From: a virus
Taxonomy: Duplodnaviria; Heunggongvirae; Uroviricota; Caudoviricetes
Direction: 5' to 3' (one strand)
Length of the DNA: 14,509 bases
IMG/VR virus record: IMGVR_UViG_2778261353_000006
Part shown: one piece after another, positions 1 through 14,509 of the stretch
Layout: each line of letters starts with the position of its first letter
How positions within the stretch are numbered: the first letter of the stretch is position 1
Notes under the pieces: generated by a model
What the model was told of the DNA's origin: nothing
The model's database searches: none
Seen by the model: the letters and a program-made list of their open reading frames with translations, nothing else
Position numbers and translations under genes: made by a program

Positions 1-276
1 GTCGTCTATGAGAAGTCCGGCATGCGTCAGCGCATCCAGTGGTGCTTTCAGGATATTGTCCAGGTCACGACGACGTTTATCCGGTGGCTCTGCAATAATC
101 TTTATCGCCAGCCGTCCGGACAGGTTTAATTTCAGTCGCTGCTGGCGAACAATAAGCGCCACATCACGGCGATAACGCTCACCGGCTTTTGATACAAAAT
201 ATGTGCTGCCACGACGTCGCCAGTAAGTGTTCACCGTTGGCGGGTAAGGCAAAACAAATTCTATGCGTTCAGTCAT
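1..276 (-). CDS. rusA: Holliday-junction resolvase RusA family, N-terminal 92 codons; C-terminus lies beyond window start
   Basis: ATG at 276-274 overlaps the TGA of the upstream DUF968 gene (ATGA). My reverse-complement translation MTERIEFVLPYPPTVNTYWRRRGS...IIAEPPDKRRRDLDNILKAPLDALTHAGLLIDD carries the RusA-type acidic motif (D-x-RRRDLDN...D) and stays open to position 1. Absent from the track because it is truncated. Confidence 0.7.
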   Translation of the reverse strand, partial: MTERIEFVLPYPPTVNTYWRRRGSTYFVSKAGERYRRDVALIVRQQRLKLNLSGRLAIKIIAEPPDKRRRDLDNILKAPLDALTHAGLLIDD

Positions 277-1332
277 TCATGCTTTCCACTTCAGGACACC
301 CGAATTTCTCGCGTGCATTAAAAAACGAATCAGCAACAACAGCTGGCTGCCGTGTTTTTCTTCAAAATCTTTTACCCCGGCGTGTAGTTCGCTATGGCAT
401 TTACGGCACAGCGGAATAACAAACAAATCATCAGCCTTTGTTCCCATCCCTCCCAGTCCATGACCAATGATGTGATGCGGATCATCTGCCTGATTGCCAC
501 ACGTCATGCATTTCTGCGTTTTTACCCAGCGCGTGTATACGGGCATCTCTTCCCGTTGTGGTTTCTGGCGCTGGAGATACTGAGCCGGTGACTCCGGATC
601 AACGGCAATGCTTACCACCGTCTTTTCCTGTGGCGGGTTTTGCTGGTGGGCGTGAGGCAGCGGCGCAAGATTTTTTGTGCGCTGTTTCAGGATGCTGGTG
701 GCTGTCTGCTCTCCCGGTATGATGTCGCTTTCGCGGTACACCGAGCGGATTTTTTCCGCACGTAACCCCAGAGAACGACGTAATGCTGCCTCTGGTAGCG
801 CATCCGCCACCTGATTGCAGACCGCCCACCAGGATAATTCACCCAGCGATAATTCCCGCTCCTGCGTGCCATTCATTGCGTGGCGGATGACATCAATCAT
901 CCATGCTGACAGGTTTTGATGAGCAAGTTGCTCGAGTGATTCGGATGTCTGGTCACGCAGCTGGTTGTCGCAGTGCCAGCACAACACCATTGCGCCGGTA
1001 CCATAACGATGTATGACGGTTTCGCTGTGATGATAATCGCCGTGTGGCCACTGGCAGGATTTAATATGGCGCAACAGCCAGTCAGACAATGCACCAGCAC
1101 CACCAGCAGCACGAATTACCCGTGCGTTACTGAAAAACGGCAGCAATGTTTTGTCTTCCACCAGCGGCTGGCGAACGGCAGGAACGACCCCGGACGGCAG
1201 ATTACGCATGCTTTTCGGTTCCGGCTCCACCAGAACTCGAGGGTTATGAAATACCTGCATGGATTCACGACCCGGTTTTAGCACCACCAGCCCAAGTTCC
1301 GGTACCGGAACCGGTCGAAGCAATACCCGCAC
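277..1332 (-). CDS. ydfU: DUF968-family protein (YdfU-like) with C-terminal Cys/His HNH-like zinc motif
   Basis: C-terminal CMTCGNQADDPHHIIGHGLGGMGTKADDLFVIPLCRKCHSELH. The first codon of the track ORF is GTG (1332-1330) with GGAGG 4-5 nt upstream; the next in-frame ATG at 1260 has no clear SD. Family and symbol are from recalled motif and position next to rem/hok. Confidence 0.7.
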   Translation of the reverse strand: MRVLLRPVPVPELGLVVLKPGRESMQVFHNPRVLVEPEPKSMRNLPSGVVPAVRQPLVEDKTLLPFFSNARVIRAAGGAGALSDWLLRHIKSCQWPHGDYHHSETVIHRYGTGAMVLCWHCDNQLRDQTSESLEQLAHQNLSAWMIDVIRHAMNGTQERELSLGELSWWAVCNQVADALPEAALRRSLGLRAEKIRSVYRESDIIPGEQTATSILKQRTKNLAPLPHAHQQNPPQEKTVVSIAVDPESPAQYLQRQKPQREEMPVYTRWVKTQKCMTCGNQADDPHHIIGHGLGGMGTKADDLFVIPLCRKCHSELHAGVKDFEEKHGSQLLLLIRFLMHARNSGVLKWKA

Positions 1333-1333
1333 G

Positions 1334-1612
1334 TTACCTCCAGATGCGTTGCTGGAATGTGCGGGACGGACGCGGTGGGCGTTCGGAATAAGGGAGTCTG
1401 ACGTAGATTATCCAGTGACGATAATCGAGGCTGAGGGCTTTCCTAAACTCATACCCACGTCTGCGGTAGTTATGAATCAGCCATTCGGCCTGTTCTTCAG
1501 TGCATGGGTCATGCTGGTACCAGTCTGACTTGAATGCGTGAGAATACCGCTCGTGCGTGCGGGCAAGAACGGTCGAATTATCATGATTGTAACATTTTGC
1601 GTTGCGTGCCAT
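1334..1612 (-). CDS. hypothetical protein (92 aa)
   Basis: ATG at 1612 with GGAGAA 6 nt upstream; TAA at 1336-1334 sits inside the SD of the next gene. Protein-like N-terminal two thirds; no family recognised. Confidence 0.55.
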   Translation of the reverse strand: MARNAKCYNHDNSTVLARTHERYSHAFKSDWYQHDPCTEEQAEWLIHNYRRRGYEFRKALSLDYRHWIIYVRLPYSERPPRPSRTFQQRIWR

Positions 1613-1678
1613 CGGTTTTCTCCGGTGGCACGGTGTTACTCAGCGGGAGTTCAGCCCCGCGCAAGATTGTAGATGAGT

Positions 1679-1930
1679 TTATTCTTCTGAAAAAGCAGAA
1701 AAGCCAGCTTTTATTCCGATCTCTTTCAATGCCAGTAATGAAGTGACAAACTCACCTTCGCGCAAGATAAATCCGTCTGTCACTCGAGCATCCACAAAAT
1801 TAATTAACGCAGCCCCATTCTTTCGCAAACACTTAATGCGGTAATGGCTAACAATATTTCCATTTTCAACGCACACAGCATAGAGTCCATCGTCACAAAA
1901 AATTTTATGCACTTCTTCGATGTTCATCAT
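1679..1930 (-). CDS. rem: Rem-like small prophage protein (83 aa)
   Basis: ATG-ATG at 1930/1927 with GGAAGGA SD upstream. Symbol assigned by size (83 aa) and position between ydfU-like and hok, as in K-12 Qin; not checked by alignment. Confidence 0.55.
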   Translation of the reverse strand: MMNIEEVHKIFCDDGLYAVCVENGNIVSHYRIKCLRKNGAALINFVDARVTDGFILREGEFVTSLLALKEIGIKAGFSAFSEE

Positions 1931-2047
1931 CAGAATCCTTCCGGATAATTAGCTCTCCCCTTCAGGGGGCCATCCCTCTTATCCCTGCGCGCTACTTAAG
2001 TGTTTTGGATTCTATATCCGATGTCTTAAAAAAGTTAAAACGCATTG

Positions 2048-2088
2048 AAAATAAAAACAAAAAACCGCCGAAGCAGGTTAAGTGCGGG
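2048..2088 (-). terminator. hok mRNA 3' end: GC stem followed by long U-run
   Basis: Minus strand reads ...CCCGCACTTAACCTGCTTCGGCGG then TTTTTTGTTTTTATTTT. The stem is imperfect, the T-run is strong. Confidence 0.45.
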
Positions 2089-2147
2089 TGCGTTGAGGAT
2101 GCCTGACACATCAGAGGTGGCGAGGGATTTCTCCCTCGCCTGGTCTC

Positions 2148-2303
2148 TTACTCCTCAGGTTCGTAAGCTGTGAAGACAGCGACCTCCGTCTGGCCGGTTC
2201 GGATTCGTACCTCACAGAGGTCTTTCCTCGTTACCAGTGCCGTCACTATGACGGTTAAACAGATGACGATCAGGGCGATTAACATCGCCTTTTGCTGCTT
2301 CAT
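2148..2303 (-). CDS. hokD: Hok-family type I toxin (51 aa, single TM)
   Basis: Own translation MKQQKAMLIALIVICLTVIVTALVTRKDLCEVRIRTGQTEVAVFTAYEPEE; AAGGAG SD upstream; stop TAA at 2150-2148. Too short for the supplied track. Confidence 0.85.
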   Translation of the reverse strand: MKQQKAMLIALIVICLTVIVTALVTRKDLCEVRIRTGQTEVAVFTAYEPEE

Positions 2304-2359
2304 AGCCTGCTTCTCCTTGACCTTTCGGTCCGTAAGAGGCTAATCTCTATGTGTCGCAT
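2300..2359 (-). CDS. mok-like upstream ORF (19 codons) whose TGA overlaps the hok ATG
   Basis: ATG at 2359 with GAGG SD about 9 nt upstream; translation MRHIEISLLRTERSRRSRL; ends ATGA on the hok start, the arrangement used for mok-dependent hok translation. Confidence 0.35.
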   Translation of the reverse strand: MRHIEISLLRTERSRRSRL

Positions 2360-2420
2360 AGATATGGCCTCAGATTAATGTTAAACGTCTTGCAGGACGC
2401 GTAATGTTAACTGGGGCTTT
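2350..2420 (+). ncRNA. Sok-like antisense RNA (approximate extent) with promoter just upstream
   Basis: Plus-strand -35 TTGACC (2317-2322), 18-nt spacer, -10 TAATCT (2341-2346). The transcript would be antisense to the mok-like SD/start region. The 3' end is not defined. Confidence 0.3.
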
Positions 2421-2477
2421 TCTCTATCTACCTTTGGTGTTCATGCCCGAGGCAGATAGCCTCAAGCACCCGCAGCA

Positions 2478-2505
2478 ATTCTACTTAACTCTCGCTTTAC
2501 AGCAA
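2478..2505 (-). promoter_or_regulatory. hok mRNA promoter (-35 TTGCTG, 16-nt spacer, -10 TAGAAT)
   Basis: Minus-strand reading; the predicted 5' leader begins near 2470 with GCTTGAGGCTATCTGCCTC, resembling the hok-family tac 5' element and nearly complementary to CCTCAACGCACC downstream of the hok stop (fbi-like). Confidence 0.4.
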
Positions 2506-2540
2506 ACCGTTTTTGCCCAATATGGGAATAATTCAGTAGG

Positions 2541-3092
2541 TTAAAGCTCCATCAATTTTCCAGCCAGTTCATCCCGCGGAATTACCAGCCATCCGCGCGA
2601 TTTAAGCAAAGCCAAGGCTTCTTCAACCGTCACCAGCTGACCAGGTGCATAACTTCGGATGAAGGCGGTTTTATCATCACGGATCGCCAGATGAAAATCG
2701 ATATTCATTTTGCCCATAGCACGCTCTTTCTCGTACTGGTTGAAGTAGTTATCTTCCAGTTTTTCGAACACTTCCCATGCCTGATCGGTTTCGAGCATTT
2801 TTGCGTGGCGGGCTGCACCGCGTTCTGTCCAGAGGATGAGGGAGCGGGCTTTCGGGGAAATTTTCACCTCATTTTGCGACTCGTTTAAAACTAGTCGCAA
2901 ATTTTTGAGCTCATCACCAACAGCTTTAAAGAAGTGTTTTCCCTCAATAAATCGAGATTTATTTTCATGGTGATTCTGCTGTATACGGATTGCTTCTGTT
3001 CCGTAAAGGCGGGCGAGTAACTCAGTTGTGATTACAGGAATCTGGTTATAAGTGACAGGGGAAAGGTTTTTGACAGTAACTTGAACAGTCAT
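2541..3092 (-). CDS. ORF6N/KilA-N-like DNA-binding protein (possible antirepressor)
   Basis: ATG at 3092 with GTGAGGT SD 5 nt upstream. N-terminal region ...NQIPVITTELLARLYGTEAIRIQQNHHENKSRFIEGKHFF...WTERGAARHAKMLETDQAW has the ORF6N-like pattern as I recall it. Confidence 0.75.
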   Translation of the reverse strand: MTVQVTVKNLSPVTYNQIPVITTELLARLYGTEAIRIQQNHHENKSRFIEGKHFFKAVGDELKNLRLVLNESQNEVKISPKARSLILWTERGAARHAKMLETDQAWEVFEKLEDNYFNQYEKERAMGKMNIDFHLAIRDDKTAFIRSYAPGQLVTVEEALALLKSRGWLVIPRDELAGKLMEL

Positions 3093-3255
3093 AACGACCT
3101 CACGTTTCGATAATTTTCACCTCACCACCTTCAGGTTCCAATCATCGGGTGGCGAACTGTGCAGGGTTGGAACTACCGGTCGAAACATCCGGCGCACCTT
3201 TCGGTGCCCCCACACAGCCCGCCATAAATCGCGAATGTGACTGTGCTTAGCGCAT

Positions 3256-3275
3256 AAAAAAACCGCCAGCGCGGT
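3256..3275 (-). terminator. Rho-independent terminator
   Basis: Minus strand: ACCGC-GCTG-GCGGT stem-loop followed by TTTTTTT, downstream of the DUF551 and 27-aa genes. Confidence 0.55.
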
Positions 3276-3361
3276 ATGCACCGTTTCGATATCCGGGGTT
3301 CCAATCCCGACGCCAGATTTTGCTGGCGCGTCGGAAATATAGCCCCGGATTAGTAATTACG

Positions 3362-3445
3362 TCAACCCCAGCGGCAAATCGAATACACCACCAGCGCCAC
3401 CGCCATCGCAATTCCTACCGTGGTGAATGCCTCAGGCCAGGTCAT
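3362..3445 (-). CDS. small hydrophobic peptide (27 aa), translationally coupled to the DUF551 gene
   Basis: ATG at 3445-3443 overlaps the DUF551 stop TGA 3444-3442 (ATGA). Translation MTWPEAFTTVGIAMAVALVVYSICRWG, one predicted TM segment. Too short for the track. Confidence 0.35.
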   Translation of the reverse strand: MTWPEAFTTVGIAMAVALVVYSICRWG

Positions 3446-4065
3446 TGATTCACCTCCTGCGGTGGTTCCGGTAGCGGCATCCAGTGAGTTGAGCTCTCTA
3501 CTTCGACGCCGTCTTTGTCCACAAAAGCCATCTTATTCCCGCCACGAGTGGGGCAAAAAACCTTATCCCAGGAACCGGGGAATACATTCCCGAGATCATC
3601 GAGAAGAATCACATCGCAATATTCAGCAGGAACTGCATCACTACAGCTTATCCAGCCAGCCGGAGTTCCCGGAGAGCTGGTTGACGTTTCCGAGATTTCC
3701 CGAAAATTGTTGGTTGACGAATTCTTACTTTCCCGAAAGTTTTCGGCCTGAAGCATGGCGACACGGCAAGCGTTCCAGCCATCAGTATATGTTTCAGTTA
3801 CACCGTCGAGATGGCAGGTAAGCAAATCCATTTCATCAGGCACTACCATCGCTGGCGGCGCTGCGTAAAGCGGTGTTATTTCTGCCCGAAAATCACCTAC
3901 TTTATGCAGTCGCACCCACCGTTCGATTTCTGCTTTGTCAGAATTCATAAGGGTGAACGTATTACATTCATGGTTAATTTGCGTGAAGGTTGCCTTCCAC
4001 GCCACCGGCTCTGCTTCCAGTGATGCCAGTGCAATTTTGAATAACTCGCCCTCTACCTGCGCCAT
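3442..4065 (-). CDS. DUF551 domain protein
   Basis: ATG at 4065; C-terminus ...GWISCSDAVPAEY...THWMPLPEPP is the DUF551 hallmark as I recall it. Confidence 0.75.
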   Translation of the reverse strand: MAQVEGELFKIALASLEAEPVAWKATFTQINHECNTFTLMNSDKAEIERWVRLHKVGDFRAEITPLYAAPPAMVVPDEMDLLTCHLDGVTETYTDGWNACRVAMLQAENFRESKNSSTNNFREISETSTSSPGTPAGWISCSDAVPAEYCDVILLDDLGNVFPGSWDKVFCPTRGGNKMAFVDKDGVEVESSTHWMPLPEPPQEVNQ

Positions 4066-4277
4066 CCCTGAATTTGGGTGGCATTTCGCAATCGCTATTT
4101 TTTAATTTGGCTTCTTCGATTAATTACTCTTTGGTTAATTCAGTCATTTTTCATTACCGCCCTTTCAGGCGGCCTCCTGATGTTTTGAGGGTGCAGAAAT
4201 CCCTCCGGTTAAGGATTTAATAAAAACCACTTCTGATTTAAATTTTCAGTGTTTTGTTATCAGATGGTTTATCACCT

Positions 4278-4469
4278 TTATGCTTCAGTCTTATTTCTCA
4301 GCCATACACAAACAGGACCATCTTCAGTGTCATGAATGGAACCAATGAACCAGCCTTCACCTTCCGGGCGCTCCGGTTTCCAAGAGGCAATATCGGGACC
4401 ATCTGCGTCCAGATTAAAATCATCTTCATCCATAGTTCTGATGGTCCATTGAAGATTATTTTCCTCCAT
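4278..4469 (-). CDS. hypothetical acidic protein (63 aa)
   Basis: ATG at 4469; MEENNLQWTIRTMDEDDFNLDADGPDIASWKPERPEGEGWFIGSIHDTEDGPVCVWLRNKTEA. More protein-like than the overlapping 86-aa frame. Confidence 0.5.
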   Translation of the reverse strand: MEENNLQWTIRTMDEDDFNLDADGPDIASWKPERPEGEGWFIGSIHDTEDGPVCVWLRNKTEA

Positions 4470-4580
4470 CCATGCGTTAAACTCTTCCGTTGAAATATGT
4501 TCTCTACCATCACAGAATTTTTCATATTCAGGATGCGTCCAGCAGCCATATTCATCACGTACTACTGGTATTTCTCTATT

Positions 4581-4835
4581 TCATTCATTTCTGTTCTCCC
4601 ACGTTTGCAGACTTTCACCACAGAACGGACAAAATGAAACCCGCACTGGTAATTTAGAAAATTCACCGGAACGCAACATCACCAAATCAGGGTCGCGAGT
4701 TAAATTCTCATTCCAGATTTTGTATATCAGCAGACCTTTTCGCGTCGTGTATTCAGCATCATGCTCAAGGGCTTTTGCCAGTACCGCACATGGTTCTATC
4801 TGATTGCTATTAACCTGACATTTTGATTCGCTCAC
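4581..4835 (-). CDS. hypothetical protein (84 aa from GTG), C-terminal CPFC motif
   Basis: The track ORF begins at GTG 4904 inside the upstream gene. GTG at 4835 has AGGAGG 7 nt upstream and overlaps the upstream stop (GTGA), so it is the more plausible start. Confidence 0.5.
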   Translation of the reverse strand: MSESKCQVNSNQIEPCAVLAKALEHDAEYTTRKGLLIYKIWNENLTRDPDLVMLRSGEFSKLPVRVSFCPFCGESLQTWENRNE

Positions 4836-5290
4836 AGCATCACCTCCTGAAAATTCCCCTGATAAAACGCCAGTACGCGCTGCATAACTTCGCTCTTCCG
4901 GCACTCGCTACAGATTATGTTCTGACGCCTGTCGTAGCGGCGTATTTCTCCGTCTGGTAATGACCAGATAAGGTCCGGATCAACCACAGATGTTTTTTTC
5001 TTCAGCTTTGCCCTTGAGAGTTTTTTGCGGGCGTTTTGCCAGTCCTTACGCGCCTGTTCAGACGGGAATAACCCGTAACCAGAGTTGTACATATCGCCAC
5101 TGGCAACCAGCTCTCTGGCGAGAACGCTGATCAGATATCTTGTCGCACCTGTCTTGGATTCCAGTTGCCGTAACGTCTCGCGCCCACTCCGGCGTACCAG
5201 CTCAACAACCTGCCCTTTAATTTTTTCTCGCTCTTCTTGTGTGAATACTTTTGCCACAAGCCCTCCTGAAAAATCACCTTCACAATTCAT
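4832..5290 (-). CDS. hypothetical protein (152 aa)
   Basis: ATG at 5290 overlaps the P-like stop (ATGA coupling); no family recognised. Confidence 0.65.
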   Translation of the reverse strand: MNCEGDFSGGLVAKVFTQEEREKIKGQVVELVRRSGRETLRQLESKTGATRYLISVLARELVASGDMYNSGYGLFPSEQARKDWQNARKKLSRAKLKKKTSVVDPDLIWSLPDGEIRRYDRRQNIICSECRKSEVMQRVLAFYQGNFQEVML

Positions 5291-5952
5291 ACAAAACCAG
5301 CCGCTTTCCGGCGCTCATATTCCTGTTTCAGCAACTCAATTGGTGTTGGCCCCGACGGACGTTTTGGTGCCGCCAGTTGCCGCCGTACGGGCGGAACGCT
5401 GAGGCCGTTGCCAACATGCTTTGCCCATTTCGTCAGCTGTCGTTCTGCAAGCCGTTTTAACTCCCCTTCGGTCATCTGGCGCTCAATCCCCTGTGAACGC
5501 ATCTCGAGGCAAATGTGATACAGCACAGGTTGAGTCCACGGGTATTTATCGCTTCCGTCGTATCGCCAGGACTCATTGCGCCAGCGTCGGTACTCCTCCA
5601 TCACGGCATCCACCGTCAGACCGAATGGATTGGCCCCGCTTTCCGAAATCAGCGCCACAAACTCAGCCAGGTCCGGAGGCCATGTTTCACCCGCCCGGCA
5701 GCGGTCCATGCACTGGCGGCAGACCTGCCGGATTTGCTGCTCAGTCATCGCACCAATCTGTGCAATCCAGAGCTTCGAAGGTGCGGCCCCGTTCTTCTGG
5801 GTCCAGCGGTTCGAATAAACCTCCCCCATGAGTTCCCACAGCTTCCAGGCCGTTTCCGTCGCTGATAAATCCGTTTTCACGTTCCCACTGCTCACGTGCA
5901 GCCCGAATTTCCTGAACTGCCCGTGATGCGGTGCCACCTGGCGCTGCTGCAT
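5287..5952 (-). CDS. lambda P-like replication protein (helicase loader)
   Basis: ETWPPDLAEFVAL... and DKYPWTQPVLYHICLEMRSQGIERQMTEGELKRLAERQL parallel lambda P (PFLPSPGQFVAW..., ESYPWKSNAHYWLVTNLYQ...TDAELRRKAADEL) as recalled. ATG at 5952 has a GGGGGTGAG SD but overlaps the O-like gene by about 212 nt; alternative ATG at 5829. Confidence 0.7.
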   Translation of the reverse strand: MQQRQVAPHHGQFRKFGLHVSSGNVKTDLSATETAWKLWELMGEVYSNRWTQKNGAAPSKLWIAQIGAMTEQQIRQVCRQCMDRCRAGETWPPDLAEFVALISESGANPFGLTVDAVMEEYRRWRNESWRYDGSDKYPWTQPVLYHICLEMRSQGIERQMTEGELKRLAERQLTKWAKHVGNGLSVPPVRRQLAAPKRPSGPTPIELLKQEYERRKAAGFV

Positions 5953-6781
5953 CTCTCACCCCCTTGCTGACTGGTTTAACCTGTGCCCTGACGTGATTTA
6001 CGTGACGGGCGAATTTCTGCTCCCACTGAACCTGCGTGAACACTTTGCCCTCATCGCTCCAGTAATCCCGGAATGCGGCAAGTTCAGCAGGTGTAAATTC
6101 CGGCTCCGGCAGAGCCACTCCCCACAGAGCCGCCCGTCGTCGAAAATCCCGTGACGGATGCCAGCTATCGGTCATCGGAAATTTTCCGATGGGTTCGCTC
6201 AGGCCATCCAGGAATACGGGTGGCACTGCCTGTAACGACAAAACTTCCTGCTCACTGGTCGGAGCACTCTCGCGTGCGTTATGTGTGGGGTTTAGATCTT
6301 TGGGTTCCTTTGGGTTCCGTGATCCGTTTTTGGGTGTCTTTAATGGAAAATTTGGGTGTCTTTGGTTATTTTCCATACAGAAAAGAGTTCCGTTTCTGGG
6401 GCTGTTTTGTGCTGAAACATAACCGTTTTCGGTACTGTTTTTATTAACAGCACCAATTTTACCCACCTTTAAAGACTCCCGTTTTTGGGTGTATTCAGGC
6501 TCGGCAACACTTTCTTCTACACCGATAAGTCGGTACACTACGATTTGCTTTGTTCGGCCTTTTCTCTCACCGGTATCAACAATTAACCCAATCTCCATCA
6601 GGTGTCGTAAGCTGTCCTGCACAGTCTTTTTGTTCAGTTCCGTTACTTCTGCCAGTGCAGATACAGACGGGTATGCACACAAATCGGCACCGCACATATC
6701 AGCAAGCCAGGTCAATACTGACTTACTGGATGAACTGCCGGTTTTCACCTTTTTAGCCCATCGTAGTGCATCGATACTCAT
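5741..6781 (-). CDS. replication initiator (O-like): N-terminal winged-helix HTH plus C-terminal DnaT-like domain
   Basis: Likely start is ATG 6781 (MSIDALRWAKK..., AGGGG SD); the track start at 6856 adds an implausible 25-aa extension. HTH segment ...SVSALAEVTELNKKTVQDSLRHLMEIGLI...; C-terminal ...PMTDSWHPSRDF...FRDYWSDEGKVFTQVQWEQKFARHV. Confidence 0.7.
   Translation of the reverse strand: MSIDALRWAKKVKTGSSSSKSVLTWLADMCGADLCAYPSVSALAEVTELNKKTVQDSLRHLMEIGLIVDTGERKGRTKQIVVYRLIGVEESVAEPEYTQKRESLKVGKIGAVNKNSTENGYVSAQNSPRNGTLFCMENNQRHPNFPLKTPKNGSRNPKEPKDLNPTHNARESAPTSEQEVLSLQAVPPVFLDGLSEPIGKFPMTDSWHPSRDFRRRAALWGVALPEPEFTPAELAAFRDYWSDEGKVFTQVQWEQKFARHVNHVRAQVKPVSKGVRDAAAPGGTASRAVQEIRAAREQWERENGFISDGNGLEAVGTHGGGLFEPLDPEERGRTFEALDCTDWCDD
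6296..6366. repeat. iteron-like direct repeats (candidate origin) inside the O-like gene
   Basis: TTTGGGTTCC tandem pair (6298-6307, 6308-6317); TTTTTGGGTGTCTTT (6326-6340); TTTGGGTGTCTT (6350-6361); another copy TTTTTGGGTGTATT at 6482-6495; AT-rich stretch about 6437-6475 between them. Confidence 0.5.
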
Positions 6782-7304
6782 ACGAACCCCTGGCAGACAT
6801 TTGTTTATCTGCAAAGTAATATTGGTATTGCTGACGATACGCGTGCTTGAAAGCAATAGCTTTTTCTATAAGCTCGTCAGTCTCACGTTCCACAACAGCT
6901 GGATCCGCAAAAAGCAGCCCGGATTCCACCACATCGCCATATTCTTTGTTTAACCCGGCGATCATGTACGTAATGCTTTTTCCGTCAGTAATTTCACAAT
7001 ACAACCTGAAATCGCTGATCCGGATAGCCTCCATAATTGCCGGAATCAGCGCCGTGAATTTTTCCCGCTTATCCCTGGTGTCGATAGCTTTCCAGCGTTC
7101 GAATATCTTCACCCGGTTAACGCCCAGCGCCCGTTGATCAACCTCGCCATCATTAAACGTGACGCGTTGAACATCGATGTTCGGGCGTTCTTTCAGAGCC
7201 CAGAATGCTTCCGTGATTAATATCGTCGCCTGCTCCTGTGTCATTCCTGGTCGACATACCCAGGCATCCAGAGCCTCACAAACCTGTTCAGGGGTGATTT
7301 TCAT
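6753..7304 (-). CDS. regulatory protein at the cII position, possibly YdaT family
   Basis: ATG at 7304; overlaps the dicC stop by 17 nt. REKFTALIPAIMEAI is reminiscent of YdaT-like proteins; the family assignment is tentative. Confidence 0.6.
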   Translation of the reverse strand: MKITPEQVCEALDAWVCRPGMTQEQATILITEAFWALKERPNIDVQRVTFNDGEVDQRALGVNRVKIFERWKAIDTRDKREKFTALIPAIMEAIRISDFRLYCEITDGKSITYMIAGLNKEYGDVVESGLLFADPAVVERETDELIEKAIAFKHAYRQQYQYYFADKQMSARGSYEYRCTTMG

Positions 7305-7515
7305 TGTTCAACCGCCCCGCCCGCTTTGCCTTACGATATTCGTCATAAACTTTGGGGTCGTACTGAAGTTCCCCGTCGGATGCCTCTTGCAGGCGCATCG
7401 CGCGACCTTCAGGAACCAGTTCCCCCCATTGAGAAACAGCAGATGGATCAACACCAGCAGCTTTCGCTACTTTGGCTTTCGTCCCATAAAAATTAATTAC
7501 GTCTGATTTAAACAT
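7288..7515 (-). CDS. dicC: Cro-like repressor DicC (YdaS/Cro family), 75 aa
   Basis: ATG at 7515 with GGAGGGG SD directly upstream; the track ORF starts at a TTG (7566) in the operator region. Sequence MFKSDVINFYGTKAKVAKAAGVDPSAVSQWGELVPEGRAMRLQEASDGELQYDPKVYDEYRK...; divergent from dicA. Confidence 0.8.
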   Translation of the reverse strand: MFKSDVINFYGTKAKVAKAAGVDPSAVSQWGELVPEGRAMRLQEASDGELQYDPKVYDEYRKAKRAGRLNNENHP

Positions 7516-7528
7516 CACCCCTCCAAAA

Positions 7529-7542
7529 TTGAGTTTTCTCAA
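7529..7542. promoter_or_regulatory. palindromic operator TTGAGttttCTCAA in the dicC-dicA divergent promoter region
   Basis: Perfect 5-4-5 palindrome between the divergent genes; the same motif recurs at 8063-8076. Confidence 0.45.
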
Positions 7543-7592
7543 TAGTAATAACTCAATGAATCTCAAGTCAAGGGTTATTAAGATATCTAAAT

Positions 7593-8000
7593 ATGAACGA
7601 GAAAACTTTAGGTCAACGAATTAGAGAAAGACGCAAACAGGTTGGTTTAAGTCAAAACGATTTAAGCAAAGCCGCTGGCGTATCTGGCTCATCAATTTCA
7701 CTATGGGAAAGCGACCATACAGCCCCGCGTGGGCAAAATTTGCATCGCCTGGCTGAGGTATTGCAATGTTCACCAACTTGGATACTGTTTGGTGACGAGG
7801 ATAAAACACCAGATCCACCAGTTGCACTCAACAGCGCCTTAGACTTATCGGAAGATGAGTTGGAGATGTTGCGATTGTATCGCGCACTTCCAAAATCAGA
7901 GCAGCAAGCACAAATCAGCGAACTCCGTGCCCGCGTTGAGAATTTTAATCGCCTATTCACCGAGCTACTAGAAGCTCGCAAACGTAACAAACATCAGTAA
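7593..8000 (+). CDS. dicA: DicA-like immunity repressor (XRE HTH, 135 aa)
   Basis: ATG at 7593; N-terminal HTH (LSQNDLSKAAGVSGSSISLWE); the LQCSPTWILFGDEDK motif and 135-aa length match E. coli DicA as recalled. Confidence 0.85.
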   Translation: MNEKTLGQRIRERRKQVGLSQNDLSKAAGVSGSSISLWESDHTAPRGQNLHRLAEVLQCSPTWILFGDEDKTPDPPVALNSALDLSEDELEMLRLYRALPKSEQQAQISELRARVENFNRLFTELLEARKRNKHQ

Positions 8001-8017
8001 CCCCCTTCACAAATTTT

Positions 8018-8052
8018 AAAGCCTTACATTTCAATGTATTGGCTTTATTTTG
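8018..8052 (+). terminator. weak AT-rich hairpin plus T-run after dicA
   Basis: AAAGCC-17 nt-GGCTTT followed by ATTTTG; low stability, so it may be a leaky terminator or nothing. Confidence 0.25.
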
Positions 8053-8062
8053 CATTAAATAT

Positions 8063-8113
8063 TGAGTTTTCTCATTAAAAACGCTTGACCAACATTCATG
8101 AGAAAACTAAATT
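8063..8113 (+). promoter_or_regulatory. promoter of the ydfABC-dicF-dicB operon flanked by operator half-sites
   Basis: -35 TTGACC (8085-8090), 17-nt spacer, -10 TAAATT (8108-8113); TTGAGTTTTCTCAT (8063-8076) upstream and inverted CATGAGAAAACTAA (8097-8110) within the spacer. Confidence 0.5.
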
Positions 8114-8189
8114 ACCACCCATCAAGACACCGCACGGTGTTCTCAGCAAACAGTTCCGCTACCCGGCGTTAAGGGGAAATGAGGTCAAC

Positions 8190-8345
8190 ATGGATACTAT
8201 CGATCTTGGTAACAACGAATCTCTGGTGTACGGCGTGTTTCCCAACCAGGACGGCACGTTCACCGCGATGACGTATACCAAAAGCAAAACGTTTAAAACC
8301 GAAAATGGTGCCCGTCGCTGGCTGGAAAGAAACTCAGGTGAGTGA
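8190..8345 (+). CDS. ydfA: YdfA-like small protein (51 aa)
   Basis: ATG at 8190 with GAGGT SD; MDTIDLGNNESLVYGVFPNQDGTFTAMTYTKSKTFKTENGARRWLERNSGE. The track start at 8085 is a TTG lying in the promoter -35. Confidence 0.8.
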   Translation: MDTIDLGNNESLVYGVFPNQDGTFTAMTYTKSKTFKTENGARRWLERNSGE

Positions 8346-8346
8346 T

Positions 8347-8475
8347 ATGGATTTCAACACAATCATGGAAAAGGCTTACGAAGAATACTTCGAAGGCCTT
8401 GCCGAAGGCGAAGAAGCCCTCAGCTTCAGCGAATTTAAACAGGCGCTTTCCAGTTCGGCAAAATCTAACGGCTGA
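8347..8475 (+). CDS. ydfB: YdfB-like small acidic protein (42 aa)
   Basis: ATG at 8347, AGGTGAG SD 6 nt upstream; MDFNTIMEKAYEEYFEGLAEGEEALSFSEFKQALSSSAKSNG. Not in the track (too short). Confidence 0.7.
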   Translation: MDFNTIMEKAYEEYFEGLAEGEEALSFSEFKQALSSSAKSNG

Positions 8476-8504
8476 TAAGCGAAGCAGCACCGCGAGGAAT
8501 CAGT

Positions 8505-8723
8505 ATGCAGAAACGAGAACCCGTCATCATCGCGCCAGACTATACCGATGATGAACTTTATGAGTGGATGCACCAGAAAATTAAGGCTGCGCAGGATCTG
8601 AAATGGGCCAATGAAGCCAGGGCTAAGCAGGCTGAAAATCTGTCCGCTCTGGAGCAGGATATCACCAATCTGGAAAAAGCAGCGGCATTAAGCATTGCCA
8701 GAATGATTACATACCCACGTTAA
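8505..8723 (+). CDS. ydfC: YdfC-like protein (72 aa)
   Basis: ATG at 8505 with GAGGAA SD; size and position match ydfC of Qin. Confidence 0.8.
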   Translation: MQKREPVIIAPDYTDDELYEWMHQKIKAAQDLKWANEARAKQAENLSALEQDITNLEKAAALSIARMITYPR

Positions 8724-8745
8724 TGGTTAACCAACGAGGCTAATA

Positions 8746-9153
8746 ATGGAATTTAAAGATTTACCAAAAGAAATCCAGATAATTGCTGCAACGACACTCG
8801 GTGATAGTCTGGTGAAAATTGACCCGGCATACACCAAAAAAGAAACCATCGATAATATGATTCGTAATGTGCGCAATGCTTTTTCAGGGCTATATGGTTC
8901 TGATAATCAAAAACAGGAAAACGATATTGATGAACGGGTAATTTCTGTTTGCCTGAATGGTCATGTTATTTCAGCAATCAGAACAGAAACGGCAACTGTT
9001 TTTGATTATCTCTGCATGATTCAGAGTCTTGCTGATGTTCTGTTGAAATCAAAAGATTTAGAAAACGATGCAAATTTACAGGGGCGCACAATAGCACATC
9101 CATATGCACATACTTTAGGCTCTGTGGATATCAAAGATCCCACAAATCTTTAA
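8746..9153 (+). CDS. hypothetical protein (135 aa), AT-rich cargo gene
   Basis: ATG at 8746, GAGG SD, 22 nt after the ydfC stop. Visibly lower GC than its neighbours; no family recognised. Confidence 0.7.
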   Translation: MEFKDLPKEIQIIAATTLGDSLVKIDPAYTKKETIDNMIRNVRNAFSGLYGSDNQKQENDIDERVISVCLNGHVISAIRTETATVFDYLCMIQSLADVLLKSKDLENDANLQGRTIAHPYAHTLGSVDIKDPTNL

Positions 9154-9364
9154 TGAAATAGTTAACGCAAATTGTACTTGCTCTTTCAGTTGCTTTCAGA
9201 ATACGCGTTGAAACTGCTGGCGGTAATTTAGTATTCCATTTATTAAAATCATGCCCGGGAAAGTACTCTTCGAAAATACTTTTAACTGCAGACTCGCCTA
9301 TTGAAATGCTGCTTACCATGCGATTTTGATAAAGGCATTTAGCAATAAGAGTTGATTTTAACAT
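9131..9364 (-). CDS. hypothetical protein (77 aa), convergent with the 135-aa gene
   Basis: ATG at 9364 with AAGGGTGA upstream; AT-rich; 3' end overlaps the 135-aa gene by 23 nt on the opposite strand. Confidence 0.5.
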   Translation of the reverse strand: MLKSTLIAKCLYQNRMVSSISIGESAVKSIFEEYFPGHDFNKWNTKLPPAVSTRILKATERASTICVNYFIKDLWDL

Positions 9365-9687
9365 TCACCCTTCTGAGGGTTGGTAATTAAGGAGTTCTCC
9401 ACGGGTGAGGTGGAGTGCGTGCGCCGGACACGGGTGAGCATCCGGCACTGACAGTTTACTGAAAGGATATATCCCTGAAAAGTCAGGGCATAACACGAAA
9501 GCGTACGGCGAAGGCCTTCACCTATGAGGCTTGTCGTTAAATTTAATTCGACCGTACGCTTCCGGTTGTGGCAATCCGCGAAATGGAGCGGCGGTAAGTA
9601 TGGCAGGGGTACTATTCTCCCTCCCCTGTGGAGCACCGGGTTGTCAGGTTGACCATACGCTTAAGTGACAACCCCGCTGCAACAACC

Positions 9688-9750
9688 CATGTTGATTACC
9701 TTTTGGCGGGTATCCGTTTTTTGTTTTCCCTTGTGATACCCGCCCTTTTT
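9688..9750 (+). ncRNA. dicF: DicF-like sRNA (5' end approximate) ending in an intrinsic terminator
   Basis: Perfect 10-bp stem GGCGGGTATC (9705-9714) / GATACCCGCC (9735-9744) followed by TTTTT (9746-9750). The ...UUUGGCGGGUAUC... core and the location about 185 nt upstream of dicB match DicF of Qin as recalled; the 5' part differs from K-12 DicF. Confidence 0.5.
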
Positions 9751-9756
9751 AAAGTG

Positions 9757-9914
9757 AATTTTGTGATGCGGTGAATGCGGCTCAGCGCACGCGGAACAGT
9801 TAAAAAGGCCAGTTGACTTCCGTATTGGTTCTTATGGGTGGGTTCTCTGTATCCGGCGTTAATTGTTAACTGGTTAACGTCACCTGGAGGCACCAGGCAC
9901 CGCATCACAAAATT
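9757..9914. repeat. 17-bp perfect long-range inverted repeat enclosing about 124 nt between DicF and dicB
   Basis: AATTTTGTGATGCGGTG (9757-9773) and its exact reverse complement CACCGCATCACAAAATT (9898-9914); internal GTTAAC-based palindromes; the dicB SD lies just 3' of the distal arm. Confidence 0.7.
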
Positions 9915-9933
9915 CATTGTTGAGGACGCGATA

Positions 9934-10122
9934 ATGGAAACGTTATTACCAAACGTTAATACGTCTGAAGGTTGCTTTGAAATTGGTGTCAAAATCAGTA
10001 ACCCAGTATTTACTGAAGATGCCATTAATAAGAGAAAACACGAACGGGAGCTATTAAATCAAATATGCATTGTTTCAATGCTGGCCCGTTTACGTCTGAT
10101 GCAAAAAGGATGCTGGCAGTGA
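9934..10122 (+). CDS. dicB: cell-division inhibitor DicB (62 aa)
   Basis: ATG at 9934 with GAGGA SD 7 nt upstream; METLLPNVNTSEGCFEIGVKISNPVFTEDAINKRKHERELLNQICIVSMLARLRLMQKGCWQ matches DicB as recalled. The track start at 9838 is a spurious extension. Confidence 0.85.
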   Translation: METLLPNVNTSEGCFEIGVKISNPVFTEDAINKRKHERELLNQICIVSMLARLRLMQKGCWQ

Positions 10123-10322
10123 ATACAGCATTTGCACTCGCTCTGACAGTTTATCTTAATACTGGCGAGCCTGTTAATCTGGTTATTGACATTTACGGTT
10201 CAATGAAAGAATGCACGGCTGCCGCAGCGGAACAGAAAATTCCCGGCAACTGTTATCCGGTCGATAAAGTTATTCACATGGATAATAACGAAATCCCGGC
10301 AGGACTTAAAACAGCGCCGTAA
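10119..10322 (+). CDS. ydfD: YdfD-like small protein with N-terminal hydrophobic segment
   Basis: GTG at 10119 overlaps the dicB stop (GTGA) with AAGGA 8 nt upstream; alternative ATG at 10110. NTAFALALTVYL... hydrophobic start then ...EQKIPGNCYPVDKVIHMDNNEIPAGL. Confidence 0.6.
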   Translation: MNTAFALALTVYLNTGEPVNLVIDIYGSMKECTAAAAEQKIPGNCYPVDKVIHMDNNEIPAGLKTAP

Positions 10323-10401
10323 TTAATATCCGGTTTCATTTTATATGCCAGCAATGGCAGGGATTTGTTCACCCTTAAATCTGTAATGAGGTTAAAACAA
10401 C

Positions 10402-12873
10402 ATGAGTAAAGTCTTTATTTGCGCCGCTATTCCGGACGAACAGGCAATAAAGGAAGAAGGTGCAGTCGCTGTAGCCACTGCCATTGAAGCTGGCGACGAA
10501 CGCCGCGCCCGTGCCAAATTTACCTGGCAATTCCTGGAGCAATATCCGGCTGCTCAGGACTGCGCTTATAAATTTCTTGTTTGCGAGGATAAACCCGGTA
10601 TACCCCGCCCTGCCCTCGATTCCTGGGATGCTGAATATATGCAGGAAAACCGCTGGGATGAGGAGTCAGCTTCCTTTGTCCCGGTTGAGACTGAATCAGA
10701 TCCGATGAACGTCACTTTTGACAACCTAGCCCCTGAAGTACAGAACGCTGTCATGGTTAAGTTCGACACATGTGAAAACATCACTGTTGATATGGTGATT
10801 AGCGCACAGGAATTGTTGCAGGAAGACATGGCAACATTCGACGGCCATATCGTTGAAGCGTTGATGAAAATGCCAGAAGTTAACGCTATGTATCCGGAGC
10901 TTAAGCTGCATGCCATCGGGTGGGTTAAGCATAAATGTAAGCCTGGTGCCAAATGGCCCGAAATTCAGGCAGAGATGCGCATCTGGAAAAAACGTCGCGA
11001 AGGTGAACGCAAGGAAGCCGGAAAATACACGTCTGTTGTTGATCTCGCCCGCGCCAGAGCCAATCAACAGCACACTGAAAATTCAACAGGAAAAATCAAC
11101 CCGGTCATTGCTGCCATTCATCGCGAATACAAGCAGACATGGAAAACACTGGATGACGAACTGGCCTACGCTCTCTGGCCTGGTGATGTGGATGCCGGAA
11201 ACATTGACGGCAGCATCCATCGCTGGGCAAAAAATGAAGTTATCGACAACGACCGCGAAGACTGGAAGCGTATCTCGGCATCAATGCGCAAACAGCCTGA
11301 TGCCCTTCGCTACGACCGCCAGACTATTTTTGGCCTTGTCCGTGAACGTCCGATCGACATTCACAAAGACCCTGTGGCACTGAACAAATACATTACTGAA
11401 TACCTGACTACAAAGGGCGTGTTTGAAGATGAAGGAACAAATCAGAGCGCAACTGATACTCTCTCGTCGCCAGTACCAGAAACTGATGCAGTGGAAACGG
11501 CAATTCCGGACAACGAAAAAACCGAATGCAAAGTGGAAGTCGAACCATCTGTAGAACGTGAGGGGCCGTTCTACTTCCTCTTCACCGACAAGGATGGCGA
11601 AAAATACGGTCGCGCAAACAAACTTTCTGGTCTGGATAAGGCGCTGTCTGCCGGGGCTACTGAAATCACGAAAGAAGAATATTTCGCCCGCAAAAACGGT
11701 ACATACTCAGGTTCACAACAAAATACTGGTGCATCTGACACGACCGCACAACCAGGGTCAGTAAAAGTTACCGCTGACGAAGTAAACAACATTATGCAGG
11801 CAGCCAATATCAGCCAGCCTGACGCCGATGAACTGCTTGCAGTATCACGTGGTGAATTTGTTGAAGGGATTAGCGACCCGAATGATCCGAAATGGGTGAA
11901 GGGAATTGAAACCCGCGATTCTGTGAACCAGAACCAGCAAGAAACGGAACAGAACGGCCAGAAAGCGGATCAAAACAGCCCAAATACGCAACAAAACGAG
12001 CCAGAAACGAAACAATCCGAACCAGTAGCGCAACAGGAACCGGAAAAGATCTGCACCGCCTGCGGTCAGACCGGCGGCGGCAACTGCCCTGATTGTGGCG
12101 CGATGATGGGCGACGCAACATACCAGGAAACGTTCGATGACGAGAATCAGGTCGAAGTTCAGGAAGACAATTCGGAGAAAATGGAAGGCGCTGAACATCC
12201 ACACAAGGAGAATGCTGGCAGCGCTCAGGACCACGCCAGCGATAGTGAAACTGGCGAGACGGCAGATCCCTTAATTGCGGTGAACAGTCATCACATTATC
12301 ACATCCACCAGCAGAGTGTGGACTCACCTGTCGGTCGACCTTGAAACGATGGGAACAAATCCTGATGCACCAATCAACTCTATTGGCGGTAAATTCTTTG
12401 ACCCGACAACCGGAGAGATGGGGCCGGAATTCAGCAAAGCTATCGATCTGGAAACATCTGGCGGAATCATCGACCGGAAAACAATAAAGTGGTGGGCGAA
12501 GCGATCACGCGAAGCGCAATCTGCCATTTTTACCGATGAAATCCCGTTAGATGACGCTCTACTGCAATTACGGGAATTTATCAACGAAAACTCCGGCGAA
12601 AGCTTTGTCCAGATCTGGGGAAATGGAGCCAACTTCGACAATGTGATTTTACGCCGTTCATATGAACGGCAGGGGATCCCCTGCCCGTGGCGTTACTACA
12701 ACGATCGCGATGTGCGCACAATTGTTGAACTGGGAAATTCCATTGGCTTTGATGTCAGAATGGCTATTCCATTCGAAGGTGTACCCCACAATGCACTTGA
12801 TGATGCACGTCACCAGGCAAAACAAGTTTCAGCAATCTGGCAAAAACTGATCCCAAGTCAGGCTGATTTTTAA
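10402..12873 (+). CDS. exodeoxyribonuclease VIII-like / YdfE-family protein (823 aa) with Cys4 zinc ribbon and C-terminal DEDDh (DnaQ-like) 3'-5' exonuclease domain
   Basis: ATG at 10402, GAGGT SD. C-terminal motifs VDLETMG (Exo I), GANFDNVIL (Exo II), HNALDDARHQ (Exo III). CTACGQTGGGNCPDCG zinc ribbon and Q/E/N-rich linkers in the middle. Occupies the exo/recE slot upstream of xis-int. Confidence 0.85.
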   Translation: MSKVFICAAIPDEQAIKEEGAVAVATAIEAGDERRARAKFTWQFLEQYPAAQDCAYKFLVCEDKPGIPRPALDSWDAEYMQENRWDEESASFVPVETESDPMNVTFDNLAPEVQNAVMVKFDTCENITVDMVISAQELLQEDMATFDGHIVEALMKMPEVNAMYPELKLHAIGWVKHKCKPGAKWPEIQAEMRIWKKRREGERKEAGKYTSVVDLARARANQQHTENSTGKINPVIAAIHREYKQTWKTLDDELAYALWPGDVDAGNIDGSIHRWAKNEVIDNDREDWKRISASMRKQPDALRYDRQTIFGLVRERPIDIHKDPVALNKYITEYLTTKGVFEDEGTNQSATDTLSSPVPETDAVETAIPDNEKTECKVEVEPSVEREGPFYFLFTDKDGEKYGRANKLSGLDKALSAGATEITKEEYFARKNGTYSGSQQNTGASDTTAQPGSVKVTADEVNNIMQAANISQPDADELLAVSRGEFVEGISDPNDPKWVKGIETRDSVNQNQQETEQNGQKADQNSPNTQQNEPETKQSEPVAQQEPEKICTACGQTGGGNCPDCGAMMGDATYQETFDDENQVEVQEDNSEKMEGAEHPHKENAGSAQDHASDSETGETADPLIAVNSHHIITSTSRVWTHLSVDLETMGTNPDAPINSIGGKFFDPTTGEMGPEFSKAIDLETSGGIIDRKTIKWWAKRSREAQSAIFTDEIPLDDALLQLREFINENSGESFVQIWGNGANFDNVILRRSYERQGIPCPWRYYNDRDVRTIVELGNSIGFDVRMAIPFEGVPHNALDDARHQAKQVSAIWQKLIPSQADF

Positions 12874-12884
12874 TGTTCAACCAT

Positions 12885-12916
12885 CGCCGGTTGTGACTGG
12901 TATTCTGCAACCGGCG
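12885..12916 (+). other. 9-bp stem / 14-nt loop hairpin between the exonuclease gene and xis
   Basis: CGCCGGTTG (12885-12893) / CAACCGGCG (12908-12916); no downstream T-run, so not a canonical terminator. Confidence 0.3.
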
Positions 12917-12942
12917 CTCATCTGAAGTAAGAGATAAAAGCA

Positions 12943-13194
12943 ATGAGCGAAGTAATCATGATTGTCTCTCCCGGTAAATGGGTATCCGAAGAACAGCTAA
13001 TTGCACTGAAAGGAATAAAAAAGGGAACGCTAAAAAAAGCCAGGGAAAAATCGTTTATGGAAGGAAGGGAGTATAAGCATGTCGCCCATGACTGTATGCC
13101 ATGGGATAACAGCCCATGCTTTTACAACCTGGAAGAAATTGACCGCTGGATTGAGCGCCAGGCATCGGCAAGACCAAGACGTCATCTTACCTGA
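12943..13194 (+). CDS. xis: excisionase-like protein (83 aa)
   Basis: ATG at 12943, immediately upstream of int; the ...WVSEEQLIALKGIKKGTLKKAREKSFMEGREYKHV...CFYNLEEIDRWIE pattern resembles prophage excisionase-like proteins as I recall them. Confidence 0.7.
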   Translation: MSEVIMIVSPGKWVSEEQLIALKGIKKGTLKKAREKSFMEGREYKHVAHDCMPWDNSPCFYNLEEIDRWIERQASARPRRHLT

Positions 13195-13228
13195 CCAAAA
13201 GTAACACTAACCAACGAGAGAAGCTGAA

Positions 13229-14509
13229 ATGAAATATCCGACAGGCGTGGAAAACCATGGAGGGAAATTACGTATCTGGTTTGTTTATAAAGGTGTAAGA
13301 ATCAGGGAAAATCTTGGGGTTCCTGACACGGCAAAAAACAGGCGCATTGCAGGTGAGCTGCGCGCCTCTGTTTGTTACGCAATAAAAACTGGTGTTTTCG
13401 ACTATGCAAAACAGTTTCCCTCCTCACACAATCTGGAAAAATTTGGTGAGGCCCGACAAGATTTAACCATAAAGGAACTGGCTGAAAAATTTCTGGCACT
13501 GAAAGAAACGGAAGTCGCAAAAACGTCACTCAACACGTACCGTGCCGTCATCAAAAATATTCTGAGCATAATCGGTGAAAAAAATCTTGCATCGTCGATT
13601 AATAAAGAAAAATTGCTGGCGGTACGTAAAGAGTTACTTACTGGATACCAGATCCCCAAAAGTAATTATATTGTTACGCAACCGGGGAGATCGGCTGTCA
13701 CCGTAAATAATTACATGACAAATCTTTACGCCGTGTTCCAGTTTGGTGTTGATAACGGTTACCTGGCAGATAATCCGTTTAAGGGGATCTCGCCATTAAA
13801 GGAATCAAGAACCATTCCTGATCCTCTTTCACGGGAGGAATTTATCCGTCTTATCGACGCCTGCAGAAATCAGCAGGCCAAAAATTTATGGTGTGTTTCT
13901 GTTTATACTGGCGTTCGCCCTGGTGAGCTGTGTGCACTTGGGTGGGAGGACATAGATCTGAAAAATGGAACAATGATGATCAGGAGAAATTTAGCAAAAG
14001 ATCGTTTTACGGTACCGAAAACACAGGCTGGTACCAATCGGGTAATTCACCTTATCAAGCCTGCAATCGACGCTCTCAGGAGTCAGATGACACTAACGAG
14101 GCTGAGCAAAGAACATATTATTGACGTTCACCTCAGAGAGTTTGGCAGAACGGAAAAACAAAAATGCACATTTGTTTTTCAACCTGAAGTGTCAGCGAGA
14201 GTAAAAAATTATGGTGACCATTTCACCGTTGACTCAATAAGGCAGATGTGGGACGCAGCGATAAAGCGCGCTGGCCTCCGCCACCGCAAATCATATCAGT
14301 CGAGACATACTTATGCCTGCTGGTCGCTGACAGCCGGTGCCAACCCGGCATTCATAGCAAACCAGATGGGACATGCAGATGCGCAAATGGTGTTTCAGGT
14401 ATACGGGAAATGGATGTCTGAAAACAATAATGCACAGGTAGCCCTGTTAAATACACAGCTAAGCGAGTTTGCCCCAACCATGCCCCAAAACGAGGCGGCG
14501 CAAAATTAA
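13229..14509 (+). CDS. int: tyrosine site-specific integrase (426 aa)
   Basis: ATG at 13229; catalytic region ...LRHRKSYQSRHTYACWSLTAGANPAFIANQMGHADAQMVFQVYGKW (R, HxxR, H, Y). TAA is the last codon of the window, so attP/attL should lie just beyond. Confidence 0.9.
   Translation: MKYPTGVENHGGKLRIWFVYKGVRIRENLGVPDTAKNRRIAGELRASVCYAIKTGVFDYAKQFPSSHNLEKFGEARQDLTIKELAEKFLALKETEVAKTSLNTYRAVIKNILSIIGEKNLASSINKEKLLAVRKELLTGYQIPKSNYIVTQPGRSAVTVNNYMTNLYAVFQFGVDNGYLADNPFKGISPLKESRTIPDPLSREEFIRLIDACRNQQAKNLWCVSVYTGVRPGELCALGWEDIDLKNGTMMIRRNLAKDRFTVPKTQAGTNRVIHLIKPAIDALRSQMTLTRLSKEHIIDVHLREFGRTEKQKCTFVFQPEVSARVKNYGDHFTVDSIRQMWDAAIKRAGLRHRKSYQSRHTYACWSLTAGANPAFIANQMGHADAQMVFQVYGKWMSENNNAQVALLNTQLSEFAPTMPQNEAAQN

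Follow-up and report, generated by a model that had tools for sequence, protein, structure and literature searches.

A Qin-like prophage arm in ydfJ of Escherichia coli with a different hairpin in the position of DicF

[quoted passage not shown] The window is very probably the complete early arm (integration, immunity and replication) of a mosaic temperate phage inserted in ydfJ, the K-12 Qin site. The original prediction of an intact Qin-like arm was largely borne out: the arm shares its attachment site with the decayed K-12 arm, is related to it and is essentially intact. Established directly were the integrity of the sequence, its homologies, both att junctions, the repeats and the matches to RNA families.

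Insertion site and the remainder of the prophage

Two E. coli strains, UTAK-3 and UTAK-18, were each 100% identical to the window. The prophage was 40.7 kb in total and was situated in ydfJ beside rspB; the cryptic Qin of K-12 MG1655 has the same ydfJ insertion next to rspB and the same 11-bp core. Both att junctions, sought beyond the window, were located: the core (GAAATCCATAA) was repeated in copies 40,662 bp apart, one being 38 nt past the window end, beyond int. When the outer flanks were joined, the ydfJ reading frame was open again. Among 5426 genomes, the 311-nt empty ydfJ site was uninterrupted in 2009, and filled or altered in 3365.

Late and lysis genes were found upstream of the window, as expected of an intact element. 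The head and tail genes were SfI/SfII-like and accompanied by a pertussis-like toxin, and both were complete in some strains. The packaging, head and tail module was 97-98% identical over ~12 kb to the Shigella serotype-converting myoviruses SfI, SfII and SfIV and to Escherichia phage vB_EcoM-689R6; this likeness was confined to sequence outside the window, and coverage ended at ~12 kb, leaving the toxin and lysis region uncovered.

Several observations would fit a source-strain element that is defective, produces no virions and is kept vertically, persisting for host-beneficial dicB, hok/sok and toxin genes. UTAK-18 and UTME-13, whose early arms were identical or nearly identical to the window, shared an 8.6-kb deletion of head and tail genes, with the capsid gene at one end and the DNA circularization gene at the other, and therefore the particular copy may be defective, the window being equally 100% identical to UTAK-18 and UTAK-3. 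The UTAK-3 prophage was complete, except that three late genes were called frameshifted by 1 bp (as deposited, those for the small terminase, the tail terminator and the holin, each with a 1-bp deletion). Furthermore, a codon-4 frameshift of the ORF at 4278-4589 was common to all three UT strains, and the proportion of ydfJ sites filled or altered (3365/5426) fits long residence of elements there. However, no decay was seen in the int, xis, exonuclease, immunity or replication genes of the arm, and the copy in JNE23-001 (99.6% identical) was complete and without any frameshifted gene, its sole flagged late gene, a YmfQ-family CDS, proving to be an open ORF of 319 codons. In addition, the length of ynfE differed among the three UT assemblies (2426, 2427 and 2428 nt); this spread points to random 1-bp assembly errors, and so the UTAK-3 frameshifts may be artefacts. 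A defective element was considered possible, if somewhat doubtful.

Gene content of the early arm

Gene order was as originally described on both strands, running rusA-ydfU-rem-hok ... dicC on one and dicA ... int on the other. The associated claim of a contiguous arm with all genes at full length stood for the order, the exonuclease and the integrase, but not entirely, given that dicF was missing and one small ORF was frameshifted. The segment from rusA to hok comprised:

1-276, minus strand: rusA, 3' 276 of 366 nt (PGAP RusA CDS at L001 16911-17276; Pfam RusA on the full protein)
277-1332, minus strand: ydfU-like DUF968 protein, 351 aa (Pfam DUF968, E=5.6e-63)
1334-1612, minus strand: small ORF, phrog_1212 (PHROG)
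1679-1930, minus strand: rem, 83 aa, homologue of the published DicA antirepressor
2148-2303, minus strand: hokD toxin gene, 51 aa (Pfam HOK_GEF)
2301-2471, minus strand: hok/sok regulatory region (Rfam RF01794, 101.5 bits against a gathering score of 59)

The interruption of rusA reflected the window edge and not the genome. This segment shared 88% nucleotide identity with K-12 Qin across ydfU-rem-hokD, while the proteins were 80% (YdfU, full length), 92% (Rem) and 100% (HokD) identical to those of K-12. The K-12 alignment ended at 2317, and the hok/sok model (RF01794) had no match in K-12 Qin. By blastn, positions 2318-7024 had no K-12 counterpart, K-12 having relE, relB, ydfV, flxA and ydfW there; the window instead carried sok, the C4/IsrK/ant locus, the DUF551 gene, small ORFs, P-like and O-like genes and most of a YdaT-like gene. 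The suggestion that a replication module takes the place of relBE-ydfV-flxA was thereby upheld, as O-like and P-like genes with iterons occupied that position:

3442-4065, minus strand: ORF of 207 codons with a C-terminal DUF551 domain (Pfam DUF551)
4278-4589, minus strand: small ORF, phrog_1372, frameshifted by a 1-bp deletion near 4577
4581-4835, minus strand: small ORF, phrog_4030 (PHROG and annotation)
4832-5257, minus strand: DUF977 protein (Pfam, E=2.1e-31)
5287-5748, minus strand: lambda P-like helicase loader (Pfam Phage_lambda_P, E=2.4e-16; PGAP 'replication protein P')
5741-6781, minus strand: O-like replication initiator with HTH_36 and DnaT domains (Pfam; phrog_1032 replication initiation protein, E=1.8e-87)
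6299-6495, no strand: candidate origin within the initiator gene, with 4-6 iteron-like repeats (ACCCAAAAACGG) and an AT-rich spacer
6753-7304, minus strand: YdaT-family CII-like protein, 183 aa (Pfam YdaT_toxin; phrog_163 CII-like activator)

The DUF551 ORF was open throughout its 207 codons, although PGAP divides it into a short gene and a fragment, and homologues with at least 80% coverage occurred in 122 phage records. The statement that every gene looks full-length failed at the ORF 4278-4589, where comparison with the close relative JNE23-001 revealed the deletion at ~4577 and hence a frameshift at codon 4; the truncated product was also called in UTAK-18 and UTME-13. Other ORFs covered practically the whole of their Pfam or PHROG models. 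K-12 ydfX corresponded to the first 93 codons of the YdaT-like gene. The opposite end of the arm comprised:

9934-10122, plus strand: dicB, 62 aa, 90% identical to K-12 DicB
10119-10322, plus strand: ydfD-like DUF1482 protein (Pfam)
10402-12873, plus strand: exonuclease, 823 aa, with a C-terminal Rv2179c-like 3'-5' exonuclease domain
12943-13194, plus strand: excisionase (xis), DUF1233 (Pfam, E=1.8e-30), absent from K-12 Qin
13229-14509, plus strand: tyrosine integrase, 426 aa (Pfam arm-binding and catalytic domains)

The exonuclease, excisionase and integrase were all of full length in the window, and the first and last of these, correctly anticipated to be intact, aligned end to end with the proteins of phage mEp460. 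Their supposed disruption in K-12 was also confirmed, by the annotated pseudogenes ydfE, insD7 and intQ around IS2E; xis was missing there. K-12 ydfE equated to the first 255 codons of the exonuclease gene; positions 11169-13349 were absent from K-12 (blastn), where IS2E stands in place of xis, the last 568 exonuclease codons and the 5' end of int. The remaining sequence shared with K-12 Qin was 96% identical over ydfABC, 89% over a stretch taking in the DicF precursor, dicB, ydfD and the 5' part of the exonuclease gene, and 94% over the 3' part of int. The late genes of K-12 Qin were of a different type.

Escherichia phage mEp460 (LR597641), a lambdoid phage described as temperate and functional (PMC10448788, 2023), had the gene order of the window element, i.e., Q, rusA, ydfU, rem, hok, replication genes, YdaT-like, cro-like, repressor, dicB, ydfD, exonuclease, xis and int. 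Identity was 97% for Int (426/426 aa), 96% for the repressor, 95% for the Cro-like protein, 92% for the exonuclease and 90% for Rem, these five proteins being of identical length in both; the range among exonuclease, excisionase and integrase was 92-97%. Nevertheless, mEp460 covered only 61% of the window at the nucleotide level; its replication initiator was unrelated (BLASTP), and in the stretch examined it had neither an annotated ORF6N gene nor a C4/IsrK match. The immunity, integration and exonuclease genes are of the mEp460 type, while the morphogenesis genes outside the window are of the SfI/SfII type.

Immunity and a probable route to derepression

The immunity region comprised:

7288-7515, minus strand: Cro/DicC-like regulator, 75 aa (Pfam P22_Cro)
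7529-7541, no strand: operator-like 13-mer (TTGAGTTTTCTCA) in the divergent promoter region
7593-8000, plus strand: DicA-like repressor, 135 aa (Pfam HTH)
8062-8111, no strand: two inverted operator-like 13-mers bracketing a promoter-like TTGACC-17-TAAATT (dicBp equivalent)

The names dicA and dicC were apt in that homologues lay in the expected places, but they belonged to another immunity type: the repressor was 56% identical to K-12 DicA and 96% to that of mEp460, while the DicC-like protein was 69% identical to K-12 DicC and 95% to its mEp460 equivalent. Judged by these sequences, immunity is of the mEp460 type, and differs in specificity from that of K-12 Qin. The operator-like 13-mer was seen 3 times where 0.54 were expected, a modest count, with three or more arising in 5 of 200 shuffles. 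Pfam identified only an HTH domain in the repressor, and no S24 peptidase domain. It was proposed that this repressor, presumed unable to self-cleave, binds three 13-bp operators, one between the divergent repressor and cro-like genes and two flanking the promoter of the rightward operon. It would thus silence a leftward unit (cro/dicC-like, CII/YdaT-like, O-like with internal iterons, P-like) and a rightward unit (ydfABC, the sRNA slot, dicB, ydfD, exonuclease, xis, int).

An antirepressor route to derepression is reasonable because the repressor consists of an HTH domain without S24 peptidase. Two candidates were present. The first was Rem, an antirepressor experimentally shown to lift DicA repression in Qin (PMC10448788). 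The second was part of an RNA-gated locus:

2541-3092, minus strand: ORF6N antirepressor-family protein (ant), 183 aa (Pfam ORF6N, E=1.3e-20)
3093-3144, minus strand: ant leader, in which the C4 target 10-mers (GATTGGAACC, TATCGAAACG) occur for a second time, up to the ant Shine-Dalgarno
3145-3229, minus strand: C4-type antisense RNA (Rfam RF01695, 75.2 bits against a gathering score of 45)
3256-3342, minus strand: IsrK-like sRNA with intrinsic terminator (Rfam RF01394, 72.1 bits against 50), overlapping the a1/b1 target motif
3336-3365, minus strand: promoter-like TTGACG-18-TATATT directly upstream of isrK, the best match in the window (10/12 consensus)

The C4 sequences GTTTCGA and GTTCCAA were exactly complementary to the target 10-mers, of which one set lay upstream and a second at the ribosome binding site belonging to the downstream antirepressor-family gene. 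The a1/b1 motif matched Rfam RF03163 (47.4 bits against 46.7), and a terminator-like site lay at 3275-3262, within the IsrK-like sRNA. The window resembled the immI locus of P1/P7 (c4-icd-ant) and isrK-orf45-anrP of Gifsy-1, its matches to the C4, a1b1 and IsrK models all exceeding the Rfam gathering scores, and the layout described for Gifsy-1 (promoter, terminated sRNA, read-through) was that of the window (PMC4825925). Unlike P1, the resident repressor was DicA-type rather than C1; unlike both, the putative antirepressor was a 183-aa ORF6N protein, and an equivalent of the icd/orf45 leader ORF was not established in the window.

The original prediction took the DicA-type repressor and the ORF6N protein to be the likely switch. 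The protein does match PHROG antirepressor families at full length (phrog_2379 anti-repressor, 1-183 of 187, E=8.6e-78), the repressor lacks a self-cleavage domain, and the gene is preceded by a strong promoter-like site of its own and by an elaborate RNA gate; moreover, the homologous isrK-anrP locus of Gifsy-1 turns on phage late regulation (PMC4825925). Yet the demonstrated DicA antirepressor is Rem, which is encoded in the window. In mEp460, whose immunity region is the same (96% repressor), the interval from hok to the replication genes is annotated with a different ORF in opposite orientation and with no ORF6N-type antirepressor gene, and neither rem nor ant of the window had a LexA box (SOS box) upstream. 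The C4-gated Ant of P1 serves superinfection immunity and not SOS induction, which also counted against this proposal. ORF6N as the primary switch was considered unlikely, although the antirepressor route itself was retained.

Derepression through an antirepressor, with Rem acting on K-12 DicA as precedent, was the preferred reading. The ORF6N protein would be a second antirepressor-family protein held translationally silent by the P1-type C4 RNA, the C4 loops pairing with repeats adjoining its ribosome binding site; any part it plays in induction is conjectural. Once repression is lifted, excision of the 40.7-kb element by Int and Xis at the 11-bp core would restore ydfJ. Operator binding, action of Rem or the ORF6N protein on so diverged a repressor, and induction itself are inferred. 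The repressor is just 56% identical to the DicA used to show Rem action, an observation at odds with the preferred reading.

The DicF slot

Between the immunity region and dicB, the rightward unit comprised:

8190-8723, plus strand: ydfA, ydfB and ydfC, 97-100% protein identity to K-12
8744-9377, no strand: 634-bp insertion relative to K-12, with two convergent ORFs (8746-9153, plus; 9131-9364, minus)
9378-9700, plus strand: conserved non-coding equivalent of the DicF precursor, aligning with K-12
9701-9750, plus strand: DicF slot with conserved flanks, holding a non-DicF hairpin with T-run (allele B)

The two ORFs of the insertion had no match in the defence and NCBIfam libraries. The original gene order had included dicF, but the Rfam DicF model (RF00039), which scored 76.7 bits on K-12 and on mEp460, had no match in the window at the gathering score or at E<=1; a different sequence filled the slot, whereas K-12 Qin and mEp460 carry canonical DicF. 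Allele B shared with DicF the genomic slot, the conserved precursor and downstream flanks, a large-loop hairpin and a T-run, while the 5' and 3' pairing regions of DicF (defined in PMC5069750) were both replaced. It was nearly invariant across 93 places in 92 genomes; canonical DicF occurred at 6301 places in 3947 genomes. Identical flanks enclosed at least three allele families, as well as hybrids, each with a large, sequence-specific loop.

The slot may now hold a mere intrinsic terminator or attenuator between ydfC and dicB, DicF having been lost with no trans-acting function in its place. This was thought slightly the better bet, given a fold with a GC-rich 10-bp stem followed by the T-run, and the loss of both pairing regions. 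The duplex predicted with the ftsZ leader scored -21.0 kcal/mol, weaker than for the allele's own shuffles, compared with -34.1 for canonical DicF; however, this duplex test was weak, canonical DicF itself not being significant against shuffles (p = 0.22). Besides its own antisense strand, allele B had no complementary site in the portion of the prophage that was covered (L001 1-31700, far-end tail genes excluded). Conversely, allele B retained the flanking precursor sequences that are processed in K-12 (PMC10448788), was almost invariant across the 92 genomes, and belonged to a set of allele families and hybrids that keep a loop, a pattern that pairing-selected cassettes could give.

The DicF slot holds a rare alternative hairpin allele. 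The element is an ordinary mosaic E. coli prophage with one unusual feature, an undescribed hairpin that replaces the DicF sRNA.

Gene content and integration site

The window holds a real and contiguous early arm, essentially intact, of a mosaic lambdoid prophage of a well-known kind. The original prediction, which had described it as an intact Qin-like arm, was right except in three respects: the presence of dicF, the integrity of one small ORF and the type of immunity. Apart from dicF, the gene order stood as predicted, with the ORF listing, the PGAP annotation of the source, and Pfam and PHROG searches agreeing on the layout below.

Layout of the window by strand
Minus strand, first part: rusA (cut by the window edge), DUF968 ydfU homologue, small ORF, rem, hokD with a complete hok/sok region
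Minus strand, second part: ORF6N antirepressor-family gene (ant), 207-codon DUF551 ORF, three small ORFs (one DUF977)
Minus strand, third part: lambda P-like loader, initiator (HTH_36 + DnaT), YdaT-family CII-like gene, P22 Cro-like gene
Plus strand, first part: 135-aa HTH repressor, ydfA, ydfB, ydfC, two extra ORFs, long non-coding stretch
Plus strand, second part: dicB, DUF1482 ydfD homologue, 823-aa exonuclease, DUF1233 excisionase, 426-aa tyrosine integrase

Domain models were matched essentially end to end across the ORFs of the window. The statement that every gene was full-length held for all but one small ORF, whose frame was shifted at codon 4 by the loss of 1 bp near 4577 in comparison with the 99.6%-identical copy in E. 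coli JNE23-001; this loss is probably real, because the same truncated protein was annotated in all three UT strains. The DUF551 gene was labelled 'partial' or split by PGAP, but a real truncation was rejected since the ORF was open and long homologues occurred in 122 phage records. A replication initiator, a helicase loader and a candidate iteron origin were all present; the candidate origin lay inside the initiator gene, where four to six repeats resembling iterons were found together with an AT-rich spacer.

The exonuclease (10402-12873, plus strand) was considered as RecE (exodeoxyribonuclease VIII) and rejected, as it scored 269.5 bits against an NCBIfam equivalog cut-off of 1269. Resemblance to that equivalog was limited to the middle region (residues 245-626), the C-terminal domain was a Rv2179c-like 3'-5' exonuclease, and there was no recT or bet partner near the gene. 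Seven ORFs (1334-1612, 4278-4571, 4581-4835, 8746-9153, 9131-9364, the DUF551 ORF and a 27-aa ORF) had no NCBIfam match, nor did PADLOC assign any of them to a defence system; it returned just a weak PDC-S05 match, to the ORF6N protein.

The chromosomes of strains UTAK-3 and UTAK-18 were identical to the window (100%) across all 14,509 bases, and three more genomes matched it at 99.6-100% identity. Although pieces of the window occurred in 5001 genomes, of the 5426 complete genomes just 8 contained 80% or more of it at a single location. In UTAK-3, the window was the terminal part of a prophage flanked by a 5'-truncated ydfJ on one side and rspB on the other, the interval occupied in K-12 by the cryptic prophage Qin. 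Attachment sites had been sought beyond the window as a check on the original prediction, and both were found. An 11-bp core repeat, GAAATCCATAA, was present at both prophage junctions in UTAK-3 and in K-12; in UTAK-3 its two copies were separated by 40,662 bp, and the nearer att site lay 38 nt past the window end. When the outer flanks were joined, the reading frame of the YdfJ N-terminus was open, such that the rebuilt attB restored ydfJ. The corresponding 311-nt empty site was uninterrupted in 2009 of the 5426 genomes, at up to 100% identity. Insertion at ydfJ/rspB with the same core repeat was as expected for the Qin lineage, and both junctions were accompanied by full-length int and xis.

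The remainder of the element and its integrity

Late and lysis genes, which the prediction needed elsewhere in the element, were present upstream of the window. First in this region were genes for a DUF1133 protein (which also matches the Q antiterminator family), an ADP-ribosyltransferase and an AB5 B-subunit; beyond these toxin genes were holins, an M15 peptidase, an HNH nuclease, a P27-type small terminase, a portal, an HK97-type head, and a sheathed tail and its baseplate. In packaging, head and tail genes, Shigella phages SfI, SfII and SfIV were 97-98% identical to this part of the element, outside the window. The pertussis-like AB5 toxin genes were located about 1 kb past the left end of the window (14754-15972 of L001, the UTAK-3 stretch holding the window and late genes), in the interval from the Q-like gene to the holins, where Stx phages carry stx. 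The toxin A subunit gave a full-length match of 537 bits to PDB 4z9c ('Pertussis toxin-like subunit ArtA'). As the element carries this toxin, its inducibility would be of some relevance to toxin spread.

The copy in JNE23-001 had no frameshifted gene and its late genes were complete; a 'partial' flag on its YmfQ-family gene was rejected as a truncation, given an open frame of 319 codons. Three late genes in UTAK-3 had 1-bp deletions (L001 4452, 11834 and 14245). These were not accepted as proof of decay, because the length of the chromosomal gene ynfE also varied by a single nucleotide between the sister assemblies (2426 nt in UTAK-3, 2427 in UTAK-18 and 2428 in UTME-13), so that some single-base frameshifts there are likely to be assembly errors. 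UTAK-18 and UTME-13 carried a deletion of 8.6 kb that began in the capsid gene and ended in the DNA circularization gene; its joint, at approximately 7223 in the stretches from these strains (L185 and L184), fused the middle of one gene to the middle of the other. The same early arm thus sits in complete and defective elements alike. The window matched UTAK-3 and the deleted UTAK-18 equally, so its own element may be either complete or defective. On the evidence of its gene content, the whole element may be a potentially inducible temperate phage.

Relationship to Qin and mEp460, and the immunity region

Comparison of the window with K-12 by blastn produced six matching segments.

Segments of the window matching K-12
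406-2317: K-12 ydfU-rem-hokD, 88%
7025-7425: K-12 ydfX-dicC, 89%
7758-7824: inside K-12 dicA, 78% across 67 nt
8120-8743: K-12 ydfABC, 96%
9378-11168: K-12 DicF precursor region up to the IS2E boundary, 89%
13350-14509: K-12 intQ, 94%

The divergent dicA/dicC pair, the ydfABC-dicB-ydfD operon and the ydfU-rem-hokD block were all as expected for the Qin lineage, and identity between the integrase gene and the intQ pseudogene (93.8% over 1160 nt) was that of orthologues. The predicted contrast with a rearranged Qin in K-12 was correct, as seen both from these segments and from the K-12 annotation, where ydfE, insD7 and intQ are pseudogenes. Likewise, a complete replication module did replace the K-12 relBE-ydfV-flxA segment: the region 2318-7024 was without a K-12 counterpart, its position in K-12 being occupied by relE, relB, ydfV, flxA and ydfW. 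A second region, 11169-13349 (the remainder of the exonuclease gene, xis and the 5' end of int), was absent from K-12. K-12 YdfX corresponded to residues 1-93 of the YdaT-like protein, and ydfE to residues 1-255 of the exonuclease. A full hok/sok regulatory region was recognized at hokD (2301-2471, minus strand; Rfam, 101.5 bits), while no sok match was found in K-12 Qin, where relBE is directly upstream of hokD. The window also carried a 634-bp insertion relative to K-12 (8744-9377), comprising two convergent, overlapping ORFs of 135 aa (plus strand) and 77 aa (minus strand) with no assigned family; phage mEp460 had an analogous ORF pair in this place. The late genes of Qin (ydfT Q protein, essQ/rrrQ/rzpQ, nohA, stfQ/tfaQ) were of a different type to those of this prophage.

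The window is a reference for what the early arm of K-12 lacks, namely xis, two-thirds of the exonuclease gene and the 5' end of int, as well as sok control of hokD, the greater part of the CII-like gene and the entire replication module.

Gene order in mEp460 was the same as in the window, and five of its proteins were of identical length and closely similar (integrase 97%, exonuclease 92%, repressor 96%, Cro-like protein 95%, Rem 90%). By comparison with K-12 Qin, the repressor was only 56% identical to DicA and the Cro-like protein 69% identical to DicC, which is another specificity type; the immunity type, presented originally as Qin-like, is therefore that of mEp460. Since mEp460 was described in 2023 as a functional temperate phage with dicB, dicF, dicAC and rem (PMC10448788), it shows that the same early arm works in a living phage lineage. 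This bears on the older idea that the dicBF operon persists only in defective prophages (PMC5069750), which the discovery of mEp460 had already weakened (PMC10448788).

The immunity region contained a predicted repressor, a Cro-like gene and repeated candidate operators at divergent promoters. A 13-mer, TTGAGTTTTCTCA, was present in three copies. One (7529-7541) lay in the interval separating the divergent repressor and cro-like genes; the other two (8062-8074 and 8099-8111), in inverted orientation, were placed around a promoter-like site ahead of ydfA. By expectation there would be 0.54 copies, and three copies were reached in 5 of 200 shuffles. The repressor was without an S24 peptidase domain, which makes derepression through an antirepressor a reasonable model. 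To this extent the proposed switch, a DicA-type repressor with an ORF6N antirepressor, was sustained, but it had overlooked Rem, which is the published DicA antirepressor (PMC10448788) and is 92% identical between the window and K-12. Control of rem or ant by LexA (SOS), as in a Gifsy-type switch, was rejected, as no LexA box (CTGT-N8-ACAG with at most one mismatch) was found upstream of either rem (1931-2147) or ant (3330-3420). The single perfect CTGT-N8-ACAG in the window (CTGTTTTTATTAACAG, 6435-6450) fell in the AT-rich spacer between iterons within the initiator gene; about 0.2 such sites are expected by chance in a window of equal size, and this one is probably not a LexA site but a chance occurrence or related to the origin.

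Upstream of the ORF6N gene, the region 3092-3365 (minus strand) contained the best promoter-like site in the window, IsrK with a terminator, an a1/b1 motif and a C4 RNA. C4 and IsrK scored above their Rfam gathering scores (75.2 bits against 45, and 72.1 against 50), while a1/b1 was marginal (47.4 against 46.7). The C4 sequences GTTTCGA and GTTCCAA were exactly complementary to the 10-mers GATTGGAACC and TATCGAAACG, of which one set occurred within the IsrK region and a second at 3144-3095, before the ORF6N ribosome binding site, where TATCGAAACG ended beside the GAGG Shine-Dalgarno sequence. A 54-codon GTG ORF in the ORF listing, at 3117-3281, ended 25 nt ahead of the ant ATG and is a candidate for the translationally coupled leader ORF (icd or orf45) of such modules. 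The arrangement of promoter and RNA elements matched the layout of Gifsy-1 isrK-anrP (PMC4825925) and, judged by its motifs, appears to share the design of P1 immI; the ORF6N protein itself is a putative antirepressor by family membership (ORF6N, phrog_2379). An unannotated, hydrophobic ORF of 27 codons, MTWPEAFTTVGIAMAVALVVYSICRWG, was also observed at 3362-3445 (minus strand), its start overlapping the DUF551 stop codon and its stop overlapping the -35 hexamer of the isrK promoter.

Alleles at the DicF position

DicF, which had been included in the gene order, was absent from the window. The Rfam model (RF00039) gave no match at gathering score, nor at E<=1 in a 3.1-kb search, while as a control it scored 76.7 bits on both K-12 and mEp460. 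Alignment showed nearly identical flanks, between which the 53-nt DicF and about 15 nt ahead of it had been replaced. The replacement, referred to here as allele B (9701-9750, plus strand), consisted of TTTTGGCGGGTATCCGTTTTTTGTTTTCCCTTGTGATACCCGCCC followed by a T-run, with a 10-bp stem and a 20-nt loop. DicF pairs with ftsZ through its 3' part and with xylR and pykA through its 5' part (PMC5069750), and both pairing regions were replaced in allele B. RNAduplex with the ftsZ leader gave -21.0 for allele B and -34.1 for DicF, but this was a weak test. Pairing of allele B with ftsZ was predicted to be weak and scored worse than its own shuffles, in a comparison of little power given that canonical DicF was not significant either. 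A scan of positions 1-31700 of L001, a span that runs from 200 bp of host sequence through the window and on to the tape-measure gene among the late genes (the baseplate and tail-fibre genes being in L003), found no target of the allele B loop except its own antisense strand.

Allele B was almost invariant and occurred in 93 places in 92 of the 5426 genomes, as against 6301 places in 3947 genomes for canonical DicF. It was unannotated in every listed record and matched no Rfam family. Two pattern scans of viral contigs (L007-L183), anchored on the conserved flanks, identified at least three unrelated allele families in the slot: canonical DicF, the window type (including one sub-variant) and, as the third, the hairpin GGCGGCATCAG...CTGATGTCCGCC. 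Hybrids were also seen, in which the 5' half of DicF was joined to another hairpin. No relevant paper on natural dicF alleles came up in the literature searched. Two other features were observed near the slot: a second short patch unlike K-12 some 55 nt downstream (9806-9835), and a match to STnc100 below threshold (34 bits against 47), extending from just past the slot into the start of dicB (9743-9966, plus strand).

Every slot allele folded as a hairpin followed by a T-run, and allele B may be only a terminator or may be a new small RNA. Tentatively, and with the odds rather against it, the DicF position of the dicB operon might be an exchangeable small-RNA cassette, with allele B a distinct RNA that would undergo the same processing, depend on Hfq and have host targets of its own. 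Beside allele B, the cell-division inhibitor gene dicB was kept. If the cassette reading is true, strains with allele B would be natural variants lacking DicF while retaining DicB.

The chief value of the window is as a reference for the Qin early arm. The alternative alleles of the DicF slot may be the sole part of it that is new, and are the only point from which fresh research might start: they would provide a natural means to part the functions of DicF from those of DicB, and may reveal how prophage small RNAs diversify.

Follow-up and report, generated by a model that had tools for sequence, protein, structure and literature searches.

[quoted passage not shown]

Introduction

Three described systems stand closest to the locus presented here: hok/sok (parB) of plasmid R1 and its IncF relatives, mokW/hokW/sokW of phage 933W (AF125520) with its equivalent in the Sakai prophage Sp5, and hokD (relF) in the Qin prophage of E. 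coli K-12. The hok mRNA of R1 is described in three conformations, one metastable, one closed and full length, and one open and truncated (PMC9841398). Within the R1 mok frame, translation needs to reach no further than the hok initiation region, and stop codons placed past the hok start are harmless (PMC9841398).

[quoted passage not shown] 2021, PMC8621323). In that study, HokW is toxic and is neutralised by a 71-nt sokW RNA transcribed from its own promoter, the −10 element of which was functionally mutated; sokW vanishes after mitomycin C treatment, and the locus doubles the release of Sp5 phage. The same text gives the identity of HokW to R1 Hok as 44%. The K-12 hokD locus is described as inactivated by rearrangement (PMC12214031), and the HokD coding sequence is among the previously characterised toxic controls in a recent survey of Hok proteins (10.1101/2025.08.07.668861).

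Here we analyse a hok/sok locus in a 14,509-nucleotide stretch of tailed-phage DNA (IMG/VR record IMGVR_UViG_2778261353_000006), referred to throughout as the window. Both this type of locus and this sequence are already known, and we compare its toxin gene, regulatory elements and predicted RNA folds with those of the three systems above.

Results and Discussion

Identification of the locus and its toxin gene

The locus lies on the minus strand of the window between positions 2048 and 2505, which are the outer limits of its parts; the coordinates below refer to that strand unless the plus strand is named. A scan of the whole window against Rfam assigned the leader (2471–2301) to the sok family RF01794, with a match over the full length of the model (positions 1–157) that scores 101.5 bits (gathering score 59; E = 1.6e-22). 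This score places the locus far beyond chance, and its identification as hok/sok is essentially certain.

The toxin gene, of hokD type, occupies 2303–2148 and encodes a protein of 51 residues, MKQQKAMLIALIVICLTVIVTALVTRKDLCEVRIRTGQTEVAVFTAYEPEE. An earlier note on this DNA, made from the letters alone, had matched it to HokD/RelF; the translated frame proves 100% identical to K-12 HokD and matches the Pfam family HOK_GEF (PF01848) with E = 1.2e-23 and 82.9 bits (cut-off 22). Its Shine-Dalgarno sequence, AAGGAG (2313–2318), is placed 9 nt 5′ of the ATG and is conserved in the K-12, 933W and R1-type loci. The codon for Tyr47, TAC (2163–2165), is followed by a G, and the hexamer TACGAA at this point is invariant in 95 of 95 related loci and conserved in R1-type hok. 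The same codon position is reported to undergo A-to-I editing, changing Tyr to Cys, in 6% of K-12 hokD mRNA (PMC12214031).

That the open reading frame track missed the locus, as the earlier note has it, is plausible, since the program that lists the frames has a default minimum of 60 aa. A 57-aa frame on the plus strand (2170–2343) and other small frames were considered as genes and rejected, as they are antisense to the conserved hok coding sequence and unsupported.

Promoters, terminator and the mok frame

The remaining parts of the locus (promoters, tac, ucb, mok, dcb, fbi and terminator) were located by exact string searches. The promoter for hok and mok has the −10 hexamer TAGAAT at 2478–2483, nearly invariant among the 95 loci; the position aligned with the 5′ end of R1-type mRNA follows 6 nt downstream. 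The −10 hexamer is preceded, across a 16-nt spacer, by the −35-like hexamer TTGCTG at 2500–2505, which falls at the cassette's upstream edge, a variable region; TTGC or TTGG is retained there in most classes of flank. A putative Sok promoter is found on the plus strand at 2317–2346, with TTGACC (2317–2322) and TAATCT (2341–2346) separated by 18 nt, and its position is homologous to that of the sokW promoter in 933W, which reads TTGCCT-17-TAACCT. At the other end of the locus, a terminator-like hairpin with a UUCG loop and a T-run occupies 2048–2079. Compared with the family consensus AACCCGC-TTCG-GCGGGTT, its stem is weakened by two non-compensatory substitutions, C to T at 2075 and G to T at 2064.

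A generic scan of the window for consensus promoters and terminators reported neither promoter and not the terminator. We attribute this silence to the thresholds of the scan, as TAATCT and TTGCTG fall below the four-of-six requirement and the terminator stem is bulged. The sites match those of 933W sokW and R1-type hok in homologous position, and we do not read the silence as evidence against them.

The mok-like leader frame runs from 2359 to 2300 and has 19 codons (MRHIEISLLRTERSRRSRL), with its ATG at −56 and a Shine-Dalgarno sequence, GAGG (2368–2371), 8 nt further 5′. The frame passes through the hok Shine-Dalgarno sequence to the hok start, where its stop codon TGA and the hok ATG overlap in the sequence ATGA. 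Both pairs of promoter hexamers, the mok-like frame that stops on the hok start and the terminator had been picked out in the earlier note, and each was recovered at these positions, the terminator with the weakened stem just described.

The length of mok separates the window from both of the better-studied systems. In R1 mok has 70 codons and overlaps hok out of frame, and in 933W it is 70 aa long and in frame with hok, whereas in the window it ends on the hok ATG; relative to 933W, the target loop has lost 2 nt and there is a 1-nt insertion, which together give the short frame. R1 and the window nevertheless agree in the number of mok codons that precede the hok start, 19. As R1 needs mok translation only up to the hok initiation region (PMC9841398), the 19-codon allele would be expected, by analogy, to work by termination and reinitiation.

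Predicted folding of the hok mRNA

The full-length hok mRNA is predicted to be ∼410 nt long (2471–2062), its 5′ end being set by the start of the Rfam match and the alignment with R1-type hok, and its 3′ end by the terminator. The 410-nt transcript has a minimum free energy (MFE) of −168.9 kcal/mol (z = −8.95), and none of 100 shuffled sequences folds as well. The translational activator element tac, GGGTGCTTGAGG (2460–2471; GGGUGCUUGAGG as RNA), is invariant in the 95 loci and conserved with respect to R1-type hok. The fold-back inhibition element fbi, CCTCAACGCACCC (2086–2098; CCUCAACGCACCC as RNA), lies near the 3′ end, and the near-complementarity of the two that had been noticed by eye is borne out by the fold, in which tac and fbi form a helix of 12 bp with a 1-nt bulge in both the MFE and the centroid structures.

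Three predicted structures can be distinguished. When the first 32 nt are folded alone they form an 11-bp hairpin (−18.8 kcal/mol, z = −5.4) that sequesters tac. In the full-length fold, with tac held by fbi, the anti-Shine-Dalgarno box ucb, AAGCCCCAG (2411–2419), has the mok Shine-Dalgarno region as partner: its GCCCCAG pairs with CUGAGGC and so sequesters the mok Shine-Dalgarno sequence. When the 3′ end is truncated (2471–2107), tac switches to ucb, and the mok Shine-Dalgarno sequence enters a hairpin with the downstream complementary box dcb, UUAGCCUC (2336–2343), through pairing of GCCUC with GAGGC. This target hairpin carries the mok AUG, and the same pairing is obtained when a 51-nt hairpin is folded in isolation; the part TAGCCTCTTAC of dcb is conserved in comparison with R1-type hok. 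As modelled, these folds reproduce the three conformations described for R1 hok mRNA (PMC9841398). A stable hairpin in the 3′ untranslated region, GGCGAGGGAGAAAUCCCUCGCC (2119–2140), is present in the full-length and the truncated folds alike and, by analogy with R1, likely protects the 3′ end of the processed mRNA (PMC9841398).

The agreement with R1 extends to the set of genes and to the predicted logic of the RNAs, that is a metastable hairpin, tac-fbi pairing, ucb with the mok Shine-Dalgarno sequence, tac-ucb with dcb, and Sok lying over the mok initiation region (PMC9841398). At the level of DNA the similarity is confined to islands, as alignment with R1-type hok revealed at tac, dcb, the hok initiation region and GCTTACGAA. 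The carrier also differs, being a prophage for the window locus and a plasmid for R1.

The Sok antisense RNA

The predicted Sok RNA occupies 2353–2423 on the plus strand (∼71 nt), with ends assigned from the homologous sokW misc_RNA in the 933W annotation. It is predicted to fold into a 5′ tail of ∼13 nt, a long hairpin and a terminal UUUUCU (−27.3 kcal/mol, z = −4.8), and it is complementary to the mok Shine-Dalgarno sequence, the mok AUG and ucb. The hairpin is longer than that of the Rfam consensus, with 16 extra nucleotides. Both the RNA and its promoter-like hexamers are colinear with sokW, which is annotated and has been detected experimentally (PMC8621323).

The target loop of Sok is 2 nt shorter in the window than in 933W. 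A YUNR U-turn motif was sought in this loop and is absent, whereas CUGA is present in 933W and in IncFII hok. Work by Franch et al. in 1999 reportedly found that a YUNR-type motif accelerates Sok binding in R1. Absence of CUGA was considered as a disabling mutation, and this was rejected because other common target-loop alleles also lack the motif.

Comparison with 933W hokW and K-12 hokD

The 933W locus belongs to the same clade, has the same architecture and is likewise carried by a lambdoid prophage, with ∼91.6% DNA identity over 91% of the cassette. Its tac, ucb, dcb, fbi, hok Shine-Dalgarno sequence and 71-nt Sok are colinear with those of the window, and HokW, also of 51 aa, differs only in its last residues (VDYESEK in 933W, TAYEPEE in the window). 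Apart from mok and the Sok promoter, differences are found in the 5′ tail of Sok, the target-loop sequence, the terminators and the flanks. The 933W locus is near the right end of its genome, whereas that of the window stands between an ORF6N gene and rem, in agreement with the placement given in the earlier note.

K-12 hokD resembles the window in its identical 51-aa protein and in the downstream rem and DUF968/ydfU genes. The Qin prophage is colinear with the window over 406–2317 at 88% identity, a range that includes the hok Shine-Dalgarno sequence, the 3′ untranslated region, fbi and the terminator. In a three-way alignment the homology ends at window position 2317, ∼14–18 nt upstream of the hok ATG, and beyond this breakpoint K-12 has relE-relB. 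Because the homology stops there, K-12 hokD is left without mok, Sok and its promoter, ucb, tac, or a hok promoter of its own, consistent with published inactivation by rearrangement (PMC12214031). The earlier note had contrasted a stand-alone copy here with a decayed one downstream of relBE in K-12, and the alignment upholds the contrast. Judged on this alignment, the window copy appears as the intact, ancestral-type complete form and the K-12 copy as truncated. Protein identity, together with synteny beside rem in a Qin-like prophage, assigns the window gene to the hokD allele.

Variation across the hokD/hokW clade

Conservation was examined in a family sample of 120 IMG/VR loci that share the same hok start, from which 95 distinct cassettes were aligned. 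The structure derived from the window is 95.6% paired across these 95 loci, compared with ∼41% when the partners are slid. The tac-fbi helix is paired in 100% of them and is essentially invariant; both elements vary so little that no covariation is possible for this helix in the 95 loci. Compensatory changes are found among the pairs of helices 2, 4, 5, 15 and 16, with two such pairs in helix 15, the hairpin of the 3′ untranslated region. Column entropy delimits a conserved module of ∼2490–2060 with sharp bounds and unrelated flanks, which is typical of a mosaic phage module.

Three configurations of mok occur in the clade: 70 aa in frame with hok in the majority, 68 aa out of frame in a few, and 19 codons ending in ATGA. 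The last is a minority allele, present in 12 of ∼109 related loci. The flanks of these 12 loci are of at least three kinds on the upstream side and at least three on the downstream side, from which we conclude that the short allele persists.

A 20-nt patch at 2349–2368 is hypervariable, with an entropy of 0.65–0.8 compared with 0.0–0.3 for most other positions of the cassette. The patch coincides with the Sok 5′ tail and the target loop. At least nine target-loop alleles occur in the clade, with types that include those of the window and 933W as well as CUCUACACAC, UCUCACAAAU and AACGGCAAAUC.

Where copies reside together in one genome, their target-loop alleles differ, in two of two copies in E. 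coli ECMA0423 and three of three in S. flexneri SFBU1023. This is compatible with diversified specificity but not significant, and we do not take it as evidence, as with at least nine alleles random draws would usually differ too (∼0.88 for a pair). It is conceivable, and we suggest it only tentatively, that the window represents a distinct regulatory allele, marked by its short target loop, ATGA-coupled mok and stronger-looking Sok −35 hexamer, and that the 2349–2368 patch perhaps defines specificity groups. If so, several prophage copies of hok/sok could coexist with no cross-silencing by Sok, a diversification resembling incompatibility. We found no description of such groups, and the Hok survey leaves out Mok and Sok (10.1101/2025.08.07.668861).

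Distribution and integrity of the locus

Among 5,426 complete E. coli genomes, 4,725 have matches to the 481-bp cassette, and in 3,907 (∼72% of all) at least 80% of it is covered in one place. Genomes with a match have a median of two places and a maximum of ten, and the RefSeq name for the coding sequence is hokD. Of the phage records, 110 have a match. When one genome of each species was scanned, the exact start region of hok was confined to Escherichia and Shigella, apart from a few contigs that are probable contaminants.

Over its full 14.5 kb the window is 100% identical to DNA of E. coli UTAK-3, in which RefSeq annotates hokD. In that genome it makes up the early half of a lambdoid prophage inserted beside rspB, with the local order ORF6N gene, hokD, rem, hypothetical gene, DUF968 and RusA. 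The holin and the small terminase subunit of this prophage are frameshifted, and for this reason the host prophage may be defective.

This state of the host bears on whether the cassette, complete as it is, could be silent or attenuated, a chromosomal or prophage relic from which Hok is never released, a fate already suggested for other chromosomal hok loci. Such a reading would accommodate the possibly defective prophage, the weakened terminator stem, a G.U in place of a G-C pair in the 5′ hairpin and a target loop without the CUGA of 933W, and past tests of chromosomal hok loci, as summarised in the Hok survey, gave no post-segregational killing (10.1101/2025.08.07.668861). The deviations specific to the window are nevertheless mild, amounting to that G.U pair, a synonymous TGT codon and the two terminator-stem substitutions, and no stop, frameshift or insertion sequence disrupts any element of the window locus. 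A truly broken copy is available for comparison in a relative (L032) with a nonsense mutation at hok codon 38. All of the R1-type pairings are predicted for the window and conserved in the 95 loci, and the clade is retained in ∼72% of the complete E. coli genomes. Its close homologue hokW-sokW, moreover, is active (PMC8621323). A silent relic is thus improbable, and we conclude that the window very probably carries an intact hokD/hokW-clade type I cassette of ∼430 bp that works by the R1/Sp5 mechanism. Its sequence elements, homologies, predicted folds and conservation across the family are direct observations of this analysis.

Proposed mechanism

Transcription, processing, Sok action and toxicity at the window locus can be outlined from the behaviour of its homologues. 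A sigma-70 promoter would give rise to the hok mRNA of ∼410 nt, the nascent 5′ end of which would fold first as a metastable hairpin. In the finished transcript, 5′ tac would pair with 3′ fbi while ucb masks the mok ribosome-binding site, and this closed mRNA would be neither translated nor bound by Sok. Slow trimming from the 3′ end would strip off fbi, allowing tac to move to ucb and the mok Shine-Dalgarno sequence to enter the target hairpin with dcb.

Two outcomes could follow. As long as the abundant, unstable 71-nt Sok RNA is present, it would pair across the mok Shine-Dalgarno sequence and AUG, and the duplex would be destroyed. Once Sok has decayed, ribosomes would translate the 19-codon mok, terminate at ATGA and start again on hok; the resulting peptide of 51 aa would then enter the inner membrane, and the cell would be killed or lysed.

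Biological role

The biological role is less certain than the mechanism. Assistance with lysis on induction is the role directly supported in the nearest homologue, in which loss of Sok on prophage induction is reported to release Hok and to aid lysis and phage release (PMC8621323). By analogy the window cassette may act in the same way, with prophage stabilisation and the exclusion of other phages as further possible roles.

Stabilisation could instead be the main function: cells that lose the prophage would lose Sok first and die. Addiction of this kind is the classic function of plasmid hok/sok, as both PMC9841398 and the introduction of PMC8621323 have it, and it would suit a cassette that moves as a self-contained unit and whose flanks are unrelated from phage to phage; hok genes are moreover enriched about four-fold in prophages (10.1101/2025.08.07.668861). 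The sole direct experiment on the closest homologue, however, gave a phenotype of lysis and phage release on induction, and the assays described for hokW-sokW in the passages cited here do not include prophage stabilisation (PMC8621323). The earlier tests of chromosomal loci, in which post-segregational killing was not seen (10.1101/2025.08.07.668861), point in the same direction, and we regard a mainly addictive role as possible but doubtful.

A third proposal is that the cassette protects the lysogen, depletion of Sok when another phage shuts off host transcription leading to abortive infection. R1 hok/sok on a high-copy plasmid reduced the plating of T4 by 42%, a result cited in the Sp5 report (PMC8621323), yet the effect is weak, and hok genes were not enriched beside defence systems in the Hok survey (10.1101/2025.08.07.668861). 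Phage protection therefore seems an unlikely role.

Significance

The novelty implied in the earlier note was overrated, since complete loci of the hokD/hokW type are the rule in E. coli prophages and one is annotated in 933W. RefSeq annotates the toxin coding sequence only, so that Sok, mok and the RNA elements represent a gap in annotation and not a discovery. The natural polymorphism of the mok frame and the hypervariable patch at 2349–2368 may be modestly new.

Beyond annotation the finding has little importance. It does indicate that the widespread genes which RefSeq calls hokD in prophages of E. coli usually belong to full hok/mok/sok cassettes, the K-12 reference copy being the truncated exception. 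The naturally short mok frame lends support to the idea that all that counts is translation as far as the hok start, and the hypervariable Sok recognition patch may bear on cross-talk between co-resident prophages.

Sequence variation in the regulatory half of the cassette

In the alignment of 95 distinct related cassettes, variation is concentrated in a hypervariable patch at 2349-2368 of the window (minus strand), the rest of the cassette being highly conserved. The 95 loci show at least nine distinct alleles of the ∼10 nt that lie 3' of the mok ATG; this stretch forms the loop and upper stem of the target hairpin as well as the 5' tail of Sok. Across this patch the hairpin stem is preserved through covarying changes in the alignment. 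The hypervariable patch may be a determinant of Sok specificity.

Three configurations of mok (2300-2359 in the window, minus strand) are seen in the clade, among loci L005 to L124 of the related cassettes. The majority of loci carry a mok of 70 aa in frame with hok; in L012, L029 and L035 it is 68 aa long and out of frame; and in the window and 11 other loci it comprises 19 codons and ends in ATGA. These differences arise from short insertions and deletions, located within the target loop and at the Sok -35 element, and in the class typified by L024 a compensating 1-nt deletion restores the in-frame mok.

Comparison with the K-12 Qin prophage shows that colinearity with the window stops exactly at 2317, where the -35 hexamer of the Sok promoter begins (2789 in the K-12 region). 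In K-12, relE-relB stands in place of the entire regulatory half of the cassette.

The hok coding sequence and its distribution

The Tyr47 codon of hok is located at 2163-2165 (minus strand), inside GCTTACGAA. The hexamer TACGAA at this codon is invariant (95/95 loci) and is also conserved in the hok of IncF plasmids. A-to-I editing by TadA, converting Tyr to Cys at this position, is reported for the K-12 hokC, hokD and hokE mRNAs, with 6% of hokD mRNA edited (PMC12214031). One related cassette, on IMGVR contig L032, has a premature stop at hok codon 38 (RTG*TEV) and is a naturally inactivated copy.

Near-identical cassettes are also found under labels other than E. coli: in a phage record, PP818812.1 (H31), labelled Actinobacillus phage vB_Apl-pPE4, in a 431-bp contig labelled Xanthomonas pisi, and in several MAGs (Veillonella, Haemophilus and a soil proteobacterium). 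Besides H31, the loci concerned are L127, L130, L132, L136 and L139. Most likely these represent E. coli contamination or mis-binning, not true hosts.

Neighbouring elements

The sole promoter-like site called in the region by a promoter scanner, TTAACT-18-TAGAAT (2009-2038, minus strand), comes right after the hok terminator and precedes rem, whose ATG is at 1930, by ∼80 nt. It may be the rem promoter.

Elsewhere in the UTAK-3 prophage, in the late region outside the window (16549-17767 in the numbering of L002, adjoining the lysis genes), a gene for a scabin-related ADP-ribosyltransferase is followed by one that encodes the binding subunit of a subtilase-family AB5 toxin, a pair that may constitute ArtAB-like toxin cargo.

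Directly upstream of the ORF6N gene (3092..2541), the minus strand at 3145-3342 gives three gathering-level Rfam matches, to isrK (3329..3256, 72 bits), the c4-a1b1 target (3342..3290, 47.4 bits) and C4 antisense RNA (3229..3145, 75 bits); the RefSeq annotation is blank here. Together these matches resemble an immI-like antirepressor module under RNA control, of the P1/Gifsy type, adjoining hok/sok.

Follow-up and report, generated by a model that had tools for sequence, protein, structure and literature searches.

A 27-codon microgene carried as a mosaic cassette in E. coli prophages and predicted to encode a small single-helix membrane peptide

Small modulators that cross the bacterial inner membrane once (e.g., AcrZ, MgtS, MgrB, KdpF, or CydX) are shorter than 50 amino acids, consist essentially of one hydrophobic helix with a conserved packing face of small residues, and are routinely missed by annotation. 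Type I toxins, such as Hok/Gef, TisB, DinQ, ShoB, Ibs, and ZorO, likewise are small and contain a single hydrophobic helix. In the Pf3 coat protein, one helix is placed between a short acidic N-terminal tail and a basic C-terminal tail, and tails of this type predict YidC-type insertion with the N-terminus outside. A phage locus of another kind is the IsrK unit of Gifsy-1, arranged as PisrK-isrK-orf45-anrP and comparable to the c4-icd-ant arrangement of immI in P1 and P7. The isrK promoter was demonstrated experimentally in Gifsy-1 (Hershko-Shalev et al., 2016; PMC4825925). The published unit begins at PisrK, has antQ as its upstream neighbor, and works without upstream sequence, while anrP expression requires the translation of a small ORF, orf45, with its first AUG at +107 (PMC4825925).

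The DNA considered here, referred to as the window (the whole stretch analysed, 14,509 nucleotides of the viral sequence IMGVR_UViG_2778261353_000006), matches, at 100% identity, a Qin-like lambdoid prophage of E. coli strains isolated from cattle, pigs, and humans. In the same prophage, outside the window (L001, 1755-2973), a gene for a scabin-related ADP-ribosyltransferase adjoins the gene for a subtilase-family AB5 toxin B subunit, upstream of the lysis genes, and the two possibly constitute a phage-borne AB5-type toxin pair. The locus of interest is located in the nin region, with replication genes on one side and hokD/rem/rusA on the other, and consists of the following elements:

3362-3445, minus strand: 27-codon microgene from the ORF list, start ATG at 3445-3443 and stop TGA at 3364-3362, product MTWPEAFTTVGIAMAVALVVYSICRWG
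3453-3457, minus strand: Shine-Dalgarno (SD) sequence GGAGG, read from the sequence, 7 nt before the microgene ATG
3442-4065, minus strand: upstream ORF of 207 amino acids with a C-terminal Pfam DUF551 domain (aa 137-203, E 5e-19; phrog_60)

The ORF list confirms the initial annotation, made from the sequence alone, in that a 27-aa ORF overlaps the DUF551 stop: its ATG, the first start after the in-frame stop, meets the upstream TGA (3444-3442) in an ATGA overlap. The GGAGG sequence doubles as coding sequence for the C-terminus of the upstream protein, which ends in QEVNQ. By itself, a 27-codon ORF is not above chance, since 27 ORFs of at least 20 amino acids overlap the same 1.2 kb; it is the comparative evidence that raises the microgene above this background. 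A consensus-based scan, in which a weak promoter could escape notice, revealed no promoter-like site on the coding strand from 3366 to 4250, nor on the opposite strand within 3050-4250. Rfam has no match overlapping 3362-3445 on the plus or the minus strand, and no conserved RNA structure was detected in the ORF (RNAalifold consensus of -4.2 kcal/mol, 0 compensatory pairs). An opposite-strand ORF of 42 amino acids (3320-3448) was considered and rejected, with a pN/pS of 1.89 in its frame.

Downstream of the microgene, the window resembles the Gifsy-1 and P1/P7 systems in the order of its elements, as isrK with the a1b1 target, the C4 RNA, and the antirepressor gene are all found and follow one another in the expected sequence:

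3365-3360 and 3341-3336, minus strand: sigma-70 promoter-like site taken as PisrK, TTGACG-18 nt-TATATT, 10/12 consensus positions
3256-3329, minus strand: IsrK sRNA with its own intrinsic terminator (Rfam RF01394, full-length model, 72.1 bits, gathering score 50)
3290-3342, minus strand: c4-a1b1 target element overlapping isrK (Rfam RF03163, 47.4 bits, gathering score 46.7)
3145-3229, minus strand: C4-type antisense RNA (Rfam RF01695, 75.2 bits, gathering score 45)
2541-3092, minus strand: ORF6N antirepressor-like gene of 183 amino acids, AnrP/Ant analogue (Pfam ORF6N E 1.3e-20; phrog_2379 anti-repressor E 8.6e-78)
2301-2471, minus strand: sok (Rfam, 101.5 bits)
2148-2303, minus strand: hokD (PGAP annotation)

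The candidate PisrK, the only promoter-like site within 3050-4250, begins the module at the place expected from the IsrK locus of Gifsy-1, about 7 nt before the isrK model begins at 3329. The microgene stop sits within the -35 hexamer of this predicted promoter, and in isrK-promoter contexts the stop is TGA because TGA belongs to TTGACG. The microgene itself is located upstream of PisrK, outside the IsrK unit as published (PMC4825925). A structured region with an intrinsic terminator (3256-3275) had been read in the initial annotation as the end of the peptide operon. The hairpin and T-run do exist, and the terminator scan places them at 3262-3283, but they form the terminator of the isrK match. 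Given this Rfam match and the promoter-like site preceding it, the structured region 3' of the microgene is a separate transcription unit and not the tail of the DUF551 operon. Candidates for an orf45 counterpart are present in the window at 3142-3225 and 3117-3281, both on the minus strand; a 27-aa ORF starting with ATG begins about +105 from the predicted isrK start, inside the C4 RNA. As the candidate counterpart stops 50 nt before the ORF6N start, translational coupling of the Gifsy-1 orf45-anrP type may not be applicable in the window. Just downstream of the ORF6N gene, sok and hokD form a hok/sok type I toxin-antitoxin locus (2148-2471). Since sokW/hokW directly follows the microgene in phage 933W, the IsrK/C4/ORF6N block seems to have been inserted between the microgene and hok/sok.

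The microgene is widespread. A blastn search with 99 nt detected it in 1699 of 5426 complete E. coli genomes (about 31%), at 3089 places, with up to 7 per genome and 163 on plasmids. With tblastn, 94 phage records were positive, including 933W, VT2-Sakai, and BP-4795, and in IMG/VR at least 570 stretches found by a pattern scan were confirmed. The encoded peptide is MTWPEAFANVGTVMAVVLVVYSICRWR in 933W, MNWPEAFTAVGVAIAVAFILYSLFRWG in BP-4795, MSWPDAIVTLGMVFAAAFVVYSICRWG in PhiR12, and MTWPEAFTTVGVVMAVAFAVYSVCRWG in the Vequintavirinae phage vB_EcoM_TH18; the P1-like Salmonella phage SJ46 (L114, 1501-1575) carries a variant of 24 amino acids, MSWPEAFAIVGVAMAIAAIFIFWG, with a TAATG start overlap. 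In a collection with one genome per species, the carriers were only E. coli and Shigella flexneri, besides two likely contaminant contigs. The near-identical copies on short contigs assigned to a Segatella copri MAG (L028) and to Xanthomonas pisi (L029) are most likely due to contamination or mis-binning. When a 40-aa in-frame segment of the window was used as query, database proteins of the family came from Escherichia, Shigella, and Salmonella only, and all were named hypothetical or "bacteriophage protein". No homolog was found in the Rac and Qin prophages of K-12.

The expectation that such a gene escapes annotation was borne out for PGAP, which leaves it uncalled both in the genomes of 100% identity and in all 15 records inspected outside K-12; it does not extend to nr, where the exact 27-mer is present as "bacteriophage protein" or "hypothetical protein". 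No significant match for the peptide was found in Pfam, NCBIfam, PHROG, PADLOC, or PDB, and with the DUF551 profile the upstream ORF gives a hit but the peptide none with E up to 1. Several NCBI entries named "DUF551 domain-containing protein, partial" (P0012, P0017, P0033, and others) are off-frame or partial calls of the microgene, e.g., GGESMTWPEAF..., and clustering at 90% lumps the 27-mer with unrelated DUF551 proteins of 121 amino acids, an artefact of annotation and clustering. The microgene-DUF551 fusion hinted at by this cluster was rejected, as its members are separate proteins or off-frame partial calls. The peptide strings are absent from a full-text literature search and from the supplements of the EHEC Sakai Ribo-seq study and the Enterobacteriaceae smORF survey, and the text of the UPEC Ribo-seq preprint does not mention the peptide.

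For comparison, 118 instances with 43 unique 84-nt sequences were collected, most of the loci being gathered by peptide similarity; the boundary, indel, and DNA-anchored results are independent of this way of gathering. All 118 instances have 27 codons and no frameshift. The frame is also intact in 18/18 IMG/VR loci anchored on DNA outside the ORF, namely on the isrK promoter. A DNA-based sample drawn across the range of blastn identity contained four intact copies, one copy with an in-frame 6-nt deletion, and one 5'-truncated remnant. The deletion results in a 25-aa form that has lost Val-Val (L122, 1501-1578), and the remnant adjoins hokD in a decayed prophage (L121, about 1501-1556). The start overlap [A/G]TGA is found in 112/112 instances (ATGA in 111, GTGA in 1), and the DNA-based sample shows it too, in its four intact copies of 27 codons and in the copy of 25 codons. 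Thus the frame holds across homologs, which had been proposed as a check of the initial annotation, and so does the architecture of translational coupling.

Substitutions are concentrated at third codon positions. Variable sites number 12, 11, and 22 of 26 each at codon positions 1, 2, and 3 (Fisher p = 7e-4), and at least 23 different DNA sequences encode the identical peptide. Pooled pN/pS is 0.22 (mean about 0.2), although the gathering of loci by peptide similarity biases pN downward and exaggerates the constraint; for the window compared with phage TH18, pS is 0.65 and pN 0.09. Replacements in the ORF frame are conservative (mean BLOSUM62 +0.48). The antisense frame with coinciding third positions has the same pN/pS of 0.22, so the choice of strand does not come from this ratio alone but rests on stops, start/stop placement, and the quality of replacements. 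On these grounds, the antisense frame was rejected: stops occur in common EHEC variants, start and stop are not consistently placed, and mean BLOSUM62 is -0.68. For such short GC-rich ORFs, pN/pS by itself cannot assign the strand. Divergent copies, at 67-79% DNA identity, keep the length, the motif, and the hydrophobicity, and the residues M1, P4, A6, G11, A15, S22, R25, and W26 are invariant. From these comparisons we conclude that the peptide sequence itself is under purifying selection, and it is very probable that the microgene is a real translated gene.

The link to DUF551 made in the initial annotation turns out not to be specific. A DUF551-type C-terminus is found in only about 42/118 upstream partners, a class ending in ...EDILR without a Pfam match accounts for about 38/118, and a coiled-coil-like protein of 131 amino acids for 12/118; a dATP/dGTP pyrophosphohydrolase-domain protein, genes annotated as Ea22, and others are also found, so that at least four kinds of upstream gene precede the microgene. 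Already among the first loci examined, the ATGA overlap linked it to three distinct upstream genes. About half of the upstream partners contain the segment IALASLEAEP, which we take to be typical of mosaic Ea22-type genes. The SD region is made of the final codons of the preceding gene, whether this ends in PPQEVNQ, EQEVNR, KKKGMNQ, or EDILR, and in nearly all classes of upstream context a GGAGG/GAGGA-type SD is kept 7-9 nt upstream. As for the window, the 207-aa ORF begins with MAQVEGELFKIALASLEAEP, a sequence that longer relatives carry internally (L113 has MTELTKKQLIEEAKLKIAIEKCHPNSGMARVEGELFKIALASLEAEP...), its SD is poor, and PGAP splits it into a 56-aa DUF551 CDS (3442-3612) and a partial pseudogene (3636-3765). 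Possibly this ORF is what is left of a mosaic gene truncated at its 5' end; the microgene would then have to rely on its own SD.

The downstream side is no less variable, as at least 10 different sequences follow the microgene. The isrK promoter lies behind only about 24/112 copies and about 80% of copies are without isrK, hence the microgene is not a constant part of an IsrK/immI-like switch. In BP-4795 it is followed by DUF4222-xis-int, and in three loci (L026, L056, and L034) hairpins with T-runs resembling terminators, read by eye, are located directly 3' of it; an operon-end position is common for the family, but not in the window. No sequence outside the ORF, upstream or downstream, is common to all contexts. 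In an anchored, ungapped comparison with the window, the ORF has an identity of 0.67-0.98, while flanks fall to 0.13-0.40 in many loci. The drop occurs beyond about -20 upstream and after the stop downstream, to about 0.2-0.3 in most contexts, and three loci (L054, L056, and L094) combine an ORF at 0.98 identity with unrelated flanks. In a megablast of 3000-3700, a large class of EHEC prophages matches at 82% identity exactly to the microgene ATG and no further.

The initial annotation spoke of a single-TM peptide, and the composition of the product agrees with that. Residues 7-24 form a hydrophobic core with a mean KD value of 2.13 and a summed Hessa dG of about 0, which is compatible with one TM helix, although the helix is short (18 core residues) and the dG not strongly negative. 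The N-tail is acidic (E5), the C-tail basic (R25), and Trp is found at positions 3 and 26. The microgene product thus has the properties of a small single-TM membrane protein: at most 50 amino acids, one predicted TM helix, and purifying selection on the peptide. As far as can be judged from the sequence, it probably spans the membrane. On a helical wheel, G11, A15, and S22 (with P4 and W26) are positioned at 280-340 degrees; the helical conservation moment is weak (0.17), since nearly all residues are conserved. Small-residue stripes of the GxxxA type usually mediate the packing of TM helices against one another.

These data can be arranged into a model of four steps. First, an 84-nt cassette consisting of the SD, the [A/G]TGA start, 27 codons, and the stop is kept by purifying selection, as seen by comparison, and mosaic recombination shuttles it as a unit among ea-region and nin-region contexts. 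Second, judging from its anatomy, the cassette has no promoter of its own and would be co-transcribed with the preceding gene, here on the early rightward nin-region transcript; ribosomes would be recruited by its own strong SD, would reinitiate after terminating at the ATGA overlap, or both. Third, the product is predicted to be a single-pass inner-membrane peptide. The positive-inside rule would place the MTWPE N-tail outside and the R-W-G C-tail inside, with interfacial Trp3 and Trp26 bracketing the bilayer. This topology is analogous to that of the Pf3 coat protein, since in both a single helix separates a short acidic N-tail from a basic C-tail, but in sequence and biology the two are unrelated. 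In the fourth and least certain step, the G11-x3-A15...S22 stripe would contact a larger membrane protein of the host or phage, or self-associate, and the peptide would act as a modulator in the way of AcrZ, MgtS, or KdpF, not as a toxin that kills by itself. In the window, the cassette is joined directly to the IsrK/C4/ORF6N switch, to which the hairpins and terminator behind it belong.

The explanation that unites a microgene, a membrane peptide, and helix packing is considered the best one overall and is moderately favored. Its last part is weaker when taken separately: that the product is a modulator acting by helix packing rather than a toxin is a tentative proposal, with somewhat less than an even chance of being correct. 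The likeness to AcrZ, MgtS, MgrB, KdpF, and CydX is a functional analogy only, consisting in a length below 50 amino acids, one hydrophobic helix, and a small-residue packing face. KdpF gave the best NCBIfam match (E 0.024, 14.7 bits), below the cut-off of 26.85, and there is no sequence relationship. In contrast to AcrZ/MgtS-type proteins, the microgene is phage-borne, mobile, and always joined by ATGA to an upstream gene. Vequintavirinae are known as a virulent group, and the presence of the microgene there as well as in temperate phages weakly suggests that it serves in infection and not in the maintenance of lysogeny. The most extended form of the proposal, doubtful but possible, is an undescribed family of 27-residue TM microproteins encoded by a portable SD-ATGA-27-codon cassette, which would bind and modulate a specific inner-membrane protein through the GxxxA...S face. 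The cassette is described in it as appended to the 3' end of diverse mosaic ea/nin genes, including those of P1-like phage-plasmids and virulent Vequintavirinae. If this is true, the target could be, for example, a transporter, a component serving as receptor or in injection, or a defence or exclusion factor bound to the membrane, and specific binding would confer a selectable phenotype in infection.

Among the other explanations, the one that survives best is that the peptide damages membranes as a type I toxin-like or holin-like product, depolarising or permeabilising the inner membrane when expressed. Like TisB, DinQ, and ShoB, to which it is similar in size, the peptide is small and hydrophobic with a single TM-like helix, and the accessory regions carrying its gene adjoin hok/sok both in the window and in 933W, so that size, helix, and location are all shared with type I toxins. 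However, the microgene lacks a promoter, a 5' UTR, and a structured leader of its own and has no similarity to these toxins, and in every instance (112/112) its start is at the stop of an upstream gene. No antisense RNA family in Rfam overlaps it and no promoter-like site is found on the opposite strand; genomes contain up to seven copies, and no one antitoxin candidate accompanies the microgene through all of its contexts. The invariant face of small residues suggests specific packing, and no toxin or defence model matches the peptide. On this evidence, a free-standing toxin role seems less likely and is not favored over the modulator; its probability is considered low.

Still lower is the probability that the conserved island of 84-100 bp is a DNA element without coding function and its open frame incidental, the element being a homology-patch "linker" for the exchange of lambdoid modules or upstream promoter DNA of isrK. 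The island is located exactly at mosaic junctions, where it reaches 98% identity amid unrelated flanks, and in the window the 3' end of the microgene overlaps the predicted isrK -35. A DNA element, however, does not account for the excess of variable third positions, the low pN/pS, and the conservative replacements reported above, nor for the fact that the sole indel observed is in frame. The edges of the island coincide with the SD/start and the stop codon, it is conserved in at least nine contexts without an isrK promoter behind it, and the copies with the lowest DNA identity retain the features of the peptide. A coding cassette remains the preferred reading.

It was also considered whether the frame could encode a C-terminal membrane anchor, attached to DUF551/Ea22-type proteins by a -1 ribosomal frameshift. 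The microgene frame is -1 relative to the upstream frame and is open for 13-25 codons before the ATG in several contexts (P0018, L117, and L118), and a strong SD is positioned just upstream; SD sequences can stimulate frameshifting. Yet inspection by eye revealed no X XXY YYZ slippery heptamer in any upstream class, all contexts retain an ATG/GTG start at the correct distance from the SD, the ATG in the window is the first start after an in-frame stop, and no in-frame fusion proteins were found in the databases, which makes this explanation most improbable. Hardly more credible is a regulatory leader or uORF, in which the act of translation would control what lies downstream, here read-through into the isrK promoter or its occlusion: the stop within the isrK -35 and the dependence of anrP expression on orf45 translation in the IsrK system (PMC4825925) would fit it, but the amino-acid sequence, with its pN/pS of 0.22 and invariant residues, is itself under selection, at least 10 unrelated contexts, terminators among them, follow the microgene, which is also carried by a virulent phage, and the published IsrK unit functions from PisrK onwards (PMC4825925).

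With a translated membrane peptide as the preferred interpretation, the microgene family would be a new addition to the phage small membrane proteins. Nothing yet suggests an unusual mechanism for it; it is widespread, sharply bounded, and present in tractable phages, e.g., 933W. At the locus in the window, the microgene stop within the isrK -35 fixes the left boundary of the IsrK/C4 antirepressor switch module, and with the stop in this position, read-through transcription and translation of the early operon would end exactly where the sRNA promoter begins. The microgene is also a clean test case in three respects: how conserved phage microproteins go unseen under the length cut-offs of annotation, how a gene reduced to an SD and 27 codons moves as an independent mosaic module, and what TM peptides of very small size do in phage infection. 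If it is translated, few unannotated protein-coding genes of E. coli prophages, including the medically important Stx phages, would be as widespread.

Follow-up and report, generated by a model that had tools for sequence, protein, structure and literature searches.

The initiator gene and its surroundings

The window, that is, the whole 14,509-nucleotide (14.5-kb) stretch of DNA analysed in this study, carries on its minus strand a gene for a replication initiator followed by a gene for a lambda-P-like helicase loader (Table 1). Both open reading frames are intact, and the start of the loader gene overlaps the stop codon of the initiator gene (ATGACTGA, read from the sequence), while the P-like protein aligns to positions 50–161 of the 162-position Pfam P model. 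Upstream of the initiator lie a repressor gene, a cro-like gene and a YdaT/CII-like gene, an order that is also found in the relatives from Enterobacter, Klebsiella and Salmonella. Behind the pR-like promoter the order is cro-like, YdaT/CII-like, initiator and P-like genes, and transcripts from this promoter would cross the candidate origin described below.

Table 1. Coordinates of the features discussed in the text (positions in the window)
Feature	Position	Strand	Details	Evidence
Initiator gene	5741..6781	-	346 aa	ORF and translation, Pfam, PHROG, AlphaFold2, Foldseek
Lambda-P-like helicase loader gene	5287..5748	-	153 aa	Pfam Phage_lambda_P 8.3e-16; PHROG P-like helicase loader 1e-54
pR-like sigma-70 promoter	7542..7571	-	TTGACT-18-TACTAT	Consensus match only
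Iteron I1	6479..6489	-	Exact CCCAAAAACGG, context ACACCCAAAAACGGGAGT; frame 1 (TQKR)	
Decayed iteron	6453..6463	-	GGTAAAATTGG	DNA alignment
Iteron I2	6423..6433	-	ACCGAAAACGG, 2 mismatches, degenerate; frame 0 (TENG)	
Iteron I3	6390..6400	-	CCCAGAAACGG, 1 mismatch; frame 0 (PRNG)	
Iteron I4	6345..6356	-	Palindrome-like CCCAAATTTTCC; HPNFP	
Iteron I5	6324..6334	-	Exact CCCAAAAACGG; frame 0 (PKNG)	
AT-rich stretch	6433..6475	.	Most AT-rich and least stable stretch of the initiator gene, up to 73% AT	Composition, stability, alignment
10-nt tandem (second repeat class)	6298..6318	-	Perfect tandem, GGAACCCAAAG x2, holding both TTTGGGTTCC copies	TRF
GATCTAAACCCCACACATA	6280..6298	-	Almost unvarying DNA across four genera	DNA alignment

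The initiator is composed of a winged-helix N-terminal domain (aa 1–88), a linker (aa 89–195), a DnaT-like ssDNA-binding domain (aa 201–267) and a C-terminal tail. Pfam assigned DnaT to aa 201–267 (8.4e-18) and, weakly, HTH_36 to aa 36–67 (3.5e-4; 20.7 bits, below the curated cut-off of 25), while the PHROG label was that of a replication initiation protein (phrog_1032, 1.4e-87) and the RefSeq name is DnaT-like ssDNA-binding domain-containing protein. Foldseek matched the middle domain to the DnaT structures 6aeq and 4ou6 at 57–58% identity and a TM score of 0.9. The linker was modelled by AlphaFold2 with pLDDT values below 50 and near-zero secondary structure (a single short helix at aa 99–102), and these approximately 105 residues between the two folded domains are predicted to be disordered.

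The first-pass annotation had described the protein as an O-like initiator, a description which is accurate for its role and layout and inaccurate for its family: Pfam Phage_rep_O (PF04492) did not match it at E ≤ 0.01, hhalign against the N-terminal part of lambda O was insignificant (E 0.012, probability 3.6%), and a DnaT-like domain replaces the C-terminal domain of O. A remote relationship to lambda O is possible, since the N-terminal part has matches of 1e-7 to 1e-11 among the PHROG families that carry the label 'replication initiation O-like'. We conclude that the initiator belongs to a widespread, so far uncharacterised family different from lambda O, which it resembles in role and layout only.

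DNA matching the replication module was found in 1343 of 5426 complete E. coli genomes, and PPompW-type prophages of STEC are among the carriers. At least 80% of a 1201-nt query (initiator gene plus flanks) was matched in 907 of the 5426 E. coli genomes, and five complete genomes have this sequence at 100% identity. The database records examined hold no origin annotation for the module, a full-text literature search that included the motif string returned no description of this origin or motif, and the paper on Eru-type Stx phages does not cover the replication module.

Repeats in the linker-coding region

It had been noted that several copies of a motif fall within some 200 nt of the initiator gene. 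Six copies of TTTGGGT are present in the window, five of them on the plus strand at 6299, 6309, 6329, 6351 and 6484, and these five span 192 nt. Such a density was unmatched by shuffled sequences, as 300 dinucleotide-preserving shuffles of the window gave a mean of 0.98 and a maximum of 2 same-strand copies per 200 nt versus the five observed, and none of 2000 local shuffles of 6280–6520 contained five copies. No further cluster of the TTTGGGT-type repeat was found elsewhere in the 14.5-kb window. The longer form TTTGGGTGTCTT, which is exact at 6329 and 6351 and carries one mismatch at 6484 and two at 6299, is the reverse complement of the 5' half of CCCAAAAACGG(G) plus flank, and the unit on the coding strand is CCCAAAAACGG(G), present in two exact copies, two degenerate ones and one palindrome-like variant (CCCAAATTTTCC). 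The two TTTGGGTTCC copies belong to the separate class formed by the 10-nt tandem.

The five iterons are imperfect dyads of approximately 12–18 bp around the core CCCAAAAACGG(G), all on the coding strand and accompanied by one decayed copy. They lie 28–190 nt past the end of the N-terminal domain (four copies with at most two mismatches, plus the I4 variant), and their spacings of 56, 33, 44 and 22 nt are roughly multiples of 11. In the window the arms of the dyad are weak (ACACCC/GGGAGT in I1), with ACA before the CCC where the family consensus has AGT; they are clearer in phage phiV10 (GATCCC..GGGATC) and in the related locus L129 (TTACCC..GGGTAA). The iterons at 6324–6489 encode aa 97–153, and the repeats including the 10-nt tandem encode aa 97–161, between HTH_36 and DnaT and inside the segment of pLDDT below 50, in agreement with the proposal that the repeats lie in the part of the gene encoding the linker.

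A cluster within a coding sequence might simply reflect a repeated peptide of the linker (xPKNG or xENG), with no function at the DNA level. Three of the four CCCAAAAACGG-like copies in the window are indeed in frame 0 (TENG, PRNG and PKNG), as are 80% of the copies in a motif-selected viral set, and PKNG is unvarying in the enterobacterial protein alignment. Against this, I1 (TQKR), I4 (HPNFP) and the two 10-mers (NPK and EPK) sit in other frames, such that the five full and two half copies of the window use all three. In the protein-selected, unbiased set of homologues the three frames are used by 77, 68 and 64 copies with a modal spacing of 17 nt, and iteron spacings in the family are often not multiples of three. 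Six PKNG peptides in that set are all written CCC AAA AAC, a small number, while synonymous codons are common elsewhere in these genes, and arrays of the motif also exist in non-coding DNA. Because all three frames are used and spacings need not be multiples of three, the motif is a DNA element and not a peptide repeat. The peptide reading was rejected on these frame and spacing statistics and is regarded as extremely unlikely, and this objection, raised in the first-pass annotation itself, does not refute the proposed origin. A -1 frameshift site (C CCA AAA) was also considered and ruled out, as most copies lie outside the frame that it would require.

The region 6310–6520 has a GC content of 0.35–0.45 compared to 0.50–0.68 over 5560–6280. 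An AT-rich stretch at about 6437–6475 had been singled out previously; such a stretch does exist, yet it is weak and unconserved. The least stable 30-mer of the gene, 6433–6462 (73% AT), has a dG of -33.7, where the average over the window is -40.6 (sd 3.4), and at least twelve 30-mers elsewhere in the window are less stable. It sits between I1 and I2, where the orthologues carry an extra iteron and have not kept the AT-richness, and it is unlikely that 6437–6475 is a conserved unwinding element. The segment 3' of the array (6250–6290) is GC-rich, unlike that of lambda. In the Enterobacter, Klebsiella and Salmonella genes the least stable 30-mer (63–67% AT) lies directly 3' of the last iteron, at the position that corresponds to 6298–6318, and the AT profile averaged over the family rises slightly past the array, to 0.58–0.61 versus approximately 0.53.

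In the window that position, directly 3' of I5, is occupied by the 10-nt tandem, which encodes NPK and EPK and is less AT-rich than the orthologous segments. GAAYC-containing tandems of 10–13 nt occupy the same position across the family, within approximately 70 nt past the last iteron; in 32 clusters the mean identity of the best tandem was 0.795, versus 0.665 and 0.647 in controls (p = 2e-4 and 4e-5). The GAAYC tandem is a feature newly observed in this study and not an established criterion. By homology, the tandem would be the best candidate for an unwinding or loading element. Within and around the array, DnaA boxes and IHF sites did not exceed chance, and the search for internal promoters and terminators yielded a single antisense terminator-like hairpin at 6386–6403, within chance expectation.

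Conservation of the array and its initiator

The core of I1 is unvarying in 52 unique E. coli variants and is kept in the orthologues of Enterobacter, Klebsiella and Salmonella, while I5 is unvarying in the same 52 variants and in all four aligned genera, its residues P150, K151, N152 and G153 being unvarying in the enterobacterial protein alignment. I4 varies at a single site among the 52 variants and reads CCCGTTTTTTCC or CCGTTTTTCC in orthologues; I4-like copies of the CCCAAATTTGGG type occur in Acinetobacter phage AP22 and Burkholderia phage Bcep176. In most close relatives the I2 position reads ACCGAAAATGG. At position 6396, within I3, the window has G and all 51 other aligned E. coli variants have A, which restores the AAAAA centre and makes I3 an exact CCCAAAAACGG in most of them. 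In the orthologues of Enterobacter, Klebsiella and Salmonella, the position of the decayed iteron is occupied by a good copy of the CCCAAAAACGG type. Across the four genera the iterons form conserved islands within a linker of variable length. Among the 52 close E. coli variants, lower variation inside the iteron cores than between them is not clear (approximately 11 of 76 core positions variable versus 28 of 145 outside cores, counted manually), and I2 and I3 vary as much as the spacers.

These deviations bear on whether genuine origin features may survive in this prophage only as the decayed, inactive relic of a defective element. I3 is off the population consensus, I2 is degenerate, one iteron has decayed and the tandem is comparatively poor in AT. 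In one relative (L011), moreover, a three-copy slippage variant of the 10-nt tandem causes a frameshift in the same region, which indicates that inactivation does occur. However, I1, I4 and I5 are intact, as are the initiator and P-like reading frames, and the identity among five complete genomes and the distribution over 907 E. coli genomes described above are not those anticipated of a relic. In addition, PMC7466680 (citing Dodson 1986 and Wickner & McKenney 1987) states that lambda unwinding and in vitro replication need just two iterons and the adjoining AT-rich tract. A relic is accordingly considered improbable.

Beyond the enterobacteria, the motif lies directly past the N-terminal domain in homologues that were selected by protein alone, in phages of E. 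coli, Vibrio, Acinetobacter and Burkholderia and likewise in Klebsiella, Enterobacter and Salmonella contigs. The N-terminal domains of phiV10 gp43, Vibrio phage Her_0038, AP22 gp76 and Bcep176 gp11 share 38–48% identity with that of the window over 87 aa, with 22 unvarying columns in the alignment, including the DTGE.G.T wing motif, and these relatives pass the Pfam HTH_36 cut-off whereas the window protein does not. Whether the repeats are conserved in homologous initiator genes, a question raised by the first-pass annotation, can thus be answered in the affirmative, down to 33–48% N-terminal identity and across four bacterial orders. At least two CCCAAAAACGG-like copies were present within 300 nt past the N-terminal domain in 65 of 80 protein-selected loci, and motif density in that position was 8.8 per kb versus 0.146 per kb elsewhere in the loci, an approximately 60-fold difference. 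A first viral homologue scan recovered near-identical E. coli loci only, and a second, Burkholderia-led alignment was used.

In the converse test, where viral contigs were selected by the DNA pattern only, 108 of 120 encode a homologous N-terminal domain in the spanning open reading frame, and inspection revealed the same domain in two further contigs (L180 and L138). The same pattern scan applied to genome contigs recovered the N-terminal domain in 43 of 120 matches, the remainder being heterogeneous repeat arrays; arrays of the motif in non-coding DNA were seen in other contigs as well. L129, a genuine Phage_rep_O initiator, carries five copies of TTACCCAAA(AA/TT)CGGGTAA followed by an AT-rich tract, which ties the motif to the lambda-O class of origins.

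The repeats coincide with a break in homology. Rac-SA53 YdaU and many E. coli proteins match the initiator over aa 161–346 only, and this mosaic boundary falls exactly at the 3' end of the repeats, as would be expected for an origin-specificity module. The almost unvarying GATCTAAACCCCACACATA marks the border between the module of N-terminal domain plus origin and the exchangeable DnaT-like C-terminal module. A junction at the 3' edge of the repeats would also be compatible with their being recombination hot spots that cause the mosaicism, or sites for another protein such as a host factor or the YdaT/CII-like regulator, and a shared host factor is conceivable because the core motif is common to initiators only 33–48% identical. 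Nevertheless, the motif accompanies the initiator N-terminal domain in Burkholderia, Vibrio, Acinetobacter and a Desulfovibrio MAG, irrespective of which regulator or C-terminal domain is next to it, and we know of no host factor site that fits it. Such explanations therefore appear very improbable.

A probable lambda-style origin and its relation to known systems

Based on these comparisons, 6298–6493 is likely to be the origin from which a lambdoid E. coli prophage (Rac/PPompW-like) replicates, placed inside the linker-coding part of its own initiator gene. The repeats are most probably the initiator-binding sites of this candidate origin, a credible lambda-style layout built on a different initiator family, and the two-part arrangement of iterons and then tandem recurs behind the homologous domain in phages and prophages of numerous Proteobacteria. 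The comparative evidence thus favours the initial proposal of a lambda-like origin within the initiator gene whose specificity would differ from that of lambda. The N-terminal domain and the iterons would constitute the specificity module, since they are inherited together as a block, while the DnaT-like half appears to travel with its P-like partner.

A true origin elsewhere in the prophage would leave the repeats to bind the initiator for autoregulation, titration or exclusion. Plasmid iterons have a role in copy control as well, and a convincing unwinding element was not found beside the array. In PMC3349717, moreover, cloned lambda iterons are described as taking part in an exclusion phenotype. 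On the other hand, the position of the array is constant beside a second conserved tandem and the loader gene, as in origins, the window contains no other cluster of this motif, and in the related Phage_rep_O example the array precedes a classic AT-rich tract. We consequently hold a purely regulatory function to be improbable and favour that of an origin.

By analogy with lambda O and P, transcription from the pR-like promoter after induction would lead to synthesis of the initiator, whose N-terminal domains would occupy the A-tract-containing iterons and form a bent, O-some-like nucleoprotein complex. The stress imposed by this complex, together with transcription through the site, may then open the adjacent DNA, most likely at the 10-mer tandem (6298–6318) or, alternatively, at the AT-richer 6433–6475. 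The DnaT-like domain would hold the single strand, and the C-terminal part of the initiator would recruit the P-like protein and host DnaB, the loading of which would result in bidirectional replication.

A broader and rather doubtful generalisation is that CCCAAAAACGG(G) serves as a near-universal core iteron for a large superfamily of winged-helix initiators, with the GAAYC tandem perhaps acting as an unwinding or loading element that is read by the DnaT-like domain. The members seen are of the HTH_36 type and at least one true Phage_rep_O protein, possibly joined by unknown proteins acting on non-coding arrays; these arrays, with periods of 17, 22, 24 and 42 nt, were seen in viral contigs and in genomes with labels such as Bacteroidota and Methanosarcinaceae. 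If this were true, origin specificity would lie outside the core, prophages, satellites or plasmids sharing a cell might cross-fire with, or titrate, one another's initiators, and the GAAYC tandem of 10–13-mers would be a previously unrecognised element, the phage analogue of the 13-mers of oriC.

On the origin reading itself, the lambda solution, in which the origin is written in the linker of its own initiator, would extend to another initiator family, one that is very widespread and has a conserved core iteron. Knowledge of the origin and of its initiator module may be used to predict which prophages still replicate after induction, with a bearing on toxin-gene dosage and escape replication, to understand incompatibility or cross-activation between co-resident prophages, and to construct ori plasmids for this initiator family.

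As in oriLambda within gene O and the six-iteron origins of the Stx phages P27 and 933W (PMC7466680), the candidate origin lies in the middle of the initiator gene. With lambda-type systems it shares origin DNA that encodes the connection of the origin-binding N-terminal part to the C-terminal part, and several iterons of the same orientation in which a C-tract, an A-tract (AAAAC or AAATT) and a G-tract form an imperfect dyad, including AAATT-centred variants (lambda iteron 3 and I4 of the window). A P-type loader gene is located directly downstream, the unit is transcribed from pR (pR-like in the window), and the N-terminal part and iterons behave as a single exchangeable module. The differences concern firstly the protein, which lacks a Phage_rep_O match and has a DnaT-like ssDNA-binding domain as its C-terminal half, and the P-like protein, which is shorter than that of lambda. 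As to the DNA, the statement that the motif differs from lambda iterons proved correct: these are 18 bp in length, for example ATCCCTCAAAACGAGGGA, and in the window core CCCAAAAACGG(G) the CCC and GGG are 3 bp closer, such that the window iterons do not fit the 18–19-bp inverted repeat of the ATCCCTCAAAACGAGGGA type and are of the same style with a different sequence and arm spacing. Iteron spacing is irregular (22–56 nt) compared to approximately 20–24 nt in lambda, and the position of the 40-bp, roughly 80% AT tract of lambda is taken by the GAAYC-type 10-nt tandem.

The Rac prophage of E. coli K-12 and phage Rac-SA53 (oriJ; ydaU-ydaV) shares with the window the adjacent P-like gene as well as the Rac-type genes around it (xisR, exonuclease and ydaT), and aa 161–346 of the initiator are 86% identical to Rac-SA53 YdaU. 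The N-terminus of YdaU is a DUF1376 domain instead of a winged helix, and no CCCAAAAACGG array or comparable iterons were found in the Rac-SA53 ydaU gene; PMC3945230 and PMC11014345 (citing Potrykus 2000) refer to oriJ as an active origin.

The RepA_N initiators of Firmicutes (pSK41/pSK1 RepA; 4pql, 4pt7 and 5kbj) also possess a winged-helix N-terminal domain, to which Foldseek matched that of the window weakly (E about 1e-2). In the RepA_N family, origin iterons are located inside the central region of the rep gene. There is no sequence-family match between the two, the likeness is at the level of a generic winged helix, and hosts, C-terminal domains and iterons differ. Host primosomal DnaT shares the ssDNA-binding domain only (aa 201–267 of the initiator); the full-length DnaT architecture, an N-terminal PriB-interacting part and a C-terminal three-helix ssDNA-binding domain, is not that of the initiator, in which a winged helix and iteron-bearing linker (200 aa) stand in place of the N-terminal part, and whose gene, unlike that of DnaT, resides in a prophage early operon.

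A matching two-gene architecture is found in DopC/DopE of Cellvibrionales and Oceanospirillales, where a lambda-P-like protein likewise comes after one with an HTH_36 N-terminus and a DnaT C-terminal-type domain (Brezellec et al. 2017, PMC5509034). The DopC/DopE pair is chromosomal and domesticated, and reportedly has no iterons and does not coincide with the replication origin, while the pair in the window is its phage-borne counterpart with an iteron array. In that work DopC was traced to lambda O, its DnaT-type domain having been acquired by substitution (PMC5509034); the abundance of phage initiators that combine HTH_36 and DnaT suggests that this phage family may be a more direct source of DopC than lambda O.

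Genomic setting and the initiator protein

The RefSeq annotation of the matched region and scans with Pfam and PHROG were combined into a map of the early region, which is lambdoid and places the interval flagged in the first-pass annotation within a minus-strand gene. A 1201-nt query (5700-6900) was matched at 100% identity in five complete genomes, among them that of E. coli UTAK-3, where the match is a chromosomal prophage; of 5426 complete E. coli genomes, 1343 carry related DNA. The initiator recurs at 95% amino-acid identity in 'PPompW' prophages and Stx2a phages.

At 153 aa the P-like loader is short: its match to the 162-position Pfam lambda-P model is confined to positions 50-161 and leaves out the N-terminal part, which fits a partner other than lambda O. 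The gene labelled 'toxin YdaT family' matches PHROG CII-like transcriptional activators (7e-42) and occupies the same place as lambda cII, so its toxin label is probably misleading. On the UTAK-3 chromosome, just past window position 1 (L001:55-1273), the same prophage carries genes for a scabin-related ADP-ribosyltransferase and a subtilase-family AB5 toxin binding subunit; both adjoin the DUF1133/RusA late-regulatory region, at a site equivalent to that of the Stx genes in Stx phages.

In a Pfam scan of the initiator, aa 201-267 match DnaT (8.4e-18) and aa 36-67 match HTH_36, the latter below threshold only. An AlphaFold2 model built from a 20-sequence alignment shows three parts: aa 1-88, modelled as a helix-turn-helix whose wing is a beta-hairpin (pLDDT mostly 66-86, dipping near aa 32-34); aa 89-195, modelled as nearly structureless (pLDDT 24-32) apart from a short helix at 99-102; and aa 200-267, modelled as a confident helical domain. 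The latter superposes on the DnaT ssDNA-binding domain (6aeq and 4ou6; 57-58% identity, TM 0.9), while the N-terminal domain returned generic winged-helix matches only, RepA_N plasmid initiators among them. Since all window repeats encode residues 97-161, they lie within the linker, as had been proposed.

Features of the initiator gene and its surroundings in the window
Feature	Position	Strand	Details
Integrase, excisionase, 823-aa exonuclease, dicB and ydfABC genes		plus	RefSeq annotation, Pfam, PHROG; exonuclease gene at 10402-12873
Imperfect 21-nt tandem	11925-12035		GAAACAAAACGAGCCAGAAAC, ~4.5 copies, within the exonuclease gene
13-nt near-perfect tandem	9938-9962		AAACGTTAATACC x1.9 (TRF), early-left region
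cI-like repressor gene	7593-8000	plus
pR-like promoter (predicted)	7571-7542	minus
cro-like gene		minus	after pR-like promoter
YdaT/CII-like gene	6753-7304	minus
Initiator gene	5741-6781	minus
I1 (iteron)	6489 (first C of core)	coding	ACACCCAAAAACGGGAGT
I2	6433 (first base of 11-nt core)	coding	AGTACCGAAAACGGTTA
I3	6400 (first C of core)	coding	AGCCCCAGAAACGGAAC
I4	6356 (first C of core)	coding	GACACCCAAATTTTCCAT
I5	6334 (first C of core)	coding	GACACCCAAAAACGGATC
10-mer tandem	6318-6298	coding	GGAACCCAAAGGAACCCAAAG
Near-invariant 19-mer	6298-6280		GATCTAAACCCCACACATA
Lambda-P-like gene	5287-5748	minus	start overlaps initiator stop
DUF977 gene		minus	after lambda-P-like gene

The iterons as a DNA element

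The proposed iteron cluster proved real: TTTGGGT is present in five copies on a single strand within 6299-6490, with one further copy in the rest of the 14.5 kb, a clustering that no shuffle reached. Dinucleotide-preserving shuffles of the window gave at most two same-strand copies per 200 nt (more than two in 0/300), and shuffling the local low-GC segment reached five in 0/2000. The iteron core on the coding strand is CCCAAAAACGG(G), and a position matrix compiled over 30 protein clusters (147 sites) reads A..AGT-CCCAAAAACGG-nAC with a weak dyad, which is plain in some relatives (GATCCCAAAAACGGGATC in phiV10, TTACCCAAAAACGGGTAA in contig L129). Start-to-start distances are 56, 33, 44 and 22 nt, near multiples of 11. 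GC content drops to 0.35-0.45 over 6310-6520, and the reported AT-rich tract exists: no 30-mer in the gene is less stable than 6433-6462 (73% AT). It is modest, however, with at least 12 30-mers of lower stability in other parts of the window; GGTAAAATTGG within the tract (6463-6453) is a decayed iteron by orthologue DNA alignment.

Full-length orthologues (50-57% identity, same gene order) were found in Enterobacter, Klebsiella and Salmonella; in their DNA alignment the iterons form conserved islands and linker length differs by whole iteron units. I3 of the window carries an A-to-G change at 6396, A being present in 51/51 other aligned E. coli variants, most of which read exact CCCAAAAACGG there. 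Among 80 loci picked solely by N-terminal-domain similarity to a Burkholderia/Acinetobacter/Vibrio alignment, 65 hold at least two motif copies within 300 nt past the domain, at a density of 8.8 per kb after the domain versus 0.146 per kb in the rest of the same loci. The non-conservation named beforehand as evidence against an origin was not observed, and the repeats are deeply conserved together with the N-terminal domain.

The other objection foreseen was that the repeats merely encode a repeated peptide. I2, I3 and I5 share one frame (TENG, PRNG, PKNG); I1 (TQKR), I4 (HPNFP) and the two 10-mers (NPK, EPK) use others. Across the 80 loci the motif falls in the three frames 77/68/64 times with a modal spacing of 17 nt. 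In a reverse test, the DNA pattern CCCAAAAACGG-N7-37-CCCAAAAACGG alone retrieved 120 viral contigs; in at least 110 of them the pair lies within an ORF that encodes a homologue of the window's N-terminal domain, and 97.7% of all copies fall 0-300 nt past this domain. The motif also occurs in apparently non-coding arrays (TCCCAAAAACGGGTACATTCAAAA, 24-nt period; IMG/VR contigs L182:6211-6353, L117, L190 and L165), followed by palindromic CCCAAAATTGGG copies and inverted CCGTTTTTGG; as no initiator ORF spans them, these contigs may retain a non-genic origin with this type of iteron. On frames, spacing, reverse test and non-coding arrays, the peptide-repeat reading was rejected.

Among 120 genome matches to the two-iteron pattern, the HTH_36-type domain was absent in 77, which stem from very diverse phyla. 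Long tandem arrays with the CCCAAAAACGG core (e.g. TGTTTTTCCCAAAAACGGAGCA x6-13), with no such domain detected upstream, include genome contigs L401, L385 and L409 (22-nt period), a Methanosarcinaceae MAG (L346, 17-nt) and a Chitinophagaceae MAG (L338, 42-nt); plasmid iterons, other repeats or contamination are candidate explanations.

A second repeat element and the module boundary

The 10-nt tandem is separate from the iterons and not a variant of them. In 32 N-terminal-domain clusters, a 9-13-nt tandem is far commoner in the 70 nt past the last iteron than in control segments (mean best identity 0.795 versus 0.665 and 0.647; Wilcoxon p = 2e-4 and 4e-5), with identity of at least 0.9 in 28% of clusters versus 0% of controls. 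These tandems usually include GAACC or GAATC, examples being GGAATCTCCCAA x2-3 (Desulfovibrio MAG), GAACCTAYCAAG and AACCAGTCATAT x3 (phiV10), and the 30-mer of lowest stability in the orthologues from Enterobacter, Klebsiella and Salmonella falls exactly at the tandem position. Because this position corresponds to that of the AT-rich tract of lambda, the 10-nt tandem would be the better candidate unwinding or loading site; as that of the window is only ~57% AT, its unwinding role is putative. In a close relative, IMG/VR contig 2663762939_000017, the matching segment (L011:1963-1993) has three GGAACCCAAA units, not two; the frameshift caused by this slippage of 10 nt ends the initiator prematurely, just past the iterons (…NPKEPKGTQRSKPHT*).

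The 19-mer GATCTAAACCCCACACATA, almost unchanged throughout the orthologue alignment, contains a GATC site, and similarity to the Rac-SA53 YdaU starts there. Downstream, aa 161-346 (DnaT-like domain and tail) share 82-89% identity with E. coli proteins whose N-terminal modules are wholly unlike that of the window initiator (DUF1376/YdaU; 'phage replisome organizer'; T5orf172 + DUF1376). Since similarity to such proteins starts at the 19-mer, these alignments indicate that N-terminal domain and repeats are one exchangeable module, the DnaT-like half staying with its P-like partner. A specificity module swapped apart from the C-terminal half and P partner is the classical pattern of lambdoid origin specificity.

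Comparison with lambda and other initiators

The anatomy of the region and its statistical reality are established, as are the deep conservation that it shares with the N-terminal domain, its nature as a DNA-level element, the boundary of the module and the presence of the loader gene. The region is quite probably a functional lambda-type origin of this prophage; a decayed origin, a purely regulatory array and minor rivals share the remaining probability. By analogy with lambda O/P, the N-terminal domain would bind the iterons and build a bent complex, adjacent DNA would open, the DnaT-like domain would bind ssDNA and the P-like protein would deliver DnaB. An origin inside its initiator gene is textbook in principle; the different initiator family, the different iteron and the candidate second repeat element are apparently undescribed and of some family-wide generality, useful to a specialist if not startling. 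A full-text literature search found no description of this origin or motif, and none of the literature searched maps the Rac origin oriJ, cited as active, at sequence level.

The lambda arrangement suggested for an O-like gene holds in that the iterons follow the N-terminal domain, but the protein falls outside Phage_rep_O in a Pfam scan and a profile comparison with lambda O. In lambda, annotated 18-bp iterons (e.g. ATCCCTCAAAACGAGGGA) directly follow the O N-terminal domain, then ACAAAAGACACTATTACAAAAGAAAAAAGAAAAGATTATT; lambda and Stx iteron behaviour was taken from PMC7466680. As anticipated, the window iterons differ from these in sequence and arm spacing, although both are of C-tract/A-tract/G-tract style, even to the AAAAC-to-AAATT alternation. 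One viral contig (L129:2346-3138, IMG/VR 3300023215_001397) encodes a genuine Phage_rep_O initiator (4e-32) in whose gene TTACCCAAA(AA/TT)CGGGTAA x5 precedes a classic AT-rich tract; the core motif is common to this gene and the unrelated-looking initiator of the window, so the two classes overlap in iteron type. The nearest case in the literature searched is the chromosomal DopC/DopE pair, described as domesticated lambda O/P (Brezellec et al. 2017, PMC5509034), in which DopC combines HTH_36 with a DnaT C-terminal-type domain, DopE is P-like, and dopC is reported without iterons or an origin there; the architecture is the same, whereas the version in the window is phage-borne and iteron-bearing.

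Follow-up and report, generated by a model that had tools for sequence, protein, structure and literature searches.

A convergent two-gene cassette in the early-left operon of Qin-like prophages encodes a strictly paired protein unit and may comprise a lysogeny effector and its early-lytic antagonist

SieB is a membrane protein of ~160-190 amino acids, and its escape product, Esc, is encoded in frame within the sieB gene itself; the sieB gene of Rac lies in the opposite orientation. In pore-forming colicin operons it is the immunity gene that is placed on the opposite strand. The SieB of phage P22 is expressed from the prophage, and P22 itself escapes its action (PMC10883804). Here we describe a locus that shares features with these and other systems. 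It lies in a window of 14,509 nucleotides (the whole stretch of viral DNA that was analysed, IMG/VR record IMGVR_UViG_2778261353_000006), which represents the immunity and early-left region of a Qin-like lambdoid prophage. Two convergent genes, designated A and B, are located between ydfC and the dicF leader of the dicA-controlled early operon, and we show that they constitute a two-protein unit in which pairing is strict, inheritance is joint and the convergent 3' overlap is fixed.

Similar to SieB-Esc of P22 and lambda, and to the sieB of Rac, the A/B pair occupies an early-left site close to the immunity genes, and the relationship proposed below would extend this likeness, in that a function of the lysogen would be neutralized by a product of the phage itself. 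In contrast to the membrane protein SieB, however, B is a predicted soluble protein of 77 residues that has no match to the SieB family in Pfam or to any other characterized family, and no transmembrane segment is expected in either protein, the top 19-residue Kyte-Doolittle values being 0.59 for B and 1.31 for A. Esc is made from within the gene that it counteracts, whereas the putative antagonist of B, A, is a separate gene on the opposite strand. An inducible gene combined with a small opposite-strand gene ahead of a killing or lysis gene is reminiscent of pore-forming colicin operons, and variable C-terminal domains with matched partners are likewise found in colicins. Colicins, however, are large secreted toxins with membrane immunity proteins, whereas A and B are both small and cytoplasmic and carry no toxin domain; the 3' overlap, moreover, is a fixed feature of A/B that distinguishes the pair from colicin operons.

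The pair also has features in common with the type I and type II toxin-antitoxin systems of prophages (RalR/RalA in Rac, hok/sok, relBE and ParE/PaaA2), namely small size, two components, co-inheritance and an accessory position in the prophage, and its convergent overlap resembles that of type I modules. In type I systems the antisense partner is a small non-coding RNA, whereas here it is a conserved protein under purifying selection. With respect to type II systems, A and B are convergent genes with a 3' overlap and not a co-directional, autoregulated bicistronic operon, and neither protein contains a recognized type II toxin fold or family, or a DNA-binding antitoxin domain of the HTH, RHH or AbrB type. 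Modules of the hok/sok, ParE/PaaA2 and HigB types are present elsewhere in the window or in sister prophages. Comparison can finally be made with morons and lysogeny defence genes such as lambda rexAB and BTP1 bstA, with which the pair shares deviant base composition and presence/absence among similar phages (the Hendrix/Juhala hallmarks of a moron), a location next to the repressor and, in most lineages but not in E. coli, a promoter element belonging to B. Morons, however, are autonomous insertions while A belongs to the early operon, and, unlike rexAB/bstA-type genes, A/B is ancient, is syntenic across bacterial families and has no match in PADLOC.

A sequence-only reading of the window had described the locus as an AT-rich cassette of two genes that overlap tail to tail by 23 nt, the first starting 22 nt past the ydfC stop at position 8723, and the features listed in Table 1 bear out this geometry in full. 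The start codon of A is preceded by a GAGG Shine-Dalgarno sequence (8736-8739). The reported AT-richness was borne out by a sliding-window calculation over the whole window: the GC content of the cassette is 0.368, whereas all segments of 634 nt across the 14.5 kb average 0.478 (sd 0.043), which places it within the lowest 0.14% of such segments, and the minimum of the entire window falls at 8741. GC is low in both genes (0.370 in A, 0.350 in B) and higher on either side (0.479 in ydfA-C, 0.533 in the dicF leader). In the annotation of an identical E. coli chromosome, the minus strand encodes, in order, replication protein P, a DnaT-like protein, a YdaT-family protein and Cro/DicC, while on the plus strand a DicA-like repressor (7593-8000) is followed by ydfA, ydfB and ydfC and, downstream of A/B, by dicB, a DUF1482 protein and a large 3'-5' exonuclease. 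The operon thus retains ydfABC, dicB and the DUF1482 (ydfD-like) gene, but departs from the canonical K-12 dicBF set (ydfA-ydfB-ydfC-dicF-dicB-ydfD) in having two extra genes and, in place of the DicF body, a divergent hairpin to which the Rfam DicF model gives no hit. The sequence-only reading had also placed a structured RNA region beside the cassette; a leader does adjoin it, but this is the ordinary dicF precursor leader, which K-12 also possesses.

Table 1. Features of the A/B cassette and its surroundings in the window
Feature	Position	Strand	Description
ydfC (context)	8505-8723	+	Upstream neighbour of A
Cassette block, 634 bp	8744-9377		No counterpart in K-12 Qin; lowest-GC stretch of the window; pairwise alignment with NC_000913.3
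Gene A, 135 aa	8746-9153	+	Sense strand of the dicA-controlled early operon; phrog_1363 (unknown function), E 2e-42
A N-module, residues 1-58 (MEFKDLP...AFSGLY)	8746-8919	+	E. coli/Salmonella prophages only
A-core, residues ~59-135	8920-9153	+	Conserved partner of B
Gene B, 77 aa	9131-9364	-	Antisense strand of the early operon; predicted to be soluble, with five helices
A/B overlap, 23 nt	9131-9153		Encodes ...IKDPTNL* (A) and ...IKDLWDL* (B); quasi-palindrome AAAGAT-N7-ATCTTT
B translation-initiation region	9365-9377	-	AGAAGGGTGA preceding the ATG; right edge of the cassette
dicF precursor leader (context)	9378-9760	+	A divergent element occupies the dicF position (9686-9760) after it
Site homologous to the B extended -10	9393-9401	-	Reads TGGAGAACT, degenerate; TGGTATCTT elsewhere
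Inverted repeat GCCGG-N14-CCGGC	9423-9446		In the leader; read by eye

A and B are real genes and not chance open reading frames. Homologues of B that are 53-70% identical and ~77 residues long occur in Klebsiella, Dickeya, Xenorhabdus, Morganella, Serratia, Salmonella and Yersinia, and their alignment reveals nearly invariant termini (MLKSTLIAKCL at the N terminus and VDSFIKDLW at the C terminus). A HMMER search of 1.84 billion representative proteins returned 163 clusters, almost all of them stand-alone proteins of 74-80 residues, including one from Burkholderia ambifaria. The 77-aa frame, which had been proposed to be a gene from its sequence, is conserved as a coding sequence: its length is fixed, and across genera synonymous sites are saturated while non-synonymous sites are not (mean pS 0.70, mean pN 0.23). 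One less divergent pair of loci (L078-L083) gave dS 0.35 and dN 0.05, and dN/dS in the closer pairs is ~0.07-0.15. Two alleles of the conserved C-terminal half of A, the A-core, occur in E. coli (dS 0.35, dN 0.13) beside copies of B that are nearly identical (dS 0.02-0.04), indicating that recombination also cuts between A and B. Within E. coli the polymorphism of B comprises 6 synonymous and 11 non-synonymous changes; the non-synonymous/synonymous ratio is ~0.5. The copy of B in the window carries R66C at a position that is R, H or K in 29 of the 29 other aligned members, and in two viral contigs (L087 and L088) B is frameshifted beside an intact A.

The pairing of the two genes extends far beyond E. 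coli. When the fetched loci were scanned with HMMs of both families, every assessable locus found through B contained a convergent A-core gene, and B was never seen without A-core among the loci examined. Of 82 assessable loci, 79 have an overlap of 23 nt and the remaining 3 one of 26 nt. All five distant A-core loci tested (L011, L094, L099, L100 and L101) have a convergent B homologue, which is 29-53% identical to that of the window and overlaps A by 23-75 nt, and in Burkholderia ambifaria, where B and A-core share 37% and 29% identity, respectively, with their counterparts in the window, the overlap is 24 nt. Pairwise distances of A-core and B are correlated (Mantel r 0.81; 0 of 5000 permutations), B evolving about half as fast as its partner (mean distance 0.30 versus 0.53). 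Two further properties of the pair were considered and set aside. A conserved RNA hairpin in the 23-nt overlap was rejected, as the predicted folds vary by lineage and the palindrome is explained by the IKD-like endings of the two proteins, and the complementary charges that the two proteins have in the window (pI 4.9 versus 9.0) are not conserved elsewhere.

The genomic position of the pair is equally constant. In all lineages examined it lies in the early-left (PL-type) operon beside a repressor of the CI/DicA type, with A on the sense strand of the operon, often as the first gene past the repressor, and B antisense; equivalent positions are occupied in prophages of Serratia, Dickeya, Yersinia, Klebsiella, Citrobacter, Leclercia and Burkholderia. 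As a consequence of this orientation, transcription of the operon toward dicF/dicB, kil or the recombination genes crosses the whole of B in antisense. In most of the other genera compared the GC content of B is 5-12 points below that of its flanks. The proposal, made from the sequence, that the cassette is acquired cargo is upheld with respect to deviant composition and presence/absence, but is too simple for the pair itself, which is old, has a fixed geometry and sits in the same place across genera.

Within E. coli the cassette is polymorphic. The flanks are ~97% identical to the Qin prophage of K-12 MG1655, and alignment with that genome shows a clean 634-bp gap between the ydfC stop and the untranslated dicF leader, confirming the statement in the sequence-only reading that K-12 Qin has no genes at this point. 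The presence/absence polymorphism anticipated for Qin-like prophages is extensive: at a threshold of at least 80% coverage, 646 of 5426 complete E. coli genomes contain the cassette, while 2697 have the empty junction of the K-12 type. The cassette is always located directly 3' of ydfC but in differing prophage backgrounds, which include the O157:H7 Sakai-lineage prophage at ompW (PPompW/Sp10); the B frame is intact in ~640 of the E. coli genomes, in several of these backgrounds. The isolated phage Evi also carries the cassette, in this case with a different immunity region and with kil replacing dicB. No direct repeats, insertion sequence or att features were seen at the cassette borders when the K-12 alignment was read by eye. 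Exchange of the cassette is more simply explained by recombination within the conserved flanks.

Only part of A is the counterpart of B. The C-terminal half of the 135-aa protein, A-core, is conserved together with B, but the N-terminal 58 residues constitute a separate module, a refinement of the sequence-only reading. In other prophages the N-module, the gene for which occurs in 933 genomes, is joined to several unrelated C-terminal domains (P0042, P0044-46 and P0049), and residues 1-55 of A match PHROG families 9419, 2151, 6937 and 33007 (phrog_9419, 2151, 6937, 33007). A-core, for its part, occurs as a stand-alone protein of 75-80 residues in Serratia, Dickeya, Hafnia, Klebsiella, Yersinia, Citrobacter, Erwinia, Pectobacterium, Enterobacter and Leclercia, is fused to a YdfC-like N terminus in a 191-aa protein of Yersinia and in P0034, and is also found fused to a ClpX-type zinc finger (PF06689). 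It is present without B in 201-aa proteins, where it is fused to another domain. In the structural models pLDDT is low for the N-module (39-56), moderate for A-core (71-84) and high for the B monomer (96.9).

The same slot in other Qin-like prophages is occupied by the N-module with a different C-terminal domain and a different small convergent gene. Three such arrangements were identified: a 201-aa protein, consisting of a near-complete A-core and a new domain, with a 63-aa antisense gene that it overlaps by 23 nt (8 E. coli genomes); a 208-aa protein with a 69-aa antisense gene, the two genes abutting (~594 E. coli genomes); and a 179-aa protein with an 80-aa antisense gene and a 20-nt overlap. 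The 63-, 69- and 80-aa antisense proteins were rejected as relatives of B (hhalign probability at most 0.2%). All of the alternative cassette proteins belong to PHROG families of unknown function, and scans against Pfam, NCBIfam and PADLOC gave no meaningful match. The slot is an exchange site at which unrelated pairs, presumably analogous in function, replace one another.

Sequence upstream of B points to a promoter of its own in most lineages. An extended -10 element, TGnTAnnnT, typically TGGTATCTT, is located at -38 to -43 from the ATG of B in 14 of 18 diverse loci, compared with 0.8 expected from shuffled sequences, and is retained even where B is only ~30% identical. In other genera a counterpart of the inverted repeat in the leader (GCCTG...CAGGC or GCCGGG...CCCGGC; general form GCC(G/T)G...C(C/A)GGC) lies just upstream of this element, and one stem position of the repeat covaries when read by eye. 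The E. coli lineage has TGGAGAACT in place of the extended -10, and a consensus scan of positions 8400-10000 found no promoter upstream of B, the counts being at or below chance; in the same interval terminator-like sites occurred at chance frequency and no convincing terminator was seen. The Shine-Dalgarno sequence of B is retained in the E. coli lineage, and in one locus (L092) an unrelated 63-aa antisense gene has the ribosome-binding and upstream sequence of B. A itself lacks a promoter. The degenerate -10, the weak constraint on B, the R66C substitution and the frameshifted copies indicate that the A/B module is best preserved outside E. coli, and the E. coli copy may be only weakly expressed.

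The sequence-only reading recognized no family for either protein, and profile and structure searches agree with it in finding no characterized match. Neither A nor B matched Pfam or NCBIfam, no family in PADLOC-DB v2 was hit at E<=1, and the A-core and B families had no match among PDB sequence profiles; searches with the predicted models found no structural relatives among solved structures or the viral models of BFVD. An A-core profile search of genome contigs, with a single peptide pattern, gave at least one locus. Rfam has nothing in 8700-9400. The RefSeq entries, WP_097343112.1 for A and WP_097343113.1 for B, are hypothetical proteins whose accessions appear in no paper that was found, and in the dicBF literature that was found no genes are reported in the ydfC-dicF interval. 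Thus A and B are already catalogued as hypothetical proteins in RefSeq and PHROGs, but no description of their pairing, of the overlap or of the cassette site was found.

We tentatively favour the possibility that A and B constitute a cognate, phase-separated two-protein module of temperate phages, in which B is an effector of lysogeny and A its induced antagonist. A sigma-70 promoter of its own, of the extended -10 type, would drive B in the direction opposite to the early-left operon, and B would accumulate only while the operon is repressed, that is in the lysogen. Its most likely role as an effector would be to exclude incoming relatives of the phage or to act on them in an abortive manner, although it might instead act as a brake on the prophage's own early functions. 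Upon induction or infection A would be made at once from the sense strand of the operon, and its conserved core of ~77 residues would bind and neutralize B; operon transcription running through the entire B gene, beginning at the 23-nt 3' overlap, would meanwhile stop the synthesis of B through polymerase collision and antisense pairing. In E. coli, A-core may have gained the N-module, and the slot could have become an exchange site for pairs of sense domain and antisense gene. In this model the timing of expression, the binding of A to B, and the identity and target of the effector are inferred.

Several observations are consistent with such a module. These are strict pairing and co-inheritance, the cassette logic apparent in the replacement of the pair by unrelated pairs of the same architecture, the constant early-left position, with A sense and B antisense, and the B promoter element in 14 of 18 loci. 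That B would be the effector and A the antidote is favoured by the slower evolution and autonomous folding of B, by the finding that A-core can occur without B but never B without A-core, and by the decay of B beside an intact A, all of which point to an exclusion/escape logic like that of SieB, with which the orientation and the promoter element of B also accord. It should be emphasized, however, that other observations count against the module. These are the loss of the conserved -10 in E. coli, where it reads TGGAGAACT, the mild constraint on B in that species together with R66C in the window, the unconserved charge complementarity, and the lack of likeness to any known defence, exclusion, toxin or antitoxin protein; the two diverged A-core alleles beside near-identical B, in addition, mean that tight co-adaptation is not evident at short range. 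B is carried by just 12 of 50,697 deposited phage genomes, which weakens the case for a role in active phages. The wider claim, that A/B and the pairs that replace it represent an undescribed class of temperate-phage system of the exclusion/escape or toxin/immunity kind, with an antisense lysogeny effector, a 3'-overlapping early-lytic antidote, mutually exclusive expression, arms-race exchange and new folds, appears somewhat doubtful.

The main rival to the effector-antidote reading is a toxin/immunity assignment, in which A, or its variable C-terminal domain, is an inducible host-directed toxin made with Kil or DicB, and B is a constitutive immunity protein that guards against leaky expression. 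An inducible gene with a small convergent gene ahead of downstream killing genes would fit this assignment, and the opposite-strand immunity genes of pore-forming colicin operons provide a precedent. The combination of a constant N-module with variable C-domains and matched convergent partners resembles polymorphic toxin/immunity cassettes, B has a promoter of its own, and the neighbouring dicF and dicB are toxic to the host (PMC5069750). Orphan toxins would not be expected, however, and yet A-core is found without B in the 201-aa proteins and intact A lies beside a frameshifted B in L087 and L088. Furthermore, an immunity protein would not usually be the better conserved of the two, as B is; searches of A yielded no toxin-like fold or domain; and in most genera A-core is a stand-alone protein of ~77 residues that lacks the N-module. 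We consider this assignment unlikely. It could also be argued that A and B are independent accessory genes linked only by their overlap, A acting in early host takeover or anti-defence, for example with YdfC, and B in lysogenic conversion. The fusions of A-core to YdfC-like and ClpX-type zinc-finger sequences suggest other partners for A, the A-core alleles of E. coli diverge independently of B, the complementary charges of the two proteins are not maintained, and small accessory genes abound in lambdoid early-left regions. Against such independence, which we consider improbable, pairing and overlap have persisted in both Enterobacterales and Burkholderia, with protein identity down to 29-37%, although these phages are highly mosaic, and B was accompanied by A-core at every locus examined.

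The remaining explanations place less weight on the proteins. The B promoter could function in cis as a transcriptional safety catch that opposes leaky expression of dicF/dicB or kil, the A and B proteins being secondary. Convergent promoters are known to interfere with each other in coliphage 186, lambda oop/cII is an established case of antisense control, the downstream genes are toxic, the convergent orientation and the B promoter are conserved, and unrelated antisense genes occupy the slot, that of L092 with the same upstream region. The purifying selection on B, its fixed length and its confidently predicted fold indicate, however, that the B protein as such is important; interference by itself leaves the co-conservation of A-core unaccounted for, and 2697 E. 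coli genomes retain dicF and dicB with no cassette. A mainly cis-acting role is distinctly unlikely. Alternatively, the module may be real elsewhere while B is unexpressed or non-functional in the E. coli Qin-like lineage, where the cassette would be a decaying remnant. The degenerate -10, the loss in the window of a conserved basic residue (R66C), the non-synonymous/synonymous ratio within E. coli, the existence of frameshifted copies and an empty junction four times commoner than the cassette are all in accord with decay. Against this, the B frame is intact in ~640 genomes, including O157 Sp10, and in phage Evi, the Shine-Dalgarno sequence has been kept and the ratio stays below 1, and in our view decay is very unlikely to be the explanation.

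If the effector-antidote reading is true, A/B would be a widespread and uncharacterized prophage conflict module, present in ~12% of complete E. coli genomes, including O157:H7 Sp10, and in many Enterobacterales and Burkholderia, in which two phases of expression would be hard-wired by the geometry of the genes and not by a regulator. The strict pairing of B with A-core, the conserved 23-nt overlap and the N-module common to the alternative cassettes are new even if the proposed mechanism is wrong. The hotspot at which these cassettes are exchanged shares its operon with the division inhibitors DicF and DicB, and over the 5' region of dicB a sub-threshold STnc100-like Rfam match was recorded.

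At the position occupied by dicF the body of the small RNA has been swapped out for a divergent sRNA-like element, while both flanks are identical to those of K-12, and the Rfam DicF model returned no match at this position even at E<=10. The element contains a stem of 10 bp (GGCGGGTATC/GATACCCGCC) followed by a U-run, and its hairpin has a predicted folding energy of -18.5 kcal/mol (z -4.4). This allele is unannotated, and 158 of the 5426 E. coli genomes carry it. Further, different alleles occupy the position in the O157:H7 prophage Sakai Sp10 and in comparison locus L092, and the isolated phage Evi carries canonical DicF. Thus, the DicF body looks polymorphic between conserved flanks. The 5' untranslated region of dicB is covered by a sub-threshold STnc100 match.

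Features at the A/B locus, elsewhere in the window and in comparison prophages
Feature	Location	Strand	Remark
sok antitoxin RNA, C4 antisense RNA, isrK, c4 a1/b1 target	window 2301-2471, 3145-3229, 3256-3342	-	Rfam, above gathering score
Inverted repeat GCC(G/T)G-N13-15-C(C/A)GGC	window 9423-9446		just upstream of B
Divergent sRNA-like element	window 9686-9760	+	occupies dicF position
STnc100 match, sub-threshold	window 9743-9966	+	Rfam 34 bits vs gathering score 47
tRNA-like match, 128 nt	L010 4497-4624	-	Rfam 38.5 bits
Toxin-antitoxin modules PaaA2-ParE; HigB with HTH partner	L093 2694-3172; L096 821-1488		repressor-ydfA gap

The inverted repeat, in which one stem position covaries and the loop contains CCAC, overlaps the -35 region of the promoter of B, the minus-strand gene of the pair, and is kept upstream of B in loci L005, L010, L078-L083, L094, L100 and L101. 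The repeat may serve as an operator, or it may fold into a hairpin in the RNA of the early operon. In the Yersinia prophage (L010) the non-coding DNA upstream of B also contains a tRNA-like match.

The C-terminal core of A (residues ~59-135) is joined to a YdfC-like N-terminus in Yersinia (L010 5212-5787) and in the homologous protein P0034. In the Citrobacter-type proteins P0108 and P0147 its fusion partner is a C4 zinc finger of the ClpX type (PF06689). Because the former fusion constitutes evidence of the Rosetta-stone type, YdfC and the core of A may act together.

Elsewhere in the prophage the sok, C4, isrK and c4 a1/b1 matches, when combined, suggest a P1/P7-type immI-like and isrK/anti-Q-like region. 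In the sister prophages L093 and L096 toxin-antitoxin modules lie between the DicA-like repressor and ydfA, which makes this gap another hotspot for accessory genes in that part of the operon, besides the A/B slot.

Follow-up and report, generated by a model that had tools for sequence, protein, structure and literature searches.

A covariation-supported RNA domain in the non-coding leader of a dicBF-type prophage operon, proposed as a passenger RNA ahead of a DicF-position sRNA

The stretch of DNA analyzed here (14,509 nucleotides of the Caudoviricetes record IMGVR_UViG_2778261353_000006, hereafter the window) contains a block of untranslated sequence, which an earlier note, made from the letters alone, had placed at 9365-9690 and described as GC-rich and dense in palindromes and repeats. 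Positions 9300-9800 match the chromosome of E. coli UTAK-3 with 100% identity, where the order of genes is a Cro-like gene, a dicA-like repressor, ydfA, ydfB, ydfC, two hypothetical genes, the block, dicB, a DUF1482 gene and an exonuclease gene. To judge from this order, the host region is the early-left operon of a Qin/dicBF-type prophage, read on the plus strand. Compared with the Qin prophage of E. coli K-12 and with phage Tritos, two additional genes are inserted here between ydfC and the block (Table 1); the shorter of them, which had been called convergent, is divergent from the block and converges only with the 135-aa gene. The GC content of the block is indeed high (0.49-0.56 vs. 0.35-0.39 in the flanking genes), and the block together with the downstream sRNA (9365-9760) is more stable than shuffled sequences (z = -4.67 on the plus and -4.79 on the minus strand), values so nearly equal that the z-score alone does not decide the strand.

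Table 1. Position, strand and composition of the genes, hairpins, helices and RNA elements discussed in the text (window coordinates).
Feature	Positions	Strand	Remarks
135-aa gene	8746-9153	+	extra compared with K-12 Qin and Tritos; phage protein family without assigned function
77-aa gene	9131-9364	-	extra compared with K-12 Qin and Tritos; phage protein family without assigned function
Edge: ribosome-binding-site region/5' UTR of the divergent 77-aa gene (start codon 9362-9364), hairpin ACCCU/AGGGU	9365-9380	-	K-12 homology from ~9376
Lineage-specific 5' part, two hairpins carrying the CACGGGTGAG repeat	9365-9467	+	
Ha: CTCCAC 9397-9402, loop GGGTGAG, GTGGAG 9410-9415	9397-9415	+	first repeat copy
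Hb: CCGGA 9424-9428, loop CACGGGTGAGCA, TCCGG 9441-9445	9424-9445	+	second repeat copy; stem invariant, loop variable
Processing platform: small hairpin, then long hairpin	9473-9571	+	
P(-1): CCCTGA-AAAG-TCAGGG	9473-9488	+	directly 5' of CATAAC
Long imperfect hairpin	9489-9571	+	outer helix P0: CATAAC 9489-9494 / GTTGTG 9565-9570
9-bp inner stem	AGCGTACGG 9500-9508 / CCGTACGCT 9552-9560	+	extends to 13 nt with 92% complementarity
Conserved domain, ~120-135 nt: closing stem, three arms, probable pseudoknot	9565-9683	+	
P1c (closing stem)	GTTGTGGC 9565-9572 / GCTGCAAC 9676-9683	+	
P2 (hairpin)	9576-9580 / 9587-9591	+	
P3	CGGT 9592-9595 / ACCG 9635-9638	+	encloses P4
P4 (variable hairpin)	CAGGGG 9604-9609 / CCCCTG 9623-9628	+	
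P5	GGTTGTCA 9639-9646 / TGACAACC 9666-9673	+	near-invariant 19-nt loop
Probable pseudoknot	GTATGG 9598-9603 with CCATAC 9653-9658	+	junction to P5 loop
AU-rich linker	9684-9704	+	
DicF-position sRNA with intrinsic terminator	9684-9750 (including linker)	+	stem GGCGGGTATC 9705-9714 / GATACCCGCC 9735-9744, T-run 9746-9750

The block shares ~88% identity with the 340-nt "long untranslated region" that separates ydfC from dicF in K-12 Qin, and a three-way alignment with the ydfC-dicF spacers of K-12 and Tritos runs from end to end with a mean column identity of 90%, in the same operon order. A megablast search with 9300-9800 found matches in 4422 of 5426 complete E. coli genomes. Comparison of 121 distinct homologous stretches revealed a composite, modular structure: 38 of them have no BLAST-detectable match to the 5' 200 nt of the block (9365-9564), others match it only in part, and the 5' 100 nt fall into mutually unrelated types.

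Within the lineage-specific 5' part, the direct repeat CACGGGTGAG was confirmed at 9400-9409 and 9429-9438, and the CCGGA/TCCGG pair by reading; the two copies lie in hairpins Ha and Hb, respectively. The Ha stem is invariant and its loop variable among 37 distinct sequences, while other lineages carry an unrelated hairpin at this place. No covariation was found in the Ha and Hb stems, as these never vary among the sequences compared, so the comparison neither supports nor refutes the two hairpins and does not establish them as above chance. A long-range pairing between the 5' repeats and the 3' strand of P4, suggested by a single-sequence fold, was rejected because in other lineages unrelated 5' parts accompany the same domain.

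The 5' edge also bears on the proposal that the block serves the 77-aa gene, as its promoter and 5' UTR or as an antisense element that acts on the gene. The gene does begin at 9364, at the very edge of the block, a hairpin at 9367-9380 overlaps its Shine-Dalgarno region, and at many other loci a different minus-strand gene begins at the same edge; this reading could nevertheless explain 9365 to ~9400 at most, and beyond the first ~12-15 nt we found nothing to support it. The block is conserved in K-12 and Tritos, both of which lack the gene, no promoter-like site was found in it on the minus strand or on the plus strand, and the G.U pairs described below fit the plus strand. We therefore see only a slim chance for it as an account of the block.

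Downstream of the repeats lies what we call the processing platform. At the position of the small hairpin P(-1), other sequences carry CTCTGA/TCAGAG, CCTGG/CCAGG, GCTGG/CCAGC or GCCTG/CAGGC, that is, the sequence changes and the hairpin is kept. In the long hairpin, the 9-bp stem AGCGTACGG/CCGTACGCT noticed before was confirmed, and one compensatory change was found in it: the window has U-A in place of C-G, and both U.G intermediates occur in other sequences; on this comparative evidence, its pairing exceeds chance. The apex of the long hairpin is hypervariable and includes a GTCG-loop-CGAC element. Both palindromes said to be enclosed by the stem are present, GAAGGCCTTC at 9510-9519 and TTAAATTTAA at 9537-9546 (one base off the implied position), with different standing: the first occurs in 1 of 28 distinct apical sequences and is thus not conserved, and the second is the loop of the conserved GTCG...CGAC hairpin.

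DicF is among the oldest known bacterial sRNAs, and a long form of 190 nt was reportedly described by Faubladier in 1990 and has, it is said, been seen on gels since then. In K-12, RNase III generates the 5' end of the 190-nt form, which is gone in the absence of this enzyme and builds up once RNase E, the producer of the 53-nt DicF, is inactivated (PMC10448788). The same study reports that the dicBF operon is transcribed from dicBp, an internal promoter not having been found, and that in the wild type the main ydfA-containing transcript ends at the DicF terminator, read-through being seen only without RNase E; its published probes target DicF (PMC10448788). Counting 190 nt upstream from the annotated 3' end of K-12 DicF leads to L003:2246 in the K-12 sequence, within CCGTGCG|CT, on the 3' strand of the homologous 9-bp stem. 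This arithmetic and the homology with K-12 imply that the 9-bp stem would be the RNase III hairpin, cleavage being known from K-12 and inferred here. The cut in the window is accordingly predicted at ~9559, from length arithmetic and K-12 homology and not from a K-12 figure.

The following order of events is proposed. The plus strand would be transcribed from a DicA-repressed promoter upstream of ydfA, and RNase III would cut near 9559, as known in K-12, leaving an RNA of ~190 nt that consists of the domain and the sRNA. This cut would release GUUGUGG from the outer helix; as GUUGUGG can pair either upstream with CAUAAC, lengthening the RNase III hairpin, or downstream with CCACAAC, cleavage would favour the downstream pairing, by which it closes the domain. 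RNase E would then cut the linker, yielding the short sRNA (a step known in K-12) and a predicted domain RNA of ~125-137 nt.

The leader's role as DicF precursor is thus already known in K-12, and the earlier suggestion that the block could be a processed 5' precursor of DicF holds to the extent that features of this type are found here, i.e., homology with the K-12 spacer in the same operon context and a double-stranded predicted RNase III substrate at the 5' boundary set by the 190-nt arithmetic. In comparison with the K-12 190-nt precursor (Faubladier 1990; Ragunathan et al. 2023, PMC10448788), the sequence is homologous, the operon position is the same, the same upstream hairpin (RNase III-cut in K-12) is present and the order domain-linker-sRNA-terminator is shared; the window differs by the two-gene cassette between ydfC and the block and by an sRNA part that has diverged and fails the Rfam DicF model. 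For the 137-nt 5' body of the K-12 190-nt RNA, no description of fold, conservation or spread was found in the searchable literature. An RNase III-cleaved hairpin is also present in the N leader of phage lambda, where the cut tunes N translation. The likeness lies in an RNase III-cleaved hairpin within the untranslated early-left leader of a lambdoid phage and the difference in the purpose of the cut, which here is proposed to free a structured RNA and an sRNA.

The RNA behind the domain occupies the position of DicF, between ydfC and dicB, and ends in an intrinsic terminator, so "upstream of DicF" was right as to position and terminator. As to identity it was not: the Rfam DicF model RF00039 (48-bit gathering threshold) has no match in the whole window and none even at E ≤ 10 in 9000-10000 or 9480-9760, while the positive controls scored 76.7 bits (K-12) and 72.5 bits (Tritos). 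The downstream sRNA is a diverged, DicF-position RNA and not DicF by Rfam. Another Rfam family, STnc100 (RF02076), aligns with 9743-9966 at 34 bits, below its gathering threshold; it spans the adjoining untranslated stretch from the terminator to dicB and has no overlap with the block. A related GGTGAATGCGGCT..GCGCACGCGG motif recurs in P1, and a weak match of the domain model in P1 (L004:3830-3973) is STnc100-like sequence.

The 3' half of the block contains a conserved domain, for which a covariance model scores 134 bits on the window (9555-9693). In a MAFFT alignment of 42 sequences, 95.1% of the cells in the proposed helices are pairing (29-58% when the partners are slid) and 14 pairs have changed on both sides, compared with 4.9 ± 1.5 in shuffled alignments (0 of 500 reach 14) and 1-5 with slid partners. 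For 74 distinct sequences, aligned by fitting to the model, the corresponding values are 95.8% (29-58% slid) and again 14 pairs, compared with 5.2 ± 1.5 (0 of 500 reach 14) and 0-5, and since many of the sequences are close relatives the shuffle counts overstate the significance. Covariation over homologs, proposed earlier as a check, is accordingly located in the domain and, as a single change, in the 9-bp stem, with none in the 5' repeat hairpins. P5 has both-side changes in 6 of its 8 pairs (GGGUAACCA/UGGUUACCC in Izhakiella) and a 19-nt loop that is near-invariant across six genera, P3 has a U-A to C-G change, and the variable P4 is the CAGGGG/CCCCTG pair pointed out before. Tandem U.G/G.U pairs in P1c (UG:41, GU:47) are compatible with the plus strand only. 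On the strength of these alignments, the 3' half of the block exceeds chance. The pseudoknot GUAUGG/CCAUAC is best called probable: a U-A to C-G change occurs in the P1 lineage only (3 C-G and 3 U-G among the 74 sequences), and pattern scans of viral contigs and metagenomes for further covariation returned rare uncompensated singletons or nothing.

A different explanation of the same sequence, namely coding on the minus strand or an element acting at the DNA level, such as a recombination linker between phage modules, would draw on the minus-strand ORFs (92 aa here at 9358-9636, 111 aa in K-12), on hypothetical proteins annotated there in some phage records, and on the mosaic sequence flanking the domain, as expected at a module boundary. 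The statement that the block has no convincing ORF must therefore be amended insofar as the 92-aa ORF exists; it stands insofar as this ORF is not conserved. Domain lengths of 133, 135, 136, 138, 139 and 140 nt (differences of 1, 3, 4 and 5 nt) shift the frame, and the variability has no 3-base periodicity, which excludes a conserved ORF; a conserved coding signal, sought in the homologs, was absent. Moreover, the protein similarity of the 92-aa and 111-aa ORFs is confined to places of near-identical DNA, and the compensatory and G.U changes point to selection on RNA pairing, so that we regard coding or a DNA-level function as very improbable.

The Rfam scan that had been proposed found no family matching the block or distant homologs of the domain, either at the gathering threshold or at E ≤ 10, and a full-text literature search for the loop and junction sequences found no paper. 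Judged by Rfam and by the literature that could be searched, three things are new: a fold supported by covariation, the conservation of this fold outside Escherichia and beyond DicF, and its interchangeability with a tRNA in the same slot.

On its own, the domain was found in 4045 of 5426 complete E. coli genomes (~3/4), at 7797 places and with up to 7 per genome, and is annotated in none of them. It is also present in the P1 and P7 phage-plasmids, cdtI, lambda_2H10 and a Salmonella phage, as well as in five further genera (Citrobacter, Trabulsiella, Erwinia, Izhakiella and Serratia); the P1 record annotates a "dicF-like region" at the domain. Where the flanks were readable, it sits 3' of the immunity repressor and 5' of recombination genes. 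P1, lambda_2H10 and cdtI carry it without the remainder of the block. In P1 the C1-controlled Pban transcript is predicted to start ~15-25 nt before the domain, behind which come a terminator and tRNA genes; in lambda_2H10 a near-consensus PL (2183-2210) precedes it by ~275 nt, the domain lying at 2491-2625 and a strong terminator at 2628-2675, ahead of all early-left genes. The suggestion of an independent structured RNA is supported for 9565-9683 alone, by covariation, by solo occurrence and by a slot that elsewhere is empty or holds a tRNA.

The position at the 5' end of the Pban transcript in P1 and just before the strong terminator of lambda_2H10, where an N-like protein adjoining the domain was not recognised, recalls the put sites of phage HK022. 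The nascent domain would, on this comparison, bind RNA polymerase and bring about read-through of the next and of later terminators. put acts without protein factors and is located downstream of both PL and PR (PMC9378689), and the two systems have in common a structured leader RNA in a repressor-controlled early phage operon, before terminators, in phages that can lack N. They differ, however, in most other respects. The domain model found nothing in HK022 at 24.0-33.6 kb, taken as the early genes (best score 8.5 bits, E 0.35), and so there is no homology; the domain folds into five helices and a pseudoknot in 135 nt, compared with two stem-loops in ~70 nt for put; and it is present in a single copy per element, as no second copy was found in the right operon or elsewhere. 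That K-12 transcripts are mostly terminated at the DicF terminator (PMC10448788) speaks against a strong activity of this kind, and variants with an empty slot, described next, retain the terminator and dispense with the domain. A put-like function is in our estimation improbable.

The surroundings of the domain can be described as a slot. A metagenome scan with the upstream hairpin motif of a distant lineage returned loci that keep this upstream unit and vary in content between GTTGTGG and CCACAAC: the domain in loci L166 and L167, unrelated inserts in L168, L171 and L172, a tRNA-like piece in L170, nothing in L169, where the hairpin GTTGTGAC-AT-GTCACAAC is left, and in L174 a complete tRNA-Arg(TCT) whose acceptor strand overlaps GTTGTGG (ARAGORN and the Rfam tRNA model, 72 bits); some of these empty and tRNA-filled slots belong to a distant lineage, whose middle hairpin is different. 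In phage phiSTEC1589-Stx1c, of the E. coli-type lineage, the 5' part and an RNase III-type hairpin are followed by an empty slot GTTGTGAATAACAAC and an sRNA-like tail with terminator, and this empty-slot junction recurs in at least 80 E. coli genomes, tail and terminator being retained. The phiSTEC1589-Stx1c operon also encodes an N antiterminator upstream. The tail type ATTGCTGTGTGTAGT...GGCGG... accompanies the domain in L155, L166 and L167 and occurs without it, behind an empty slot, in L175; as the same tail is found with and without the domain, the domain is dispensable for the tail.

This last observation bears on the reading that the domain is a cis-acting scaffold for processing and stability, which would present the linker to RNase E, set the 5' end of the sRNA and protect the 190-nt precursor without any activity of its own. 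In its favour, RNase E generates the 53-nt RNA immediately 3' of the domain, and without active RNase E the 190-nt form builds up (PMC10448788); an sRNA-like tail with terminator stands behind every domain, and, in a passage of PMC9438474 that cites the case of MicL, stem-loops direct RNase E processing of 3'UTR-derived sRNAs. Against it, the tail type is shared by loci that have the domain and loci that lack it, the near-invariant 19-nt loop over six genera is more constraint than a spacer requires, and the P1 tail is scarcely more than a terminator. We consider a pure scaffold rather unlikely.

A terminator was scored in 74 of 78 distinct downstream tails, 36-129 nt from the domain, and found by eye in the remaining 4, so that in all 78 it lies within ~130 nt. 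Together with the size of the domain, which is that of an aptamer with a pseudoknot and near-invariant junction bases, with the alternative partners of GUUGUGG (CAUAAC upstream, CCACAAC downstream) and with the build-up of DicF in stationary phase (PMC10448788), this would suit a riboswitch-like attenuator, in which the domain senses a ligand, protein, tRNA or temperature and chooses between termination, giving the sRNA, and read-through into dicB and the recombination genes. Yet no conserved mutually exclusive pairing between domain and terminator was found. A candidate antitermination pairing, GGCGGUA with UACCGCC in the 3' arm of the terminator, was rejected, being confined to DicF-/2H10-type tails (K-12, 2H10), absent in P1 and altered in this window. 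Furthermore, the spacer between domain and terminator ranges from roughly 10 to ~70 nt and contains sRNA sequence, the slot is empty or tRNA-filled while the terminator persists, and there is no Rfam riboswitch match at E ≤ 10; attenuation has little probability in our view. The empty-slot alleles and the mostly terminated K-12 transcripts weaken the put-like and the attenuator readings alike, and we take it that the domain is neither a sensor nor an antiterminator for the terminator behind it.

tRNAs are excised from polycistronic transcripts, and sRNAs are reportedly cut from tRNA trailers and spacers as well, as in the case of 3'ETS-leuZ, which Lalaouna is said to have described in 2015. 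The locus resembles such tRNA-trailer sRNAs in that a stem of 7-8 bp closes a structured RNA whose 3' trailer, the sRNA, would be released by RNase E, in the tRNA-Arg of L174, which fills the same slot before a similar tail, and in the tRNA genes of P1 downstream in the same operon. The order of helices in the domain (closing stem, P2, P3/P4, P5) matches a cloverleaf, and a tertiary pairing connects the junction with the P5 loop; the sizes of the arms differ. ARAGORN, run on the whole window, and the Rfam tRNA model found no tRNA or tmRNA and did not recognise the domain as a tRNA; its arms and loops are far larger, and its 5' end would be made by RNase III and not by RNase P. Phage T4 encodes stable RNA species 1 and 2, structured non-tRNA RNAs with no assigned function that are co-transcribed and co-processed with phage tRNAs. 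Likened by description, they share with the domain the character of a structured non-tRNA RNA beside phage tRNAs and differ from it in phage type and processing enzymes.

Our best explanation, which as a whole we rate at about an even chance, is that the block is the non-coding leader of a dicBF-type early-left operon and that its domain is a self-contained passenger RNA, excised from this leader and with a role of its own, in a slot that elsewhere is empty or filled by a tRNA. A passenger RNA was ranked first because the domain stands alone at the start of the P1 transcript, because it is absent or replaced by a tRNA while tail and terminator stay, and because sites of RNase III and RNase E bound it in K-12. 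What counts against it is the terminator found behind every domain, which would also suit a cis-regulatory role. As for what such a passenger might do, the near-invariant loop and junction bases suggest binding of a conserved host factor. A tentative and somewhat doubtful extension is that the ~135-nt domain represents a new class of phage-borne, trans-acting RNA directed at such a factor; it might, for example, inhibit a nuclease or a defence system, serve as a decoy for one, or mimic a tRNA.

The consequences reach beyond this prophage. Most of the 190-nt DicF RNA, i.e., 137 nt that have so far been treated as a spacer, becomes a candidate functional RNA, which is better conserved than DicF itself and is common to P1-type phage-plasmids, lambdoid phages and several enterobacterial genera. 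The analysis also suggests that DicF-type sRNAs originated in the early operons of phages, where they would have been the 3' trailers of tRNA-like genes. Finally, if the trans-acting reading is true, ~75% of E. coli genomes, that of K-12 included, would harbour a functional RNA not yet described.

Immediately 5' of the non-coding leader block lies a cassette of two convergent genes (8746-9364), which overlap by 23 nt at their ends and whose 135-aa and 77-aa products had no match in Pfam. The cassette is an insert between ydfC and the block, and it is absent from both the Qin prophage of E. coli K-12 and phage Tritos, which has the same spacer. Because different minus-strand genes start exactly at the block's 5' edge in many related loci, this edge looks like an insertion hot spot. 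On the minus strand of the window, Rfam matches scored 101 bits for sok antitoxin RNA, 75 bits for C4 antisense RNA, 72 bits for isrK and 47 bits for the c4 a1/b1 target, and by these matches the prophage that carries the block also holds a predicted hok/sok-type module together with P1/P7-like immI antirepressor control. C4 and isrK are present in the lambdoid phage lambda_2H10 as well.

Coordinates of the genes and RNA features in the window and in homologous loci
Feature	Position	Strand	Remark
135-aa gene, phrog_1363	8746-9153	+	cassette between ydfC and block
77-aa gene, phrog_10348	9131-9364	-	cassette between ydfC and block
sok / C4 / isrK / c4 a1/b1 target matches	2301-2471, 3145-3229, 3256-3342	-	Rfam
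DicF-position sRNA, TTGATTACCTTTTGGCGGGTATC...GATACCCGCC	9684-9750	+	recurrent variant, no match to Rfam DicF model
STnc100 match, sub-threshold	9743-9966	+	Rfam, 34 bits
Terminator with loop Shine-Dalgarno and ATG	L152 about 4745-4790; L155 about 2590-2640; L150 terminator region		

Three homologous loci (L013, L058, L140) are deletion variants in which CATAAC/CACAAC is fused directly to GCGAAATGG, and which lack the RNase III hairpin as well as the 5' strand of the stem that closes the conserved structured domain; the deletions apparently arose via recombination between the two CGAAA repeats. In distant lineages (L050, L152, L155, and L166-L174), a middle hairpin of ~130 nt, closed by GAGAGCAYT/AGTGCTCTC and enclosing two T-arm-like hairpins (CTGGTTCGATTCCAG and GTCCGTTCAATTCGGAC), is found upstream of GTTGTGG. 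Rfam and ARAGORN searches gave no match for this hairpin, of which the E. coli GTCG-TTAAATTTAATT-CGAC looks like a remnant.

The sRNA type in DicF's position recurs without matching the Rfam DicF model, and its targets may differ from those of DicF. In the distant homologs L152, L155, and L150, the terminator hairpin 3' of the domain has a ~50-nt loop with a Shine-Dalgarno sequence and an ATG, from which a short ORF continues across the terminator's 3' arm, its frame not being conserved beyond the T-run.

The untranslated stretch from the terminator to dicB is spanned by the STnc100-like match (34 bits, Rfam gathering threshold 47 bits) and contains a long-range stem, TGTGATGCGGTG paired with CACCGCATCACA, to which a 14-bp stem 3' of the lambda_2H10 terminator is analogous. 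A weak domain-model match (14 bits) in phage P1 (L004 3830-3973, between upl and tciA) was rejected as a copy of the domain, as it consists of STnc100-like sequence, GGTGAATGCGGCTAAGCGCACGCGG, with TGCTCTTTCCGTTGCGG upstream. This arrangement in P1 hints that the leader elements were assembled from repeated units.

Follow-up and report, generated by a model that had tools for sequence, protein, structure and literature searches.

The 14,509-nt stretch of viral DNA analysed here (the window; IMG/VR record IMGVR_UViG_2778261353_000006) carries at 9688-9750 a hairpin element that, by its site and flanks, is a positional allele of dicF but is not DicF by the Rfam sequence-and-structure model. Comparison of this element with its relatives in other prophages indicates that the dicF locus is a mosaic cassette, in which a conserved scaffold is combined with exchangeable 5' tails and hairpin tops. 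The RNA of this dicF slot keeps the scaffold of DicF without either of the two DicF recognition segments, and probably regulates something else or nothing. As to its role, we lean, by a modest preference, towards an intrinsic terminator of the ydfABC part of the operon that would also yield an Hfq-binding sRNA of the DicF/KilS type, ~50-67 nt long and directed at a different target.

The window region is 100% identical to Escherichia coli UTAK-3 (NZ_CP157160), where it belongs to an intact-looking lambdoid prophage of the Qin type that adjoins rspB, rspA and ynfA, the site at which Qin is integrated in K-12. The gene order of the UTAK-3 prophage is RusA, hokD, an ORF6N gene, replication genes, genes for cro-like and dicA-like repressors, ydfA, ydfB, ydfC and two hypothetical genes, followed by an unannotated gap that holds the hairpin element and then by dicB, a DUF1482 gene, an exonuclease gene, xis and int. 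The 376-nt dicF-dicB region has one single match in UTAK-3, which makes it the sole dicF-type locus of the strain. The order of the genes agrees with that of K-12, where DicF is processed from the transcript of the dicB operon. The features of the window around the element are:

7593-8000, plus strand: dicA-like helix-turn-helix repressor gene of the immunity region (Pfam HTH_3, 60.9 bits; annotated as helix-turn-helix in UTAK-3; at the position of dicA in K-12)
8190-8723, plus strand: ydfA-ydfB-ydfC, the upstream part of the dicB operon, with ydfC at 8505-8723 (RefSeq annotation of the identical UTAK-3 locus)
9638-9674, plus strand: conserved upstream hairpin with a 9-bp stem, GGGTTGTCA/TGACAACCC (inverted repeat and fold), identical in K-12 Qin and located just 5' of the variable cassette
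9684-9704, plus strand: allele-specific single-stranded 5' module 'B', AACCCAUGUUGAUUACCUUUU (alignments and folds)
9705-9744, plus strand: terminator hairpin with arms at 9705-9714 and 9735-9744 and a 20-nt loop, CGUUUUUUGUUUUCCCUUGU, at 9715-9734
9745-9750, plus strand: C and U5 tract, the predicted 3' end of the RNA, equal to the tail of K-12 DicF (alignment and end of the K-12 dicF annotation)
9755-9916, plus strand: structured dicF-dicB leader, closed by a perfect 19-bp helix, 9755-9773/9898-9916 (fold -91.1 kcal/mol, z -5.6)
9934-10122, plus strand: dicB, 62 aa (Pfam PF05358 over its full length, 131.5 bits; RefSeq annotation)

The hairpin element lies 184 nt upstream of dicB, and the initial annotation of this DNA, which had placed it upstream of that gene, was correct in this respect, the ORF at 9934-10122 being DicB by its Pfam match. 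Relative to K-12 Qin, ~650 bp (8746-9364 of the window) are inserted between ydfC and the conserved leader of dicF. This insert contains two convergent, overlapping hypothetical ORFs, one on the plus strand (8746-9153, 135 aa) and one on the minus strand (9131-9364, 77 aa); a Pfam search of both gave no match, and the insert is a candidate moron or small module of two genes. Elsewhere in the window there is a hok/sok type I toxin-antitoxin locus (2301-2471 on the minus strand, and 2148-2303; Rfam sok, 101.5 bits), and the 51-aa ORF beside the sok match is annotated as hokD in the identical UTAK-3 record. An antisense immunity module in the style of P1 and P7 (3145-3342, minus strand; C4 antisense RNA 75.2 bits, isrK 72.1 bits, c4 a1/b1 target 47.4 bits) is found upstream of the ORF6N-domain gene (2541-3092) and resembles the IsrK/antirepressor arrangement of Gifsy-type prophages.

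On the plus strand of the window, AUGUUGAUUACCUUUU occupies 9689-9704 and UUUUGGCGGGUAUC occupies 9701-9714, and the RNA of 9684-9750 reads AACCCAUGUUGAUUACCUUUU-GGCGGGUAUC-CGUUUUUUGUUUUCCCUUGU-GAUACCCGCC-C-UUUUU. An inverted-repeat search returned the arms GGCGGGTATC and GATACCCGCC as a 10-nt repeat, 100% complementary and with 20 nt between its halves, so the perfect 10-bp stem and the U-run that had been noted earlier are indeed present, at 9705-9744 and 9745-9750, respectively. The folding energy of the hairpin, whose 20-nt loop is rich in U and, more broadly, in U and C, is -18.5 kcal/mol (z = -4.4), a stability not attained by any of 200 dinucleotide shuffles. The U-tract is 3' of the hairpin on the plus strand, with none after it on the minus strand. 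With its 10-bp stem (base GGCGGG/CCCGCC) and the C and U5 that follow on the transcribed strand, the element has the make-up of an intrinsic terminator; its 20-nt loop exceeds the loops typical of such terminators. A consensus terminator scan, which permits loops of 3-8 nt, reported at this place only a smaller inner stem. Module B (9684-9704) is fully unpaired when 9688-9752 is folded alone; in the fold of 9630-9752, its 5' end takes part in a weak 4-bp helix (CAAC at 9683-9686 with GUUG at 9691-9694), and 9695-9704 remain free of pairing.

Pairwise alignment puts this hairpin in the exact place of dicF in K-12-type Qin, where K-12 dicF is annotated correspondingly. Identity to K-12 Qin is 84% across the 300-nt upstream leader, reaches essentially 100% in its last ~50 nt (9634-9683), drops to 44% in the core (9684-9739) and is again 94% downstream (9740-9807). 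What the window allele and K-12 DicF have in common is the GGCGG/CCGCC base of the stem, the UUU before it and the U-tail, whereas the upper stem and the entire loop, which in K-12 DicF constitute the ftsZ-pairing region, have been replaced. Module B stands in for the K-12 segment that includes the RNase E site and the 5' seed of DicF, UUUCUGGUGACG. In MAFFT alignments, it corresponds to the K-12-type module (module A) minus ~10-12 nt around this seed, a deletion for which slippage involving UUUCUGG and UUUGG, two near-repeats, could be responsible. DicF pairs with xylR through its 5' end and with ftsZ through its 3' region (PMC5069750). In the alignments, the window allele has neither the seed nor the ACUCCG block that pairs with the Shine-Dalgarno sequence of ftsZ.

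The Rfam DicF model (RF00039, gathering threshold 48 bits) gave 76.7 bits with the K-12-type Qin control and no match in the whole window; even at E ≤ 10 it found nothing in 9600-9850 (251 bases) or 9300-10200 (901 bases). The covariance-model search that had been proposed as a check of the initial annotation was therefore negative, and the designation of the element as a DicF homolog holds for its locus, operon, flanks and terminator base and tail but not for the model that defines the family. Its 5' part does differ from that of K-12, as had been noted; the difference, however, is not limited to the seed but extends to the upper stem and the loop. Since the 5' region that pairs with xylR and the 3' region that pairs with ftsZ are both missing, the element, although its recognition sequences have changed, is not simply a DicF variant with an altered seed.

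The linker between the upstream hairpin (which ends at 9674) and the terminator (which starts at 9705) comprises 30 nt, mostly unpaired and AU-rich at the 3' end; the 40-nt linker of K-12 holds the RNase E site that makes the 5' end of DicF (PMC5069750). RNase E and RNase III together produce DicF as a 53/72-nt Hfq-binding RNA whose overexpression inhibits cell division; of the sequence signals for this, the window allele has the AU-rich linker, the U-tail and the 19-bp helix downstream. Downstream of the element, the 19-bp helix of the leader is conserved in both Qin and Rac (three-way alignment), and the paired segments 9755-9773/9898-9916 probably correspond to the site at which RNase III cuts to yield the 72-nt DicF of K-12 (PMC5069750, PMC9438474). 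The leader (9743-9966) also matches STnc100 (RF02076) with 34.0 bits (E = 1.6e-5 in the 901-base search), below the gathering score of 47, and homologous leaders elsewhere match it with 28-38 bits; in Salmonella, the dicF-dicB prophage leader may be represented by STnc100. A 14-nt insertion relative to K-12, GGCCAGTTGACTTC at 9808-9821, lies in a short variable patch between conserved leader blocks. A consensus scan revealed no sigma-70 promoter directly upstream of the element, and TTGTCGTTAAATTTAAT (9531-9547), which is homologous to the region upstream of the 5' end of KilS, an RNA of the Rac prophage, has by eye no well-spaced -35/-10 pair.

KilS (b4833) is an annotated ncRNA upstream of kilR in the Rac prophage of K-12 (NC_000913.3, 1418405-1418502, minus strand of the fetched Rac locus). 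It was found by Hfq RIL-seq and verified by northern blot, with yncL as its partner (Bar et al., 2021, PMC8175672); neither DicF nor RprA is mentioned in that paper. KilS ends with GGCGGCAUCAG-UUUUUUUCUUGAAGUUCGG-CUGAUGUCCGCCCUUUUU, after which comes the AAAGUGAAUUUUGUGAUGCGGUGAAUGCGGCU... leader as in Qin and the window, and a three-way alignment showed that the window allele shares the terminator base, the tail and the downstream leader with the kilS locus. The single-stranded 5' part of KilS, ACAUUGCUGUGUGUAGUCCU, is nearly identical to the seed of RprA (28 bits with the RprA model, sub-threshold).

Scans of IMG/VR were anchored on the conserved flanks of the locus, and the intervening sequences were tabulated. 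They resolve into the following modules:

5' module A (K-12 type): ...AUCAAU followed by UUUCUGGUGACGUUU
5' module B (window): AACCCAUGUUGAUUACCUUUU
5' module B3 and rarer forms: AACCCAUGUUGAGUAUUGACCUUU, rare
Hairpin module DicF: the K-12 hairpin
Hairpin module B1 (window): GGCGGGUAUC...GAUACCCGCC
Hairpin module B2: GGCGGCAUCAG-UUUCAUUGCUGG-CUGAUGUCCGCC
Hairpin module A2: a stem like that of B2 with another loop
Hairpin module A3: a minimal 6-bp hairpin

Module A was seen with the DicF, A2 or A3 hairpin and module B with the B1 or B2 hairpin, the downstream gene being dicB or kilR; the B1 and B2 alleles thus have their 5' module in common. In folds of the seven allele types, all have a terminal hairpin with the GGCGG/CCGCC base and a U-run, and their upper stems differ yet stay paired. 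Scores with the DicF model, whose gathering score is 48, decrease from 76.7 bits for A1 through 43.5 for A2, 39.1 for KilS and 34.7 for B3 to 34.1 for B2; the B1 allele of the window and its 3-nt-shorter form B1' gave no match. Judged from these sequences, the intermediates tie the window allele to DicF. The B2 loop, UUUCAUUGCUGG, and the KilS seed have AUUGCUG in common.

Among the 51 B1-type loci in IMG/VR, 40 of which have dicB downstream, the stem is conserved and the loop varies, with at least five variants, such as CGUUUUUUGUUUUCCCUUGU, CGUUUUGUUUUUCCCAU and CGUUUUGCUUUCCCCGU, that retain a UUUYCCC motif. The 5' tail of module B is nearly invariant, with five single- or double-base variants in these 51 loci; as the leader beside it is conserved to the same degree, this may equally reflect recent shared descent.

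The 376-nt dicF-dicB region was found in 4,632 of 5,426 complete E. coli genomes, and the canonical DicF core (at least 95% identity) in 3,953 of them (73%). The window core, counting B1 together with B1', is present in 158 of the 5,426 genomes (2.9%), including unrelated lineages such as O121:H19 (STEC), O55:H7 CB9615, STEC from goat and mutton, and porcine ETEC; B2 is found in 81-89. In a scan of GTDB genomes, the locus with its exact flanks was confined to Escherichia (E. coli, E. albertii and E. ruysiae) and Shigella, and matches to the left flank were mostly chance 17-mers. Two metagenome-assembled genomes, labelled as Veillonella parvula and as Collinsella sp., also have the two conserved flanks, most likely owing to contamination of the bins with E. 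coli prophage. The sole record with a B1-type core in the phage collection is that of Actinobacillus phage vB_Apl-pPE4 (PP818812.1:5999-6057, 93.5% identity). An Escherichia-type sequence is odd in the record of a Pasteurellaceae phage; an incorrect host assignment or contamination with E. coli prophage may account for it. Shigella flexneri CP182556 (~6526 of the locus record, minus strand) has the 5' seed of DicF with a degenerate hairpin and a broken U-tail, GGCGTATTATTTTATCCCGCTGATCCGCTCTGCCACCGTCTTCTT; the DicF model gave no match with this allele, which looks like a decayed copy.

Target pairing was evaluated with RNAcofold, a crude method, for five mRNAs (ftsZ, xylR, pykA, manX and yncL): the ddG (dimer minus monomers) of the sRNA with each K-12 translation-initiation region (TIR) was ranked against 1,160 background windows of 80 nt. 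As a control, K-12 DicF recovered ftsZ (-16.2, rank 5/1,160) and xylR (-13.8, rank 14/1,160) at about the top 1% of the background, compared with -4.2 (rank 638) and -1.3 (rank 1090) for the window allele. The values for pykA were -10.8 (rank 76/1,160) for K-12 DicF and -3.4 (rank 781) for the window allele, and those for manX were -4.6 (rank 869/1,160) and -6.3 (rank 288), respectively. Taken singly, the K-12 modules behaved in agreement with PMC5069750, the 5' tail placing xylR at rank 5 and the 3' half placing ftsZ at rank 5/1,160 (-19.8). Because cofolding cannot model loop kissing, the loop and tail of the window allele were also run as free oligonucleotides; the best value for any DicF target was that of the loop with ftsZ (-8.1, rank 141/1,160, the top 12%). 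For yncL, with a single predefined TIR window, the KilS seed reached rank 18/2,478 and the loop of the window allele rank 155/2,478 (-8.1). A seemingly strong match between the B1 loop and the leader of yncL (-15.3, rank 4/1,626) relied on nucleotides of the stem and was the best of 10 windows; given the value of the loop alone, it was rejected as evidence. Two other scoring schemes failed to separate the DicF-ftsZ pair from the background and were dropped, namely full-length RNAduplex against shuffled sRNAs (z -0.6) and a local alignment by complementarity score (rank 182/1,388), both in favour of the RNAcofold ddG.

In this crude ranking, the window allele had no target above background among the five mRNAs, and the prediction of DicF targets for it, suggested in the initial annotation, returned only background values for ftsZ, xylR and pykA. 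Because the tail AACCCAUGUUGAUUACCUUUU and the loop CGUUUUUUGUUUUCCCUUGU are unrelated to both pairing modules of DicF, we predict that the window RNA would not repress any of these three mRNAs. The complement of the 5' tail, AAAAGGUAAUCAACAUGGG, resembles a Shine-Dalgarno sequence with an AUG. Within the window, the complement of the tail or loop has no second site with up to three mismatches other than a low-complexity A-run at 2049-2065.

If the element is both a terminator and the source of an sRNA, transcription from the DicA-repressed promoter of the dicB operon would terminate at 9746-9750 or, alternatively, read through and be followed by an RNase III cut in the 9755-9773/9898-9916 helix. 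RNase E would next cut the AU-rich linker at 9684-9704 and free the ~50-67-nt RNA; like DicF and KilS, this RNA would bind Hfq by means of its U-tail and of the U-rich stretch that precedes the hairpin. The minimum role of such an element would be that of a cis-acting terminator limiting read-through into dicB. Against an sRNA with a target of its own stand the five or more loop variants of the B1 group, which would not be expected for a conserved seed, and the prediction that an RNase E cut at the K-12-equivalent position would leave almost no single-stranded 5' seed.

The main alternative is a terminator-only, DicF-null allele, that is, a leader terminator or attenuator in which the toxic DicF sequences were lost by deletion and replacement and which has no role in trans. 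We consider this a serious possibility, albeit one to which we give less than even credence. The parts conserved across alleles are those for termination only (the stem base, a paired upper stem and the U-tail), the loops vary within the B1 group, and MAFFT aligns module B as module A without the 5' seed of DicF; none of the five mRNAs was a target above background. The high toxicity of ectopic DicF (PMC5069750) provides a selective reason for such a loss, and the very short A3 allele of E. albertii contains little beyond a terminator. On the other hand, the 5' tail of module B is nearly invariant over three hairpin types and ~75 IMG/VR loci, the UUUYCCC motif of the loop has been kept despite other changes, and any terminated fragment that includes this hairpin and its U-tail would resemble an Hfq ligand. 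We place the combined terminator and sRNA above this alternative because at least two RNAs on the same scaffold, DicF and KilS, are real Hfq sRNAs; indeed, both characterised occupants of the scaffold act in trans.

It is improbable that the RNA is a functional equivalent of DicF whose U/C-rich loop still represses ftsZ, and perhaps manX, by way of the ribosome-binding region of ftsZ. The reverse complement of the loop retains, by eye, the short blocks CACAA, GG and GAAAC of the ftsZ leader, ftsZ is the best of four DicF targets for the loop, and the operon still encodes DicB, so that a division-inhibition module would be coherent. However, the rank of the loop with ftsZ amounts to background when set against that of the K-12 3' half, the full-length RNA ranks far lower still, the ACUCCG block is absent and the DicF covariance model finds no match. 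A chance hairpin or an assembly artefact can practically be dismissed: terminator-like sites are generally frequent here (7 versus 2.6 expected in 8000-10500 by the consensus scan), but the fold has z of -4.4 to -4.9 across two runs with 0/200 shuffles matching it, the hairpin sits at the exact syntenic position of dicF, and the same allele, with its stem preserved, recurs in 158 complete genomes and 51 viral contigs.

On a wider and more speculative reading, to which we give a lower probability than to the dual role of the window element, the dicF slot of Qin- and Rac-type prophages would be an exchangeable-seed sRNA cassette, in which swappable tails and hairpin tops retarget the RNA and B1 represents a third specificity. 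If so, the upstream hairpin, the GGCGG/CCGCC terminator base, the U5 tail and the RNase III helix would be the fixed scaffold, on which DicF would be the form antisense to ftsZ and KilS the form with a copy of the RprA seed. In strains with B1 alone, such as UTAK-3, DicB would on this reading be the prophage's sole means of inhibiting division, and the RNA would be put to a different host function.

In the searchable literature, DicF is treated as a single conserved sRNA; the DicF copies analysed there are >99% identical, and 'four copies' are reported in EHEC (PMC5069750, PMC7873438). We found there no description of divergent dicF alleles or of the relationship between DicF and KilS, although an earlier description is possible. 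In ~3% of complete E. coli genomes, the RNA of the dicF locus is invisible to the Rfam model and has neither of the DicF pairing modules; conclusions on the effects of DicF on division, metabolism and virulence are therefore not transferable to those strains. The comparison also brings DicF and KilS together on one scaffold whose recognition modules have been swapped, and this case makes the evolution of new sRNA specificities in prophages tractable to study.

DicF of K-12 (b1574, RF00039) is the closest known counterpart in position, occupying the same slot between ydfC and dicB at the same chromosomal integration site; its operon is controlled by DicA/DicC, and the window element belongs to an equivalent operon. 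Both have the upstream hairpin, the UUUGGCGG...CCGCCCUUUUU terminator base with its tail, identical in the two as CCGCCCUUUUUAAAG, and the downstream long-range helix and leader. In contrast to DicF, the window element has no UUUCUGGUGACG seed, and the ftsZ-antisense loop and 3' arm give way to a perfect 10-bp stem with a U/C-rich loop of 20 nt.

KilS and the window element lie in homologous slots upstream of a division-inhibitor gene, kilR in the former case and dicB in the latter, and have in common the GGCGG...CCGCCCUUUUU terminator base, the AAAGUGAAUUUUGUGAUGCGGUGAAUGCGGCU leader and a U-rich hairpin loop; KilS, like the window allele, falls below the DicF gathering score. They differ in the upper stem, which is CAUCAG/CUGAUG in KilS and GUAUC/GAUAC in the window, and in the 5' part, which in KilS is longer and carries the RprA-like seed AUUGCUGUGUGUAGUC that pairs with yncL, a seed that the alignments show to be absent from the window allele. 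The predicted biogenesis, with early Rho-independent termination inside an operon and 5' processing, is the same as that of SroC, CpxQ and SdhX (PMC9438474), and SdhX resembles the window locus in that its scaffold is conserved and the remainder is variable (PMC9438474). SroC, CpxQ and SdhX, however, are sRNAs of the core genome with conserved seeds, whereas in the dicF slot the seed-bearing parts have been swapped between prophages.

Follow-up and report, generated by a model that had tools for sequence, protein, structure and literature searches.

In rRNA operons and at the intercistronic RNase III sites of phage T7, a structured RNA is bracketed, or cistrons are kept apart, by complementary sequences on either side, and RNase III cleaves the bracket to free the parts. 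The phage lambda N leader, as reportedly described by Kameyama et al. in 1991 and Wilson et al. in 2002, is said to form a long-range stem whose end lies immediately before the SD of the first regulated gene in the early-left (pL-type) transcript; RNase III is said to cut both arms and remove the intervening RNA, and so to change translation.

For the dicF-dicB region of the Qin prophage of Escherichia coli K-12, the passage of Balasubramanian et al. 2016 (PMC5069750) that cites Faubladier et al. 1990 describes an RNase III-dependent 72-nt DicF derived from the full-length dicBF mRNA, and the corresponding passage of a 2022 review (PMC9438474) likewise credits a 72-nt RNase III-processed DicF to Faubladier et al. 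1990. The dicF-dicB intergenic region is among the RNase III substrates in a 2009 review (PMC2777011), and a separate RNase III site upstream of DicF sets the 5' end of a 190-nt precursor (PMC10448788). An RNase III dimer accommodates about 22 bp and leaves a 2-nt 3' overhang, and an in vivo rule holds that the pairs between the two cuts are paired, usually with a G-C (PMC6212723). A second set of relatives bears on the RNA enclosed by the stem described below. Enterohaemorrhagic E. coli O157:H7 expresses STnc100 copies, one of which is Northern-confirmed (PMC5331693); PasD, which has been reported as an STnc100 relative (bioRxiv 10.64898/2026.05.13.724894), is a Northern-validated small RNA with Hfq-dependent stability that was found via RIL-seq (PMC8550237). 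Neither of the two PasD reports mentions dicB or DicF.

The window analysed here, the whole stretch of 14,509 nucleotides, derives from a Qin-like lambdoid prophage of E. coli and is 100% identical to strain UTAK-3 over the region tested. Its gene order runs from a dicA-like repressor gene (7593-8000) through ydfA/ydfB/ydfC, an extra ORF, a small RNA in the DicF position, dicB, a ydfD-like gene and an exonuclease gene to xis and int. The dicB gene (CDS 9934-10122, + strand, ATG at 9934), assigned from the ORF list and from the RefSeq annotation of the 100% identical UTAK-3, codes for a 62-aa cell-division inhibitor and is the gene directly downstream of the stem. Related sequence was found in 4,645 of 5,426 E. 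coli genomes, and just 69 E. coli records contain copies at least 99% identical to window positions 9600-10130. A 135-aa ORF (8746-9153, +) and an overlapping 77-aa ORF on the opposite strand (9131-9364, -) are located between ydfC and the DicF precursor region; both are hypothetical in the UTAK-3 annotation and are missing from the K-12 arrangement. Elsewhere in the window, Rfam models locate sok (beside hokD), a C4 antisense RNA with its a1/b1 target, and isrK (2301-2471, 3145-3229 and 3256-3342, - strand), and this set, which adjoins an ORF6N-domain gene, suggests a P1/P7 immI-type antirepressor control module within a lambdoid prophage.

The first-pass annotation had described perfect 17-nt arms lying 124 nt apart between the small RNA and dicB. 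These are real, and positions 9757-9773 and 9898-9914 are the inner part of 19-nt arms (9755-9773, TGAATTTTGTGATGCGGTG, and 9898-9916) that are 100% complementary and separated by the same 124 nt. When the A-U and G.U pairs at the ends are included, the helix comprises 21 bp between 9753-9773 and 9898-9918. We refer to this stem as P1, with a 5' strand (AGUGAAUUUUGUGAUGCGGUG, 9753-9773, +) that is Watson-Crick perfect at 9755-9773 and a 3' strand (CACCGCAUCACAAAAUUCAUU, 9898-9918, +). P1 dominates the predicted fold, and is closed in both the MFE and the centroid structures of 9690-9960 (z = -4.4). An intrinsic terminator would have a U-run directly after its hairpin; here the 3' arm leads into GUUGAGGACG, and none was called on the stem. 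Repeats do arise by chance, and the arms could in principle be a chance inverted repeat with no function. However, the 19-mer is present at just these two places in the window, none of 200 dinucleotide shuffles contained two matches, and the breadth of conservation among E. coli genomes and the covariation described below refute a chance origin, which we give virtually no weight.

Relatives of the region were drawn from E. coli genomes, phage records and IMG/VR contigs carrying the invariant motif TCACCNGGAGGCACCNGGCAC, a search for which gave at least 120 viral contig matches. A scan of genome contigs with TGAATGCGGCTNNGCGC, in which 15 bases are specified, was dominated by chance matches in unrelated bacteria, and three genuine copies were kept after filtering (Citrobacter L138, E. 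albertii L142 and E. coli L159). Alignment A1 holds 42 distinct sequences of the window's subtype. Conservation of the two arms together, with compensatory changes, had been put forward as a check on the repeat, and is what we observe: across the 42 homologues both-side changes occur in 14 of the 21 P1 pairs. Ninety-four percent (94%) of P1 cells are paired, a value that falls to 32-40% when the partner strand is slid by 1-3 columns, and 0 of 500 shuffles reach the observed values; RNAalifold, with the structure not supplied, predicts the same P1. At two positions that are C-G and G-C in the window, the K-12 stem carries G.U wobbles. There are at least four unrelated arm sequences, each forming 20-22 bp, namely the dicB-linked form, a kilR-linked form with one bulged A, a form composed of CAACAGACCUUGCAAUGCAGUG and CACUGCAUUGCAAGGUCUGUUG (in L030, L035 and L083), and a form composed of AGCAGGCUUUAAGGUGCGGUG and CACUGCACCUUAAAGUCUGUU in the Citrobacter genome (L138).

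The types of base pair that are tolerated distinguish selection on RNA from selection on DNA. In 36 long-stem sequences the pairing cells of P1 comprise 686 Watson-Crick, 63 G.U, 4 A.C and 3 other combinations, and because G.U so outnumbers A.C, both a DNA palindrome and an opposite-strand RNA are excluded. A cruciform, a palindromic protein-binding site or MITE-like terminal inverted repeats would each make the arms a DNA element, the first two having been raised in the first-pass annotation, and such a reading draws on the perfect 19-bp palindrome with a 124-bp spacer that the arms form in the window DNA and on the recurrence of the module in many phage contexts. In most homologues, however, the DNA palindrome is broken and the RNA pairing is kept; the enclosed helices also covary as RNA, and the pairing persists through G.U pairs and through wholly different arm sequences. 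The cruciform and protein-site claims are therefore disfavoured, and we consider a DNA element of any of these kinds highly improbable. A MITE or terminal-repeat origin was rejected: the outer arms are wholly different between classes and the core is conserved, which is the opposite of the pattern for transposase-bound terminal repeats. The alignments show P1 to be a stem in the + strand RNA that is under RNA-level selection, and not a DNA palindrome. The inner length between the arms is 99-124 nt among the homologues, and because the differences are not multiples of 3 the interior is non-coding on both strands; a coding reading of the ORFs at 9838-10122 (+) and 9696-10025 (-) was rejected on the same grounds.

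The 124 nt between the arms had been regarded as a spacer, a description that does not hold, as they form a conserved structured RNA domain related to STnc100/PasD. Judging from sequence comparison, P1 is the closing helix of this conserved multi-helix domain (~125 nt), which includes a candidate pseudoknot; all of the elements that follow are on the + strand. The junction AAU (9774-9776) and the P2 hairpin (GCGGCUCAGCGCACGC, 9777-9792) are invariant in the 42 homologues, and although P2 is seen in the folds its exact register is ambiguous because there is no variation there among the homologues. A short helix, CGGA at 9792-9795 with 9852-9855, is predicted by RNAalifold (columns 43-46 and 106-109) and closes a variable insert (9804-9855) that differs in length and sequence among the homologues in A1. 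The 5' strand of P3, CAGUUAA (9797-9803), is the candidate pseudoknot partner of UUAACUG (9866-9872), which lies within the loop of the P4 hairpin (9857-9879; CGUUAA, 9857-9862, with UUAACG, 9874-9879). For P3, 95.6% of cells are paired and two pairs have both-side changes, and STnc100-type copies carry analogous P3 pairs (CCAGUC/GACUGG and AUCAGC/GCUGGU, read from the sequences). For P4, both-side changes occur in 6 of 6 pairs and RNAalifold predicts the helix independently. The GTTAAC sub-hairpins noted earlier do exist (CGTTAA and TTAACG, with TTAACTG in the loop, at the P4 and P3 positions just given), and belong to this conserved helix and candidate pseudoknot rather than being incidental. 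P4 is followed by the invariant junction UCA and the P5 hairpin CCUGG-AGGCA-CCAGG (9883-9897), which together span 9880-9897 and constitute the family's most conserved motif; a U-A pair in P5 is replaced by G-C in 9 sequences.

A permissive Rfam scan gave a lone meaningful match over the stem and its interior, to STnc100 (RF02076) at 9743-9966, with 34 bits and an E value of 1.6e-5; the score does not reach the STnc100 gathering cut-off of 47 bits, and the alignment is full-length, with P1 of the window aligned to the outer helix of the model. All ten of the other copies of this subtype that were tested (10/10) also match STnc100, at 33-45 bits. In the reciprocal direction, a covariance model built from A1 alone finds STnc100 copies in viral contigs at 35-66 bits, and its matches include copies that lack the motif used for fetching the contigs. 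The shared architecture consists of P1, the AAU junction, P2, P4 with a loop that pairs with an upstream P3, the UCA junction, and P5, whose consensus CCNGG-AGGCA-CCNGG runs straight into the P1 3' strand. We take the matches in both directions to show that the enclosed domain belongs near STnc100, as a divergent, sub-threshold relative of STnc100/PasD.

Stand-alone STnc100 copies score 52-132 bits, have a P1 of 6-9 bp, and often occur in tandem arrays next to tRNA genes. A strong promoter-like site ends 3-8 nt before P1 in 16 of 62 distinct stand-alone copies, and 39 of the 62 carry a terminator no more than 130 nt downstream. No promoter-like site or terminator of its own was found in any long-stem copy, and on the + strand of window positions 9300-10200 there is no promoter-like site and the sole terminator-like match is that of the upstream small RNA in the DicF position, with none past the stem.

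Several observations were made on individual STnc100-type copies. In many stand-alone copies (L006, L010, L032, L093, L097, L108, L114 and L115), a near-consensus promoter (a TTGACA-type hexamer, 17-18 nt, then TAAATT) lies just ahead of P1 and stops 4-6 nt short of its first base, so that the closing helix would be the first part transcribed. In L011 (2265-3380, with tRNAs at 4009-4160), L089 (4349-5513 and 8357-8555) and L023 (342-1038), 3-6 copies stand in tandem beside phage tRNA genes. The four-way layout of STnc100, with a 6-9 bp closing stem, a 3-nt junction, a hairpin, a large arm, and a 5-bp stem leading into the 3' strand, recalls the tRNA cloverleaf, in topology only; in the loci scanned, no tRNA model matches coincide with STnc100 copies. 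The E. coli copy in L159 (1376-1598, -) has a dicB-type P2 (AAUGCGGCU...), a short P1 of 9 bp and, about 60 nt downstream, a strong terminator; it is intermediate between the two subtypes, with an STnc100 score of 45 bits, just below the cut-off.

The long-stem module lies 18-45 nt upstream of dicB, kilR, a gene for a 283-aa protein, or genes for 94- and 64-aa proteins. The kilR-linked module is present in Rac-SA53 and in Shigella Stx phage 75/02, and in K-12 Rac the order of the KilS small RNA (b4833; PMC8175672), the element and kilR mirrors that of DicF, the element and dicB. The Rac KilS-kilR copy (L249, MG1655 1418201-1419500, minus strand; approximately 1418247-1418405) has GACAC at the P5/P1 junction and not the otherwise invariant GGCAC, which perhaps reflects mutational decay of a cryptic prophage. 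The copy in phages P7 and D6 has an 8-9 bp P1 and precedes tciA/terB within the ban operon, and from these operon-embedded copies it follows that the long stem is not required in every embedded context.

Upstream of P1, the small RNA in the DicF position (9690-9752, +) ends in a DicF-like terminator (9705-9752, +), in which a hairpin formed by GGCGGGTATC (9705-9714) and GATACCCGCC (9735-9744) is followed by a U-tract at 9746-9750; the inverted repeat and the fold give the same layout as in K-12 dicF, annotated in MG1655 at 1649382-1649434. The Rfam DicF model (RF00039), against which K-12 DicF scores 76.7 bits, gave no match to this small RNA at the gathering threshold, nor any at E <= 10 in 9300-10200. 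The name DicF given to it previously is thus apt for its position and terminator, and is not borne out by the Rfam model. Because a match is lacking even at E <= 10, the targets of the window's small RNA may differ from ftsZ and manX. Its 5' (seed) part, UGUUGAUUACCUUUUGG, is unlike the UUUCUGGUGACGUUUGG of K-12. The stem and dicB are transcribed only with read-through past the terminator in the DicF position. There is also a second hairpin on the + strand further upstream (9496-9508 with 9552-9564), with 13-nt arms that are 92% complementary and 43 nt apart. The 5' end of the K-12 190-nt DicF precursor is calculated to lie at K-12 1649245, corresponding to approximately 9559 in the window, and matches this hairpin; if the hairpin is the equivalent of the K-12 precursor site, two RNase III stems would flank the small RNA in the operon.

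Counting 72 nt from the dicF start at 1649382 puts the 3' end of the processed K-12 DicF at 1649453, a U at the boundary between AGUGAAUUUUGU and GAUGUGGUG. This end, as given in the secondary accounts of the 72-nt RNA, maps to bp 12 of the 21 bp of P1, and the equivalent position in the window is between 9764 and 9765. The 72-nt length comes from those secondary citations and the S1 mapping may be off by a few nucleotides, although a shift of up to about 9 nt stays within the 5' arm. Applying the 2-nt 3' overhang rule, the partner cut is predicted between 9908 and 9909, and the pairs between the cuts would be G9763-C9908 and U9764-A9907, with the cut site known to within a few nucleotides. 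The P1 length of 21 bp in the window, and of 20-22 bp in the four sequence classes, agrees with the duplex of about 22 bp expected for RNase III. In Table S1 of Gordon et al. 2017 (PMC5371410), MG1655 position 1649470 has 0 and 0 reads in the wild type versus 26 in the rnc mutant; this position is in the dicF-dicB intergenic region, 8 nt inside the element. Because the sites were forced to be at least 400 bp apart (PMC5371410), the signal is weak, region-level support, and part of it may come from the known RNase III site located 5' of DicF. An rnc-dependent RNA-seq site in Rac, at kilR-sieB (1418510), was discarded as independent support, since it maps to a hairpin upstream of KilS and not to P1.

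The first-pass annotation had suggested that the transcript contains a duplex of the kind cleaved by RNase III, and we agree: the arms pair as + strand RNA, and in the orthologous K-12 locus the 72-nt DicF end, as secondarily reported, is halfway along the 5' arm. The RNase III reading is right, and is in essence already published for the orthologous K-12 Qin locus. We consider it probable that read-through RNA forms the 21-bp P1 closing an STnc100-like domain, and that RNase III cuts both strands near the centre to generate three products. In transcripts that pass the terminator in the DicF position, 9753-9773 would pair with 9898-9918, and RNase III would cut both strands of P1 near the centre, presumably between 9764 and 9765 and between 9908 and 9909, a helix of 20-22 bp being a fit for one dimer. 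The first product would be the upstream small RNA with a 19-nt 3' extension (in K-12, the published 72-nt DicF), a tail that 3' exonucleases might shorten as far as the terminator hairpin. The second would be the domain itself, cut out with 9 bp of P1 and an overhang of 2 nt, 9 bp being a P1 length of stand-alone members, and the third would be a dicB mRNA with a 25-nt A/U-rich leader (9909-9933). What we infer here is that a second cut is made, that the domain RNA is released and stable, and that dicB translation or stability may be affected.

It could instead be that P1 only closes the STnc100-like domain, with RNase III cleavage incidental or absent in this prophage. P1 is present at this position in every family member, and the P7 and D6 copies work with 8-9 bp, as this explanation would have it. 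The stand-alone copies nevertheless manage with a P1 of 6-9 bp in all 62 distinct cases, the lengthening to 20-22 bp came about with no fewer than four unrelated sequences and is concentrated at the length of the RNase III footprint, and the K-12 5' arm contains an RNase III-dependent end according to the secondary accounts; a role restricted to closing the domain therefore seems unlikely to us. Returning to cleavage of P1 as the preferred reading, it is possible, and we suggest it tentatively, that the supposed spacer is a third operon product, an STnc100/PasD-superfamily RNA of about 145 nt that is excised by RNase III from a bracket that evolved repeatedly and that has a core function of its own. 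On this suggestion, a 20-22 bp bracket made from unrelated sequences upstream of dicB, kilR and other small genes would release an RNA with a 9-bp closing helix, and the pseudoknotted core, found also in the tRNA-side tandem arrays, might bind a protein or a ligand, beyond Hfq-type base pairing.

The dicB translation initiation region (9919-9936, +) consists of the bulge G9919, the SD GAGGA (9922-9926) and the AUG (9934-9936), and its SD lies 3' of the distal arm as originally noted. P1 ends 15 nt before the AUG and so would sit at the edge of the ribosome's landing site; the SD is 3 nt beyond the stem, outside the perfect arms. The dicB start codon is within a small hairpin at 9931-9946 (+; AUAAUG-GAAA-CGUUAU, compared with AUAAUG-AAAA-CGUUAU in K-12), which might further limit dicB translation. 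The U-tract at 9746-9750 can also pair with the SD across the bulged G9919 to form a 28-bp helix with one bulge. This raises the prospect that P1 is mainly a translational repressor of the toxic dicB, working through the pairing of U-tract and SD with or without RNase III. A fold of 9690-9995 leaves the SD with a P(unpaired) of ~0.05-0.1, the 28-bp helix is possible in the dicB-linked class, and the AUG is inside the small hairpin. However, the pairs between the SD and the U-tract are weak (three G.U and two A-U), the pairing is gone when the fold begins at 9753, and it is not conserved in the Citrobacter or L030 classes and is without covariation support, such that we think repression of this kind a rather improbable main role for P1. 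More generally, the accessibility of the SD and AUG computed by RNAfold with and without processing depends strongly on the 5' boundary that is chosen. Control of dicB translation through processing of P1 is plausible. Most likely, although we say so with low confidence, processing would help dicB expression by removing a stable helix that abuts, and perhaps weakly occludes, the SD; activation is favoured here by analogy with the lambda N leader.

In sum, the inverted repeat is real and functional and is largely known already, and the link to the STnc100/PasD family is modestly new. Also modestly new, alongside the STnc100/PasD-related domain inside the stem, are the repeated origin of RNase III-length stems and one module that dicB, kilR and other early genes have in common in their leaders. 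Both DicB and KilR are toxic division inhibitors whose expression from cryptic prophages must be tightly limited. At the stem, a read-through transcript is divided by cleavage into a portion with the small RNA and a portion with the toxin mRNA, as was worked out for K-12 in 1990 according to the later accounts. The present work adds comparative evidence of selection on the stem as RNA and for an RNase III length, and shows that one module precedes a range of early genes in Qin-, Rac- and other lambdoid prophages and has inside it a member of STnc100/PasD, a large phage RNA family about which little is understood. Should the domain be released in active form, the dicBF operon would encode one RNA more than is annotated, and there would be two routes of STnc100-type biogenesis, from an own promoter or by RNase III excision.

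Among known systems, the Rfam family STnc100/PasD shares with this locus P1, the AAU junction, P2, the candidate P3/P4 pseudoknot and P5, as well as reciprocal model matches and carriage by phages. It differs in that its P1 is 6-9 bp, compared with 21 bp here, in its location in the late region by Q, stx or tRNA genes rather than in an early-left operon, and in often having its own promoter and terminator, which are absent here, where the score is 34 bits against the 47-bit cut-off. The brackets of rRNA operons and of T7 are much larger or differently shaped, and the product here is a predicted domain of about 145 nt. The dicF-dicB site of K-12 Qin is orthologous, with about 86% identity over 9600-10130, and shares the stem, with two G.U wobbles in K-12. 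The K-12 locus contains DicF proper, whereas the window has another small RNA, and its arms are separated by 110 nt as compared with 124 nt here, the insert here being 14 nt longer; the window arms are perfectly Watson-Crick in contrast to the wobbles of K-12. The KilS-kilR leader of K-12 Rac similarly has a small RNA with a terminator, a structured element with a 22-bp P1 (one bulged A), and a small FtsZ-directed division inhibitor encoded 18 nt downstream of the element, but the downstream protein is KilR and the 3' arm has a bulge and extra G.U pairs. The lambda N leader has no sequence relation to this locus, and both the effect on N translation and the link to nutL are demonstrated there, whereas the effect on dicB is one we infer. 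The anatomy here fits the lambda N-leader type, with a stem that ends 15 nt before the AUG and an SD 3 nt past the stem.
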